A DNA stretch of 64,000 nucleotides, from the NCBI RefSeq assembly GCF_902652985.1, contig NC_047025.1, positions 39,308,001-39,372,000 on the forward strand, read 5' to 3'. Positions 1 through 64,000 of this stretch are shown one piece after another. The position numbers were made by a program, and so were the translations under genes. This DNA comes from Pecten maximus (taxonomy: Eukaryota). The notes under the pieces were generated by a model that saw nothing but the letters and a program-made list of their open reading frames with translations, was not told where the DNA came from and searched no databases. The number at the start of each line of letters is the position of its first letter. Positions within the stretch are counted from its first letter, which is position 1.

Positions 1-387
1 GTTTTTAGTTACCTTTATTTCTTTAATCATTAGTTAAAATCAGAATTCTATTTGCTCTTAACTCAAATCTGATATAATTTTTTTTTAAATATCGAGGTTA
101 AGATCTATTTCTAAATATTTACTTTTATATACAATGCATGTACTGTTTTATAGGTTATGGAATAAGGTTATTTAGATTAAAGTTATCGTGTTTCTATATA
201 AATTCTTGTTTTTCAAATCTTCTTCTTTTGTTTTTAAGGCTGATACTTATATATACTTATTTATAGGATTTCAAATGTTTCATTCTGAGTCCCCATTCAA
301 TGTACCCCGGTCTGAAACATTATTTGGTGAAGGAAATCCAATGTATATATTATACTATATATATTATGTATCATTGTATACTACAAA

Positions 388-389
<2 letters not shown>

Positions 390-440
<51 letters not shown>

Positions 441-470
441 AGGGGGGGGGGGGGGAGGGGGGGGGGGGGA
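390..470. repeat. (GT)n microsatellite followed by poly-G tract
   Basis: Directly visible. Confidence 0.95.
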
Positions 471-477
471 TCGGAAA

Positions 478-1844
478 CAGTGCCGTGCCCAAAGTGAGTA
501 GCCACTTTCAACGTCAAAAACGACGTTTTTGCCGTTACATCGTATTTTAATAAAATCAAAGAAATATATTTTCAAGTAATATTGCTATATCATACATCAT
601 TTTAATCGTGATCATCGTGTCCATAATCCGGAACGCGGAATACGGTATTTGGTTTTTATTTTAAGCACCGTTGTCGGTGTAAACAATATGGCGCCACACG
701 GTAGTGAAATGTCAGTGCCTGAAGCAGACGATCACAGCAATGCACGAAAGTGGAATTTCTGGACGAAAAATTGCTGAAATATTGAACATATCCCGTTTAA
801 CAATTCAGAAGTTTCTCCAACGTTTTCACGAGAGAGGAAGTTTAGGAAACAAGCCCCGAAGTGGTAGGAGCAAAATTACCACCGTCCGAAGTGACACTCG
901 GCTTTCGCGGCTGATAAAACAGAACAGACGTCAAAGTTTTCCGGATTTATTGGCATCATTTAATGAGTTAAACCCCACTGAAGCATCTGAGAGAACTGAG
1001 AGAAGACTCAGTGATTTGGATTATAAAAGATGCGCTGTTAGGAAGCGTACTACCATTTCAAAGGTGAACCGTGAACGACGTGTAAAATGGTGTCGAGATC
1101 ATCGGACATGGACAGTTGAACAAAATCGGAAAAATATCATTTTTACGGATGAAACAAAGATTGTCTTAGGTCAGGATAGAAAAGTATATGTCTGGAGAAA
1201 ACGCGACGAGAAACCGGAATGCCTTGGTCAGTATAGTGCTCATTCGCCACGATCAAATATCTCGGTCATGTTTTGGGGTTGTATAACTTTTCAAGGAGTG
1301 GGGGTATTGACCCCAGTGGAGGGTAATATTAATTCTGAGAAATATATAAATGTGTTAGATACACATTTGTGGCCAGTTGTTGCGAAAATGTTTGGAAATT
1401 CTTATTTGATATTACAAGAGGACAACTGTCCCGTCCATATGTCAAGACAGACCTGCCGATGGAAAACGGAACATAGTACTATTGAAACAATTCCTTGGCC
1501 AGCAGAGTCCCCAGACATCAACATAATAGACAATCTATGGAGATTACTAAAAATTAAACTAACAAACAGACTGAATGACATTAGGTCGAAGGCAGATCTG
1601 GTGAGGGTCGTTTCTGAAATTTGGAAGCAGCTGGACCAGACAAGAATACAGGCATTATATGAATCAATTCCAAAGAGAATACAGGCAGTTATTAAAGCAA
1701 AAGGGTGTATTACCAAATATTAACAAGTAAGTTACATTATTTTTGCTATTTTATTGAAAAAAACGTCGAAAATACAAAGCCATCTACTTGACATTGCAAA
1801 ATGACGTCGCGTAGAAGTGGCTACTCACTTATGGCACTGCACTG
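478..1844 (+). mobile_element. Tc1/mariner DNA transposon
   Basis: ~31-bp TIRs: CAGTGCCGTGCCCAAAGTGAGTAGCCACTTT at 478 and its near-perfect reverse complement ending at 1844. TA follows the right end; the left flank is AA. Encloses a transposase ORF. Confidence 0.93.
688..1723 (+). pseudogene. Tc1-family transposase, frameshifted near the N-terminus
   Basis: HTH region, GRSKITT, IIFTDETK, VMFWGCI, LQEDNCPVH and WPAESPDINIIDNLW motifs. The natural ATG at 688 (MAPHGSEM) is out of frame with the long ORF 704-1723. Confidence 0.88.
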
Positions 1845-4045
1845 TATATTTTGATAAGTAGAACTGGTTTGTCATTCCACAAATAATTGTATAGCAAAGT
1901 ATTTATTAAGGTATCATCATGATTAGGAAGAGAGATAAACAAATTATTGAACTGAGATATTTCTTTTAAGTATTCTTCTTTTCGATTTAGATATAAGAGA
2001 CTTTAGCTTAAATTGTTCGACAAGTTTGGCAAGTTTAATGTTTCTATGAAGATCAACATCATATTCATTGCCTCACAAAGAGAATCTTGTACAACCTCAG
2101 TTTAAATTGAAATAAGTGGAGAAAGTATCGTCGCTGTATTTTTCTCTACCAATCCAAAGTACCTGAGTCTTGGAGAAGCTAATTTTTAGACTGGAAATGT
2201 TAGCAAAATATGTAAGTTTTTTCAGAATTTCATCTTCAGATTTTTTTCATATCTAAAATAACTGTTTTGTCATCTGCAAATTGTTAAAGTGGTATTTTGT
2301 TCTTTTTATAGTTTTAATTCTTGAATTCTGTTGTTAATTCTTGAAGTCATAGATAAAAATTCTGCGCAAAACCAATGTTAAAATGAGATAGAATCGCCCT
2401 GGCGGCAACAACGTTCAATTTTGAAGAAGTTTGAGAAATGTCCCCCTCCCCCCAATATTCTTATGCCTAAAGATATTTCAAAATCAATTAAAAGTGAAAG
2501 TCCTGGTAATCGTTATCTCGAGTATATTGCATAACGTCATTAATTAGTCGAGTGTTTTCTCCTTGGTATCGACCGGGGTGCTATTTTATCTATGTTAGTA
2601 AGAAGTTTGATTGGTCGCCATTAGTTACTTTATTACTTTGTTTATAACTTTTCTGAATACGTGTATTTATTCCTAGTTATTGTGTTATTGAAAGGTCTGA
2701 AGTATCAAAGCTATAGTTTAGTGATCTTGAAATGAAAGGGCCTGGCAATTTTCAATTTTTTTTTTTTTTTTATATTCAACAATGAGATCATCAGAACCAA
2801 GATTTTTAGAGTGTTTGTTTATTCATCTAGAGTATTCATCTAGAGTAATTTGGCCATCTATGCTTACTGATTCATTTGCTGTTCATTTAGATAGATGTTA
2901 TTCTTATGAAAGTCTTTCAAGGTTTATATTTTAAAGATATTGTTTGTAAGATTTTTTCCCTTTCATTCTTTATATGGCATAATTATGAAATCGTTTTACC
3001 TCTTATTTCCATCATTAGTCTTTCTAAAAATTATTGATCGTTAATACCAAATGTTATACCTTTTTAGTGGGTATTTAGCAAATTATTAATGTTGTAAATT
3101 GGCACATAATATATTGTTATCATTTATTGTGGATTTTATAAGAGGTGTGTACATGTAGTAAGGAAATAATAGTAAAGAGTTGGTATATTTCCAAAGCCCC
3201 TTTTTCCTCTTAAAGTAAGTTTTATTATTGAGTGCGAGTGGTCTGATATATAGCCTGGTTCTATGAGCTGTCTGAGAGTTTTATGTAATCTAGTCGTGCT
3301 TGTCTGATATTTTTCTGTGCCATGTGTATCTTTTGGTGTCAGGGTGAAGTTCTCTAAAAGTATCTATTAGTCCATACTCCTTGTTTAATTCTAGGGCTTT
3401 TGTAACTGTAGCAATCTAGTGTGAAATTAAAAGTTAGCATGTGTATCTTGATGTTTTTATAACAATTGACATGTTACACCTATGTTAAACAGTATAGAGT
3501 ATGCTTGTTTAATGTTTCGTTATACAAAATGTATTATTAGTGTTGTTATAGAGTATATTTGTTTGATAAAGTAAAAAAAAAAACTCAGACAAACACTGCG
3601 TTCTCTAGGTCATTTTTGTTTTACAATTTTACCCGCCAGTTTTTGGCCCTAATGACCTGTGAAAAGTTGATAGGCCGTTCAAATTTATAATCAAATAACT
3701 GTGTATTAGGTTACGTCTCTTGCAGACAAATCTCAAATAGATTTCTATGATACATCAATGTATAGATAATTGTAGAACTACTTTAAAACAAAAAATTCTT
3801 TTAATTTCAAAAGGTTGCAGAAAGTGTCCCCAAACAAACAAATACAGTTGATTCATCATAAATACATACTATATATTTATATGCATAGATGCCTATTTTC
3901 CAAGAATATTGTTATTCAAATATATATATTAAACTTATGACAAGGATCATATTAAATATTTGTCCAGCTTAACGGAGAAAAAATATGTACCTTGTTGGTT
4001 GTACAATTCATCTAATCATGTAAGGGCGTAAAGGATGAAGCGTAC

Positions 4046-4478
4046 CTGATCGAAAGTTTGCAAACGTTGTCGGCAATCCTCTAGCAACTTCGGTTGTTAT
4101 TAATCCCTTGTCTAGCTTTGCCTTTAACACAGTGTTTTCGGATCGCAGCGATCTTAGGGCATTTGTCAAGTTACGGATGACGTCACCATCCGCTTCACGT
4201 AAACGTTTGAGGTCTGTGATGCGTTTGTTAAACTCGTTCATATCTGATGCACGTTCACGTTCCAGTTCTGTCACACGCTGGTTCAGTTCTAGTTTTGCCT
4301 TTAGTCGCAAACTTTCTTTATATCGGATGTCATGTTTCAGTTTGATGAACTGATTTGCAAGATTCGCTGTTGTTGGAGACATACCAATTACGGGATTCGA
4401 CATTTCCTCACCGCTTGCCATTTGGGACCACATCCCAACGATGACAAGAAATAAAAATAACATGATTTTTCGCTGCAT
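4046..4478 (-). CDS. Exon 1 (signal peptide + coiled coil) of a probable C1q-domain-containing gene; exon 2 not found in the window
   Basis: Hydrophobic N-terminus. Ungapped similarity to exon 1 of the C1qDC gene at 8056 (RVTELERERASD..LRSENTVLKAKLD vs RVEELENLREMD..VIAENKHLNADLN). Phase-1 donor G|GTACG at the equivalent position. Confidence 0.72.
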
Positions 4479-4869
4479 GCAAGGACCGATCTATGCTACA
4501 CAATGCTGTGGTCGTATGTTAACATAGCATGTTGAGTACAGGTATTTCTACACGCCCTTATCAAGAGGTGTGTCCATTGTGTCCGACATTTTCACACCAT
4601 TGGCGAGCTACAGTCGGGAATATTCGTATTGTCAGCTGTTGGAATTAGAGCTATCTAAGGTTTCTATGTGTTGACACTTCTGACATATTGTAGGTGGGGT
4701 TATCATCTCGTCACTATTTCCTGTATCTATACAAGGAAAACCTAAGGAAATCATCTATATTTATGGCATTCATATCTATAGAACCTTCATTTCCCTAACA
4801 TAAACCACCGAGTCAATAAAAATATTTGTATGAAAAAATCTTCCACAAAAGCAACACACAGCGACAACC

Positions 4870-7560
4870 TAAACCATAGCATCAACACATAAGGCCGATA
4901 TCTGCCAAAACATCAAAACATAAGATCAATTATATCATAGTATCAAAACATAAGGCCGATATTTACCATAACATCAACACATAAGGTTAATATATACCAT
5001 AACATCAACACATAACGCCAATATCTTCCATAACATTAACACATAAGGTCATTATATACCATAACATAAACACATAAGGTCAATATCTACCATAACATTT
5101 ACACATAAGGCCTATATCTACCATACCATTAACACTTAAGGCCGATATCTACCATAACATTAACATATAAGGCCAATATCTACCATAACATAAACACATA
5201 AGGTCAATATCTACCATAACATAAACACATAATGCCGATATCTACCATAACATCAACACATAAGGCCTATATCTACCATAACATTAACACTTAAGGCCGA
5301 TATCTACCATAACATTAACATATAAGGCCAATATCTACCATAACATGAACACATAAGGCCGATATCTACCATAACATCAACACATAAGGCCGATATCTAC
5401 TATAACATCAACACATAAGGCCGATATCTACCATAACATCAACACATAAGACCGAAATCTACCACAACATTAACACACAAGGCCGATATCTACCATAACA
5501 TTAACATATAAGGCCGATATCTACCATAACATCAACACATAAGGCCGATATCTACCATAACATTAACACATAAGGCCGATATCTACTATAACATCAACAC
5601 ATAAGGCCGATATCTACCATAACATCAACACATAAGACCAAAATCTACCACAACATTAACACACAAGGCCGATATCTACCATAACATTAACACATAAGGC
5701 CGATATCTACCATAACATCATCACATAAGGCCGATATCTACCATAACATCAACACATAAGGCCGATATCTACTATAACATCAACACATAAGGCCTATATC
5801 TACCATAACATCAACACATACGGCCGATATCTACCATAACATCAACACATAAGGCCGATATCTACCATAACATTAACACATACGGCCGATATCTACCATA
5901 ACATCAACACATAAGGTCAATATCTACCATAACATCAACACATAAGACCGATATATACTATAACGTCATCACATTAGGCCGATATCTAGCATAACATCAA
6001 CACATAACGCCAATATCTTCCATAACATTAACACATATGGTCAATAGATACCATAACATAAACACATAAGGTCAATAGATACCATAACATCAACACATAA
6101 GGCCGATATCTACCATAACATCAACACATAAGACCGATATCTACCATAACATTAACACATAATGCCGATATCTACCCTAACATTAACACATAAGGCCAAT
6201 ATCTACCATAACATCAACACATAAGGTCAATATCTACCATAACATCAACACATAAGGTCAATATCTACCATAACGTCATCACATAAGGCCGATATCTACC
6301 ATAACGTCAACACATAAGGCCGATATCTACCATAACATTAACACATAAGACCGATATCTACCATAACATCAACACATAAGACCGATATCTACTATAACGT
6401 CATCACATTAGGCCGATATCTAGCATAACATCAACACATAAGGTCAATATCTACCATAACATAAACACATAAGGCCGATATCTACCATAACATCAACACA
6501 TAAAGCCGATATCTACCAAAACATCAACACATTAGACCGATATCTACCATAACATCAACACATAAGGCCGATATCTACCATAACGTCAACACATAAAGCC
6601 GATATCTACCATAACATTAACACATAAAGCCGATATCTACCATAACATTAACACATACGGCCGATATCTACCATAACGTCATCACATAACGCCTTTAACT
6701 ACCATAACATTAACACATAAGGCCGATATCTACCATAACATTAACACATACGGCCGGTATCTACCATAACATTAACACATACGGCCGGTATCTACCATAA
6801 CATTAACACATACGGCCGGTATCTACCATAACATAAACACATAAGGTCAATATTTACCATAAAGTCAACATATAAAGCGGCGATATCTATCACAACCTTA
6901 ACACAAAAGGTCAATTTCTACAAAAACGTCGTCACATTAGGCCGATATCAACCATAAAGTCAACACATAAGGCCAATATCTACCCTAAAGTCAACACATA
7001 AGGTCAATATATACCATAACATCAACACATAAGGCCGATATATACCATAACATCAACACATAATGCCGATATCTACCATAACATCAACACATAAGGCCGA
7101 TATCTACCATAACATTAACACATACGGCCGATATCTACCATAACATTAACACATAAGGCCGATATCTACCATAACATTAACACATAAGGCCGATATCTAC
7201 CATAACATCAACACATAAGGTCAATAACTACCATAACATTAACACATAAGGCCGACATCTACCATAACATTAACACACAAGGCCGATATCTACCATAACG
7301 TCATCACATAAGGCCGATATCTACCATAACATTAACACATAAGGCCGATATCTACCATAACATTAACACACAAGGCCGATATCTACCACAACATTAACAC
7401 ATAAGGCCGACATCTACCATAACATTAACACACAAGGCCGATATCTACCATAACGTCATCACTCAAGGCCGATATCTACCATAACATTAACACATAAGGC
7501 CGATATCTACTATAATGTCATCACCTAAGGCCGATATCTACCATAACGTCACCGTAAGGA
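4870..7560. repeat. 31-bp minisatellite (ACACATAAGGCCGATATCTACCATAACATYA)
   Basis: Visible tandem array of ~2.7 kb. Confidence 0.95.
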
Positions 7561-8055
7561 CAAATTATACCACAACGTCGACACACTAGGCTAAAATATA
7601 AAAATGAAGGGGGACACATTTCTCGTTTCTGATCTTTATTTATATTCCCAAAAGACCACAGGACAATATTTAGTATTGCTAAACTTGACATACGAACAAT
7701 GAGAACAAAAAAAACACCGACTGATACAAGAAACAAAAAAAATCAATATGTTTCTTTACGCATTATTGTAATACATACGACATCTTCTCATCATTTTCTT
7801 ATTCTAAACCGTATTATTGAAGTGAAGCTAATATTAGGAATATGCTCTTAAACCAACTACATCGACGTGCATTGCATCCCATCTCGCGATTTCGCACAAG
7901 GTATAGTAGGTTAGCACCTGTGTTCATACTCACGACACCGTCTGAACCATCAGTGGGTGTTTATTACAACTGTTCCTTGTTGTTATCAAGGCCAGTCAAC
8001 AAGGTACTACCGAAAACGTTTGTCGTCATGTGAACACATTCAGTGTAGCACCAGC

Positions 8056-8485
8056 ATGTGGACGAGCAGGGCTTTAACTTTTATAACGATAGGAGTAGTG
8101 TTTTCGGTGGCCACTTCTGAAGTGGAACAAGCACCGCTAGATCTCCTCCATACTGTCAACGATTTGGTCACATATGTCCGAGATATGGAAAACAAACTCG
8201 ATGACGATTTACTCGATATTACACATCGTGTTGAAGAATTGGAGAATTTACGTGAAATGGACGCTCATAATTTTTCCGAAAGTATTTTAAAACTGAAAAA
8301 CTTACACGAGATCGATGAACAGAGTGTCAGACAGTTAACTAGTGAAATAACGTCAGTTATCGCAGAAAACAAGCATCTCAATGCAGATTTGAATGACTGG
8401 AAACACTCTCTTTCGGAAAAGCCAAGATCACCGGATAAACTCCGAATTCCTCCGAGGTCGGTCTCGCACGAGATGACACGCTCGG
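8056..8485 (+). CDS. C1q-domain-containing protein, exon 1 (signal peptide, coiled coil)
   Basis: ATG at 8056 (MWTSRALTFITIGVVFSVATS), heptad-rich region, phase-1 donor G|GTAAGT at 8486. Confidence 0.85.
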
Positions 8486-8679
8486 GTAAGTCTGGATATT
8501 ACGGATTTACTGTGGTAATACGTTACAGTCAATAGTCTAACAATACATGTCGGCACTCGAGAACGTTTTGTTAAAAAATTAAATGTGGATATTGTAAAAC
8601 ATCGTAAGCTCGCTTACTGCCACGTAGAAATATAAATATTATGAAATATGAAAGGACGGCATACACAATAACTAACAAC

Positions 8680-9450
8680 TTATCTCAGATTTAGCAAACA
8701 AGTTTCCATGATAACGAAACAACTTATGACAGATTTAGTTAATAAGTATTTATAATAACATAACATCTTATCTCAGATTTAGTACACAATTGTCCACAAT
8801 ACCATAACAACTTATCTCAGATATAAAAAGCATCTACTATAACATAACGTAATTCAGATTTCTTAAACAGGCAATTACAATGACAAAATACCTTATCACA
8901 GATTTGGTAAACAAGGAACCACAATGACAAAATACCTTATCACAGATTTAGTAAATAAGCTATTACCATTACCTAACATCTTATCTCACATTTAATAAGC
9001 ATCCATTCACAATAACATAACAACTCATCACAGATTTGGTAAACAAGGAACCACAATAACACAACTTATCACAGATTTGGTAAACAAGGAACCACAATAA
9101 CATAACAACTTATCACAGATTTGGTAAACAAGGAACTACAATAACATAACAACTTATCACAGATTTGGTAAACAAGGAACCACAATAACACAACTTATCA
9201 CAGATTTGGTAAACAAGGAACTACAATAACATAACAACTTATCACAGATTTGGTAAACAAGGAACTACAATAACATAACAACTTATCACAGATTTGGTAA
9301 ACAAGGAACCACAATAACATAACTTATCACAGATTTGGTAAACAAGGAACCACAATAACACAACTTATCACAGATTTGGTAAACAAGGAACCACAATAAC
9401 ATAACAACTTATCACAGATTTGGTAAACAAGGAACTATAATAACATAACT
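8680..9450. repeat. Intronic 41-44-bp minisatellite
   Basis: Unit ACAGATTTGGTAAACAAGGAACCACAATAACATAACAACTTATC. Confidence 0.9.
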
Positions 9451-9573
9451 GATCTCTCATCTTTTAGTGGAAGCGAAACGTAATTTGGTCCATCAGTCAC
9501 CTCTTGTTCATTTTATTTCATTGTCAACGTGAGACACATTCTATATAAAGATTTCTAAATCTATATATTTCAG

Positions 9574-9974
9574 GATCATCTCCAGGTACCATTGCTTTCT
9601 ACGCAATACTTACGCGACAACTGATGGATCCTGGGGTACACCAAAAAATCATTTTTGACAAGATCGTCACTAATGTGAATGCCCAGATAAGTCCCTATTC
9701 CGGTGTGTTCACGTGCATGCAATCCGGAGTTCACGTGTTCTCCTGGCAGACGCTGCTGACGGATACCCACTACGTCGTTACGGAGCTTGTACGGAACGGG
9801 GCCAACGTTGGATCGGAAGAAATTGGTAACTCCGGAACTCCTGTATCCGGGTCCTCTACTGCTGTTGTAGACCTGTCGGCGATGGATGAAGTCTGGGTCA
9901 GAGTCGCTGCGCATTCCGTTGGCGCGGACATCCAGCCTCATCTTACTACTTTGTCCGGCTTCAGACTTCCTTAA
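9574..9974 (+). CDS. C1q-domain-containing protein, exon 2 (globular C1q domain)
   Basis: Acceptor TTTCAG| at 9573 joins in frame. IAFYAIL..IIFDKIVTNV..SGVFTCMQSGVHVFSW..SSTAVVDLSAMDEVWV..TTLSGFRL is the gC1q pattern. AATAAA follows the stop. Confidence 0.92.
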
Positions 9975-10520
9975 CCCGAGCGAATAAAAAGAAATGTGTA
10001 TCCATCATCAGTGGCCTTGTTTAGTTTGTTATTCGTGAACAACTTACACCGTACACTTGCAAATTTTACCAAACAGGTTGTTGGAGTTAATCATTTGCCG
10101 TTTCCTCCAAAATATCCCGAGAGACATTATCAGACGTCTCTATAGTAGGATACCGCAGGCCACAATTCCGTCAATAATCTTTTACTTAAAGAAAATTCCT
10201 AACTGAAAAGTATCTATATAAGGAAAGTAAATTTATTGGAAATAAAGTTTGGAAAACATTACATTATGAATAAGTCTAACCTAAGGTTCAATCCAAGTGA
10301 CGTATCAAAAGAAACTCAACGTTTGCAGAAATAGCACAAGAAACATTAGGGGAGATGGAAGAAAGACCACCTAACTGTTGGATAAAATCTAGGTGATTCC
10401 TTATTAATACTCAATAAAATAAAAGTAAATAAATAAATAAACCAATCTACGGAGGAATGAGACCAAAAGGATTTATAAACATACTAACGACATAAACAAT
10501 AGATGTATTTCGTGAATATA

Positions 10521-11214
10521 CGCCTGGACAATATACATCAGCAATCGAGGTTTGTCCGAGGTTTCCAGAAAAAAAGTGGTCGAAAAACTTCATATGCAGT
10601 TGTTTTTTGCCCAGTGTCGGACCAATTTCATCGTTAGATTATGCTTTGTTTTTTGTTTATTTTGCCAACGCAGTGTTAGTCCATAACCGCCCTGGCACTT
10701 TTCGAGCTTTGCTCAGGTAATTAACATACCATTTGATAATTCCCGACTGCCTGAGGAAGCACAGGTGGCCCATTGAGACAGCTCACTTGACCTTGTAAGC
10801 TTAGGTGTAATGTGTGGGTAAAACCATAAGGTACAAAGGTTAAAGGGAGGAGACATGCATATAGCCGGAAACAAAGAATGAAAGGTTGGACATCCTTGAT
10901 TGTCGACCACAAGAAAACAATACCTGCAGTCAAAATGGACGAAGAATTGAATGGTGCATCCATGATCTCAGTGGGGCACCCGTGCTTCATCAGGCTGTCG
11001 GGATTTATCAAATGGTACGTAGCAAAGCTCGAAAAGTGCCAAGGCGGTCACGGGCCAACACTGCGTTGTCAAAATAAACAAAACGCAAAGCAACATCTGA
11101 CGATGAAATCGCTCCGACACTGGGCAAAAAACAACTGCATATGGAGTTTTTCAGCGACGCATTTTAGGAAACTGCGGACAAACATTTAGTGCTTATGCGT
11201 ATTTTGAAGAGGCA
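10521..11214. mobile_element. Foldback/MITE-like non-autonomous element with ~270-bp imperfect inverted arms
   Basis: For example CATATGCAGTTGTTTTTTGCCCAGTGTCGGA (~10591) vs TCCGACACTGGGCAAAAAACAACTGCATATG (~11113). TA flanks both inferred ends. Confidence 0.75.
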
Positions 11215-13413
11215 TATATGGGCCGTCGTAGATTCGTGCAAATATGAAAATAACGGTAAAAAAATACACCAGAATTGGGATAGCTTTGTAATGACAAACA
11301 TAGTAGCAAGCATTTAAAGTAAATACCCAACTAATTAGCATCAGATAAACATTCCAATCGAAAGTCATTTAAAGAATATGGATACCTTTGTTGGTTGTTA
11401 AGACATGTAAGTGCCGTCAATATATAAAGACATTACCAATAGGCAGGGGAGTGTGATATCAAGTAGTATACTGTATCCTAAGGAATGTAACAATTAACCT
11501 GAGGCCATAATTACATATGGAAAGATAAATGATTAAATCATTATCGTAACATTTGTATAAAGAAGAATATATATGGGATACGTGTATTAAAAGTATTTAC
11601 TCTGGCCCCTGTAAGAATCATAATGCTGATGTATTAACATATAGTATCTACTGGGGGTACCATTAAAGTGCGAAACGAAAGCAAAACGAAACGAAACGAA
11701 ACGAAATCAAACGAAACGAAAAATGAAAACATTGAAAATTTGAAATATAAATAAATAAATAGAAAATATTAGACTTTACAAAGGCATAAGTGTCCCATTC
11801 TAATCGGTGTAAAAACAACACGCAGGAATAAATTCATCGCAATAGGAAGAAAGAAGCATGGCGAATGCTAGCCCTAATGTTTGAGGACATTTTTGTACCT
11901 GTATCTCTTTGAAAATAAAAATAAAATAAAAACTATTATCGCCTTGTTGCCTTTCAGCGGACGAGAATAGATAGAAAATTGAGTAGAATGGGAACAGTAT
12001 AGAATGAAAAAAGAAATAGTGGGTGGAAGAGAGTCGCCTGTCTAATTGATGGTGTCATTAATTTTTGAAAGCGACCCCTAGATTCGAATGGGTCCTAACC
12101 TAGCACTATTAAGTAGCAGTTATGCTTACCCTAAGAAGGTAGAAGAGAGAAGACCCTACCCTGTGGATTTGGTTTATCAAGGTTTTTGACGTCCATCTAA
12201 ACACCTAAAAAATAAGAAATATTAAATATTAGCCTAAAATATCCTATCCTCTGGGCCGGCGTTATAACACCAAAAGACCGCCGAGGGATCTTTATCGTGC
12301 AAGTTACACATTCTCACGGGACACCATTTCAAGTCCTATCAGACGGACCTGATGTCAGTCGTAAACGGTTCATTTAAGTACTAGTGCTTTATTTTTGTTT
12401 CCGGACTTGTAAGACTTCCTTCGATGTCTGATTCAGGATATTGTATATGATCAGTCCATTATGTATAGGCATACAAATCGCGCAGTGTATTGTGTATATC
12501 AAACATGTTATTCTACCAAAAGTAATCACAAATACTGGTAAAATATCTTCTTATCAATAAATTTATAGCCATAAACTATATACAGTATTCCTTACCCACC
12601 TGCTAATTAAAAATCACTGATAGCTTACTAGATTTACTTTCAGTTAACGTAGTTCAACTTGCTATTGATAGGCGTTATTTCAAATATCCAGATGAAAAGA
12701 ACAAGTTGGTTTTACGAAAATCTCCGAGCAAAGCTGAAATAAAATAAAATATATTCCTTTTTCAACCATAGGATATCCACTTAACTAATCCAGTCACAGG
12801 TGCCTGACTCGTTTTTATAAAATAATAACATATAGAGTACATATAAATGAGAAAGGTTCTGAACTCCCCCAGGCTTGAAATCTGATGTATTTATTTCTAA
12901 GTACCTTAGCTTCGGTTGTATTGGGTGGATTTTTTCGAAGTAGGACTTAAATTGAAGAGAAATGGTCAATCTTTAAAATAAGCCATAACATGTTGTCGAT
13001 TTCTCGATATTAGTTTACGAAATCGGGCGTGAAACTTCAAAATCCCCTCGATTTTGTTTAGTCGGACAAGTTGACGTATCGGGGTCACCACACTTTGACT
13101 CTATTGGACATAGCTTTAAATACGAAGTCCACGGGTTAATCAAGAAGTACGCTTCATCAGATCACCGAATGCAACTTTCATATACACTTACTTGGTGAAT
13201 ACAAGCACCCTGTCGACGGCCCCAGGACTTTTTATGCATACTGATAGCAGATTTTCCACCTGAGTAGCCATTTTGTGCCAGCCGAGGTAAGTTTTGAAAC
13301 AAGCAATCTGATTGGTTAAACACATTTCTATCGATTTTCGTAGTCTCTCTAGATTTATCCGATCGTGAATAGACAAAAATTTGAAACTTTCCGAAAACAA
13401 CAAAATGTAAACA

Positions 13414-14407
13414 ATGGCGGCACATGTGCATTTGAATCGAAAACAAACAGAGGCTTACAATTTGGTATTAGATGGGCACAGTGTTTACATAGGGGGATTC
13501 GCCGGAACAGGGAAAACGTTCCTTTTAACAGGAATCGTTGATAAGTTGAGATCAAAGGGGAAGATTGTGAACCTGACATGCACGACGGGAATCGCTTGTT
13601 CAGCCTACCCTAGCTCACTCAACGCTACAACAGTGCACAGATTTTGTGGTATGGAGGATGGCAGGTATGCTACTGATGATTTAGTGTCCATGATTTTGCT
13701 AAATCCAAAATACAAACAGACACTTTCAAGAATTAAATGTACTGATGTTCTTATTATCGACGAGATATCGATGCTTAGTGCCAAATTGTTTGGACAGTTA
13801 GCTGAAATATGTTCTTTAAGAGATCCTCATCACATATTCGGCGGTATCCAACTGGTACTTTGTGGCGATTTTTACCAACTTCCACCTGTGCCAAACAGTT
13901 TGTATGAGGATGATGGTGAATTCTGCTTCCAATGTGACATATTTCAGAAGGTAATTTCGCATACAATTTTTCTGACTGATGTCATCAGACAGTCAGAGGC
14001 AAGACTGATTTCCGCAATAGATGAAATTTCCAAGGGATGTCCATCACAGCAAACCTGTGACCTTATGAGCATGCTGCAACGCCCATTAATGGATCAATCA
14101 ACAACAAAGCTGTTCTCAACTAACCATCAAGTTGATGAATACAACAGACGGATGATGCTTTCAACTGCTGGGGATATCACAGAGTACCGTGCCAGCGACA
14201 CCGGGGAAGAGCGAGTTCTTCACAAAATTTTAGCCATGAAAGTTCTCTGGCTGAAACCTGGTTGCCCAGTGATGCTGCTGAGGAACATAACGGATCGTCT
14301 CTGCAATGGACTTGTTGGAAGTGTCACATCAGTTCATAAAGATGGTCCAATTGTGAAGTTCCCCACTGTAAATATTGAGATGAAGATTCCCACTATGTCA
14401 TTCTCAG
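13414..14407 (+). CDS. PIF1-like SF1B DNA helicase, exon 1
   Basis: GFAGTGKT, TCTTGIA, TTVHRF, LIIDEISM, FGGIQLVLCGDFYQLPPV, LTDVIRQ and PVMLLRNI..LCNG motifs. Donor G|GTAAAT at 14408. Confidence 0.92.
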
Positions 14408-15042
14408 GTAAATGGAGTACAATTTTTTTTTAAAACTTTAACTTGTGTAAACCTTAACATGGCTACATACTAGTACACACAATGCAGACATACATTATTT
14501 AGTCAACTTTAACGCAAAATAAGTATTGATGCAAATGTTTTTTTAAAAGTATTATATATATACGTAATGTTTTGAAAGAAAAATTGCCTAATGATATAAC
14601 ACTTAATTGTTTTACAAATAATTCATTCATTGCTGCATATAGTCAGTGATGCTTCATATAAATATATATATTTTTTTTTATCTTTTCTCAGTGTTAATTA
14701 ACTTATAAATTGTTAAGAATTTGTGAGGGTATTGAGCTATTTATCTATAATATAAATGATTATAAAGGATCAGAGGTAAGTTTTGCTTCAGTGAGTCAAT
14801 GTGTCATGTAACGGAAGTAGGTCACTGTCACCTACATTTTTGCATTTGACCTAAAACCATACCATTTTATCTATATACCAGGTTCTTGTCACTACTGCAT
14901 ATGCATGCATATCATAGTTTGGTCATAGCAGGTTCACTTTGGATTGTTCAGCTTTAATTTGCTGTGTAAAATCTAGTGTTGAAGCATACACAACATGACT
15001 TTGTCTTTTACATTGAACAAATTATTTTTTTTTCATTTTCAG

Positions 15043-15148
15043 TTTTCAACCCACGGGATCAGAGAAATATTGCAACTAGAGACCAGATACCACTGAAGTT
15101 GGCATATGCCATCACCATTCATAAAGCACAAGGCATGACCTTAGATAG
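15043..15148 (+). CDS. PIF1-like helicase, exon 2
   Basis: TTTTCAG| acceptor. In frame: VFNPRDQRNIATRDQIPLKLAYAITIHKAQGMTLD (motif V). Donor AG|GTAATG. Confidence 0.9.
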
Positions 15149-15871
15149 GTAATGAATAAAGTTCAAGGCAGATGTACATGTTTGTCTGGTTAAGTGTGAT
15201 TTCATGTGAATTATACATAGCATTTTACATAACAATACCTTCATGTAATTATATCTTGTATAAATAAAGTTGAAACTTGTTAAACTGAACTTGCATAACT
15301 TGAATACCCAATTTATTTCCAAATATTGTGTTATTCATGATCAAATTTACAATAACTCAAATAAATCACTCTCTTTGTATCCATAACATTACAACTTGGT
15401 CGTTGGCCCACAAAAATGGTATGTCATGACTCATGTACCATAAGAAAGTAACTGTGACCTACATTTTGACTGTTGACCTCCATCACAGAATTTCAATTAG
15501 GCTTGTCAGGGCCCAACTACCTTCACTGTTTCTGCCATCCTTGAGTCATAGTAAGGTTGTGTAAAGTGACAAAAATTAGGTCACTGTGACATATATTTAT
15601 ACATTTGATCAAAGAAAATCTCTTCATTCACAATATCTTAGGGGACTGTTAGTGGATTGATTAATCTTGTTTTCTAAAAAAGTTGTGTAGGAATACTGTG
15701 ATAATTGACAATGACATGTAATAGTTTAAGGAAATTGAACACATCAACCATGACCGCATGCACATATGTTTTCATCTACAGTTGCTTTGCCAAATAATAG
15801 GTATTTTGAAGGTAAATTATGACACATGCACACAGACAAAATATTAATTGCTTGTGAATATGTGTATGCAG

Positions 15872-16069
15872 GGTCGAGGTTGACTGCAGTGGGGTATTCA
15901 AGCCAGGCCAAATTGCAGTGGCAATAGGAAGAGCAAAGACCACAATGGGACTTCGTGTCATCAACTTCTCTCCAAACCTGTGCATACCCCCACCATCTTC
16001 TATTCAAGATTGGATTGATCAGCCATCAACACCAATTTCAGAGGATCTTTCTTGTTGCAATCATAAAAG
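15872..16069 (+). CDS. PIF1-like helicase, exon 3
   Basis: In frame: RVEVDCSGVFKPGQIAVAIGRA (motif VI variant). Donor AG|GTATAA. Confidence 0.85.
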
Positions 16070-16477
16070 GTATAACACTACAGGAATGTTGGGTTTATAA
16101 ATACAGATCCTTTTAATGTTACATCATCAAACCATCCTAAAGCAAGTACATTTGTGAAATGTGTAATAAGCTCTATAACACAATGTTGTTTAGATTTAAT
16201 TCTGTTCACATTCACTAACAAGTTTTACTCCATCTGATTTTACACAAAATGTATTCGCTGTAGATTCTGTTTAATCTGAAGTACTTATAGAATAGTATTC
16301 GAATTAATAGGTATATACCATCTAGTTGTTACGGTAGGTCACAGTTAGTAGGCCTCTTAGATCAATTAAAATGTTTTAATGTCATGTCTTAATATTGGTA
16401 ATCTGTGTTGTATGACCTACCTAAATTCTCAGTAATTTGACCTCTTTTATACCACACAATAATAATAATAATAATAG

Positions 16478-17246
16478 GTAAGAGGCCAAGGAACTTCATA
16501 TTGGGCCTGTAGCATACTGGGATGAAGTGCTACCAAGTTTGTTCAAATAATTGACCTTGACCTTCATTCAAGGTCACATTGGTCAAATAGGCTATAATCT
16601 TCAAACGACTTCTTCTCAATAACCAAGAGGCCCGGGGACTTGATATTGGGCCTGTAGCATGCTGGGGTGAAGGGCTACAAAGTTTGTTCAAATAAATGAC
16701 CTTGACCTTCATTCAAGGTCACATTGGTCAAATAGGCTATATTTTTCAAACAACTTCTTCTCAATAACCAAGAGGCCCGGGGACTTGATATTGGGCCTGT
16801 AGCATGCTGGGGTGATCAAGGGCTACAAAGTTTGTTCAAATAAATGACCTTGACCTTCATTCAAGGTCATATTGGTCAAATAGGCTATATTCTTCAAATG
16901 ACTTCTTCTTAATAACCAAGAGGCCCAGGGACTTGATATTGGGCCTGTAGCATGCTGGGGTGAAGGGCTACAAAGTTTGTTCAAATGAATGACCCTTGAC
17001 CTACATTTAAGGTCACAGGGGTGAAATCGGCTTAAATCTGTAAACAATAATTTTGCGATAGCCAAGAGCCTCCTAGACCAGATATTAGGCCAATAAAATG
17101 CTGGAATGGTGGACTAGAAAATTTATTAATATGAATAAACCTAGCTTACTATGATAATCAGCATAGTATCTGTAGAAATGACCTCAATCAACTTCAAAGT
17201 TGCTGTAGAGCCAGGTGAGCGATACAGGCCCATTGGGCCTCTTGTT
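16478..17246 (-). mobile_element. Non-autonomous Helitron/Helentron-type repeat with internal ~135-bp tandem units, in a Pif1 intron
   Basis: About 3.5 copies of a TGACCTTGACCTT..AAGGTCA-containing unit. End sequence CAGGTGAGCGATACAGGCCCATTGGGCCTCTTGTT resembles common bivalve Helitron-like repeats. Confidence 0.6.
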
Positions 17247-17422
17247 CTTGGGGTACTTTGGATTTCCTCCACCTCCCAAACTTGGTATATCCTTATAAAT
17301 AACCCAGCTGGTTGTTAATAGGATGTAAATTGAAATCAAACCAGAACTTGTTTGGGTTCATGACTATATAATGGTAACATGTTATGTTAAATGCCTTGTG
17401 TTTTTAAATGTTGTCTTGACAG

Positions 17423-17510
17423 TTTCAGATTGTATGAGGACTGTTACAGTGTGTTAAATTGTCAATTAGTTGAGGTTTTTATCATAAAGGAGGGGAACAA
17501 GGAGGAAAAG
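17423..17510 (+). CDS. Putative PIF1-like exon 4
   Basis: GACAG| acceptor, open in the required phase 2 (SFRLYEDCYSVLNCQLVEVFIIKEGNKEEK), donor AAG|GTACAA. No motif support. Confidence 0.4.
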
Positions 17511-20500
17511 GTACAATTTGAAAAGCAATAGCTGTTAAAATTCCTATTCATTGTTAGTGGAAGAAAATTTAACTGTAGTATATTTGTTGTAGTCATATTC
17601 TTCATATAGTCTAAATAAACATTTCATGTTTTATTTGTACACTCAATAACCAAGAAGTCACAAGCTGGAATGAAGGGCTATCAACATTGTTATAATGGAT
17701 ACTCTTCCTCATCCTCCATTTTCTTAATAAACTATTAGGAAAGAGTGCATGTGCAGAAAAGTATATCTATATTAATTTATTTCTTGTTTTTTCTTATATA
17801 TATAAAAAGGCAACAAATAACAGATAGTCATTATATTTGTTAATTATGGAGGATGTGTTCAAGTAGGATGGTTTTTTTTAAAGAAAAGAGTGTTAACGTT
17901 GCTAGTGGCTACTTTGGTAGGTATATAATACTAGTTAATGATTCTGGAAAGAATTTGTACTTAAAGAGATCTGTATGTGTTTGTTTTTGTTTGAATTTAT
18001 GTGACCTCGAGCTCCATGGTCATACTGTCAGATTGTGTTAGATTGTGTTAATTTTTTTTCTGTGGGAATAGATATGTTGTAGTGTGTTATTTTGTACAGA
18101 AGTTTTAAACAATACAAGCTATCATGCATCTGTTTTCAGTAGAATCTTTGAAGTTCAATGACTTAAAGATGTTGATGGTGCTTGAAGACCCACTTTCAAA
18201 CATATACATTGGTCAATTGTTTAAATCTCCAAAATCAACAGGCCAAGGATGATGATAGTTAACCTGTTCATACAAATGAATGACATTGAACTGCTTTCAG
18301 TTCACCTGGTGTGAAATTTAAAGACCTGTTAAATTGTTGACCAGCAATTTCTAGTTGAGGTTGATTGATATTGCCCATAATTGTCATATACTAATAAGTA
18401 GATATATAAATTATAAGTGAATGTAAAAGAATGTCCTGATATATATACATTTTCATCATTCCAATTCCAGACCTTCTTAGCCTAGTGACTCATTGGCCAT
18501 TACTATTTCATTCTTGAACCAACCTAATGTTATTTGATGAATGCATTTCAAATATATTTGTCTCAAATTAAAGTTTAAGTCATGTCTTTTAAAAAACATT
18601 CCAATACCAGAACATTAAAAAAAGAATTGTTTATTTTGTTTTGAAGTTATTTATCAACATTTAAATCATCATCATCATCATCATCTAAGTGATTTTACAT
18701 GTACTCAACTTATCAATAAAACATCATCAATATAATATTAATTAATTAAGTGTGTCAACTCACCATGTGATCACGGTCATTTTGAAGGACCTTTTGATGA
18801 ATAACAGTCTTCAAATCAGACTGACACCACTTTTGTAATCAGTATAAAGTCTAATTTCATTATGTCACTTCGTTTAACGGGTTCGAAATTTCCCGCAATA
18901 TTTTTCCTTTCGGATATTCACGATCGGATAAATCTAGAGAGACTACGAAAATCGATGGAAATGTGTTTAACCAATCAGATTGCTTGTTTCAAAACTTACC
19001 TCGGCTGGCACAAAATGGCTACTCAGGTGGAAAATCTGCTATCAGTATGCATAAAAAGTCCTGGGGCCGTCGACAGGGTGCTTGTATTCACCAAGTAAGT
19101 GTATATGAAAGTTGCATTCGGTGATCTGATGAAGCGTCCTTCTTGATTAACCCGTGGACTTCGTATTTAAAGCTATGTCCAATAGAGTCAAAGTGTGGTG
19201 ACCCCGTTACGTCAACTTGTCCGACTAAACAAAATCGAGGGGATTTTGAAGTTTCACGCCCGATTTCGTAAACTAATATCGAGAAATCGACAACATGTTA
19301 TGGCTTATTTTAAAGATTGACCATTTCTCTTCAATTTAAGTCCTACTTCGAAAAAATCCACCCAATACAACCGAAGCTAAGGTACTTAGAAATAAATACA
19401 TCAGATTTCAAGCCTGGGGGAGTTCAGAACCTTTCTCATTTATATGTACTCTATATGTTATTATTTTATAAAAACGAGTCAGGCACCTGTGATCCAGTAC
19501 TTAAATATTGTTTAACACATATCCAGAATTATTCAGAGTTCATCAAAGTTACAGAAATGGAGTCGTCCTCTGATGCTTCCGTTCTGTCTACACTCCCGAC
19601 ACCTTGAGCAATACGGGTATGCGAATCGCACCTTTCAAGTACAGCAATTTTCCCGGGACACTAAGTTTTCACGATCAGATACACACCCGGCTTTCCTACC
19701 ATAAAAGGAGTGGCTTACAATCACCTTTGCCACTTGATTTTAGATCGAGCGTGCACCAATACACTACGCGATTTGCACGCATATAAATCGTGGACTAAAC
19801 ATATTATATGAATATAATGATGTTTTTTTATATTTAAAAATTGAGTGAATATTGTGATAAATTCATTCTTTCCTTTGTGTTGTTTTAACACCGATCAGAA
19901 TGGGACACTTAGGCCTTTGTATAGTCTAAATTTTTATTCTTTTCGTTTGATTTCGTTTTGTTTCGTTTGATTTCTTTTCGCACATTACAGGTACCCATCT
20001 ACTGGTAAGTGTATGTGATCGAATCGACTGCTGATGCTTATATTAAAAACAACATGTATAAAGTATATGTCATTATTTCCACGATACGATGCAAGGGGGA
20101 TAATTCTCGTCAAACACGGGTTTCTTTTGTATTTCAAACCGATTGTGTAAATGTTAAACTGAAGTATACATTTTTTATACTTTTCTTATCGTGAGCCCTA
20201 TCTATTTTTATTTTTACACTTTTTTTCAAAATAGATTGATGTAGAATATTAAAGATAGAAGGAAACAAAAATGAACTAACACTGTGAGTATTTACCATGG
20301 CTAAGTTTGTAAGCTCGGAGGATACTGATTGTTAAGTATAAGATTGTATATGAATACAGGGGGTCTGCAATGTTTACCTTTTTATCATTATTGACATCTT
20401 GGACATTTATTACTTATTTAAGGTAACAGTAAACTACTTCAATACTGCACAAGGATCTAACATTTTAAACACAGACATAATAACAACAAGTTTGTTTCTA

Positions 20501-22199
20501 TATCATATCAATATATATATGAATATAAGGGCACTCTTGTCCACATTTTTCGCTGAAAACTATTTTGTTGGCTTAAAAGGAAAGAAAGGGATCAGTCACA
20601 AGTTATCACCACAACGGCCATGACCACTTTTCGATTAGCCCAATGCTCAAATACGTTTCCTTCTGTGTCGTTCTATTGAATGTATACATTGTAATTATTA
20701 CGATAACTATGTCGGTACTCTGGTACAATCGTGAGAAACATATACAAACTGTATTAGTAATACAAGGGGAAAGTTTATGATCGGGCCTCTAACTCACAAT
20801 CTGCGGCACCTAATCGCCTAGAGAGAAATATCTTAGTTTACACCACTACGCCAAAACCACGATTTAAATCCTCCCTGTATATAAGGTCTAACAAATAATA
20901 ACGACGGTAAGGTCAAATATAGGTAAATTTCCTATCTACATTAATAATTACAATACAGATACTCATGTTGACAAGTTATTTGGTTCCTGTAAAAATGCAA
21001 CAAACTACATAATGTATAATGGACCTGTCCTAGGTTATTGTATAGGTAGTTCTCGCTTAATTACGAGGTGTACATATCATATGTGCAGGTTTTTCACCAG
21101 ATCGATCAGTCGTACATGTATTAACTGAAAATGACTGTATATATGTAGGCATAATCAGAATTAAACGACCATCAACTTCCTGGGATAGTTCCTATGTAGG
21201 GATGAACCAACCAATTGAAAAAAAAATATTTTTGAAACAGCCCCTGTGTATAGAAAGTTGAGACAAGGATAACATGTCTGGCAGCCACTGATTGGCCAGT
21301 ATGTTATGAAATGAGAAAATAGATATGTAGCCTGATAGGTAACTATCAATAAGAAATGTTGATATAAATTTCGTAAGTCCGATTGAAATTTTCCCCAAAA
21401 GTTCAGGTGATAATAATAAACAGGTAAACATTTAAGATTTTTGAGAATTTTTATTTCGAAATTCACCTATTTTCAAAATGGCTACCCGTGGAGAAAATTT
21501 GAGCTGAAGGACTCAACTTTTTTTTTTGATTAGGTGTTATATCAGACCCTAAACTTTTGTTATAAACCATAATTGTCATATCGAATTCAAGAATTTGAAT
21601 GAAATACTCCAAAACGTTAACACTAAAGTCTATTGGAAAACAATTGGTTAGTTGGTCTCTATAGAAACTCCTATCTTTTTAAATATTTTAATATATATGC
21701 AAGAGTTTTTTCATTGATACTTTTTTGAAGTGATGTTGTTTATCTATGTATATTTTTATCTACTCTCTCCAGAATAGTTTTTGGTTTGCTTTGTTTGTAC
21801 TGTACACACATTTTTTTTAGGAATATTATATATATATCTATTTCACGATATAATATTGTATCAGACAGCAAAGAATCTCAAAACTCGTTGACGTGACAAT
21901 GTTCTCAACAAAACATCAAGGCTATAGGGGGTGAAAAACAAACGAAAATATGTTTTCTCATCTTCAAAATCAAATCCTATTCATTGCATCCATGATAGCC
22001 GTTCTATATTCAGTGTTTGGAAAAGCATATAAGAACAGGATTTGACCTCTATTGTAGATCTGATGCGTCGAAATCTAGTTGAGTTAACATACTATCAAAT
22101 AATAATGTCCAACCTAAATTAAGAAAACGATATGACTCTTAAGGTAAACCAGTAGGCATTATCATTGAAAGTAGAGGTAACACTCATAAAAATGTATCG

Positions 22200-23250
22200 A
22201 CCAAACACACGCCCAACTTCAGTTATAATGAAATCGTGAAGGATGTCAATAATGTTTTGAAATGTAGTGACTTAAATTTAATTTTAGATTCACAGTGAGA
22301 CAAACTAATTATAAACATATAGATAATACTATGGCTAGAGATAAAGCTAAAGAATGTATACAGAAGCCAGATATGATTCATCTTTATAGACAACAACACC
22401 CAGATACTAGGAGATATACACGGAGAAATCGTAGTCCCAGAAACCAAGCCAGGCTAGATAATGTGTCTTCTGTCAGAAACTTTAATTTCTACTGTGATTG
22501 AGTCCAATGCAGAACATACTTATAGGTCAAGTAATGCTATGACACTTACATGTACCAAGGTTAAATTATATTTAATTAATGCTAAAGGGGAAAGGAGTTG
22601 TGAAATTTTAAAAACCCTTTTAAAGATGGCATATATGGAATATGTTAAACTTATAAACAAACGCAATTATTAACACTAAAATTCTGTTCGCTATATCTTT
22701 ATAAATACTAGTTAGTAAAAATGTTGTTCCAAACATAGTTATACAGTTTCTTTATAATAAATGTTCAATGTTGTTTTGAAGTCTCACTCATGGAAATAAA
22801 AATAAAAAATAAAAATAAAAAAAAATGTATATGTCTTATACAACAATGTTAAAGTTAGCTACATAATTTAGACTAATAAGCTAATCTAGAAGGACATAAA
22901 GATATTTTATAATCTAAAATACAAGAATCGGAAATATAAGAATATTGAAATTGCAAGGAAGCGGGAAAAGATCTAAGGCAACATGGATTAAAGGTAATGG
23001 AAAGCCGACCAACTACTTTAATTGGTTATTAAAAATAATTCCAAAAGTAGAAAAAAGATATTGGGATATAATATCAACACCGAATGAAATATCACTAAAG
23101 CACTGAAGATATGTATTTATCAAACTTCTATACTAGCTTTTGGTGACAGCAACAACAACAAAAACCAATTACATGTACTTGAATTAAATTAAATGCAGAC
23201 AAATTCACTTGAGGCTATTGATAACAAATGCACCACGAGAAAAAAGATTA
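22200..23250 (+). mobile_element. Decayed L1/Tx1 LINE fragment (endonuclease/linker region)
   Basis: YRQQHPDTRRYTRRNRSPRNQARLD resembles the APE 'YTW..QARLD' motif. A downstream GKPTNYF resembles the GEKPTKYF motif. Confidence 0.6.
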
Positions 23251-23589
23251 ACCCATAAAAACAAGACGGCGGGGGTGTTTTAATAGCATTTAATGGCTCG
23301 TAAATGTAAAATATACAATTAGCGTTGAGATTTCAAATGTGTTACACTTGTTTAAATGAGGCCTAGCTTGACACAGAACTTCCTATTAGCGATGACGACG
23401 GACAGGGGAGAGCATCCGTATAATCTACAGATATCAACAAGCATACAGGTAAGTTTGTCCTACAAAAGTTTCATCGTGACAAAGCTGAGATGCTGACATG
23501 CCGTATTTTCTAATGTACCCTCTTGAGACTAAACTTATTATTCGCCGACGACAAAGTGTAAATCAGATTGTAAAGTAACTCGTGACTGT

Positions 23590-25380
23590 TTACGCAGTTA
23601 ATACATTATTTTGTAATATCCACAGGTGTACAGTAACCGTGGTTGTTTACGTAGTTAATACATTATTAGGTAATGTCACACAGGTGTACAATAACTCGCG
23701 GTTGTTTACTTAGTTAATACATTATTATTTAATGTCACACAGGTGTACAGTAACCGTGGTTGTTTACGTAGTTAATACATTATTAGGTAATGTCACACAG
23801 GTGTACAATAACTCGCGGTTGTTTACTTAGTTAATACATTATTATTTAATGTCACACAGGTGTACAATAACCGTGGTTGTTAAGCTAATTAATACATTAT
23901 TAGGTAATGTCACACAGGTGTACACTAACTCGTGGTTGTTAAGGTAGTAAATACATTATTAGGTAATATCACACAGGTGTACAGTAACCGTGGTTGTTTA
24001 GTTAGTTAATACATTATTAGGTAATGTCACAAAGGTTTACAGTAACCGTGGTTGTTTACGTAGTTAATACATTATTAGGTAATATCACACAGGTGTACAG
24101 TAACCGTGGTTGTTAAGTTAGTTAATACATTATTAGGTAATGTCACACAGGTGTACAATAACTCGTGGTTGTTTACGTAGTTAATACATTATTAGGTAAT
24201 GTCACACAGGTGTACGGTAACCGTGGTTGTTTACGTAATTAATACATTATTAGGTAATGTCACACAGGTGAACAGTAACACTGGGTTGTTTACGTAGTTA
24301 ATACATTATTAGGTAATGTCACACAGGTGTACAGTAACCGTGTTGTTAACGTAGTTAATACATTATTAGGTAATGTCACACAGGTGTACAGTAACCGTGG
24401 TTTTGAGGTAGTTAATACATTATTAGGTAATGTCACACAGGTGAACAGTAACCCGTGGTTGTTTACTTAGTAAATACATTATTAGGTAATGTCACACAGG
24501 TGAACAGTAACCCGTGGTTGTTTACTTAGTAAATACATTATTAGGTAATGTCACACAGGTGTACAGTAACCGTGGTTTTGAGGTAGTTAATACATTATTA
24601 GGTAATGTCACACAGGTGAACAGTAACCCGTGGTTGTTTACTTAGTAAATACATTATTAGGTAATGTCACACAGGTGTACAGTAACCGTGGTTGTTTACT
24701 TAGTAAATACATTATTAGGTAATGTTACACAGGTGTACAGTAACCGTGGTTGTTTACGTAATTAATACATTATTAGGTAATGTCACACAGGTGTACAGTA
24801 ACCCGTGGCTGTTTACTTAGTAAATACATTATTAGGTAATGTTACACAGGTGTACGGTAACCGTGGTTGTTTACGTAATTAATACATTATTAGGTAATGT
24901 CACACAGGTGAACAGTAACACTGGGTTGTTTACGTAGTTAATACATTATTAGGTAATGTCACACAGGTGTACAGTAACCGTGGTTTTGAGGTAGCTAATA
25001 CATTATTAGGTAATGTCACACAGGTGTACAGTAACCGTGGTTGTTTACTTAGTTAATACATTATTAGGTAATGTCACACAAGTGTACAGTAACCGTGGTT
25101 GTTTACTTAGTTAATACATTATTAGGTAATGTCACACAGGTGTACAGTAACACTGGGTTGTTTACGTAGTTAATACATTATTAGGTAATGTCACACAAGT
25201 GTACAGTAACCGTGGTTGTTTACTTAGTTAATACATTATTAGGTAATGTCACACAGGTGTACAGTAACCGTGGTTGTTTACTTAGTTAATACATTATTAG
25301 GTAATGTCACACAGGTGTACAGTAACACTGGGTTGTTTACTTAGTTAATGCATTATTAGGTAATGTCACACAAGTGTACC
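23590..25380. repeat. 58-bp minisatellite
   Basis: Unit CACACAGGTGTACAGTAACCGTGGTTGTTTACGTAGTTAATACATTATTAGGTAATGT. Confidence 0.95.
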
Positions 25381-26318
25381 TCCTTGTTATACGGGTAACA
25401 TTAATACTGGGACACAAAGCCGGACGAGGTGAGCATCTAGGACGTATTTTTCATTTCACGTGACTTCCTGCAAACTGTAATCGAAAACAACATCATATGA
25501 TAAGCATTGTACATTTCTCAGTAGTACTGTGTTGATGTTTGTTTAATAGCTATTTCCTGTTATTCGTACAAGTCGAGTTTCGTTATATTTTGTGTCCTCT
25601 ATAAAACTGTTTTTATGAACTTTTATGAATGTTTACATATATAAAACCTGTGTCTTATTTTTCAGAGTTGTGCATTTTTACTGTACACTACTACCTTATG
25701 TCTTGTGTATCTTTTGTACAATCGTTACATGAAATTAGTTATCTAATATGTATTTCCGTCATATCACGGGGTCATGGATTTCGATATTTTAAAGATTCCG
25801 TGGAATCAAGCAATGGCGTCAGCGTCTCCACATTATTGTAGCTACTACTACAACAGGAAATAAATAAAGGTTAATATAATGGTTACACTTCTCCCGTACT
25901 TTTTTCTCAGACTAAGGAAAATATTTCGTTGAAATTTTTGCAAGTTATTAAGAAAAGTTCAGTAGAATTATAATCATTTTAATTACAGTATATAACTCAT
26001 GATATGAATGTTATCAACATTAACTTGTTACTTGTTAATATTATCTCCTGATTTTGTGTTTGTACAGAATGAAAATACTTACAAAAGCAAACAAAGATAG
26101 TACTTGTCCAAATTGGATTTATTTTCTATGCATATTTTAATACATTAAGCTATATATGGAAACACCTCTTGTTTGGATGTAACTTAATCTTAACACTGCT
26201 CAATAATATATTAATGTTGGTTGAATGATAATGAAAAAAAATATGTATATACAACGGAAAATAGTATTGTCAAGCCATTCCTTTAACAAAGAGTTTTTAT
26301 GTTCTTAACTCATTTGTT

Positions 26319-28310
26319 TTAATTGATGGAGCTTAGTAATTCATTCCAAAACAGGTTACGCCCAGTCAGATCATTTGTCCACTCAATCGTAGACTTATGC
26401 TGAAGAAGGACACTAAGTGGTTCTGACATCTGATGTACAGAAACTCTCTCCAGCATTACCAGTATAAGAGTCGAAGGTCCTTCCTCAAGAAACCTACTCT
26501 GAGCCATCAACAACTCAAATTTACACCACTCATTGGAGGTAAACGAATTCGACAGAATCAAAATCAACTTCCTACTTTTTCGCATATTTTCAACAATATT
26601 GTCTGCAATTAATTTCCCGGGATCAAAATCCCTGTCGTGTAAACAAAGTCTGAATTTCTGTTGTTTTTCAAGGAATGGCATCAGTTTTGTCAACACCCAT
26701 GTTCGATCGTCACTATTGTAAGCCACAAACGCATCAAAATGAAAATTATCCTCCTCTGATATTCTCTTGTATCCCCTTCGTACACAACACAGGTACACAT
26801 AATACCTTATGTGCCATCTATATTTGTAGAGCAGAGCCCCTATAACTATGATCACAAGGAGACACACAGATAAAACAACAGCCATCACTACTAACGGATG
26901 TAGACATTCCATGGCACTAGGGTTATACTGATCCACCAGTCGACTTCTCATTTCCTGTGGCGATTCACAGTAGTACATGTCTGGGTATTGTCTTAGAATC
27001 GCCTTGTTTTCAGGGATCCATTTCCGTCTGAACCAGAACAACGAACAGGAACAGACAAATGGGTTGTGAGAGAGGTCCAGCATTAACAGATTGTTCCATA
27101 TACGTGTCGGAAAGGAGTCGGCATTAATGTCTGTGATGTGATTCAAGCCAAAGTCGATATAACGCAGCGAATTTGAAGAGGGGAATATATTGTTATCCCA
27201 TTTGCTAAAGAGATTTCCAATAAGAGTGAGGGATGTTAGGTTTGGAGCGTGTTCCAGAAATCTTTCAGGCAGATTGCTTATACCTGCAAACTTCAAGGTG
27301 AGATTCCGGAGATTTTTCAAAGGAGCGATAAAGTTTCTTAGATATTCAGTGTTGTAGTCTGGAATTTTGAGCTGAATAGTTGTGAGGTTTGTAAGGTTGG
27401 GTGTATTCTGAAATAAGTTCATCGAATCTTTGCCGAGTTGGAAACTCTGTGCACTTCCTACAAGTATCATTTCCAGTGATGGATGACTAAATGCCATTAG
27501 TTCTATACTCTGGAGACGACCGATAAAATCCATCGAGAGTTTCCTCAGTGATGTAAGATTTGCAAAGGTGAAATTTTGGATGTCTCGAAGTGGCAGGTAA
27601 TCCAAAACCAATATACTTAAATTCGGAAAACAATGACCATTCGTGTGAAATTCTAATAAGTCGGTGAGGAAGTTCTTTGATACGTCCAACGATTCCAAAG
27701 CGTATTTCCCCCCAGACGGACAAGACAAATCTAGGTTCGTTAACTCGTTACCTCTGAGGGATAGTGTCTTTAATGTTTCAGATATGTTTTGAAACGATAT
27801 CTTTCGAATCTGGTTGTCATCGGCGATGAGAGAACTCAACTTTGGAAACATATTCGAAACTTGTGCGATATAGTTTTCTTGAAAATTATTATCAGATATA
27901 TCCAGGGTTGTAATGTTGAATAATGGTCTTGCCACGGAAAAATCGGACAAGCCTACACCTCTTATAACTAATCCAATTAAGTATTTTAATTCCGAGAAAG
28001 CGTCTTCACTGATATCATCTATGACACAGTAGCTTATATCGAGGTTGCGGATTTCCAGATGTTTAACGTTTTTAAATGTGTTCTTCGAGACAGTATTAAG
28101 TGTACTGTGAGTATACAGGATTGTTGTGATGTCCGAAGGCAATGCTGGAATGTAGGCACTGTGTATTCCGGAACAGTTGGCGATGTGGTTGGTACATGAA
28201 CAACCGTCAGCACACAGTTGTATTTGTGATCGTTCAGGGTATGGTAGGGCCGTTACAATTACACACAATATGCTGGTACTCCATAGTGCAACATACAATA
28301 ATATATCCAT
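26319..28310 (-). CDS. Toll-like receptor (single-cysteine-cluster type, intronless CDS, 663 aa)
   Basis: ATG at 28310 (MDILLYVALW signal peptide), LRRNT (CADGCSC), many LRRs, LRRCT (NPFVCSCSLFWF..YYCESP), TM helix, and TIR domain (FDAFVAY, LCLHDRDFDPG, FWNELL). Confidence 0.96.
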   Translation of the reverse strand: MDILLYVALWSTSILCVIVTALPYPERSQIQLCADGCSCTNHIANCSGIHSAYIPALPSDITTILYTHSTLNTVSKNTFKNVKHLEIRNLDISYCVIDDISEDAFSELKYLIGLVIRGVGLSDFSVARPLFNITTLDISDNNFQENYIAQVSNMFPKLSSLIADDNQIRKISFQNISETLKTLSLRGNELTNLDLSCPSGGKYALESLDVSKNFLTDLLEFHTNGHCFPNLSILVLDYLPLRDIQNFTFANLTSLRKLSMDFIGRLQSIELMAFSHPSLEMILVGSAQSFQLGKDSMNLFQNTPNLTNLTTIQLKIPDYNTEYLRNFIAPLKNLRNLTLKFAGISNLPERFLEHAPNLTSLTLIGNLFSKWDNNIFPSSNSLRYIDFGLNHITDINADSFPTRIWNNLLMLDLSHNPFVCSCSLFWFRRKWIPENKAILRQYPDMYYCESPQEMRSRLVDQYNPSAMECLHPLVVMAVVLSVCLLVIIVIGALLYKYRWHIRYYVYLCCVRRGYKRISEEDNFHFDAFVAYNSDDRTWVLTKLMPFLEKQQKFRLCLHDRDFDPGKLIADNIVENMRKSRKLILILSNSFTSNEWCKFELLMAQSRFLEEGPSTLILVMLERVSVHQMSEPLSVLLQHKSTIEWTNDLTGRNLFWNELLSSIN

Positions 28311-29464
28311 CTCGTTAGTGCACCTCGCGGATCTAGGCACTTACAACGACATACGCTCTTGTGCTGGCATATATTGTGAAAAACTAAATTATATATATGC
28401 GTTTATGTGTGTGTGTGTATAAGATAACATTGCAAGGAAGTAAAACTCGTCATGATGACGATTTACCAACTACGAATCCAAGATACCAGCGTATCTATCT
28501 TAGAAGGAAGTGTTTGTGTTCTCGGCCATGTCCTCTTCCTAAGGACACAGCACGCGGGAACACAGTTCAATTTCTTTGTCGACAGGAAGTAAATAACTCT
28601 TTACAAGTAATATTAACACCTATCTAAAACGGGAAAGTATTCAAACTAGATACTGTCAGTTTAATCGTTAGTTAGTATGTAGTGCATTATACCATAGTAC
28701 AGGGCCGTGTCAGAGTAAACATAATATCAGGTGGGCTTTTATTGGTATCAATAAACAGCTATTCTGTGTAAACACTGTGTAATAACACGAGCGAAAATCA
28801 ATTCCATGTTTATATTTCATTTTATCTTTCATTTTATACCTGGTGATCAAATGTTTTCGGCTTTGTCTCGAATACCCGATATAGTTTATCTCTGTGTATT
28901 AAAAATGGAGTCTATATTGTCCTGTGTTAATGCAATAGTACATATTGCTTCTCTTTATTTATCTTATGCTATACACTGGATTTGTCTTCCTCTGAAATGT
29001 ATACCCTGTGTATAGACAGGTGTGACAATGTCACTTCCTTGTTCTGTATTACACTTTACATAACATGTTGGGTAATTGGGGAAGTGATGGCAGTAAACCG
29101 TCTTCCTGTATATTGTACCCTTTAGAATATGGTTTAATTTTCATTCATACAACTTTATCATCAATCAATAGTATAATTATTTGCTTTATCAACTGATACA
29201 ATTAATTGTATCCGAATCAATATGTTGTGCAGTGCTGATGGATTTGGATAAAGGAAATTATCCTATTTATTTTTATACAAATTCATTGTAAACTTGTGTA
29301 TTTATTTTACAATTGCGAACAAAAATAAAGTCAACTTTTAGTACCACTCTTGTTGGCCTGGATGGAAGCGTGCGAGGAGTCTTACTAAACACATGTGGTG
29401 GGGCAGATTACCCTATCCCTTTATACGTTAGAGATCGAACCCTGACCGCCTAGGTAAATGGCAA

Positions 29465-29855
29465 GTGTGTTACCATTGTGCCACCCGAGCATTCATTAAA
29501 GCCATGTGTTACTACTGTGCCACCCGAACATTCATTCAAACCATGTGTTACCACTGTGCCACCCAAACATTCATTAAAGCCATGTGTTACCACTGTGCCA
29601 CCCAAACATTCATTAAAGCCATGTGTTACCACTGTGCCACCCGAACATTCATTAAAGCCATGTGTTACCACTGTGCCACCCGAACATTCATTAAAGCCAT
29701 GTGTTACCATTGTGCCACACAAACATTCATTCAAGCCATGTGTTACCATTGTGCCACACAAACATTCATTCAAGCCATGTGTTACCATTGTGCCACACAA
29801 ACATTCATTAAAGCCATGTGTTACTACTGTGCCACCCGAGCATTCACTCAAGCCC
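29465..29855. repeat. 39-bp minisatellite
   Basis: Unit CCATGTGTTACCACTGTGCCACCCGAACATTCATTAAAG. Confidence 0.92.
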
Positions 29856-30054
29856 GTTGTATTAAACCTGTACATTCCTTTTAGATAGCATCATATTTCT
29901 TACAAATACTTCAAAGACGATTAGATAACTTGCTAACTTTTCTCAGTGTATATATATACATATTGATTGGAATTCTCACGTTTTGATAAAATCGTCTACA
30001 TATCTTTTGTATGGATTATTTAAACGCTTAAATGAATTAAGATCGATGCTCTTG

Positions 30055-30672
30055 AAAAGATGGAGGGTTGTAGTTTATATAATTAAAGTTCTTAACAATC
30101 ATGGAGTGTTGTAGATTAAGGTCCATAAAAAAGGATGGAGAGTTGTTCTTTAAAGTCTATACAAAAGGATGGAGGGTTGAAGTTTAAGGTCAATGCAAAA
30201 GGATGGAGGGTTGTAGTTTAGGGTACATGAAAAAGGATGGAGGGTTGTAGTTTAGGGTACATGCAAAAGGATGGAGGGTTGTAGTTTAGGATACATACAA
30301 AACGATGGAGGGTTGTAGATTAAGGTCCATACAAAAGGATGGAGGGTTGTAGTTTAGGGTACATGCAAAAGGATGGAGGGTTGTAGTTTAGGGTACATGC
30401 AAAAGGATGGAGGGTTGAAGTTTAAGGTACATGGAAAAGGATGGAGGGTTGTAGTTTAGGGTACATACAAAACGATGGAGGGTTGTAGTTTAGGGTTCAT
30501 GCAAAACGATGGAGGGTTGTTGTTTAGGGTACATGCAAAAGGGTGGATGGTTGTAGTTTAGGGTTCATGCAAAACGATGGAGGGTTGTTGTTTAAGGTCA
30601 ATACAAAAGGATGGAGGTTTGTAGTTTAGGGTACATACAAAACGATGGAGGGTTGTTGTTTAAGGTCAATAC
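30055..30672. repeat. 34-bp minisatellite
   Basis: Unit CAAAAGGATGGAGGGTTGTAGTTTAGGGTACATG. Confidence 0.92.
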
Positions 30673-30712
30673 AGTAATAATCAAAATATGTTGTTTCTTC
30701 TTGGAATTGGAG

Positions 30713-30743
<31 letters not shown>

Positions 30744-30942
30744 CATCTCCAACCTACATGTATAATCATATACTTTATGTAAGACATTCCGAAATCCGCA
30801 ATTATCCAAAGCAAACGGTCCGATAAATCTTCAGATCTCTGCGAGAATACATCAATCACAAATACTTGTATTCTCTCCTCCCATCTTTGAAAGACTGTTC
30901 AACAATTCCACGAAATCTTCCAAAATGAAATTGAAAGCTGAC

Positions 30943-31431
30943 CTAAACAATTGTAATATATTCTGATGAGTTAGGCTGAAATATATCAGTCATGGTATCA
31001 TTAAATACAAAAGAAACACATACATCACTGTAGTTAAGCTTCTGGTACTGTGTCATTGCCATAACTTGTAAAATATAATATTGGGAGGTACGTGCTCTTA
31101 TGTATGAAGTAAAATTTAAATCTTGAATAGATGGCACTGTTTGGATGGTCAATGAATCGGTAACACAAGGTCCGAAGTCTGTCATGTTGAACGTTACAGC
31201 ATACATACTGTAGTCTAAGCGGTACCTTGTAGCGTTCAAATTATGGCGTTCAAACACCACCGACGAATACCCTGATTCTTCCAAGGAGTTGTTCAAGCAT
31301 ATACAGTAACTAGGATAATCAAATGTGTAGTCACCTAGATAGTAAAGTTGCTGGGAATTTACAAGCACTAGTATCAACAGTGTCATTGTGAGTAGCTCTA
31401 CCCCTCCGGTAGTATTGATTAGGACTGCCAT
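30943..31431 (-). CDS. Uncharacterised secreted 4-Cys protein, paralog 1 (162 aa)
   Basis: Signal peptide, then YYLGD..YPSYCIC..SVVFERHNL..YSMYAVTFN..FGPCVTDSL..VPS..YSDVCVSF. About 7 N-glycosylation sequons. Homologous to four other ORFs in the window. Confidence 0.88.
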   Translation of the reverse strand: MAVLINTTGGVELLTMTLLILVLVNSQQLYYLGDYTFDYPSYCICLNNSLEESGYSSVVFERHNLNATRYRLDYSMYAVTFNMTDFGPCVTDSLTIQTVPSIQDLNFTSYIRARTSQYYILQVMAMTQYQKLNYSDVCVSFVFNDTMTDIFQPNSSEYITIV

Positions 31432-31619
31432 TTCTTGATTAGTTTGAATTCAATGATGATGATTAGTATGACTGATCTTCATACACAGGTTTGAATTCCT
31501 AAGTAACGGATATTTTTAACAATTCCATCATTTCTTTGAGTTCGATTCATTAGCGCGAGAAAGCATTTTTATTCCTTCACTTGCTCTCATTCGTAAGTAA
31601 TAGGAAAGGAATCCTTAAT

Positions 31620-32080
31620 CTTAAGCGTTAAATCGCTTGGTACTGCCTTCACTTGTGTGAATTCTTTAGCGATAACACAATCGGTAATCCATCCACTTCT
31701 TTGATTTTTTTTAGCAATAAATCACTTGGTAATCTTTAGCGATAAATAGATCAGCAATTATTCACTTGTTTGAATTCTTTTGCCATAAGTCACGTTGCAA
31801 TCCATTCACTTGTTTGATTTCTAAGCGTTAAAGCGATTTGTAATCCCTTCACTTGTGTGAATTCTTTAGCGATACATCGATTGGTAGTTATTCACTTGTT
31901 TGATTATTTTAGCGATAAATCGCTTGGCAATCCCTTCATTTGTTTGAATTCTTTACCGATAAATCGATCGGCAATTATTCACTTGTTTGAATTCTTTTGT
32001 GATCAATCACGTTGCAATCCATTCACTTGTTTGATTTCTTAACGTTAAAGCGATTTGTAATCCCTTCACTTGTTTGAATT
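31620..32080. repeat. Degenerate ~43-bp tandem repeat
   Basis: Recurrent TTCACTTGTTTGAATTCTTTAGCGATAAATCG. Confidence 0.75.
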
Positions 32081-32989
32081 CCTAGAGCTATAATCCTATA
32101 GGATTGTTGTTCCTTCGTCTGTAATTCTCTACATTAGTTTCACTCATCATATACATTGTACCCTGTCGGACGATACTAGCTATAGGTTGATCACGCGGTG
32201 TTGGATCCAACCCTGTATTTACATGTTACTAACACTGACAGTCGTTATTAACTCAATAGAATTAATACGTGATGTCTTCTATTGAGTAGACCTTGTTCGT
32301 CTATTAGTTTTTATCACAGCAGTAGTGTGTTAGTTTACATATCCCTGAGGAAAGTCAATAAAATATCGCGTCACTGTGGTTATAGACAATGACCCAGCCA
32401 GTCCAGGGAAGAACACAATGGCAACACGCTCATAGCAATACTCACTGATGCGTGTGTGTTTTGTTGTTTTGTATGATCCATATTCTCATCAAATTATGAC
32501 AAATTACCCGTAATTATAGTTGTTAGTTATGTTTATCGGTGAAAAACCTATACAGTGTATTTCAAAACGGTATCAATTCTGTAAATATCAAGTGTACTTT
32601 CTTTTTTGTCAAGGTTGTATACTAATTCATGTACACGTGTTTATAATTTGTTTAAACACGCATGTGGAACCAAATCGATGATTTTTCATTTTTACAAATA
32701 TTCCTGGTAAAAATACTTAGCTTATCGTACTTGGCATTCGTCTCCGCTAGAGAACACAGGTCTAGGCTTCTCTCTCTTCACAATAACTAACATCCATCCC
32801 ACCAATAGTATAGAGTCGCATTAACCCCGTTCATCCTCATCAACAGTGCTTTATACAGACGCTGTACAGGTGGCACTATGTATTGCTCTTCTATATCAAC
32901 ATTCAATATTTAATATGCTATTGGATGGTGTTATGCCAACTGTATCCGACAGTTGGCTATTTATAGAGTGGATGGCAAAATGTGTACAC

Positions 32990-33500
32990 AGTGCGTTCAC
33001 AGTCCATGGCTGGCTGACACGAAGTGTTCACAATTCGAGGGCGTTCATAGTCTATGACTGGTTGACATGAAGTGTTCATATCACAAGGCCGTTCACAGTC
33101 CATGGCTGGTTGACATGAAGTGTTCACATCACAAGGCCGTTCATAGTCCATTCCTGGTTGACATGAAGTGTTCACATTACGAGGCTTTTCCCAGTCCGTT
33201 GCTGGTAGACATGAATTATTCGCATTACGAGGCTTTTCACAGTCCATGGCTGGTTGACACGAAGTGTTCACGTAACAAGGCCCTTCACAGTCCATGGCTT
33301 GTTGACATGAAGTGTTCACATTACGAGGCTTTTCACAGTCCATGGCTGGTAGACACGAATTGTTCACATTTCGAGGGCGTTCACAGTCCATGGCAGGTTG
33401 ACAGTAAGTGTTTACATTTCGAGGGCGTTCACAGTTCAGGACTGGTTGACATGATGTTTTCACATCAGGAGGCGGTTCACATTTCATGGTTGGTTGACAT
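32990..33500. repeat. 48-bp minisatellite
   Basis: Unit TTCACAGTCCATGGCTGGTTGACATGAAGTGTTCACATTACGAGGCTT. Confidence 0.88.
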
Positions 33501-34776
33501 TAACTGATTTGATATCAAACTCTTGTTCCCCCATCACGACTTTATTTGTCCAAATTCATTTGATATCTAAACCCTTGCTCTCACCATCACGACCTTACCT
33601 GTCCCAGCTGATTTTGTCGCAAACACCAACTTTCGAGAGATGCCAGTTAATGTTAAGTTAAAGTTTTATGGTCTGCATCATTTGTTTATATGTTATTTCC
33701 TGTTAAATGACGTGATTAATGCTTGTTGATCTGGTTCTTCTGTTGTCTCCGCCTAAACTCATGTTTAAGATTGTGATTCAGCCCAGATTAGTATGGCGAA
33801 TGTCATCGTTATTTATTGGTGTTCTTTGTTGTTTTTACTGGTGTGAGAATAGAATTCAAATTAACACCAATTTCAGTGAATATCCAGATTTTTAATTATC
33901 TAATTTTTTTGTGCACCCCCTTAAGCCTCTTCATAGTTTTGTAAATAGTGTAGATATAAAACTTTGTCAAGATGAGTTTCATAATCCCCATATAGGTTTA
34001 TCTTCCTTTAGTTTCCATTAGATATGCACAGCTACGTCACAGCTACGTCAACAATATATAATTAAATCATGTACTAAACATCTAAAACTGGAATATGAAC
34101 AAACTCTGCTCGCGCCGAGTTACATCCCTGGATGATAACCAGAAAAAAAGACAGGGGCGTGTATTATTGTCTTACAGACACACGTAGACTCTGTAGGTTG
34201 TAACCCAGTTTGTGCATGCGTGTATGATATTTTATTGCGAGGCCCCTTTTACTTATAGAGTGGAGCACCGCATAAGAAATTCCCCGTAATCACATGGATG
34301 TTTTAATTGCAATTATGAAAATCTATTTATTGATTCTTACATGATATATTCATCAGGGAATACATACTCAAATTCAAGATATTTTTTATAATTTTGCCAT
34401 TATTTATATATAAAGTGGTAGTTTATTGTATAGAAAACATCATTCATGACCAGCCCCGGTTACTGAGGTCTGTTATCGTATCAAGATTTTATTGCTTGAC
34501 ATTTGTGCGTTCCACTATTACATTGTTAAAAGCTAAGCATGTGTTATTTTGTACCATCATTAAGGGAATGCTTTTTAACGAAATCCATTCATTAGCAAAT
34601 ATAAGTAATTGATGTTTAGAACTACGTAACACTAAAGTGACATTGTATAGCGATTAGAGAATCCAAAGGCAATGGAAAACATTTATTTCATTGTTTCATC
34701 AATCAACTTAAATACTAGCGGATTCCTTCATCATTAATGAAATAAATCATATATATTCACAAACAGTAATACATGC

Positions 34777-36760
34777 TGTTTTTCTGTACCAGTAACACAT
34801 GCCGCTGTTCTGTACCAGTAACACATGCCGCTGTTCTATACCAGTAACACATGACGCTGTTCTGTACTAGTAACACATGCCGCTGTTCTGTACCAGTAAC
34901 ACATGCCGCTGTTCTGTACTCAGTAACACGTGCCGCTGTTCTGTACCAGTAACACATGCCGCTGTTCTGTACTCAGTAACACGTGCCGCTGTTCTGTACC
35001 AGTAACGCATGCCGCTGTTCTGTACCAGTAACACGTGCCGCTGTTCTGTACCAGTAACACATGTCGCTGTTCTGTACCAGTAACACGTCACTGTTCTGTA
35101 CCAGTAACACATGCCGCTGTTCTGTATCAGTAACACATGCCGCTGTTCTGTACCAGTAACACATGCCGCTGTTCTGTATCAGTAACACATGCCGCTGTTC
35201 TGTACCAGTAACACATTCCGCTGTTCTGTACCAGTAACACATCCCGCTGTTCTGTACCAGTAACACATTCCGCTGTTCTATACCAGTAACACATTCCGCT
35301 GTTCTATACCAGTAACACATGCCGCTGTTCTGTACCAGTAACACATTCCGCTGTTCTGTACCAGTAACACATGCCGCTGTTCTGTACTCAGTAACACATG
35401 CCGCTGTTCTATACCAGTAACACATCCCGCTTTTCTGTACCAGTAACACATGCCGCTGTTCTGTACTCAGTAACACGTGCCGCTGTTCTGTACCAGTAAC
35501 ACATGCCGCTGTTCTGTACTCAGTAACACGTGCCGCTGTTCTGTACCAGTAACGCATGCCGCTGTTCTGTACCAGTAACACGTGCCGCTGTTCTGTACCA
35601 GTAACACATGCCGCTGTTCTGTACCAGTAACACATGCCGCTGTTCTATTACCAGTAACACATCCCGATGTTCTGTACCAGTAACACATGTCGCTGTTCTA
35701 TACCAGTAACACCTGCCCCTGTTCTGTACCAGTAACACATTCCGCTGTTCTGTACCAGTAACACATCCCGCTGTTCTGTACCAGTAACACATTCCGCTGT
35801 TCTATACCAGTAACACATTCCGCTGTTCTATACCAGTAACACATGCCGCTGTTCTGTACCAGTAACACATTCCGCTGTTCTGTACCAGTAACACATGCCG
35901 CTGTTCTGTACTCAGTAACACATGCCGCTGTTCTATACCAGTAACACATCCCGCTTTTCTGTACCAGTAACACATTCCGCTGTTCTATACCAGTAACACA
36001 TGCCGCTGTTCTGTACCAGTAACACATTCCGCTGTTCTGTACTCAGTAACACGTGCCGCTGTTCTGTACCAGTAACACATGCCGCTGTTCTGGACCAGTA
36101 ACACGTGCCGCTGTTCTGTACCAGTAACACATGCCGCTGTTCTATACCAGTAACACATGCCTCTGTTCTGTACTAGTAACACATGCCGCTGTTCTGTACC
36201 AGTAACATGCCGCTGTTCTGTACCAGTAACACATGCCGCTGTTCTGTACTAGTAACACATGCCGCTGTTCTGTACCAGTAACACATGCTGCTGTTCTGTA
36301 CTCAGTAACACATTCCGCTGTTCTGTACCAGTAACACATCCCGCTGTTCAATACCAGTAACACATGCCGCTGTTCTATACCAGTAACACATGCCGCCATT
36401 CTGTACCAGTAACACATGCCGCTGTTCTATACCAGTAACACATGCCGCTGTTCTATACCAGTAACACATGTCGCTGTTCTGTACCAGTAACACATGCCGC
36501 TGTTCTATACCAGTAACACATGCCGCCATTCTGTACCAGTAACACGTGCCGCTGTTCTATACCAGTAACACATGCCGCTGTTCTGTACTCAGTAACACAT
36601 GCCGCTGTTCTGTACCAGTAACACATGCCGCTGTTCTATACCAGTAACACATCCCGCTGTTCTGTACTAGTAACACATGCCGCTGTTCTGTACCAGTAAC
36701 ACATGCCGCCATTCTGTACCAGTAGCACATGCTGCTGTTCTGTACCAGTAACACATGTCG
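34777..36760. repeat. 26-bp minisatellite
   Basis: Unit GCTGTTCTGTACCAGTAACACATGCC. Confidence 0.95.
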
Positions 36761-37044
36761 ATATATCATCAATTAAGGCCGATTAAACAGTAACATAGGC
36801 CGCTTAATCAGTAACACATGTCGCTATATCAATAGCACAGGCCGCTATGTCAGTAACACAAACTGCTAGACACATAGGCCGGTATTTCAGTAACACACGA
36901 TACTACATTTTATATCAGTCACGCCGACTGCTATATTGGTAAACCGGTCGTAATATCAGTTCAGAAGTATGTTTTTATCATTTGTAATTTGTTGATAAGT
37001 CGTTGATTTAAATAATTCCGGTCAAGTTATGGACGAGTGACTTA

Positions 37045-37485
37045 TCAGGTTGATGTTGAATTAAGGACGTATGATACACATGCCTCGGTTAGAGATGACG
37101 CCTGCAAATGTAGAAATGCCAGCTGTTGAAGCATAGTCTGTTGTGTTTCCATTTCGGAACTGGATAAGTCCAAAATTGTCATCGCAGGGAAAGCTGTCGT
37201 CTGAATAGTGTCCGTAACACAGTAGCCTAATTGTTTATCAATGTTGAATATAACACTGTATAGATTATACTCTGCTTGGTCCTCCGTCGTGTTGAGGGTA
37301 TCTCTTGTAAATACCGCAGATCCGCCATTTTCCTCTGAAGAAGAACTGCTGCTAGAATCCTGTTCGATACATATGCAGTAACTTGGAAGACTGAACCTAC
37401 TGTCACCAAGATAGTATGTTGATGAATCTACTAGCAGGATTGATGAAAGTACCACGACGGTGACGGTATGAACGTCCAGCATCAT
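37045..37485 (-). CDS. Uncharacterised secreted 4-Cys protein, paralog 2 (146 aa)
   Basis: Signal peptide, then YYLGD..LPSYCIC..SAVFTRDTL..YNLYSVIFN..LGYCVTDTI..FPA..TEACVSY. Confidence 0.88.
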   Translation of the reverse strand: MMLDVHTVTVVVLSSILLVDSSTYYLGDSRFSLPSYCICIEQDSSSSSSSEENGGSAVFTRDTLNTTEDQAEYNLYSVIFNIDKQLGYCVTDTIQTTAFPAMTILDLSSSEMETQQTMLQQLAFLHLQASSLTEACVSYVLNSTST

Positions 37486-38194
37486 TGCTCCAATCTCAGT
37501 GTCCGCAAGTATAGTCTTGTCCTATCGCTCCAGATATATCATCTGTACACTAGACAGAAGGTTGGTGTGAGCTTTATGTCATAACAGACAACCTATAATC
37601 TGCACTAGCCTGTCTATAGGTTTTATTAATGAAAGGAAATTAATCAATTTTGTATTCACTGAACCGAGGCCGACTAAACGAATGAATAAGTACTACACAA
37701 GAAAAGCTATATTCATGTAGTGTTATTATAGTTTTTGTTTGTTTAACTGTAATTACTCGCTCATAAATGTATGGCCGGTCGACAGCAATTATTTGCAACG
37801 TGTACATGATAAGTATTTCCTAAGAATTGTGTATTCTTCGGTCCAGTATTCATAATAAGCATTGTATAGGCTAGTCTCAACAGTTAAACATCGATTTCAA
37901 TACTATTCAGAGATAGAAAAAGTTTAAAAGTCAAATATTTATACAAGACGTGAGGGTTAAGATTTACCTGTGTTATCGATTACCTGTGTTTGACTTCCCC
38001 CCAGGCCTGTCTTATCTGGTAGAGTCGGCAGTATGTCCTCATTTACACTATTATCTATCAGTAAAACAACCATAGGGAAGTTTATATCATATGTCCACAC
38101 TTGTCTCTCGATGTTCTGTACTGGATAAGTTGACGATTGGACAGGAGTAAAGCCCTCCGTGGTTGTGTCACTGTTTTCTATATAACACATCACT

Positions 38195-39045
38195 AAAACA
38201 TGAACGGTTTCGGTATAGTTTGTATACATTATACAGTCTAACTTTCATTACATCACTAAACATGAAAGGTTTAGGTATAATATACATTATACATTCTAAC
38301 TTCCATTACATAAGTAAAACATTATAGTCAGAAACTCTGTTGTTGATCAGGCACTTGTCTCTCTCCTGCATAGTAAACGAGTTCTCATAAATATTTAACA
38401 ATAATTTGAAAATTATTATAAAGAAAAAGAAAATACATAAGATTATCGTTATATATTATTCACAAATACTCTTTCTATATATATATTTTCTGTAATTTCC
38501 ATTCTTGACTAATAACCAAATACTAATTATTTGAAATAAATGTAATAATTTATGGAGAGAACTTTAATATAGGCTTAGCCTGATGTTCAATCCATTTGAT
38601 TGTCAATAAAATATGTTGAAATGAAAACATTAGTAAAACATGAAAGGTTTAGGTATAATATACATTATACAGTCTAACTTCCATTACATCACTAAACATG
38701 AAAGGTTTAGGTATAATATACATTATACAGTATAACTTCCATTACATCACTAAACATGAAAGGTTTAGGTATAATATACATTATACAGTCTAACTTCCAT
38801 TACATCACTAAACATGAAAGGTTTAGGTATAATATACATTATACAGTCTAACTTCCATTACATTAGTAAAACATGAAAGGTTTAGACATAGTTTCTATAT
38901 ATTATACAGTCTAACATCCATTACATTAGTAAACAAGAAAGGTTTAGGTATAATATACATTATACAGTCTAACTTCCATTACATTAGTAAAACATGAAAG
39001 GTTTAGACATAGTCTCTATATATTATACAGTCTAACTTTCAACAT
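38195..39045. repeat. ~58-bp minisatellite in two blocks (38195-38320 and 38630-39045)
   Basis: Unit ACATGAAAGGTTTAGGTATAATATACATTATACAGTCTAACTTCCATTACATCACTAA. Confidence 0.85.
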
Positions 39046-39924
39046 TTTACGATGTATATAGCCTACCTTTTGGCATTTTTCGACCAGTGAATTGCCAATA
39101 ATAATCATAATTGTTTATATGCAGTATGTTATAACGATATGATAGTTAAGATTGTTGAAGTAATAGCGCTCTGACGTTGTGATATATTGGTTATTGGTGG
39201 TGACACGGCTTACTCAGCAATGACTAAGTGATATCATGGAGACTAGATATTGTCATCAGTTCGAGAATTACACACTAGTGTAAATAAAGCTGCCGAAATA
39301 TCACAAATAAGCTGACGGGAAGCACTGTTTGAAGCTACATGCGAATTAGATTTCATGTCGTATAGAATTTGAAGAGTATAGTATTAGGGTTAGATAAACA
39401 TATAACCAATCAACTCTCGGCAGGTAATCTGGTGTACACCTGTGTATAATCACTACTGCACCAGCTATAATAATTATGTATATTACAAGTACATTTTGTA
39501 TGAAAGTGGTGACACAAGCGTACGTCGGTTTTATCTAGACAGACTGATAGTATTTAACACTTCAGAGTTTCGGATTTTTAACTGTACTTGTATTATCTAT
39601 TTTCACGTTACCACTATTTCAAATAGTATTAGATATTAAATATGATATCATTATATTACGATGGTGCAGGTTTACATGTAAGACAAAGTAGACGTTGTTT
39701 AACTGTTGTTAGATCTTGCCATGCACATAACAAGGATATTTAGATAAGGGCAGTTACAAGTAATAGAGTTTATCAAAATGTAAGCTGCTATTGGTCACAG
39801 CTGGCTGTACAATCGAGAATTACTACGATATTTCCTAAATCAATACGGTTTCTTTAATACTGAATGTGGCTTCCGTGTTGAAAAAAGGAAGTTTTATATT
39901 TGTATACGGATAGTTCTATATCTT

Positions 39925-40240
39925 ATTCGAGTATTTCCATATTGAATTCAGATAAGTCTATATCCGATTCGAGTATTTCCATATTGAATACAGGTAAGTC
40001 TACATGCGACTCGAGTATTTCCATATTGAATACATACAGGTAATTCTACACCAGACTCGAGTATTTCCATATTGAATACAGGTAAGTCTACACCAGACTC
40101 GAGTATTTCCATATTGAATACAGGTAAGTCTATATCCGACTCGAGTATTTCCATATTGAATTCAGATAGTTCTGTATTTAATACGAGTATTCCCGTATTG
40201 TATACGGGTACTTCCATATTAAATCCTAGTATTCCCAATG
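39925..40240. repeat. 42-bp minisatellite
   Basis: Unit CTCGAGTATTTCCATATTGAATACAGGTAAGTCTACACCAGA. Confidence 0.85.
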
Positions 40241-41354
40241 ATCGTTTTTAATCCTGAAGGTCAGTGTTTCAGTAATTCCAGGACATGCCCACAGAACGTT
40301 ACACTTGAGTAGACGTATTGACAGCCGTGTATAGATGTGTTTGTCATTTTTTTCAAGTGCTATCTTTCGGGTTATTTATTTATTTATTTATTTATTCATT
40401 TATTTATTTTATTTATTCTATGGTTACAATTTTTCAAAATAGATAATATACACTTTATATTTCCCAGACCAAGATAGAAACAGCAATTAAGTAGCATATA
40501 TACCTACAATGTCAATGTTTAATTAAGACAGGTACAGTATGTACAATGTTTATGTACGTAATACTGTTATAACAAGGGCAGGGTAGCGCACTTCTTTATT
40601 CCAAACGAGACTATACTTTACAAAGCACGTGTTTACCACAGTGGTTACAATATCGTACTCAAATTAGTACTCAGGTCAATAAGAATGTATACTAATGTTA
40701 CAACATGTGTTCATACAGTGTTCATAACTTTACTACCAAAGTCATGAAATTAAAAACATCTTACTATAGAATTTTTCACAATTATCGAAAACTTATAAGT
40801 GTTTTTTTTTTTTTATTTACCAAAGTATTTAATATACGAATTCAGTAATGTTACAAGCTTGTGATTAAAATATACATAAGCATAAATGTATTAACATTTG
40901 AGAGGTGAAATGGATCATTAATACAATTATATTTAAGTAATAAATCGTCTATATAATCATACAAATAACAACTCACTGTAGAAATGGCAATACAGTAATA
41001 AAGAACGGTGATACTATATCAATAAAATATTAATGGAGCAATGGTAATAAAGTAATAAAATACTAATGGAACAATGAAAATATATTAATAAGATGTTAAT
41101 GGAACGATGGTAATATAGTAATAAAATATTAATGGAATGATGAAAATACAGTAATGAAACATTGATTGAAAGAATAAATACTGATGGAACGAATGAAATA
41201 TTATAATGATATATACGACAGTAATTAAATATTCATGGAATGATTATAATGAAAGTAATATAATACTAATGAAGTTGGGAAATATAAATGGAACGACGAT
41301 TACATAACTATATGTATTTTAATTGCGAAACAAGTTATATCAACTTATATTAAT

Positions 41355-41500
41355 CACCCTTATTGGTCCTGATGGAAGCGTGCGAGGGTTCTTACTGTGG
41401 GAAAAAACTGGAGCACCCAGAGGAATGCACACGAGACTGTGCATGTGGTCACAAAACCTTTCACGTCCAATCGGGGAATCGAACCCCGATTATTCAGAGT
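41355..41500 (-). mobile_element. tRNA-derived SINE; a related fragment lies at ~29345-29450
   Basis: B-box GGTTCGATTCC on the minus strand (~41475-41487) and a conserved-core-like AACTGGAGCACCCAGAGGAA. Shares GATGGAAGCGTGCGAGG with the 29360 copy. Confidence 0.55.
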
Positions 41501-41953
41501 AAAATAGTACACGGACTATTATTACAGTAGCCAGTACGTGGTGGAATAATACAAATGTAAGGACGAGAAAGCACAAAGAAACAAGAATATGGTTGATGAG
41601 GATTAAAACAAGACGATGGACACAACGTGAGTCTTAATCAAACAAAGTCGAGGACTGTTACCACGGACTCCTAAATCCAATGGTCAACGTTTCCTATTTA
41701 TCCATTCGTAAAGGAGCGGTCATAAATGTAGGTAGGTATTGTCTTCCACGCGATTTACACGCGATGTTGAGAATATACATTGTTTTTATGTTTTATTAGT
41801 GTATCTAATAAATGTATATTTCCTCATGTTTTACGCGTGTTGTTGCACATCAAGCATTCTAATGTTTCGCGTGTGTTGTTAACAAATGTTTATATACCAT
41901 CCTTACGTTTTGAACCATCCCAGTTTTACACGTTTTTAGGTAAAATAAACACA

Positions 41954-42388
41954 TTATCCCACTTTAACTGTTACATTAAACACGTGTAAGTAGGAAATAC
42001 ACACGTTTGTATAAGAGAGAGAGCGCAGTTGAGCCTCCGCCATAGCCTTCAGCATGCCGCCTATTGACGTTATGTTAATCTTCGTTATATCCACACTGTG
42101 GAGGGAAGGAAAGGATTCCAAGTCCAAGGCGTCCGCAACACAAAACCCTAACGCTGAGGAGACATTAGAGACCACACTGTACAATCGGTAGGCCGTCCCT
42201 GACGAAGTCGTGTTGAGTGTGTCCCGCTGAAACAATACCGAAGATGGTTGTCCAGGTTTATCATTCTTCAGACAAATACAGTAACTTGGGTAGCCAAGTC
42301 GTGGATCACCCAGAAAGAAATTTCCAGACGTTACAACCGCAAGAGAGAAGAGGCCGACCACCCAGGTAAGTGTTATAACCCTCTGCAT
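41954..42388 (-). CDS. Uncharacterised secreted 4-Cys protein, paralog 3 (144 aa from ATG 42388)
   Basis: MQRVITLTWVVGLFSLAVVTSG signal peptide, then FFLGD..YPSYCIC..SVLFQRDTL..YRLYSVVSN..LGFCVADAL..FPS..YTNVCISY. Confidence 0.88.
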   Translation of the reverse strand: MQRVITLTWVVGLFSLAVVTSGNFFLGDPRLGYPSYCICLKNDKPGQPSSVLFQRDTLNTTSSGTAYRLYSVVSNVSSALGFCVADALDLESFPSLHSVDITKINITSIGGMLKAMAEAQLRSLSYTNVCISYLHVFNVTVKVG

Positions 42389-45300
42389 CCTGTTGTTTCG
42401 GGAATCACGATGATATGTTATGGACACTTTTCGATTCTATGCTCTAAACAACACTCTGTCTCTCACCTGCATTCTTCTAACAATAGATCCACTGCTTTAA
42501 AACAAAATGGCGATTGTTCGAAACCTAGTGAAACCTTTCTAATAACGGGAATCTCTGATAAGAATGTTTGAGGTATCGATCTTTTTTATCCATCCCGACC
42601 TAGGGGATAGATCATACGTCATTTTCCGATATTGGGGAAAGATATTGCATGGTAATATTGACGTGTAGAATAATCTCATCAAATAAAATACCACAGGAAG
42701 TCTCAGTACATATGTTATACACACTCTGGTTTATAATCCAAAACTAAACAGAAATCTCGTAAAAATTGTCATCGCCATGAAGTGATTTAAACATTCAACT
42801 TGCAGAATGACATGCAATTTGAAACACTTACAAATATCCACAATACGTTGTGAAGCAGGTTAACCTTGCCATGAAAACGAGAACCTTCTTAAATGAAATA
42901 GTTTCTTGATATTTTATAAATCACCCAAAATAATTATATTTTTTTTTTGTAACAAAATTATCGATATCGTATCTCATACATTATAAATAAATCAATTTAA
43001 TATCAATAATGCAAAATTAAGAAGCTTTGTATGGGTGTCAAGTTGACAAGACAGGTCCAGTGATGACTTTGATATATGGTCCTACAGTAAACAGTGGTCG
43101 GGGATATAGACAGGGGTCATTCTTGGTGTGGCCGGTTCAACTATAGATAAAAAAATATCATCAGTACTATGTCTAGTGCTAGTGTTGACTTTATATGAAT
43201 TTGATGAGCTTTTGAAAAATCAAGGACAGGATATTCTTATATTTCTTAAAACGGACGTTGTATTGAATTCCTTTTCAGAGTAATTAAGATCAATCACGTT
43301 CATTAGATTTAAAAAATTCAAGCTTCAAATTCAAATGATAAAAATCATCAATTTTGAATCTCTTGATCCCGAAAATCGAGACCACATTTTAACTGTCTCC
43401 TTGATAGGTACGTGGCTATGCCTCCAAATGAAGCATCTCATTAATTGATACTTGTAATATTGCTTGATAACTCAGGAAAAGCTACCAACATATATTCCTT
43501 TTTTAGACAAAGTTAATTTTCTGTATTGTATATTTTCAGGTTACCGTTTAACTATTTAGGAGGAGCCTTTATCGTTTTATTTGAACCCTAAACATCACAA
43601 AATGCGTTTTTAGACAATGTGTTGTTACTGATTTGGCCTGGTAATCATTTCTTTCTACTACAAATCTCGGTTTATTTAAAATCAAGGTTGCGGTCGTGGT
43701 ATTGTGTACTGAAGAAGTTTTAGTATCATAAAGTGGAGTTAAAGTCATTAAAGGGTACCATGAGGGAGTCCAATCTTGAACTAATCGCGTTATTTAGAGT
43801 TATATTTACTTACAATGTATAGCAAAACTTGTCTGTATTGTTACTGCATACCTTTAACGTTGAGGCATGATAACATTTAACCGGATTCTCAACGTCATCC
43901 TATTGATTACGTTATATATATCCGTTAGACGCTGGTTGTGGTACAATATGGATTAGTGGTACTTGTTCAGATTTAAACTGTAGCTCTATCAAGGCGAGCA
44001 CTAATAAACATCCGAGACAAGTAGTATAATTCCGATAGGTGGCTAGCATTCGTCATTTAGGAAACAGGTTGTGAAAAATTACAGAGAAGGCGAAGAAAAA
44101 GAGAACTAGTCGGAAAAACACAAAATATGATTCTAGAAAAACATCATGAAGAAGGAAATATAGACAAATATAGCATAAAATTGGAAAGACGACAAATATA
44201 TCATCAAATAGACAGAAATTATTAATATAAATTTATATTCTTACAAATAACCTCAGAAAAGAAAAGATACCTCAGTAATGTTTTTGGGGTAGCACATTTA
44301 CCATAAACAGAACTCAAAATTCTTGATAATATTATTCAATATATATCTAAATAAAGATGTAGCTTTACTTAAAATCAGGAATCAAGTAGACACATGTAAT
44401 TAATCTTGGATTCTGACAACAAATATCACAAAGAAGTACTAGACCATGTTATAAACTATACACTAATAGTTTTACATCAGGAAGACAGAGCAAAATACAT
44501 GTATAATCTTGTATAAAATTGAACAAAACTGCTGGATTGAATAAATAAGTACCAAACCAGTAGTTTTACAAATAACCTAAAATACCAAGTAGAGTGAATT
44601 AAGTAGTATTAAAGCAATAGTTTCAGAAATGATAAGAAAGGGAACAAAAAGCAAATTTGAAAACGCACTGGCACATTTAACTTTAAGACCAAACACATTT
44701 ATAGGTGATATTTTGTTTGTGTATTTATGAGGACTCACGCCAACGTTGTACTCGTTAATTACTTGTAAATAACCAACATCTCCCACACCACTTAAACATG
44801 TGACATGCTAATCGTGTGTTGTCGATATCAGACTTGTTAACAATTGGTATTTCGTCCACACAAAAAATCTTAGCCAAAGGGGGACAATCGCAAGTATGTT
44901 ATCTTATGTGACTGATAATTGGATGCAGCATAAATGACGTAGCCAAATTTATGAATATTCTTCCAACTAATCCTTCCAAAACAGAATCTCCAGTTTTAAT
45001 CTTGTGTCGGCGAGAAGCTGTCCTACAGGTTGGATGATGAGCACGACATGCGAAGTTTTAATGGACTTTGGTTTGTAACAGTTTTTGGGGGCGAAGGTTT
45101 CAATTATATTATTTTCCATACTTGTTTGTAAAATCAATACATGTATAGACCATTGTAGTTATCAATGAACCAAATTCGATATGATGTAACGATTGTCAAT
45201 ATGAACACATGGCTGGCATTGTTTGTTGTTCTGTGGTTTTCTTTGAAATGAATTAGGGTGAAAATGAAAAATACCAACCTTCTATGATTCTTTTTCAGAG

Positions 45301-45489
45301 TAATTCAAACTTTTGATAGTGTATTTAAGGCTGATTAAAAATTATGACTCGAGCCGTCTTTCTCTATCCAAACATATCAAGCTGCTACATATACAATGTA
45401 ATAAAAATAATCTGTGTAATCTTGGAAAGTATTTAAAATGGTTCATCCCCTAGCTATTCGTATAAATTGTATAAATACTGTTGAATATT

Positions 45490-46540
45490 TATATTGTATA
45501 TGAGGTTTATATCATGTATGAGGTTTATATTATGTATGATGTGTATATATGAGATTTTTATTAAATATGATGTTTATATTATATATGAGATTTATATTAT
45601 GTACGAGGTTTATATTATTTATCAGGTTAATATTGTATATGAGGTTTATAGCATGTATGAGGTTTATATTGTGTATGAGGTGTATATTATATATGAGGTT
45701 TATATTAAGTATGAGGTTTACATTCTATAAAAAGTTTGTTTAATAACTTAATGCTGCTTTAGTCGATTGTATGGATGATGAATTGAGATGCTCTTGAGAC
45801 AAATTAAATGAACTGCGAAGTAAGCAGCTCATTACTTGTGTTACTATTACATAATGCGTTTGCTTATTTTCTTGAACTATTACATAGCTAAAATGAACTA
45901 TTGCACGGTCACTTGCCAACTTTTGAGCACTGCGTGACGTTTCAGAGTTTAGTTCATCGTTCAAGCGTATAAGTCACTCTGATGTCACGTCTAAGCCTAC
46001 AGGAAAGAGTAGGCCTTCAGAATCGGACAGATGCTGGCGCCTCGTGCACTATAAATTGTTCATACACACAGATTGATGTTAATCTGGTCAAATTCATGGA
46101 CAAATGAAACAGATCAACCATAGTAGTTTCAACGAGTTCATTTGAATGGAAATCGAAATATATTATGTATGAGGTTTACATTATGTATCAGGTTTATATT
46201 ATGTATGAGGTTTACATTATGTATGAGGTTTACATTATGTATGAGGTTTACATTATGTATGAGGTTTACATTATGTATGAGGTTTACATTATGTATGAGG
46301 TTTACATTATGTATCCGGTTTACATTATGTATGAGGTTTACATTATGTATGAGGTTTACATTATGTATGAGGTTTACATTATGTATGAGGTTTACATTAT
46401 GTATCCGGTTTACATTATGTATGAGGTTTACATTATGTATGAGGTTTACATTATGTATCCGGTTTATATTTTATGTGATTGTGATATATATGACGTTGAT
46501 ATATATGAGGTTTACATTATATATGAGGTGTATATCATAT
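45490..46540. repeat. 21-bp minisatellite in two blocks (45490-45730 and 46160-46540)
   Basis: Unit ATGTATGAGGTTTACATT-like (18-21 bp). Confidence 0.85.
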
Positions 46541-46947
46541 ATGATTTTTTTTGGCAATATCTGTCTACTTGTTTTGCATTTTGGTCACCTAATAAATACA
46601 ATCACACATATGGTCAACATTTATTTGGCCAATAAGCAGTGATATGTAAATAACAAATGTAGATAGTACAACCGAGGTATATAATCATATAGCACTATGA
46701 CTACGATAGCTTAAGAACAGAACACTACATATATAACGATATAGCGAATTGTATAGTCACAGATGCAAGTGTGGTAGGCAAAGCAAATATAGTTATATTG
46801 CTTGTAAGTTAGGCAAGAATGTATTGCAGCTTGCTGTCACATTCGAAAACACAATCATTGTCATCAAATTTCCCATCGACAGGACTAATCAGTTGATTCC
46901 ACTTGATAATCAGATAACTGCCACACACTAATGCTCTGAAGTCCACA

Positions 46948-47370
46948 TTAGAATGGAACTAACAAGTAAGCTATACAGGCATCAGTGTAAGTTAACGAGG
47001 GGAAATGTAACAACGCCACAGCCCCGAACATGTCCTGTCGGGTCAGAATCGTCGTGTTATTGGTAGCCAGGGGTTTGAAGGACGGGAAATGTCCACGTTG
47101 TAAATATTCAGTGACACAGTAGCCCAGGTTAGAGTTGATACTAAATGCTATACTTAATATAGTATATGCTGTCTGAGGCACTGTTCGGTCCAAACTGTCA
47201 CGCTCAAACACTATTGAAGTTGTATTTGATTTCCTGTTTGTCTCCTGACAGATACAGTAACTTGGGTACTTGGATGTTGTATCTCCTAGATGGTAGGTTA
47301 TTGTCTCCACGCCAGGACTGACCATCAGGGTAACCCATAGGGAGACCATGGACATAGCCACGGTGTTCAT
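46948..47370 (-). CDS. Uncharacterised secreted 4-Cys protein, paralog 4 (140 aa from ATG 47370)
   Basis: Signal peptide, then YHLGD..YPSYCIC..SIVFERDSL..YTILSIAFS..LGYCVTEYL..FPSFK..YTDACIAY. Confidence 0.88.
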   Translation of the reverse strand: MNTVAMSMVSLWVTLMVSPGVETITYHLGDTTSKYPSYCICQETNRKSNTTSIVFERDSLDRTVPQTAYTILSIAFSINSNLGYCVTEYLQRGHFPSFKPLATNNTTILTRQDMFGAVALLHFPSLTYTDACIAYLLVPF

Positions 47371-47429
47371 TTTGGTCACTATACACAAATCTGGCCTAAC
47401 TAGGAGGGCATCTGAAACAAAAAGAGTAT

Positions 47430-48062
47430 ATCATCATAATCACCCAGCTATCACCACCACCCTACCACCAACCCATCATAATCACCCAGCTATCACCGCC
47501 ACCCTACCACCAACCCATCATAATCACCCAGCTATCACCACCACCCTACCACCAACCATCATAATCACCCAGCTATCACCACCACCACCACCCTACCACC
47601 AACCCATCATAATCACCCAGCTATCACCACCACCCTACCACCAACCCATCATAATCACCCAGCTATCACCGCCACCCTACCACCAACCCATCATAATCAC
47701 CCAGCTATCACCACCACCACCACCCTACCACCAACCCATCATAATCACCCAGCTATCACCACCACCCTACCACCAACCCATCATAATCACCCAGCTATCA
47801 CCGCCACCCTACCACCAACCCATCATAATCACCCAGCTATCACCACCACCACCACCCTACCACCAACCCATCATAATCACCCAGCTATCACCACCACCAC
47901 CACCCTACCACCAACCATCATAATCACCCAGCTATCACCACCACCACCACCCTACCACCAACCATCATAATCACCCAGCTATCACCACCACCCTACCACC
48001 AACCCATCATAATCACCCAGCTATCACCACCACCACCACCCTACCACCAACCCATCATAAGC
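47430..48062. repeat. ~42-48-bp C-rich minisatellite
   Basis: Unit ATCATAATCACCCAGCTATC(ACC)nCTACCACCAACCC. Confidence 0.9.
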
Positions 48063-49399
48063 ACCATCACCGTCGTCGTCGTCGTCGCCCTCGTCGTCGT
48101 CGTCGTTAGAAATGCTAACATGTAGAAGGATCATTGCCCTGATGACAAACTGAGTATAAACGTAACGTTGGAGTTGGTACTAAATATGTGTATGGACACT
48201 TGATATGCTGTGAGTAAATTTCGTCGTGGTTTTCACTACTAACCTTGTACCTACACATTTTACATTTCAGTCGTTTTCGATATTGCTACTAGGAAACTTT
48301 TGCAATGTGCTATGAAAAAAAGATGAAGAAAATTAAAGAAAAATAATAATAAATAAAAATTGAAGAGGAATGCTGTAATTTTCTGAATATATTACCAATA
48401 AAACATTTTTTACACGAAAACACATACATGAATGTATATCGGTATATCGGTGACTGTAATAATATGCTACTTATAAAGCTTTGCTATTGGATTGTTTTAG
48501 TATTTGTATTTAAGTCTTGGTTAAATAAACTATGAATTAAGCTGAAAGTTACCAACTCTTCCCCAACTGTAGGACGTACTTAATATATTTTGTACAGTAT
48601 AACGAATACGTGTGTGTTCTCTAAAGATTAAAGTATCAATAACTGTTAGTTGTTATCGTTAATTGTGTTGAAATATAGAATTATATATAGATTCTATTTT
48701 ATCCTTTGTATAAAAATCTGTAATAATGATAGTTTAAAACGAACTTACCTTCTGAAACATTCCGACTTTGTGAGGAACGCGTCATACGTTCACGTACCTG
48801 TAGTACAAATTGGTATGGATGAAGATAACATTGTGTGAGATTTCAACGCGTTTGATCTTTGAATGGCGGTTGCTGTGTTCACGATGTTACAAATTGGCTC
48901 GTGTCCACCTAACAACTTCTCTAGAACTACCCAAGTCACAAAGGACCTTTATGCATTATCTGTCACGTGTCCTTCCGCCACTATTTACGCTTATAACCAG
49001 GACTCCATTATTTTGTCTGCTCGAAGACATTAATCAGATGCAACGAATATGCTATAAATACAAAATGAAAGATACTGGAATTCGAGGCAGATTCCAGTTC
49101 TAATTGTGTTTTATCGATCTACAATGGACTGGAAATCTTGTCAAATTATAAACTAGAAAGATGGAAGGTCTTCTCCATAATCATTTAGATAATATTTGCA
49201 TATTGATATTATCACATAACATGTCCTACCTCATAAATCGAGGAACATATATTACAAAAGCAGATTTTAAACTAGTTATGCAATGTATTGGTGTATAAAC
49301 AACCATATATAGTCTGTGTGGTTGAAGTCCATATCGACTACTGTGTAAACAATTTGGATGGTAAATCCAGTCGCTAGGAACCTTAGTGTGTAAATAATA

Positions 49400-52300
49400 A
49401 CAGTAAACGATACCGAGATATTTGATCTGTATTAAACACGGTGTATCAGTAATAACAGTTAACGACACTTAGATATCTGATCTGTATTAAACATGATGTA
49501 TCAGTAATAACAGTTAACGACACTTAGATATCTGATATGTATTAAACATGATGTATCAGTAATAACAGTTAACGACACTTAGATATCTGATCTGTATTAA
49601 ACATGATGTATCAGTAATAACAGTAAATGACACTTAGATATCTGATCTGTATTAAACACGGTGCATCAGTAATAACAGTTAACGACACTTAGATATCTGA
49701 TCTGTATTAAACATGATGTATCAGTAATAACAGTTAACGACACTTAGATATCTGATCGGTATTAAACATGATGTATCAGTAATAACAGTTAACGACACTT
49801 AGATATCTGATCTGTATTAAACATGATGTATCAGTAACAACAGTTAACGACACTTAGATATCTGATCTGTATTAAACATGATGTATCAGTAATAACAGTA
49901 AATGACACTTAGATATCTGATCTGTATTAAACACGGTGTATCAGTAATAACAGTTAACGACACTTAGATATCTGATCTGTATTAAACATGATGTATCAGT
50001 AATAACAGTTAACGACACTTAGATATCTGATCTGTATTAAACATGATGTATCAGTAATAACAGTTAACGACACTTAGATATCTGACATGTATTAAACATG
50101 ATGTATCAGTAATAACAATTAACGACACTTAGATATCTGATCTGTATTAAACATGATGTATCAGTAATAACAGTTAACGACACTTAGATATCTGATCTGT
50201 ATTAAACATGATGTATCAGTAATAACAGTTAACGACACTTAGATATCTGATCTGTATTAAACATGATGTATCAGTAATAACAGTTAACGACACTTAGATA
50301 TCTGATCTGTATTAAACATGATGTATCAGTAATAACAGTTAACGACACTTAGATATCTGATCTGTATTAAACATGATGTATCAGTAATAACAGTAAACGA
50401 CACTTAGATATCTGATCTGTATTAAACATGATGTATCAGTAATAACAGTTAACGACACTTAGATATCTGATCTGTATTAAACATGATGTATCAGTTATAA
50501 CAGTTAACGATACCGAGGTATCTGATCTGTATTAAACATGATGTATCAGTAATAACAGTAAACGACACTTAGATATCTGATCTGTATTAAACATGATGTA
50601 TCAGTAATAACAGTTAACGACACTTAGATATCTGATCTGTATTAAACATGATGTATCAGTAATAACAGTTAACGACACTTAGATATCTGACATGTATTAA
50701 ACATGATGTATCAGTAATAACAGTTAACGACACTTAGATATCTGATCTGTATTAAACATGATGTATCAGTAATAACAGTAAACGACACTTAGATATCTGA
50801 TCTGTATTAAACATGATGTATCAGTAATAACAGTTAACGACACTTAGATATCTTATCTGTATTAAACACGGTGTATCAGTAATAACAGTAAACGACACTT
50901 AGATATCTGATCTGTATTAAACATGATGTATCAGTAATAACAGTTAACGACACTTAGATATCTGATCTGTATTAAACATGATGTATCAGTAATAACAGTT
51001 AACGACACTTAGATATCTGATCTGTATTAAACATGATGTATCAGTAATAACAGTAAACGACACTTAGATATCTGATCTGTATTAAACATGATGTATCAGT
51101 AATAACAGTTAACGACACTTAGATATCTGATCTGTATTTAACACGGTGTATCAGTAATAACAGTAAACGACACTTAGATATCTGATCTGTATCAAACATG
51201 ATGTATCAGTAATAACAGTTAACGATACCGAGGTATCTGATCTGTATTAAACATGATGTATCAGTAATAACAGTTAACGACACTTAGATATCTGATCTGT
51301 ATTAAACATGATGTATCAGTAATAACAGTTAACGGCACTTAGATATCTGATCTGTATTAAACATGATGTATCAGTAATAACAGTTAACGACACTTAGATA
51401 TCTTATCTGTATTAAACATGATGTATCAGTAATAACAGTTAACGACACTTAGATATCTGATCTGTATTAAACATGATGTATCAGTAATAACAGTTAACGA
51501 CACTTAGATATCTGATCTGTATTAAACATGATGTATCAGTAATAACAGTTAACGACACTTAGATATCTGATCTGTATTAAACATGATGTATCGGTAATAA
51601 CAGTAAACGACACTTAGATATCTGATCTGTATTAAACATGATGTATCAGTAATAACAGTTAACGACACTTAGATATCTGATCCGTATTAAACATGATGTA
51701 TCAGTAATAACAGTTAACGACACTTAGATATCTGATCTGTATTAAACATGATGTATCAGTAATAGCAGTTAACGACACTTAGATATCTGATCTGTATTAA
51801 ACTTGATGTATCAGTAATAACAGTTAACGACACTTAGATATCTGATCTGTATTAAACATGATGTATCAGTAATAACAGTAAACGACACTTAGATATCTGA
51901 TCTGTATTAAACATGATGTATCAGTTATAACAGTTAACGATACCGAGGTATCTGATCTGTATTAAACATGATGTATCAGTAATAACAGTAAACGACACTT
52001 AGATATCTGATCTGTATTAAACATGATGTATCAGTAATAACAGTTAACGACACTTAGATATCTGATCTGTATTAAACATGATGTATCAGTAATAACAGTT
52101 AACGACACTTAGATATCTGACATGTATTAAACATGATGTATCAGTAATAACAGTTAACGACACTTAGATATCTGATCTGTATTAAACATGATGTATCAGT
52201 AATAACAGTTAACGACACTTAGATATCTGATCTGTATTAAACATGATGTATCAGTAATAACAGTTAACGACACTTAGATATCTGATCTGTATTAAACATG

Positions 52301-54165
52301 ATGTATCGGTAATAACAGTTAACGACACTTAGATATCTGATCTGTATTAAACATGATGTATCAGTAATAACAGTTAACGACACTTAGATATCTTATCTGT
52401 ATTAAACACGGTGTATCAGTAATAACAGTAAACGACACTTAGATATCTGATCTGTATTAAACATGATGTATCAGTAATAACAGTTAACGACACTTAGATA
52501 TCTGATCTGTATTAAACATGATGTATCAGTAATAACAGTTAACGACACTTAGATATCTGATCTGTATTAAACATGATGTATCAGTAATAACAGTAAACGA
52601 CACTTAGATATCTGATCTGTATTAAACATGATGTATCAGTAATAACAGTTAACGACACTTAGATATCTGATCTGTATTTAACACGGTGTATCAGTAATAA
52701 CAGTAAACGACACTTAGATATCTGATCTGTATCAAACATGATGTATCAGTAATAACAGTTAACGATACCGAGGTATCTGATCTGTATTAAACATGATGTA
52801 TCAGTAATAACAGTTAACGACACTTAGATATCTGATCTGTATTAAACATGATGTATCAGTAATAACAGTTAACGGCACTTAGATATCTGATCTGTATTAA
52901 ACATGATGTATCAGTAATAACAGTTAACGACACTTAGATATCTTATCTGTATTAAACATGATGTATCAGTAATAACAGTTAACGACACTTAGATATCTGA
53001 TCTGTATTAAACATAATGTATCAGTAATAACAGTTAACGACACTTAGATATCTGATCTGTATTAAACATGATGTATCAGTAATAACAGTTAACGACACTT
53101 AGATATCTGATCTGTATTAAACATGATGTATCGGTAATAACAGTAAACGACACTTAGATATCTGATCTGTATTAAACATGATGTATCAGTAATAACAGTT
53201 AACGACACTTAGATATCTGATCCGTATTAAACATGATGTATCAGTAATAACAGTTAACGACACTTAGATATCTGATCTGTATTAAACATGATGTATCAGT
53301 AATAGCAGTTAACGACACTTAGATATCTGATCTGTATTAAACTTGATGTATCAGTAATAACAGTTAACGACACTTAGATATCTGATCTGTATTAAACATG
53401 ATGTATCAGTAATAACAGTAAACGACACTTAGATATCTGATCTGTATTAAACATGATGTATCAGTTATAACAGTTAACGATACCGAGGTATCTGATCTGT
53501 ATTAAACATGATGTATCAGTAATAACAGTAAACGACACTTAGATATCTGATCTGTATTAAACATGATGTATCAGTAATAACAGTTAACGACACTTAGATA
53601 TCTGATCTGTATTAAACATGATGTATCAGTAATAACAGTTAACGACACTTAGATATCTGACATGTATTAAACATGATGTATCAGTAATAACAGTTAACGA
53701 CACTTAGATATCTGATCTGTATTAAACATGATGTATCAGTAATAACAGTTAACGACACTTAGATATCTGATCTGTATTAAACATGATGTATCAGTAATAA
53801 CAGTTAACGACACTTAGATATCTGATCTGTATTAAACATGATGTATCGGTAATAACAGTTAACGATACCGAGATATCTGATCTGTATTAAACATGATGTA
53901 TCAGTAATAACAGTTAACGACACTTAGATATCTGATCTGTATTAAACATGATGTATCGGTAATAACAGTTAACGACACTTAGATATCTGATCTGTATTAA
54001 ACATGATGTATCAGTAATAACAGTTAACGACACTTAGATATCTGATCTGTATTAAACATGATGTATCAGTAATAACAGTTAACGACACTTAGATATCTGA
54101 TCTGTATTAAACATGATGTATCAGTAATAACAGTAAACGATACCGAGGTATCTGATGCATATTAA
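49400..54165. repeat. 55-bp satellite array with a 1540-bp (28-mer) internal duplication
   Basis: Unit AGATATCTGATCTGTATTAAACATGATGTATCAGTAATAACAGTTAACGACACTT. Diagnostic variants recur at +1540. Confidence 0.96.
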
Positions 54166-55206
54166 AGAAAACAAGATATTCGAACCTGCTCCAGAAGACA
54201 TCCCTTATCAAACGTGGTTAAATTCCAATCGTAACTACAAGAACGTCTGATTGGTTCCCGAGTTGATGATTTAACTACATGTAGTTCTAGCCAAAGTGTC
54301 TGTTCAGGAGTTCGGTAAAGTGTCCGTTCATGTGAGCGGTAAAGTAAAGTTTGGTATCTATCCTAGACCAAATCAAACCTTGATGTATACTACAAGGATT
54401 GATATATGTGTTTCTCTAGCCTTTGTGACAACATGCTATACAACCACAGTTATAAAATTTTTGTTGACTTTCAGTGCGTCAATATTAACTGGACATTAGG
54501 CTAGGTAAGGAACGTGTTCTGTGATCTGGCCAATCTGACGTCTGTATGTTTAATAATTATAAATATCTTTGTTACAGCTGGCCAGTAAGTCCCTATAACG
54601 CAGCCTTTAATATACTCAACATAGAGGGCCATTCTACACCTTACTTTTCAATGTAAACCTATCCTACAACGTAAATAAACCATGAAGTCCTAGACACACC
54701 TATATCGAACACTGTTTATCATTCTGATTATAAAATGGTTTTTAATTTTATGTAAACAGAGATTTGCTTGCTGTTTATTTTCCTAGTGGTTCTATAAGGT
54801 TGAGAAAATTAATAGCGTTCTGAAAGGACGTGTGAAGTGAGGCCATCGACAGTATATCTTGAGACGTATTTCCTCGATTCAGTATATATTTAATCATTAG
54901 GTTTGTATTAACTTTGCGTTAAAAACAGTTAAGAAAACTTAAAATTTTGCATTGGGTACTTCTTCATAGAATAAAAAATAAACAACTGAATCGTTTAACT
55001 TTCTGAGGCAAATAGTGTGGAACTTGACAATCGGGCCGAGTAAAGGTGATTTATAACATGAAATTCGGGCCGAGTGTTATGTGCTCGTTGACATTCCAGT
55101 AAATTATAACGGATATACAACTAGTAAGAAGTAGTTCTCATTTAATTTACTTTTAGCTATAAATGTAACTTTGGTGCTCTATTTGCAGCGGCTCTATTTC
55201 TCAAAA

Positions 55207-55435
55207 TGTTAGCCAGTATCGTGTTGGGGCCCGTATGTTAGCCAGTATCGTGTTGGGGCCCGTATGTTAGCCAGTATCGTGTTGGGGCCCGTATCGTGTT
55301 GGGGCCAGTATCGTGTTGGGGCCCGTATGTTAGCCAGTATCGTGTTGGGGCCAGTATCGTGTTGGGGCCCGTATGTTAGCCAGTATCGTGTTGGGGCCCG
55401 TATGTTAGCCAGTATCGTGTTGGGGCCCGTATGTT
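55207..55435. repeat. 29-bp minisatellite
   Basis: Unit TGTTAGCCAGTATCGTGTTGGGGCCCGTA. Confidence 0.9.
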
Positions 55436-55519
55436 TTACAACGAATATTGTGCAATACCCCAGTTTGTTAAAGCGTCGGCCACTTAACCTCAAATGAAGA
55501 TCCATAACCCTTGATCCCT

Positions 55520-58150
55520 ATACAATACGTTAACACACGATTATAGATACATACCCCTACCCAATACGTTAACATTATAGATACTTACCCCTACCCAATA
55601 CGTTAACACTATAGATGCATACCCCTACCCAATACGTTAACACACGACTATATAGATACATACCCCTACCCAATACGTTAACACACGACTATAGATACAT
55701 ACCCCTACCCAATACGTTAACACACGACTATAGATACATACCCCTACCCAATACGTTAACACAAGACTATATAGATACATACCCCTACCCAATACGTTAA
55801 CACACGACTATAGATACATACCCCTACCCAATACGTTAACACTATAGATACATACCCCTACCCAATACGTTAACACTATAGATACATACCCCTACCCAAT
55901 ACGTTAACACACCACTAAAGATACATACCCCTACCCAATACGTTAACACTATAGATAGATACCCCTACCCAATACGTTAACACTATAGATACATACCCCT
56001 ACCCAATACGTTAACACACGACTATATAGATACATACCCCTACCCAATACGTTAACACACGACTATAGATACATACCCCTACCCAATACGTTAACACTAT
56101 AGATGCATACCCCTACCCAATACGTTAACACACGACTATAGATACATACCCCTACCCAATACGTTAACACACGACTATATATACATACCCCTACCCAATA
56201 CGTTAACACACGACTATAGATACATACCCCAACCCAATACGTTAACACTATAGATACCTACCCCTACCCAATACGTTAACACTATAGATACATACCCCTA
56301 CCCAATACGTTAACACACCACTAAAGATACATACCCCTACCCAATACGTTAACACTATAGATACATACCCCTACCCAATAGGTTAACACACGACTATAGA
56401 TAGATACCCCTACCCAATACGTTAACACACGACTATAGATACATACCCCTACCCAATACGTTAACACACGACTATATAGATACATACCCCTACCCAATAC
56501 GTTAACACTATAGATACTTACCCCTACCCAATACGTTAACACACGACTATAGATACATACCTCTAACCAATACGTTAACACACGACTATAGATGCATACC
56601 CCTACCCAATACGTTAACACACCACTAAAGATACATACCCCTACCCAATACGTTAACACTATACGTACATACCCCTACCCAATAGGTTAACACACGACTA
56701 TAGATACATACCCCTACCCAATACGTTAACACTATACGTACATACCCCTACCCAATAGGTTAACACACGACTATAGATACATACCCCTACCCAATACGTT
56801 AACACTATAGATACATACCCCTACCCAATACGTTAACACACGACTATAGATACATACCCCTACCCAATACGTTAACACTATAGATACATACCCCTACCCA
56901 ATACGTTAACACTATAGACACATACCCCTACCCAATACGTTAACACACGACTATAGATACATACCCCTACCCAATACGTTAACACTATAGATACATACCC
57001 CTACCCAATACGTTAACACTATAGACACATACCCCTACCCAATACGTTAACACACGACTATAGATACATACCCCTACCCAATACGTTAACCCATCACTAT
57101 AGATACATACCCCTACCCAATACGTTAACACACGACTATAGATACATACCCCTACCCAATACGTTAACACTATAGATACAATTGTACATACCTACACAAT
57201 ACGTTAACACACGACTATATATACATACCCCTACCCAATACGTTAACACTATAGATACTTACCCCTACCCAATACGTTAACACACGACTATATATACATA
57301 CCCCTACCCAATACAATGTACGTTAACACTATAGATGCAATTGTACATACCTACACAATACGTTAACACACGACTATAGATACATACCCCTACCCAATAC
57401 GTTAACACACTACTATAGATACATACCCCTACCCAATACGCTAACGCTATATATACATACCCCTACCCAATACGTTAACACACGATTATAGATACATACC
57501 CCTACCCAATACGTTAACACACGACTATAGATACATACCCCTACCCAATACGTTAACACACGACTATAGATACAGACCCTTACCCAATACGTTAACACAC
57601 GACTATAGATACATACCCCTACCCAATACGTTAACACTATAGATACATACCCCTACCCAATACGTTAACACTATAGATACATACCCCTACCCAATACGTT
57701 AACACACGACTATAGATACATACCCCTACCCAATACGTTAACACACTACTATAGATACATACCCCTACCCAATACGTTAACACTATAGATACATACCCCT
57801 ACCCAATACGTTAACACTATAGATACATACCCCTACCCAATACGTTAACACACGACTATAGATACATACCCCTACCCAATACGTTAACACTATAGATACC
57901 TACCCCTACCCAATACGTTAACACTATAGATACATACCCCTACCCAATACGTTAACACTATAGATACGACCCCTACCCAATACGTTAACACTATAGATAC
58001 ATACCCCTACCCAATACGTTAACACTATAGATACATACCCCTACCCAATACGTTAACACACGACTGTAGATACATACCCCTACCCAATACGTTAACACTA
58101 TAGATACAGACCCCTTCCCAATACGTTAACACACGACTATAGATACATAC
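55520..58150. repeat. 34/39-bp minisatellite
   Basis: Unit CTATAGATACATACCCCTACCCAATACGTTAACA(CACGA). Confidence 0.95.
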
Positions 58151-58675
58151 CTTGTGCGATGCAGCTTCATACTGTTACAGAGTATTTATCAGTTGCTTTA
58201 TGTCTAACATGAATTGGAATAAACAGAAGTGTCAATATATGGTCGGCACCAGTACAATTAATCTGATGAATGGATAGACTCGCCAGTTTTAAACACTCTC
58301 ATTCAGGTTGATAAAGCGCTATGAATGACTTTCCGACATTTTCCTTTCACGACGAAAATTACCATGTCTCTTCACTGGCCCCGAGCTGTGGTTATTTTGC
58401 TCTAGTCCAATTATAAAGATTTCCACAATATACACGGTGTTCTATGAAGAAAAAAAACTTCAAGTTAAAGAGTGGGGTCAGACTTAACTTAAGTACACGA
58501 GAGCGTTATATACGGCACGAATGGTCACAACAATCGTTAATTAAGTAAATTGATTTTCCCAGACAAGATCAATGGCTTGGCACAGAACACACACACCAAT
58601 ACGTCTATGATGTTTGTATTTGGGTAAAAGTATGCTCAAGAGGCAATTATACATCACATAGTACACTAGTCTGTT

Positions 58676-58836
58676 CTACCTGTATGGTTACCTCACTTTA
58701 CCTGTATGTTTACCTCGCTTTACCTGTATGTTTACCTCGCTTTACCTGTATGGTTACCTCGCTTTACCTGTATGTTTACCTCGCTTTACCTGTATGTTTA
58801 CCTCGCTTTACCTGTTTGTTCACCTCGCTTTACCTG
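58676..58836. repeat. 22-bp minisatellite
   Basis: Unit TTTACCTGTATGTTTACCTCGC. Confidence 0.88.
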
Positions 58837-59929
58837 CTTGTTGTGACCGTTTTAAATGGCTCGTCCTTGATCATATATTTCGCAGTATAGATTTCTACAT
58901 CATATCGCTTTACATTGTATATTTCGCAGTATAGATTTAATTAATTCTAAAACAAAACAGAACAAAACGAAGAAAGTTCCCTGGTCCTTTGAATGTTATA
59001 TTGACCTCTGCTAAAAACACATCTCGGCACAAATCACATAATTTCTAATTTTAGCAGATGTTTTTTTTTTTTTTTGACGACATCAGTATTTTTATCGATA
59101 TACGATACATATTAAAGGGAATTGAACCTCACAATTTGTCATCATAACAAAAATCAAAACATAGAAAGAAATTCGTAGATGTTAATATAAGATTCTACGG
59201 ACCTGACAAAACATTATATTAACTCCTCGGTGATACCATGGGGTATTTCCTAGGAAATGATTGATGCCATGTGATCTCATTAGGACCAATGAGTGACAGT
59301 GTTACATACCAATCATACGATAAATTTTATTATGATATAAGCAGCATTGCCACGTATATGCTTCATGACAAATATATCATGATCATAATCCCACATACCT
59401 AACATATGATGGACTATTTTTCTCACACCTTCTTCGTAAAATGCATCGGGAAATTGATCCAACATGGCGAAACCATATAGAAACTTGGCATATTTTCTCG
59501 GTGACCGACAATAAAACTAATTACATACTTGGAAAGATGAGAAAAAGTACGGTATACCATGAAAAATAAGTTGACTGTCAAAGTGTCAAGTTAACAACAA
59601 ATATATATTAATGTCTGTCAGAGGTGATCGGCTTTCCGGAAACTGCCGACTGATGTTTGACATCACGTCATATTCCTTCGCCTACGCTTGCTTACACAAC
59701 GAAAACTATCTAGTCTTCCGCTGTAAATAAAAATAAATTATCAACAAACAGTAACAATGTGACTGAATTTATAGGTCAATGATCACAATTTTTTTTCAAA
59801 TCACATAGAAAAAAATGATACAGTGCATTTGTGAATGTTATTATACATAAAAACAAACAGAAGGGTTTTCGAAGTGACGTCACACAATTAAAAAGTAATG
59901 CCGAACCTGAGGTCACTCGGTGAACCTAT

Positions 59930-60678
59930 GTGGAATAAATTCCATACAACATAGTTATGAGTGTAAGATAAATTCCAAACCGCATAGTTACGAGTGAAAT
60001 ATAAAGTTAATACTGCATAGTCATGAGTGTAAGATAAATTACATACAAATGTACTGCATAGTTACGAGTTAAAGATAAATTCCAAGCAACATAGTTACGA
60101 GTGAAAGAAAAAATTAATACAACAAAGTTACGAGTGTAAGATAAATTCAATACTGCATAGTTACGAGTGAAAGATGAATTTAATACTGCATAGTCATGAG
60201 TGTAAGATAAATTCCATACAACACAGTCAAGAGTGTAAGATAAATTCCATACAACACAGTCAAGAGTGTAAGATAAATTCCATACAACACAGTCAAGAGT
60301 GTAAGATACATTCCATACAACACAGTCAAGAGTGTAAGATAAATTCAATACTACATAGTCAAGAGTGTAAGATAAATTCAATATTACATAGTCAATAGTG
60401 TAAGAAAAATTCAATACTACATAGTCAAGAGTGTAAGATAAATTCCATACAACACAGTCAAGAGTGTAAGATAAATTAAATACAACACAGTCAAGAGTGT
60501 AAGATAAATTCAATACTACACAGTCAAGAGTGTAAGATAAATTCCATACAACACAGTCAAGAGTGTAAGATAAATTCCATACAACACAGTCAAGAGTGTA
60601 AGATAAATTCCATACAACACAGTCAAGAGTGTAAGATAAATTCCATACTACACAGTCAAGAGTGTAAGATAAACTCCG
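59930..60678. repeat. 33-bp minisatellite
   Basis: Unit GAGTGTAAGATAAATTCCATACAACACAGTCAA. Confidence 0.92.
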
Positions 60679-60771
60679 TGTTATAACCAGGCAGAAAGGT
60701 GATCAACTTTTAATAAATACACTAAATATATAACCATGAATGTTATATGTTGTATCGGTAATATGTGGTTA

Positions 60772-60914
60772 CTGTAAACCAACTTATTTTCGCGTGCGAT
60801 TAATCTTCGCGTGTATTGCGGATGATTAAATATTCGTGAAATTAATCACTGCGAAAAAGTCGTTAGTCATGAAAATGTGAAATTAAGACGCCGCAAAAAT
60901 AAGTTGGTTTACAG
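60772..60914. mobile_element. 143-bp MITE with TA target duplication
   Basis: TA|CTGTAAACCAACTTATTTTCGCG ... CGCAAAAATAAGTTGGTTTACAG|TA. Confidence 0.85.
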
Positions 60915-60928
60915 TATATTGAACGCGT

Positions 60929-61327
60929 TCAGTACGGATAAAGTATGTACGCTATACATGCGTCTGTGTATGACAGAGTCGTAAACTGTATTGACGACAC
61001 TGCCCGGAACAGGTCCTGGTGTGTTTCTAAATCTGTCGTATCTACGTCCTTAAATGATGGGAATCGTTCTCTTAATAATCTTTCCACCACACAGTATCCC
61101 AGGTCGGCGTCAATGCTGAACGTGACACTAAACATAGTGTATGACAAGGCGGGGGTCACTCCGCTTAATGTGTCGGTCTCGTGAACTATGGACGCCGTAT
61201 TACCGGAAGTACTGGTCACCTGACAGATACAGTAGCTCGGGAACGGAAATTGCGTTGTTCCTAAGTATGTTGCGGGCTCCACTGTCGAACATAACACCAC
61301 CACCGCTATAATAAGAAAGTTGACCAT
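60929..61327 (-). CDS. Uncharacterised secreted 4-Cys protein, paralog 5 (132 aa)
   Basis: MVNFLIIAVVVLCSTVEP signal peptide, then TYLG..FPSYCIC..SIVHETDTL..YTMFSVTFS..LGYCVVERL..FPSFK..YTDACIAY. Confidence 0.88.
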   Translation of the reverse strand: MVNFLIIAVVVLCSTVEPATYLGTTQFPFPSYCICQVTSTSGNTASIVHETDTLSGVTPALSYTMFSVTFSIDADLGYCVVERLLRERFPSFKDVDTTDLETHQDLFRAVSSIQFTTLSYTDACIAYILYPY

Positions 61328-62369
61328 AATACCGTCATTCTAAAGCCCGGATGTTTTCTGTGAACTCATTAGTATGTCGGGTTACTGTACATCTGAAACG
61401 AAAATAATAAAATATCATATTGTGGCTCCATAAACAACGATGTTTAATTTCACATTTTATTATTGACATTATAATCAGAAGTATATACCCACTCTGATCA
61501 ATTTCATCAATTTTGAAGAAAAAAATCATTCTGAGATTCAGCATGTCTTTTCCCCAATCGATTGAGTTAGTCGTGAAATAATGGTCGCCTTTGTGGTACA
61601 CACCAGTAAATACATAGACAAATTGGCCAAGTGTGGCTAAATCTGTGTGATCCTATAGAGTATTAAAATCACATTGAACAGGAGACATTTTGTCAGTTAT
61701 ACTTTTGATTAGTCATTGAAGACAACACAATACATTTTTCAGATTAACCTCGAATTCTCATTCCACTATATTACGAAATTATTTACTACCACTTTCGATC
61801 ACATCTTTACATATATACATGTTTTACTGTGATGTAGTCATCAATTCAAAAACAAAAAGTCATCAGTATGTTCTGTAAGATATTAAGAGTGTCGCTGACT
61901 TCTTACCGTTAGATATGATACCACCCCAGTGTTTCCTGTACGATCCTACACTCTGGTAGTAACCTGATGAGGTATGAGACACACCACCAGCCTGTTTTAC
62001 TAGTATAAGACTGATGAGGTATGAGACACACCACCAGCCTGTTTTACTAGTATAAGACAGTTGTCCTTGACGTTCCCTTATTAACGTCCACATGTATTAT
62101 GTATACGGACCAAATTAAACATAATGAGATCTCTAATAAAGAGACTGACTTTGGCCCATTACTTATATCAGCCGCCGTTTAAAACTCCTACATGGAAAGC
62201 TTGAGCGGATATCTTACTGGTAAATCTAGCATTCAATAGAATAAATTTAAATACATCGATCAAATAAGAAACCGTCTGTCAGCCCACTTTTAATAACTTG
62301 AAAGTTAGACGGAATATTAACATATTAACCTGTTGTTGAATACATCAACTTTAGGTAATATGAGTCTAC

Positions 62370-64000
62370 ACCGACATAAACCGTCAGAGTGACACTGCCC
62401 AAATATGTCCCAAACCGACATAAACCGTCAGAGTGACACTGCCCAAATATGTCCCAAACCGACGTACACCGTCAGAGTGACACTGCCCAAATATGTCACA
62501 AACCGACGTACACCGTCAGAGTGACACTGCCCTAATATGTCCCAAACCGACGTACACCGTCAGAGTGACTCTGCCCAAATATGTCACAAACCGACATAAA
62601 ACCGTCAGAGTGACCCTGCCCTAATATGTCACAAACCGACATAAACCGTCATAGTGACACTGCCCAAATATGTCCCAAACCGACGTAAACCGTCAGAGTG
62701 ACAATGTCCAAATATGTCCTAAACCGACGTACACCGTCAAAGTGACTCTGCCCAAATATGTCCCAAACCGACATAAACCGTCAGAGTGACACTGCCCAAA
62801 TATGTCCCAAACCGACGTACACCGTCAAAGTGACACTGCCCTAATATGTCCCAAACCGACGTACACCGTCAGAGTGACCCTGCCCTAATATGTCCCAAAC
62901 CGACGTACACCGTCAAAGTGACACTGCCCTAATATGTCACAAACCGACGTATACCGTCAAAGTGACACTGCCCTAATATGTCACAAACCGACGTACACCG
63001 TCAAAGTGACACTGCCCTAATATGTCCCAAACCGACGTACACCGTCAAAGTGACACTGCCCTAATATGTCACAAACCGACGTATACCGTCAGAGTGACAC
63101 TGCCCTAATATGTCACAAATCGACGTATACCGTCAAAGTGACACTGCCCTAATATGTCACAAACCGACGTACAATGTATACCGTCAAAGTGGCACTGCCC
63201 AAATATGTCACAAACCGACGTACAATGTAAACCGTCAAAGTGACACTGCCCAAATATGTCCCAAACCGACGTATACCGTGAAAGTGACACTGCCCAAATA
63301 TGTCCCAAACCGACGTACACCGTCAGAGTGACACTGCCCTAATATGTCCCAAACCGACGTACACCGTCAGAGTGACACTGCCCAAATATGTCACAAACCG
63401 ACATAAACCGTCAGAGTGACCCTGCCCTAATATGTCACAAACCGACATAAACCGTCAGAGTGACACTGCCCAAATATGTCACAAACCGACGTACACCGTC
63501 AGAGTGACCCTGCCCAAATATGTCCCAAACCGACATAAACCGACATAAACCGACATAAAACCGTCAGAGTGACCCTGCCCAAATATGTCACAAACCGACG
63601 TACACCGTCAGAGTGACCCTGCCCAAATATGTCACAAACCGACGTAAACCGTCAGAGTGACAATGTCCAAATATGTCCCAAACCGACGTACACCGTCAAA
63701 GTGACTCTGCCCAAATATGTCCCAAACCGACATAAACCGTCAGAGTGACACTGCCCAAATATGTCCCAAACCGACGTACACCGTCAGAGTGACACTGCCC
63801 AAATATGTCACAAACCGACGTACACCGTCAGAGTGACACTGCCCAAATATGTCACAAACCGACGTACACCGTCAGAGTGACACTGCCCAAATATGTCACA
63901 AACCGACATACACCGTCAGAGTGACACTGCCCAAATATGTCACAAACCGACGTACACCGTCAGAGTGACACTGCCCAAATATGTCACAAACCGACGTACA
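62370..64000. repeat. 44-bp minisatellite running off the window end
   Basis: Unit ACCGTCAGAGTGACACTGCCCAAATATGTCMCAAACCGACGTAC. Confidence 0.95.

Follow-up and report, generated by a model that had tools for sequence, protein, structure and literature searches.

The element discussed here raises the question of why a transposon with long terminal inverted repeats (TIRs) and a target-site duplication (TSD) should encode a Pif1 helicase, a protein that, among eukaryotic transposons, is treated as a mark of rolling-circle Helitrons. It lies in a 64,000-nucleotide stretch of the Pecten maximus genome (the window), and its preliminary description presented it as a transposon whose only recognisable cargo was an intact spliced Pif1 gene. 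Our results suggest instead that this is probably a young, internally deleted, non-autonomous copy of the P superfamily, whose relatives encode a two-gene split enzyme.

The left TIR (577 bp, 12795-13371, plus strand) and the right TIR (577 bp, 18915-19491, minus strand) were re-measured and differ by 3 mismatches over 577 bp, with the termini CACAGG...CCTGTG, as first described. The 7-bp sequence ATCCAGT is present on both sides (12788-12794 and 19492-19498, unstranded). The insertion is hosted by an older, unrelated interspersed repeat (12300-19990, unstranded, the limits being those of the tested flanks), whose copies are 70-85% identical, and the site occurs once, with the flanks joined around it, in 18 of 19 paralogous copies of this repeat. 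Therefore, the perfect TSD reported earlier is a true duplication. The remaining paralogue, L293, aligns differently at the site. A genome-wide collection of TIR copies and TSD lengths, as had been suggested, shows that the family is multi-copy: the left TIR shares about 95% identity with many 1,057-bp MITEs, which are near-perfect 1-kb palindromes and have a TSD of 7 bp in 19/20 and of 8 bp in 1/20 cases (one spurious 102-bp pair was left out). Across families, the TIRs measure 300-600 bp, and the TSD is 7 or 8 bp in families 1, 2 and others.

The Pif1 gene of the window is carried on the plus strand by three predicted GT-AG exons (13414-14407, with Walker A, Walker B, motifs III and IV and the 2B domain; 15043-15148, with the motif V region; and 15872-16069, with motif VI), which join in frame and match Pfam PIF1 (E 2e-28). 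All motifs from Walker A to motif VI are found in the joined exons, in agreement with the preliminary description. Of the three or four exons and approximately 460 aa that it proposed, three in-frame exons stand, but they amount to 432 codons (442 aa with read-through), and the ATG is located 43 bp past the inner end of the left TIR rather than 43 bp inside it. Nor is the gene intact. Exon 3 ends on an unused phase-2 donor, the last exon being deleted: its in-frame acceptor and the CTD-PHD exon are gone from the window and present in the C10 sister copy. All AG acceptors within the window were examined for a fourth coding exon and none was convincing. At the deletion junction (about 16464-16479, unstranded), a 16-nt filler replaces 5,673 bp, and the deletion ends within a 145-bp tandem repeat (16480-17032, unstranded), the remnant of a common nested repeat.

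The C10 sister copy, 98.5% identical to the window element, carries these 5,673 bp, which confirms the deletion derivative considered in the preliminary description. They comprise exon 2 of an antisense (minus-strand) P-superfamily transposase and the plus-strand CTD-PHD exon (about 610 codons), where a frame of 620 codons extends the Pif1 gene. Therefore, Pif1 is not the only recognisable cargo of this family. In the window element itself no transposase had been seen, and tblastn likewise retrieves no transposase or CTD remnant of note (best E 0.10). A predicted 17-nt first mini-exon of the transposase survives (18764-18780, minus strand), encoding M-T-V-I-T plus a split Trp codon; by a predicted join across a 5,609-bp intron, it is in frame with exon 2 of the sister copy, and the same mini-exon pattern is repeated in family 2 and in L128. 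No complete copy of family 1 was found in the genome, the only other long copy being without its left end and having a frameshifted transposase.

In the same genome, the two-gene layout is intact in family 2, which comprises six full-length copies of 10.9-16 kb and one deletion derivative, with TIRs of 605 bp and a TSD of 7 bp in four and 8 bp in two of the six copies having both ends; two of the six full-length copies present a frame change in one gene. Young intact copies exist in this genome. RefSeq models of family 2 use the splice join predicted here, and where families are intronless the partner is a single ORF, such as the 1,219-aa Pif1-CTD-PHD ORF present in the genome. Logan contigs from 6 of 23 runs, compared with families 1 and 2, give low and patchy cover, introns included, that speaks neither for nor against splicing, with no splice joint of these genes, and no RNA dataset is listed as containing the Pif1 exons. 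Families 1 and 2 are separated by a dN of 0.45, with dS saturated, and the layout is common to many families at 35-60% identity. Complete copies display two convergent genes, the core transposase facing Pif1-CTD-PHD. Relative to its partner, the transposase gene is found at four different places, of which three lie within introns. Interleaving is seen in several families, where each gene has an exon inside an intron of the other. Such repeated interlocking is unusual. A Pif1 match is found within 12 kb of 33 of the 39 hand-listed genomic transposase loci; outside this genome, partner matches, all antisense, are present at 27/79 transposase loci and on 16/19 contigs of at least 5 kb. The named partner homologues come from molluscs, hemichordates and an echinoderm, and partner-type proteins of mussels, abalone and a sea cucumber carry a PIF1 annotation. 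Split P families with open frames and no helicase (L257-L262) also occur in the scallop genome and retain a CTD-like gene, again separate from and convergent with the core. Therefore, the helicase is not required by every split P transposase.

The transposase, as modelled (pLDDT 79.8), folds like the Drosophila P transposase (Foldseek to 6pe2/6p5a, E 8e-18, target TM 0.77-0.80; next fold, E 8e-4), with a P-type RNase H fold and a helical GTP-binding-type insertion. It matches Pfam PF21787, homologues match PF21788, and a sequence search of the transposase against the PDB gave 0 matches. The motifs of the D-D-E triad (DE(M/C), DG and SDxxE) are conserved, except for the last one in a truncated model, and align with those of other P-like transposases, the Asp being located three residues before the Glu. 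Together with the TIRs and the 7-8 bp TSD, these features support the P-like cut-and-paste lineage initially proposed. The longer copies that were expected to encode a THAP-P transposase do exist, and their transposase is P-type but devoid of THAP, no match to this domain being obtained in the transposase searches. The N-terminus rather resembles an RFX winged helix (1dp7, target TM 0.71, E 0.1; Pfam E 0.02-0.04). An additional THAP exon 5' of the transposase is ruled out by the in-frame first exon, which is five codons long. In the insertion domain, an F-D-x-x-N motif that is kept in the helicase-less relatives, and that we infer to map to F443/D444/N447 of the fly protein (PMC7776569), reads I-x-x-F-R in the Pif1-bearing lineage. 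The transposase ends about 80 residues past the catalytic Glu, and the C-terminus is placed 58-86 residues past it in 44 of the 46 homologous transposases having the motif. The CTD-like middle domain of the partner is found in 0/56 homologous transposases. The exception to this separation is the metagenomic ORF P0239 (1,877 aa), whose core-Pif1-CTD-PHD architecture follows the canonical order and places Pif1 in the linker between core and CTD.

The partner protein is composed of a Pif1 helicase, the middle domain and a PHD finger, so that the helicase is not free-standing. The Pif1 (SF1B) motifs I-VI and the 2B domain are present, with strong conservation over 36 rows (Walker A Lys 93%, Walker B Asp/Glu 97/100%, motif III Gln 100% and motif VI Arg 100%), and the Tyr of motif VI is replaced in this transposon lineage, mostly by Gly. 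The middle domain is predicted to adopt the CTD fold of the P transposase: among 48,161 chains, the best match of its model (pLDDT 91.7) is residues 617-734 of 6p5a_B (Z 9.3, rmsd 2.8, 118/118 aligned), a Z that falls within the chance range for helical models. Foldseek retrieves no match for the model at E <0.001, 6p5a is not among the best 60 matches listed for the sequence profile, and no usable match is obtained in the ESM Atlas. One partner homologue matches Pfam Tnp_P_element_C (E 7e-4), a family outside the 25 most frequent Pfam families in the 70 members, and a PF12596 search of the genome gave 0 matches, its controls being likewise silent. A CTD profile is positive in 32/34 partner proteins, a partly circular count since the profile was built from many of the scored proteins; its negative counts are not circular. 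A complex prediction of core and middle domain, run without alignments and with an uncertain partner fold, scored 0.00, a value that favours neither outcome. No match to HUH Rep families was found in the partner proteins.

A core without CTD and a partner domain matching that CTD point to a split P transposase with Pif1 on the CTD subunit, and we consider it likely that the two proteins form a single transposase whose helicase is built in. The fusion of the helicase to the CTD-like domain and PHD finger likewise makes a transposase subunit more likely than loose cargo or a separate helper element. The partner could, however, be an accessory protein whose middle domain is only CTD-like and whose helicase unwinds TIR foldbacks or forks stalled at long palindromes. 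The moderate CTD match (Z 9.3, no Foldseek match), the 300-600 bp TIRs and the palindromic MITEs are compatible with this idea, although we find it improbable: the core is always without CTD, the best of 48,161 chains is precisely the missing domain, the fused P0239 retains the core-Pif1-CTD order, and helicase-less relatives still encode a CTD-like protein from a separate gene placed convergently in the same way. A one-off capture of a host PIF1 or Helitron helicase by a MITE-like element is barely credible. It would agree with exon 1 of the window copy being single-copy in the genome, and a tree joining the transposon Pif1 with Helitron helicases stays within the accepted set (p-AU 0.108). 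Nevertheless, the family is multi-copy, many families at 35-60% identity share the same layout, and the middle domain is found in 0/20 ORFs from Helitron-like loci. The phylogeny against host PIF1 and Helitrons, as had been recommended, was reconstructed from subsets of 46 and 37 rows out of 132, plus host PIF1, after exclusion of 4 proteins that had a partial core or long insertions and 8 ORFs lacking a match to the helicase; its 'cellular' rows include unannotated proteins, possibly viral. The 16 transposon helicases group in a single clade (95/94), their grouping with host PIF1, a separate multi-exon gene on C4, is rejected (AU p 0.013), and they lie apart from the Helitron branch (100/100) in the best trees. 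The shared layout and the clade thus refute a recent capture, while an ancient Helitron or viral donor of the helicase may have existed.

Under the split-transposase reading, the promoter of the Pif1-CTD-PHD gene probably lies in the left TIR and that of the transposase gene in the right TIR, judging from their positions, and each identical TIR would drive one gene inward. In the fly structure, the CTD holds a looped-out single-stranded transposon end (PMC7776569). If the partner CTD docked on the core as in the fly enzyme, this would place the predicted 5'-3' helicase on the gapped transposon ends, where it could unwind folded end DNA and, after strand transfer, strip the complex to permit gap filling, with the PHD finger tethering the complex to chromatin. 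We tentatively favour unwinding and stripping as the role of the helicase; help in long gap repair at the donor site is conceivable but doubtful, and the remaining roles taken together appear comparably doubtful. The repair idea keeps the same split enzyme and supposes that the CTD brings the helicase to the excision break, where it promotes long-tract repair templated by the sister chromatid; an element of 7-16 kb would thereby be fully restored and copy number would rise. We regard this idea as possible, yet rather unlikely. In P elements, filler-bearing deletions are the expected product of aborted repair, and both the length of these elements and the deletion in the window fit such a process. 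Fly PIF1 promotes the long synthesis repairing a 14-kb P excision gap, although this effect is reported to be limited to conditions without POL32 (10.1101/554550). The fly structure further shows that the CTD leaves the donor together with the transposon ends (PMC7776569), and deletion derivatives and many MITEs still form. The broadest interpretation, an undescribed and widespread animal lineage with a two-subunit P transposase bearing a Pif1 motor, a PHD finger and an altered GTP site, in which the motor makes transposition self-replicating by melting the ends and by full-length donor repair, seems unlikely as a whole.

In searches of freely available full texts, no paper describing a Pif1-bearing P lineage was listed. 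Here Pif1 would belong, as a conserved component, to a P-family cut-and-paste enzyme, and it is joined to the predicted end-gripping CTD. Such a natural split enzyme with a detachable motor would make P end shaping and complex disassembly testable by point mutation. In addition, this transposon lineage confounds counts of 'genomic' PIF1 genes.

Among known systems, Galileo, the foldback member of the P superfamily, shares the long TIRs, the CA ends and a 7-bp palindromic target that has T as its second and A as its sixth base; it has one THAP-bearing ORF and is not known to carry a helicase. The helicase-less families L257-L262 share a core that stops past the catalytic Glu and a CTD-like protein encoded by a facing gene. 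In contrast to them, the CTD protein described here has a full Pif1 and a PHD finger, with interleaved genes in several families. The helicase of AcademH is of RecQ type, and a PHD-bearing Academ variant exists. AcademH and KolobokH are also cut-and-paste DDE elements with TIRs encoding a DNA helicase; however, KolobokH has a RecQ helicase instead of an SF1B Pif1, AcademH presents a 9-10 bp TSD, instead of 7-8 bp, and both have unrelated transposases and are not known to have a split CTD (PMC10045372, PMC9587614). Helitron RepHel shares a transposon-encoded Pif1-family helicase (PMC8788227), whereas our element has TIRs and a TSD, no HUH Rep and a separate helicase clade in the best tree. Finally, the Drosophila P element (6P5A/6PE2) and vertebrate THAP9 share with it the RNase H core, the GTP-binding-type insertion, the D-D-E triad, the 7-8 bp TSD, the CA...TG ends, internal deletion derivatives and a CTD-like domain in the element, the P element encoding an 87-kDa transposase (PMC7776569). 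In contrast to both, the element has an RFX-like winged helix in place of THAP, and it differs from the fly element by its TIRs of 300-600 bp instead of 31 bp, its changed F-D-x-x-N motif in the insertion domain, and a CTD that a second, facing gene encodes in fusion with Pif1 and a PHD finger.

The window element (12795-19491) is bounded by TIRs of 577 bp that mismatch at 3 positions and carries ATCCAGT on either side, as the preliminary description had reported. It is inserted in an older repeat, and 18 of the 19 paralogous repeat copies show the flanks joined around a single copy of this site; therefore, the target-site duplication (TSD) was made by the insertion. Three GT-AG exons with predicted splicing join in frame into 432 codons containing every Pif1 motif, although the gene is not the intact one of ~460 aa initially proposed, since exon 3 terminates on a phase-2 donor for which no convincing acceptor was found in the window. 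A 17-nt exon, the predicted first exon of a transposase, is retained just inside the right TIR. The internal sequence adjoining this TIR occurs in the genome only here and on contig C10, whose copy lacks the left end and is 98.5% identical to the window copy. A segment of 5,673 bp in this C10 sister is replaced by a 16-nt filler in the window copy, which is therefore a dead deletion derivative, one of the options considered from the outset.

On its minus strand, the C10 segment encodes a transposase with a frameshift (Pfam PF21787, E 5e-15); its plus strand has a 620-codon frame that closes with a PHD finger. Exon 3 is predicted to join this frame in phase across an intron of 3,288 bp with the transposase inside, and the 17-nt exon to join the transposase in phase across an intron of 5,609 bp with the PHD exon inside. 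The genes of this family 1 are thus convergent and interleaved, each with an exon inside the other's intron. The genome-wide TIR search suggested earlier gave 616 first-look candidates, 40 of which were scored, and the family is indeed multi-copy: most scored matches are palindromic MITEs of 1,057 bp, ~95% identical. Among the 20 MITEs with both ends, the TSD is 7 bp in 19 and 8 bp in one, and in 34/42 target sites (strand-counted) the second base is T and the sixth is A.

The window also contains a Tc1/mariner element whose 346-codon transposase frame is open (683-1720, plus strand; inverted repeats 477-507 and 1815-1845), a C1q-domain exon (9549-9971, plus), a single-exon Toll-like receptor ORF with LRR and TIR domains (26322-28340, minus) and five paralogous minus-strand exons (30946-31449, 37048-37521, 41957-42436, 46951-47430 and 60932-61339). 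The latter present a signal-peptide-like start, a common Y-C-I-C motif and long minisatellites between them; one of them had no match in a Pfam search.

Family 2, from the same genome, has a Pif1 51-52% identical to that of family 1 (synonymous sites saturated, dN 0.45). Its seven copies share ~98-99% identity; six have the full length and one carries an internal deletion. The family has TIRs of 605 bp, CACAG ends as in family 1 and TSDs of 7-8 bp, and in five copies the 793-codon transposase frame is unbroken. Family 2 shares the mini-exon pattern with family 1, as does a foreign element that is complete (L128), and RefSeq models named Pecten maximus, 99% identical to family 2 and themselves predictions, have the same exon join. 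Four layouts were found in total: the interleaved one of families 1 and 2; a tail-to-tail one in an intronless family, where Pif1, middle domain and PHD form one 1,219-aa ORF; and two with the transposase within a helicase intron, after residue ~200-250 or ~35 (L118, L121 and L122 on C5, C17 and C9; L266-L267 on C12). We infer that interleaving would arise by tandem duplication and reciprocal loss. A Pif1 match lies within 12 kb at 33 of the 39 distinct transposase loci (hand-listed, excluding a group at ~29% identity), the C10 copy adding one by DNA match. The lineage revealed by the window copy is real, widespread and recently active. An unbroken 1,048-aa Pif1-CTD-PHD ORF on a Logan contig of 3,439 bp (P0216) clusters with an Argopecten protein within the clade of intron-bearing families, and may be a spliced transcript.

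The best fold of the transposase model is, far above all others, that of the Drosophila P transposase (6pe2, E 8e-18), and the D-D-E motifs are conserved in the alignments. The longer copies anticipated in the preliminary description thus encode a P-type transposase, but its THAP domain was absent when sought, the N-terminus weakly resembling an RFX winged helix. The protein extends only 58-86 residues beyond the catalytic Glu in 44 of the 46 homologues with the motif, and the middle-domain profile matched 0/56 transposase homologues. In the Pif1 lineage, other residues take the place of F-D-x-x-N in the GTP-binding insertion and a gap of 13 residues follows, whereas helicase-less relatives retain the motif; judging from these residues, GTP use may differ between them. 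Based on the core and the TSD, we place the lineage in the P superfamily, outside the canonical P elements with THAP. The P-like affinity first proposed therefore stands, through the transposase of the sister copy and relatives, but Pif1 is probably not a mere accessory, being fused to a CTD-like domain and a PHD finger.

One homologue of this Pif1-middle domain-PHD partner matched Pfam Tnp_P_element_C (E 7e-4), which led to a fold test of the middle domain. Out of 48,161 chains, its model (pLDDT 91.7) came closest to the C-terminal domain (CTD) of P transposase (6p5a_B 617-734; 118/118 aligned, rmsd 2.8, Z 9.3, moderate for a helical model), a match not recovered by Foldseek or sequence profiles. 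The context supports the middle domain as a predicted P transposase CTD: the matched domain is the one absent from the core; a metagenomic JGI contig encodes core, Pif1, CTD-like domain and PHD, in this order, in one 1,877-aa ORF (P0239), representing either the state before the split or a renewed fusion; and in helicase-less P-like families (L257-L262 and L270, on C5, C13, C18, C4, C6, C17 and C3361 of G000, the Pecten maximus genome) a core of ~960-1,000 codons faces a separate CTD-like ORF of 360-380 codons (E 3e-4 to 4e-4 among 107 ORFs). In one of these elements (L261:5264-10000), at least 2,265 bp are duplicated in inverted orientation, with 99.8% identity between the copies. The best PDB matches of the PHD finger are the Alfin-like, Pygopus, TAF3 and DIDO fingers, which are H3K4me readers; the partner's finger is a candidate for such binding.

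Over 36 rows, conservation of the catalytic residues of the helicase is 93-100%. Human and yeast PIF1 score E ~1e-53, and Helraiser scores 6e-13. Grouping with host PIF1 or Helitrons had been raised as a sign of one-off capture; in the trees, the transposon helicases form their own clade (37/37 rows, 0.916 with FastTree; 16/16, 95/94 with IQ-TREE), the base of the group being unresolved in the quick tree. The host has its own, separate PIF1 gene at C4:25651001-25670764, with several exons and a PH-like region at the N-terminus. A tree joining the transposon helicases to it and to one other PIF1 of animal type was rejected (p-AU 0.013), and one joining them to Helitrons was not (p-AU 0.108). 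Together, these phylogenies indicate that the helicase came from an ancient donor, possibly a Helitron or a viral one.

Database names place transposase homologues in Mercenaria, Dreissena, Pinctada, Tegillarca, Mytilus and Littorina, and partner homologues in scallops, oysters, mussels, abalone, Solemya, the hemichordates Ptychodera and Glandiceps, and Holothuria. The transposase retrieved 79 loci from metagenomes and GTDB, 27 of which have partner matches, always antisense to the transposase; of the 19 loci of at least 5 kb, 16 have them. Contigs in Sedimenticola MAGs (L201-L204) carry these transposons with split, intron-like genes, a structure suggesting that the bins contain DNA of an animal host.

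The anatomy alone can be held with great confidence, and a split transposase with a built-in helicase is probable. [quoted passage not shown] The paper calls it unclear how the DNA comes to adopt that shape. A split at this linker would be structurally easy, and a Pif1 joined directly N-terminal to the CTD would be placed at gapped, partly single-stranded ends. By this analogy, we favour a two-subunit transposase whose helicase would unwind the ends and, once strands have been transferred, clear the complex. The main rival, in which the helicase aids donor-gap repair, draws on fly PIF1 promoting long synthesis over a 14-kb P excision gap, although the accessible part of the same study ties this effect to the absence of POL32 (10.1101/554550).

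The available portions of PMC12730594 and PMC11417382 make no mention of a P element and Pif1 lineage, nor did full-text literature searches list a paper describing a P element with Pif1; Repbase may well include families of this kind. Helitrons are known to encode Pif1 (PMC8788227), and AcademH and KolobokH, as presented in the available parts of PMC10045372 and PMC9587614, are likewise DDE elements with a helicase gene.

What the first reader, a model, noticed from the sequence alone, without database searches (positions are those of the whole stretch)
30943..61327. Tandem array of five genes for an unrecognised family of small secreted four-cysteine proteins
Seen in sequence: five co-oriented minus-strand ORFs of 132-162 aa (31431-30943, 37485-37045, 42388-41954, 47370-46948, 61327-60929). 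Each is intact, has an uninterrupted CDS and begins with a signal peptide. All share one colinear signature: (Y/F/H)LG-x5-PSYCIC-[variable loop]-SxxF/HxR/TDxL-x8-YxxxSVxFN/S-x3-4-LGxCVxDxL-x4-FPS-...-YTDAC(I/V)(S/A)Y. Four Cys are invariant: an N-terminal CxC plus two singles. Paralogs are strongly diverged outside the motifs (4 and 5 are closest), yet none has a stop or frameshift, which implies old duplication and purifying selection. Paralogs 1-4 carry N-glycosylation sequons. Established knowledge: the Cys spacing does not fit Spaetzle/IL-17 cystine knots (CxC is C-terminal), CXC chemokines (much shorter spacing), MD-2/ML domains or defensins. Inference: a compact two-disulfide alpha/beta domain acting as a ligand, cytokine-like factor, co-receptor or hetero-oligomeric secreted complex.
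Basis: partly seen in the sequence, partly recalled or inferred. Interest (0 to 1): 0.88.

Follow-up and report, generated by a model that had tools for sequence, protein, structure and literature searches.

The report
Scallop secreted mini-proteins inside Toll-receptor cluster
Five neighbouring king-scallop genes encode a previously undescribed family of small secreted four-cysteine proteins that lie between two Toll-like receptor genes and probably arose from the front end of such a receptor, which makes them candidate soluble immune factors, though nothing about their function has been tested.

Summary
Five intact, co-oriented minus-strand ORFs of 132-162 aa share one colinear signature and four invariant cysteines. 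They are the only copies in the 918-Mb genome, which looks like Pecten maximus. The family is very narrow. A profile search of 1.84 billion representative proteins found five clusters: one NCBI "uncharacterized" P. maximus protein and four unnamed SRA-assembly proteins. There is no Pfam hit and no paper. AlphaFold gives a confident model (pLDDT 86) with no structural match in the PDB (best Z 3.7).

- **Location.** The array lies between two same-strand Toll-like receptor (TLR) genes. An intact one sits 2.6 kb downstream of paralog 1. A frameshifted one sits about 14.6 kb upstream of paralog 5.
- **Likely origin.** The family profile aligns colinearly with the N-terminal LRR1-4 region of that TLR clade (hhalign E 3.4e-5). 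None of 400 column shuffles came near the score. Other LRR windows and 20 other TLRs of the same genome scored at background.

My best reading is a lineage-restricted secreted family born by partial duplication of a TLR 5' end. It has since lost the LRR consensus and probably refolded. An extracellular immune role is inferred only.

The parts
30943..31431 (-). Paralog 1: 162 aa, the most diverged member, with 8 N-glycosylation sequons and a C-terminal extension. It lies 2.6 kb upstream (in gene orientation) of the intact TLR.
37045..37485 (-). Paralog 2: 146 aa, with an acidic poly-Ser loop after the CxC (mature pI 4.05). Ortholog-like P0005 is 72% identical.
41954..42388 (-). Paralog 3: 144 aa from the ATG at 42388 (the open frame runs on to a GTG at 42427). 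Ortholog-like P0003 is 73% identical and P0006 is 57% identical.
46948..47411 (-). Paralog 4, coding exon (exon 2). Acceptor AG at 47413-47412, internal ATG at 47370, stop at 46948-46950. It equals NCBI 'uncharacterized protein LOC117337935 isoform X2' (P0001).
54184..54201 (-). Paralog 4, end of the 5' exon: ATG TCT TCT GGA GCA G followed by donor GT. Joined to 47411 it gives MSSGADALLV..., exactly the P0001 N-terminus. The 6.8-kb intron holds a 55-bp x 87 satellite.
60929..61327 (-). Paralog 5: 132 aa, no sequons. A GTTTCAG|ATG acceptor-like site 66 nt upstream of the ATG resembles the proven acceptor of paralog 4.
26319..28310 (-). TLR-A: an intact single-ORF Toll-like receptor of 663 aa from MDILLY (signal peptide, LRRNT, LRRs, LRRCT, TM, TIR). 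It is co-oriented with the array. Its residues 58-111 are the best match of the family profile among 22 full-length TLRs, and it is 67% identical to Mizuhopecten yessoensis 'toll-like receptor 2'.

Best explanation
These are five real genes for a lineage-restricted family of small secreted, mostly N-glycosylated proteins. Each has a signal peptide and a domain of about 110-135 aa with four invariant cysteines, which I infer form two disulfides. The array lies inside a Toll-like receptor cluster, in the order (minus strand, 5' to 3') frameshifted TLR-B, paralogs 5-4-3-2-1, intact TLR-A. The family most likely began as a partial tandem duplicate of the 5' end of a TLR of the TLR-A clade, covering the signal peptide, the CxC of the LRRNT cap and LRR1-4. 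It then duplicated in place before the species carrying the homologues split. Three of the four invariant cysteines have counterparts in the TLR: the LRRNT CxC and the Cys at the Asn position of LRR2. The canonical LRR periodicity has been lost. AlphaFold predicts a compact sheet-plus-helix domain rather than a solenoid, so the fragment seems to have been remodelled into a self-standing disulfide-braced module. Inferred, not shown: the proteins act outside the cell in immune recognition or regulation, for example as soluble binders or decoys for whatever the N-terminal patch of the parental receptor contacts.
For: Genes are real and constrained:
- Five intact homologous ORFs, against 0.54 expected by chance.
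- They are the only copies in the genome.
- pN is below a saturated pS.
- Ortholog-like proteins at 72-88% identity group with individual paralogs, so the duplications predate those splits.
- Paralog 4 matches an NCBI spliced model exactly.

Narrow distribution: five clusters among 1.84 billion representatives, no Pfam hit, no paper.

TLR context:
- TLR-A has a TIR domain at E 1.6e-21 plus LRRs.
- TLR-B is 39% identical to TLR-A over 509 aa and lies 14.6 kb beyond paralog 5.
- The genome has at least 93 TIR matches in 918 Mb, so adjacency on both sides is unlikely by chance.

Homology to the TLR N-terminus:
- First untuned test against full-length TLR-A: E 0.0027.
- Against a five-TLR N-terminal profile: Prob 72%, E 3.4e-5, 89 columns.
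- 400 query-column shuffles: mean 11.9, max 20.5, against an observed 32.8-35.5.
- Only the N-terminal window of the TLR scores about 30; all other LRR windows score 8-12.
- Two subfamilies hit independently in the same register.
- Among 22 full-length TLRs the adjacent TLR-A is top at 28.3, against a best of 20.2 for the 20 other own-genome TLRs. The first 200 aa of its clade-mate L012 score 34.2.
- Summed Smith-Waterman scores rank TLR-A and L012 first; single pairs reach z 6.4.
Against: - Identity to the TLR is only about 13-25%, and the full 1.84-billion-protein HMM search did not recover any TLR.
- The Mizuhopecten ortholog of TLR-A scores within the null range as a single sequence (18.2).
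- No Pfam LRR model matches, and the LRR consensus motif is not enriched over shuffles.
- Both AlphaFold models lack any LRR-like structural match. The homology therefore requires a change of fold, or the models (built from 10 sequences) are wrong.
- There is no direct expression evidence and no functional evidence. The TLR-binding prediction gave no verdict.
- Known TLR ligands and co-receptors, such as Spaetzle and MD-2, are to my knowledge not linked to their receptors, so linkage does not itself imply interaction.
Confidence: 0.55

Rival explanations
1. The family is an orphan secreted family unrelated to TLRs. On this view the profile similarity reflects shared composition, sequons and strand propensity, and the position inside a TLR cluster is coincidental. 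Its function could be anything extracellular, such as reproduction, mucus, shell or byssus.
For: There are no Pfam LRR hits, no LRR motif enrichment and no LRR structural match. HHalign probability is only 60-72%. The Mizuhopecten ortholog scores within the null range as a single sequence. Acidic Ser- or Asn-rich loops in paralog 2 and P0004 resemble matrix proteins.
Against: The similarity is colinear over about 90 residues and specific to one region of one TLR clade that includes the neighbouring gene. It is absent from 400 shuffles, from the reversed sequence, from other LRR windows and from 20 other TLRs. It recurs in the same register for separate subfamilies.
Confidence: 0.27
2. The proteins are dedicated partners of the flanking TLR, acting as an MD-2-like co-receptor, a Spaetzle-like ligand or a soluble antagonist, and are co-regulated with it.
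For: Tight same-strand linkage with TLR-A (2.6 kb) and a second TLR copy on the other side. The proteins are small, secreted and disulfide-bonded, as MD-2 and Spaetzle are (established knowledge).
Against: There is no sequence or fold match to ML-domain or cystine-knot proteins. The complex prediction gave no verdict, which counts neither way. Linkage of receptor and ligand has no precedent that I know of for TLRs.
Confidence: 0.12
3. The ORFs are decaying TLR 5' fragments or non-functional relics, or they are alternative first exons spliced onto TLR-A rather than stand-alone genes.
For: TLR-B next door is frameshifted, so this locus does hold decaying TLR copies. No RNA evidence was obtained here.
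Against: All five ORFs are intact despite saturated synonymous divergence. The C-terminal motif just before the stop is conserved in ten sequences. The NCBI model for paralog 4 ends at that stop. Homologues elsewhere keep the same length and the same cysteines.
Confidence: 0.04

Closest known systems
Soluble TLR forms (fish TLR5S, mammalian sTLR2 and sTLR4 splice or shed forms; from my own knowledge)
   Same: They are secreted proteins that derive from a TLR gene and lack the transmembrane helix and TIR domain. They are thought to bind ligand or receptor outside the cell as decoys or amplifiers.
   Different: Those forms keep all or most of the LRR horseshoe and are recognised at once as LRR proteins. 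Here only about 110 residues remain, matching LRRNT-LRR4. The LRR consensus is lost, a new disulfide pattern is fixed and the predicted fold is not a solenoid. The family has also expanded to five genes.
LRR-only proteins of scallops and shrimp (for example the CfLRRop proteins and LvCD14L discussed in PMC10178686; PMC5877582 was returned by the same search but not opened)
   Same: They are small secreted immune-type proteins of invertebrates built from LRR material without other domains, proposed as pattern-recognition or Toll-pathway regulators.
   Different: Those carry several canonical LRR motifs that domain databases detect. This family is invisible to Pfam LRR models, and I found no paper describing it.
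MD-2 / ML-domain co-receptors
   Same: They are secreted disulfide-bonded proteins of about 140-160 aa that work with a TLR ectodomain.
   Different: MD-2 is a beta-cup ML domain. No ML Pfam hit and no structural match was found, and the cysteine pattern differs.
The N-terminal cap and first LRRs of V-type (single cysteine cluster) molluscan TLRs such as M. yessoensis 'toll-like receptor 2' (P0008)
   Same: Same order of signal peptide, CxC, an LRR1-like S.VF.RD.L..T segment, an LRR2-like L(G/D)YC(V/N).D.(L/I)....F segment, and a last (D/N)A.I.Y strand. Profile E is 3.4e-5.
   Different: The family lacks the first and fourth LRRNT cysteines and about 13 residues of the cap. It gains a C-terminal cysteine and stops after about LRR4. 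It has no further LRRs, LRRCT, TM or TIR.

Membership tests
Leucine-rich repeat (LRR) proteins | Tandem repeats that fit the LxxLxLxxNxL consensus and are detected by LRR profile models | tested here: not met
   No LRR family for any of the five proteins even at E <= 10. The consensus regex is no more frequent than in shuffles.
Leucine-rich repeat (LRR) proteins | Curved solenoid fold | tested here: not met
   Two AlphaFold models (pLDDT 86 and 69) give three long strands, a helix and a last strand. No LRR chain appears among the structural matches, and the best Z is 3.7 and 3.3. Caveat: each alignment had only 10 sequences.
Descendant of a TLR ectodomain N-terminus (homology, not membership of TLRs) | Significant, colinear, region-specific sequence similarity to LRRNT-LRR4 of a TLR | tested here: met
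   hhalign E 3.4e-5 and Prob 72%. None of 400 shuffles reached it. Only the N-terminal window scores above background. TLR-A (28.3) and L012 (34.2) stand above 20 other TLRs, whose best is 20.2. The level of evidence is remote homology, not proof.
Toll-like receptors | Transmembrane helix plus cytoplasmic TIR domain | tested here: not met
   The ORFs stop after 132-162 aa with no TM or TIR. They are not TLRs.
MD-2-related lipid-recognition (ML) domain | ML-domain profile match and beta-cup fold | tested here: not met
   No Pfam hit, no PDB sequence hit and no structural hit.
Spaetzle / cystine-knot cytokines | Cystine-knot fold with its six-cysteine pattern | tested here: not met
   Only four cysteines, at 14, 16, about 60 and about 107. 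No Pfam or structural match.
Tctex-type dynein light chain | Significant profile match | tested here: not met
   It is the only PDB sequence hit, at E 0.29. It is absent from the structural matches. A signal peptide is also at odds with a cytoplasmic dynein subunit.
Secreted proteins | Cleavable N-terminal signal peptide | tested here: inconclusive
   A hydrophobic h-region is present in all five and in all homologues, but no signal-peptide predictor was available. The NCBI start for paralog 4 adds 19 residues ahead of it.

The most novel reading that the evidence does not exclude
A TLR 5' fragment (cap plus four repeats) escaped the solenoid architecture. It evolved a new two-disulfide alpha/beta fold with no counterpart among solved structures and expanded into a five-gene family of soluble modulators. 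These modulators act on the Toll pathway of the flanking receptor. This would be a documented case of birth of a new fold and a new immune-factor family from a receptor fragment.
Probability: 0.2. Interest if true: 0.85.

Novelty: new variant of a known kind. Interest (0 to 1): 0.62.

Why it matters
Bivalves have the largest TLR repertoires known (PMC10279657), yet almost nothing is known about the extracellular partners or regulators of these receptors. A conserved, secreted family that sits inside a TLR cluster and appears to descend from the receptor's own ligand-facing N-terminus gives a concrete set of candidate soluble regulators or recognition factors. There are only five genes to test. 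It is also a tractable example of how a so-called orphan gene family, and possibly a new fold, can arise from a piece of an existing repeat protein. The disulfide map, the structure and the binding partners can all be tested directly with recombinant protein.

Tried and rejected
- Pfam on all five proteins found nothing relevant.
- ESM Atlas, run twice, returned only low-recognition or unrelated clusters.
- PDB sequence search gave Tctex at E 0.29, which I rejected.
- Foldseek against PDB and BFVD found nothing at E <= 0.001.
- The exhaustive VIA-align search on both models gave best hits to ATP-grasp subdomains at Z 3.3-3.7, below any meaningful level.
- Literature searches for the LOC identifier, neighbouring LOC numbers and the peptide motifs found nothing relevant.
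- The bivalve TLR survey does not mention such genes.
- More copies: a profile search of the whole genome at E <= 10, and tblastn of the flanks, found only the five.
- Conserved non-coding sequence between paralogs: none.
- I considered derivation from the LRRCT cap, which also has CxC...C...C, but hhalign placed the match in the N-terminal LRRs, not the LRRCT.
- I considered complementation of an N-terminally truncated TLR-B. TLR-B is simply frameshifted and its N-terminal LRRs are present in other frames.
- Complex prediction of the TLR-A ectodomain with paralog 5 gave no answer, with no support and no evidence against.
- dN/dS between paralogs cannot be used because dS is saturated. Ortholog DNA could not be fetched.
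As a result, the species and the RNA or DNA nature of the Logan homologues are unknown.


Full report
**1. What is there**

The window is part of contig C11 of a 918-Mb genome. One encoded protein is identical to an NCBI Pecten maximus entry, so this is king-scallop DNA or very close to it.

They align colinearly at 27-51% pairwise identity. Seventeen columns are invariant, among them PSYCIC, the cysteine of LG(Y/F)CV and the cysteine of the C-terminal (A/V)C(I/V)(S/A)(Y/F) motif. In locally shuffled copies of the window, 0.54 ATG-ORFs of 130 aa or more are expected.

Profile searches of the whole genome, even at E <= 10, find these five copies and nothing else. tblastn of the flanks adds none.

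Synonymous differences between all pairs are saturated (pS 0.63-0.87), while non-synonymous differences are lower (pN 0.35-0.48). No non-coding similarity survives between the units. The duplications are therefore old, and the frames have been kept open by selection.

**2. Gene structure**

P0001, NCBI "uncharacterized protein LOC117337935 isoform X2", is paralog 4 with the extra N-terminus MSSGADALLVRPDLCIVTK. The window reads ...DALLVRPDLCIVTKMNTV... only after a TTTCAG acceptor. The pattern ATG-TCT-TCT-GGA-GCA-G|GT occurs once in the window, at 54184-54201 on the minus strand.

Joining 54184 to 47411 reproduces P0001 exactly. The gene therefore has a short 5' exon and a 6.8-kb intron that contains a 55-bp x 87 satellite. 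Paralog 5 has a very similar GTTTCAG|ATG site upstream of its start.

Whether translation of paralog 4 begins at the upstream ATG (context GGGATGT) or at the internal one is open. Either way, a hydrophobic segment precedes the conserved domain.

**3. Distribution**

- A profile search of 1.84 billion representative proteins found five clusters, all at E < 1e-30, and nothing weaker.
- Word-indexed searches of 5.8 billion proteins found the same few.
- Only P0001 carries a name. P0002-P0006 come from Logan assemblies of unnamed runs.
- A tree groups P0005 with paralog 2, P0002 with paralog 4 (sister to 5), and P0003 and P0006 with paralog 3, with good support. Paralog 1 sits on a long branch. 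The paralogs therefore predate the splits between these species.
- All ten mature sequences have exactly four cysteines at equivalent positions. Mature pI ranges from 4.0 to 8.7. A C-terminal sequon is shared by seven of the ten.
- The Mizuhopecten proteome is in the database, because its TLR was found, yet it holds no annotated member of the family.

**4. Fold**

With the ten-sequence alignment, AlphaFold gives pLDDT 86.3 and pTM 0.79 for paralog 5. The model has strands at 12-19, 26-33 and 44-52, a helix at 84-98 and a last strand at 103-112. Paralog 3 gives the same order of elements at lower confidence (pLDDT 69).

Foldseek finds nothing in PDB or BFVD. An exhaustive alignment to 48,161 PDB representatives gives a best Z of 3.7 and 3.3, and both models hit the same ATP-grasp subdomains. 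That is well under the level at which unrelated models usually find something. Either the fold is unusual or the shallow alignment misleads the predictor. I could not read coordinates, so the disulfide pairing is inferred only.

**5. The neighbourhood**

An intact 663-aa Toll-like receptor, TLR-A, lies 2.6 kb downstream of paralog 1 on the same strand. It has a signal peptide, LRRNT, LRRs, LRRCT, a TM helix and a TIR domain (TIR E 1.6e-21). It is 67% identical to M. yessoensis "toll-like receptor 2".

A genome-wide TIR search gave at least 93 matches. One of them lies about 12 kb beyond the right end of the window. Fetching that DNA showed a second TLR, TLR-B, on the same strand, 39% identical to TLR-A over 509 residues. 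Its N-terminal LRRs lie in other reading frames, so it is frameshifted.

On the minus strand the order is therefore TLR-B, then paralogs 5, 4, 3, 2, 1, then TLR-A. With about one TIR match per 10 Mb, lying between two of them is not expected by chance.

A C1q-domain gene lies further downstream. Its signal and coiled-coil exon is at 4008-4478, and its C1q exon is just left of the window.

**6. Relationship to the TLR**

Because of the adjacency, I compared the family profile with full-length TLR-A. The only hit was to residues 70-121 of the 673-aa ORF translation, at E 0.0027. I then ran further tests:

- **Deeper TLR profile.** I built an N-terminal TLR alignment from TLR-A, the Mizuhopecten ortholog and three own-genome TLRs found with the TLR-A N-terminus. 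Against it the family gives E 7.2e-5 over 129 columns with signal peptides. In that alignment the family CxC sits on the LRRNT CxC. It gives E 3.4e-5 (Prob 72%) over 89 columns with mature parts only.
- **Shuffle and reversal controls.** 400 shuffles of the family columns gave mean 11.9, sd 2.4 and max 20.5, against an observed 32.8-35.5. The reversed template gave 7.7.
- **Region specificity.** Sliding 150-column windows along TLR-A/P0008 score about 30 only at the N-terminus and 8-12 everywhere else. This is not generic LRR similarity.
- **Independent subfamilies.** Subfamilies (4, 5, P0002) and (3, P0003, P0006) each hit the L012/L013 TLR N-terminus in the same register, at E 1.4e-3 and 1.7e-3. 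The pairings are LGYC with LDYC and DACIAY with DAGIEY.
- **Other real TLRs.** Twenty other full-length TLRs of this genome score at most 20.2. TLR-A scores 28.3, and the first 200 aa of L012 score 34.2.
- **Pairwise scores.** Summed Smith-Waterman scores rank TLR-A and L012 first (461 and 459, against 339-403 for the rest). Single pairs reach z 5.4-6.4.

Against this stand several points:
- Identity is low.
- The Mizuhopecten ortholog alone scores within the null range.
- Pfam LRR models see nothing.
- The LRR consensus is not enriched.
- The predicted fold is not a solenoid.

I put the probability of true descent from a TLR 5' portion at about 0.7.

**7. How it most likely works**

*Shown:*
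- A conserved, narrowly distributed gene family with N-terminal hydrophobic leaders and four fixed cysteines.
- A location inside a TLR cluster.
- Region-specific similarity to the N-terminus of the neighbouring TLR clade.

*Inferred:*
- The proteins are secreted, glycosylated and braced by two disulfides.
- They began as a partial duplicate of a TLR front end. That duplicate lost cap cysteines 1 and 4 and about 13 cap residues, kept the CxC and the LRR2 cysteine, gained a C-terminal cysteine, and was remodelled.
- They act extracellularly in immune recognition or regulation.

The single complex prediction I was allowed (TLR-A ectodomain with paralog 5) returned no verdict and counts neither way. 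I did not resend it, so no reads could be laid.

**8. Novelty and verdict**

I found no paper and no database family for these proteins. Soluble TLR derivatives and LRR-only proteins are known kinds. This would be an extreme variant: a fragment of about 110 residues that no longer looks like an LRR and has become a five-gene family.

The "unrecognised family" reading is partly right. "Without relatives" is probably wrong. The functional guesses remain open.

Noticed in passing
L009:1934-3893 (= G000:C11:39383934-39385893, about 14.6 kb beyond paralog 5 on the same strand): A second TLR (TLR-B), 39% identical to TLR-A over residues 178-672 of the TLR-A ORF. Its upstream LRRs (Pfam LRR_8) and an LRRNT-like piece lie in other reading frames, so it carries at least one frameshift. 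It is probably a pseudogene, or there is an assembly error.
   Followed up: partly
window 4008-4478 (-) and L010:9292-9726 (-): A signal peptide plus coiled-coil ORF (weak ANG-1-like hit, below the Pfam cut-off), followed about 4.3 kb downstream by a C1q-domain ORF (PF00386, E 1.2e-18). Together these are probably one C1q-domain-containing immune-type gene next to the TLR cluster. A similar coiled-coil ORF lies at 7957-8535 (+).
   Followed up: partly
window 49395-54156, inside the 5' intron of paralog 4: A 55-bp satellite of about 87 copies at 95% identity fills most of the 6.8-kb intron. Other long arrays separate the genes: 26 bp x 76 at 34764-36757, 39 bp x 71 at 55516-58151, 33 bp x 22 at 59935-60677 and 44 bp x 36 at 62370-64000. 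Several of them create long spurious ORFs.
   Followed up: no
window 704-1723 (+): An intact-looking Tc1/mariner-type transposase ORF of 339 aa (DDE_3 and HTH_Tnp_Tc3_2 domains).
   Followed up: no
window 26319-28310 (-), around TLR-A residue 115: TLR-A lacks about 19 residues (roughly one LRR) that are present in its Mizuhopecten yessoensis ortholog P0008. Overall identity is 67%.
   Followed up: no
L012 (G000:C11:8553392-8556817): The TLR whose N-terminus best matches the family profile (score 34.2) is split over two reading frames (385 aa and 286 aa ORFs). Either it has an intron or it is also damaged.
   Followed up: no
P0002 (Logan assembly, species unknown): This close relative of paralog 4 (88% identity in the mature part) has a quite different leader. 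It reads on for 19 residues past the position of the P. maximus stop codon.
   Followed up: no
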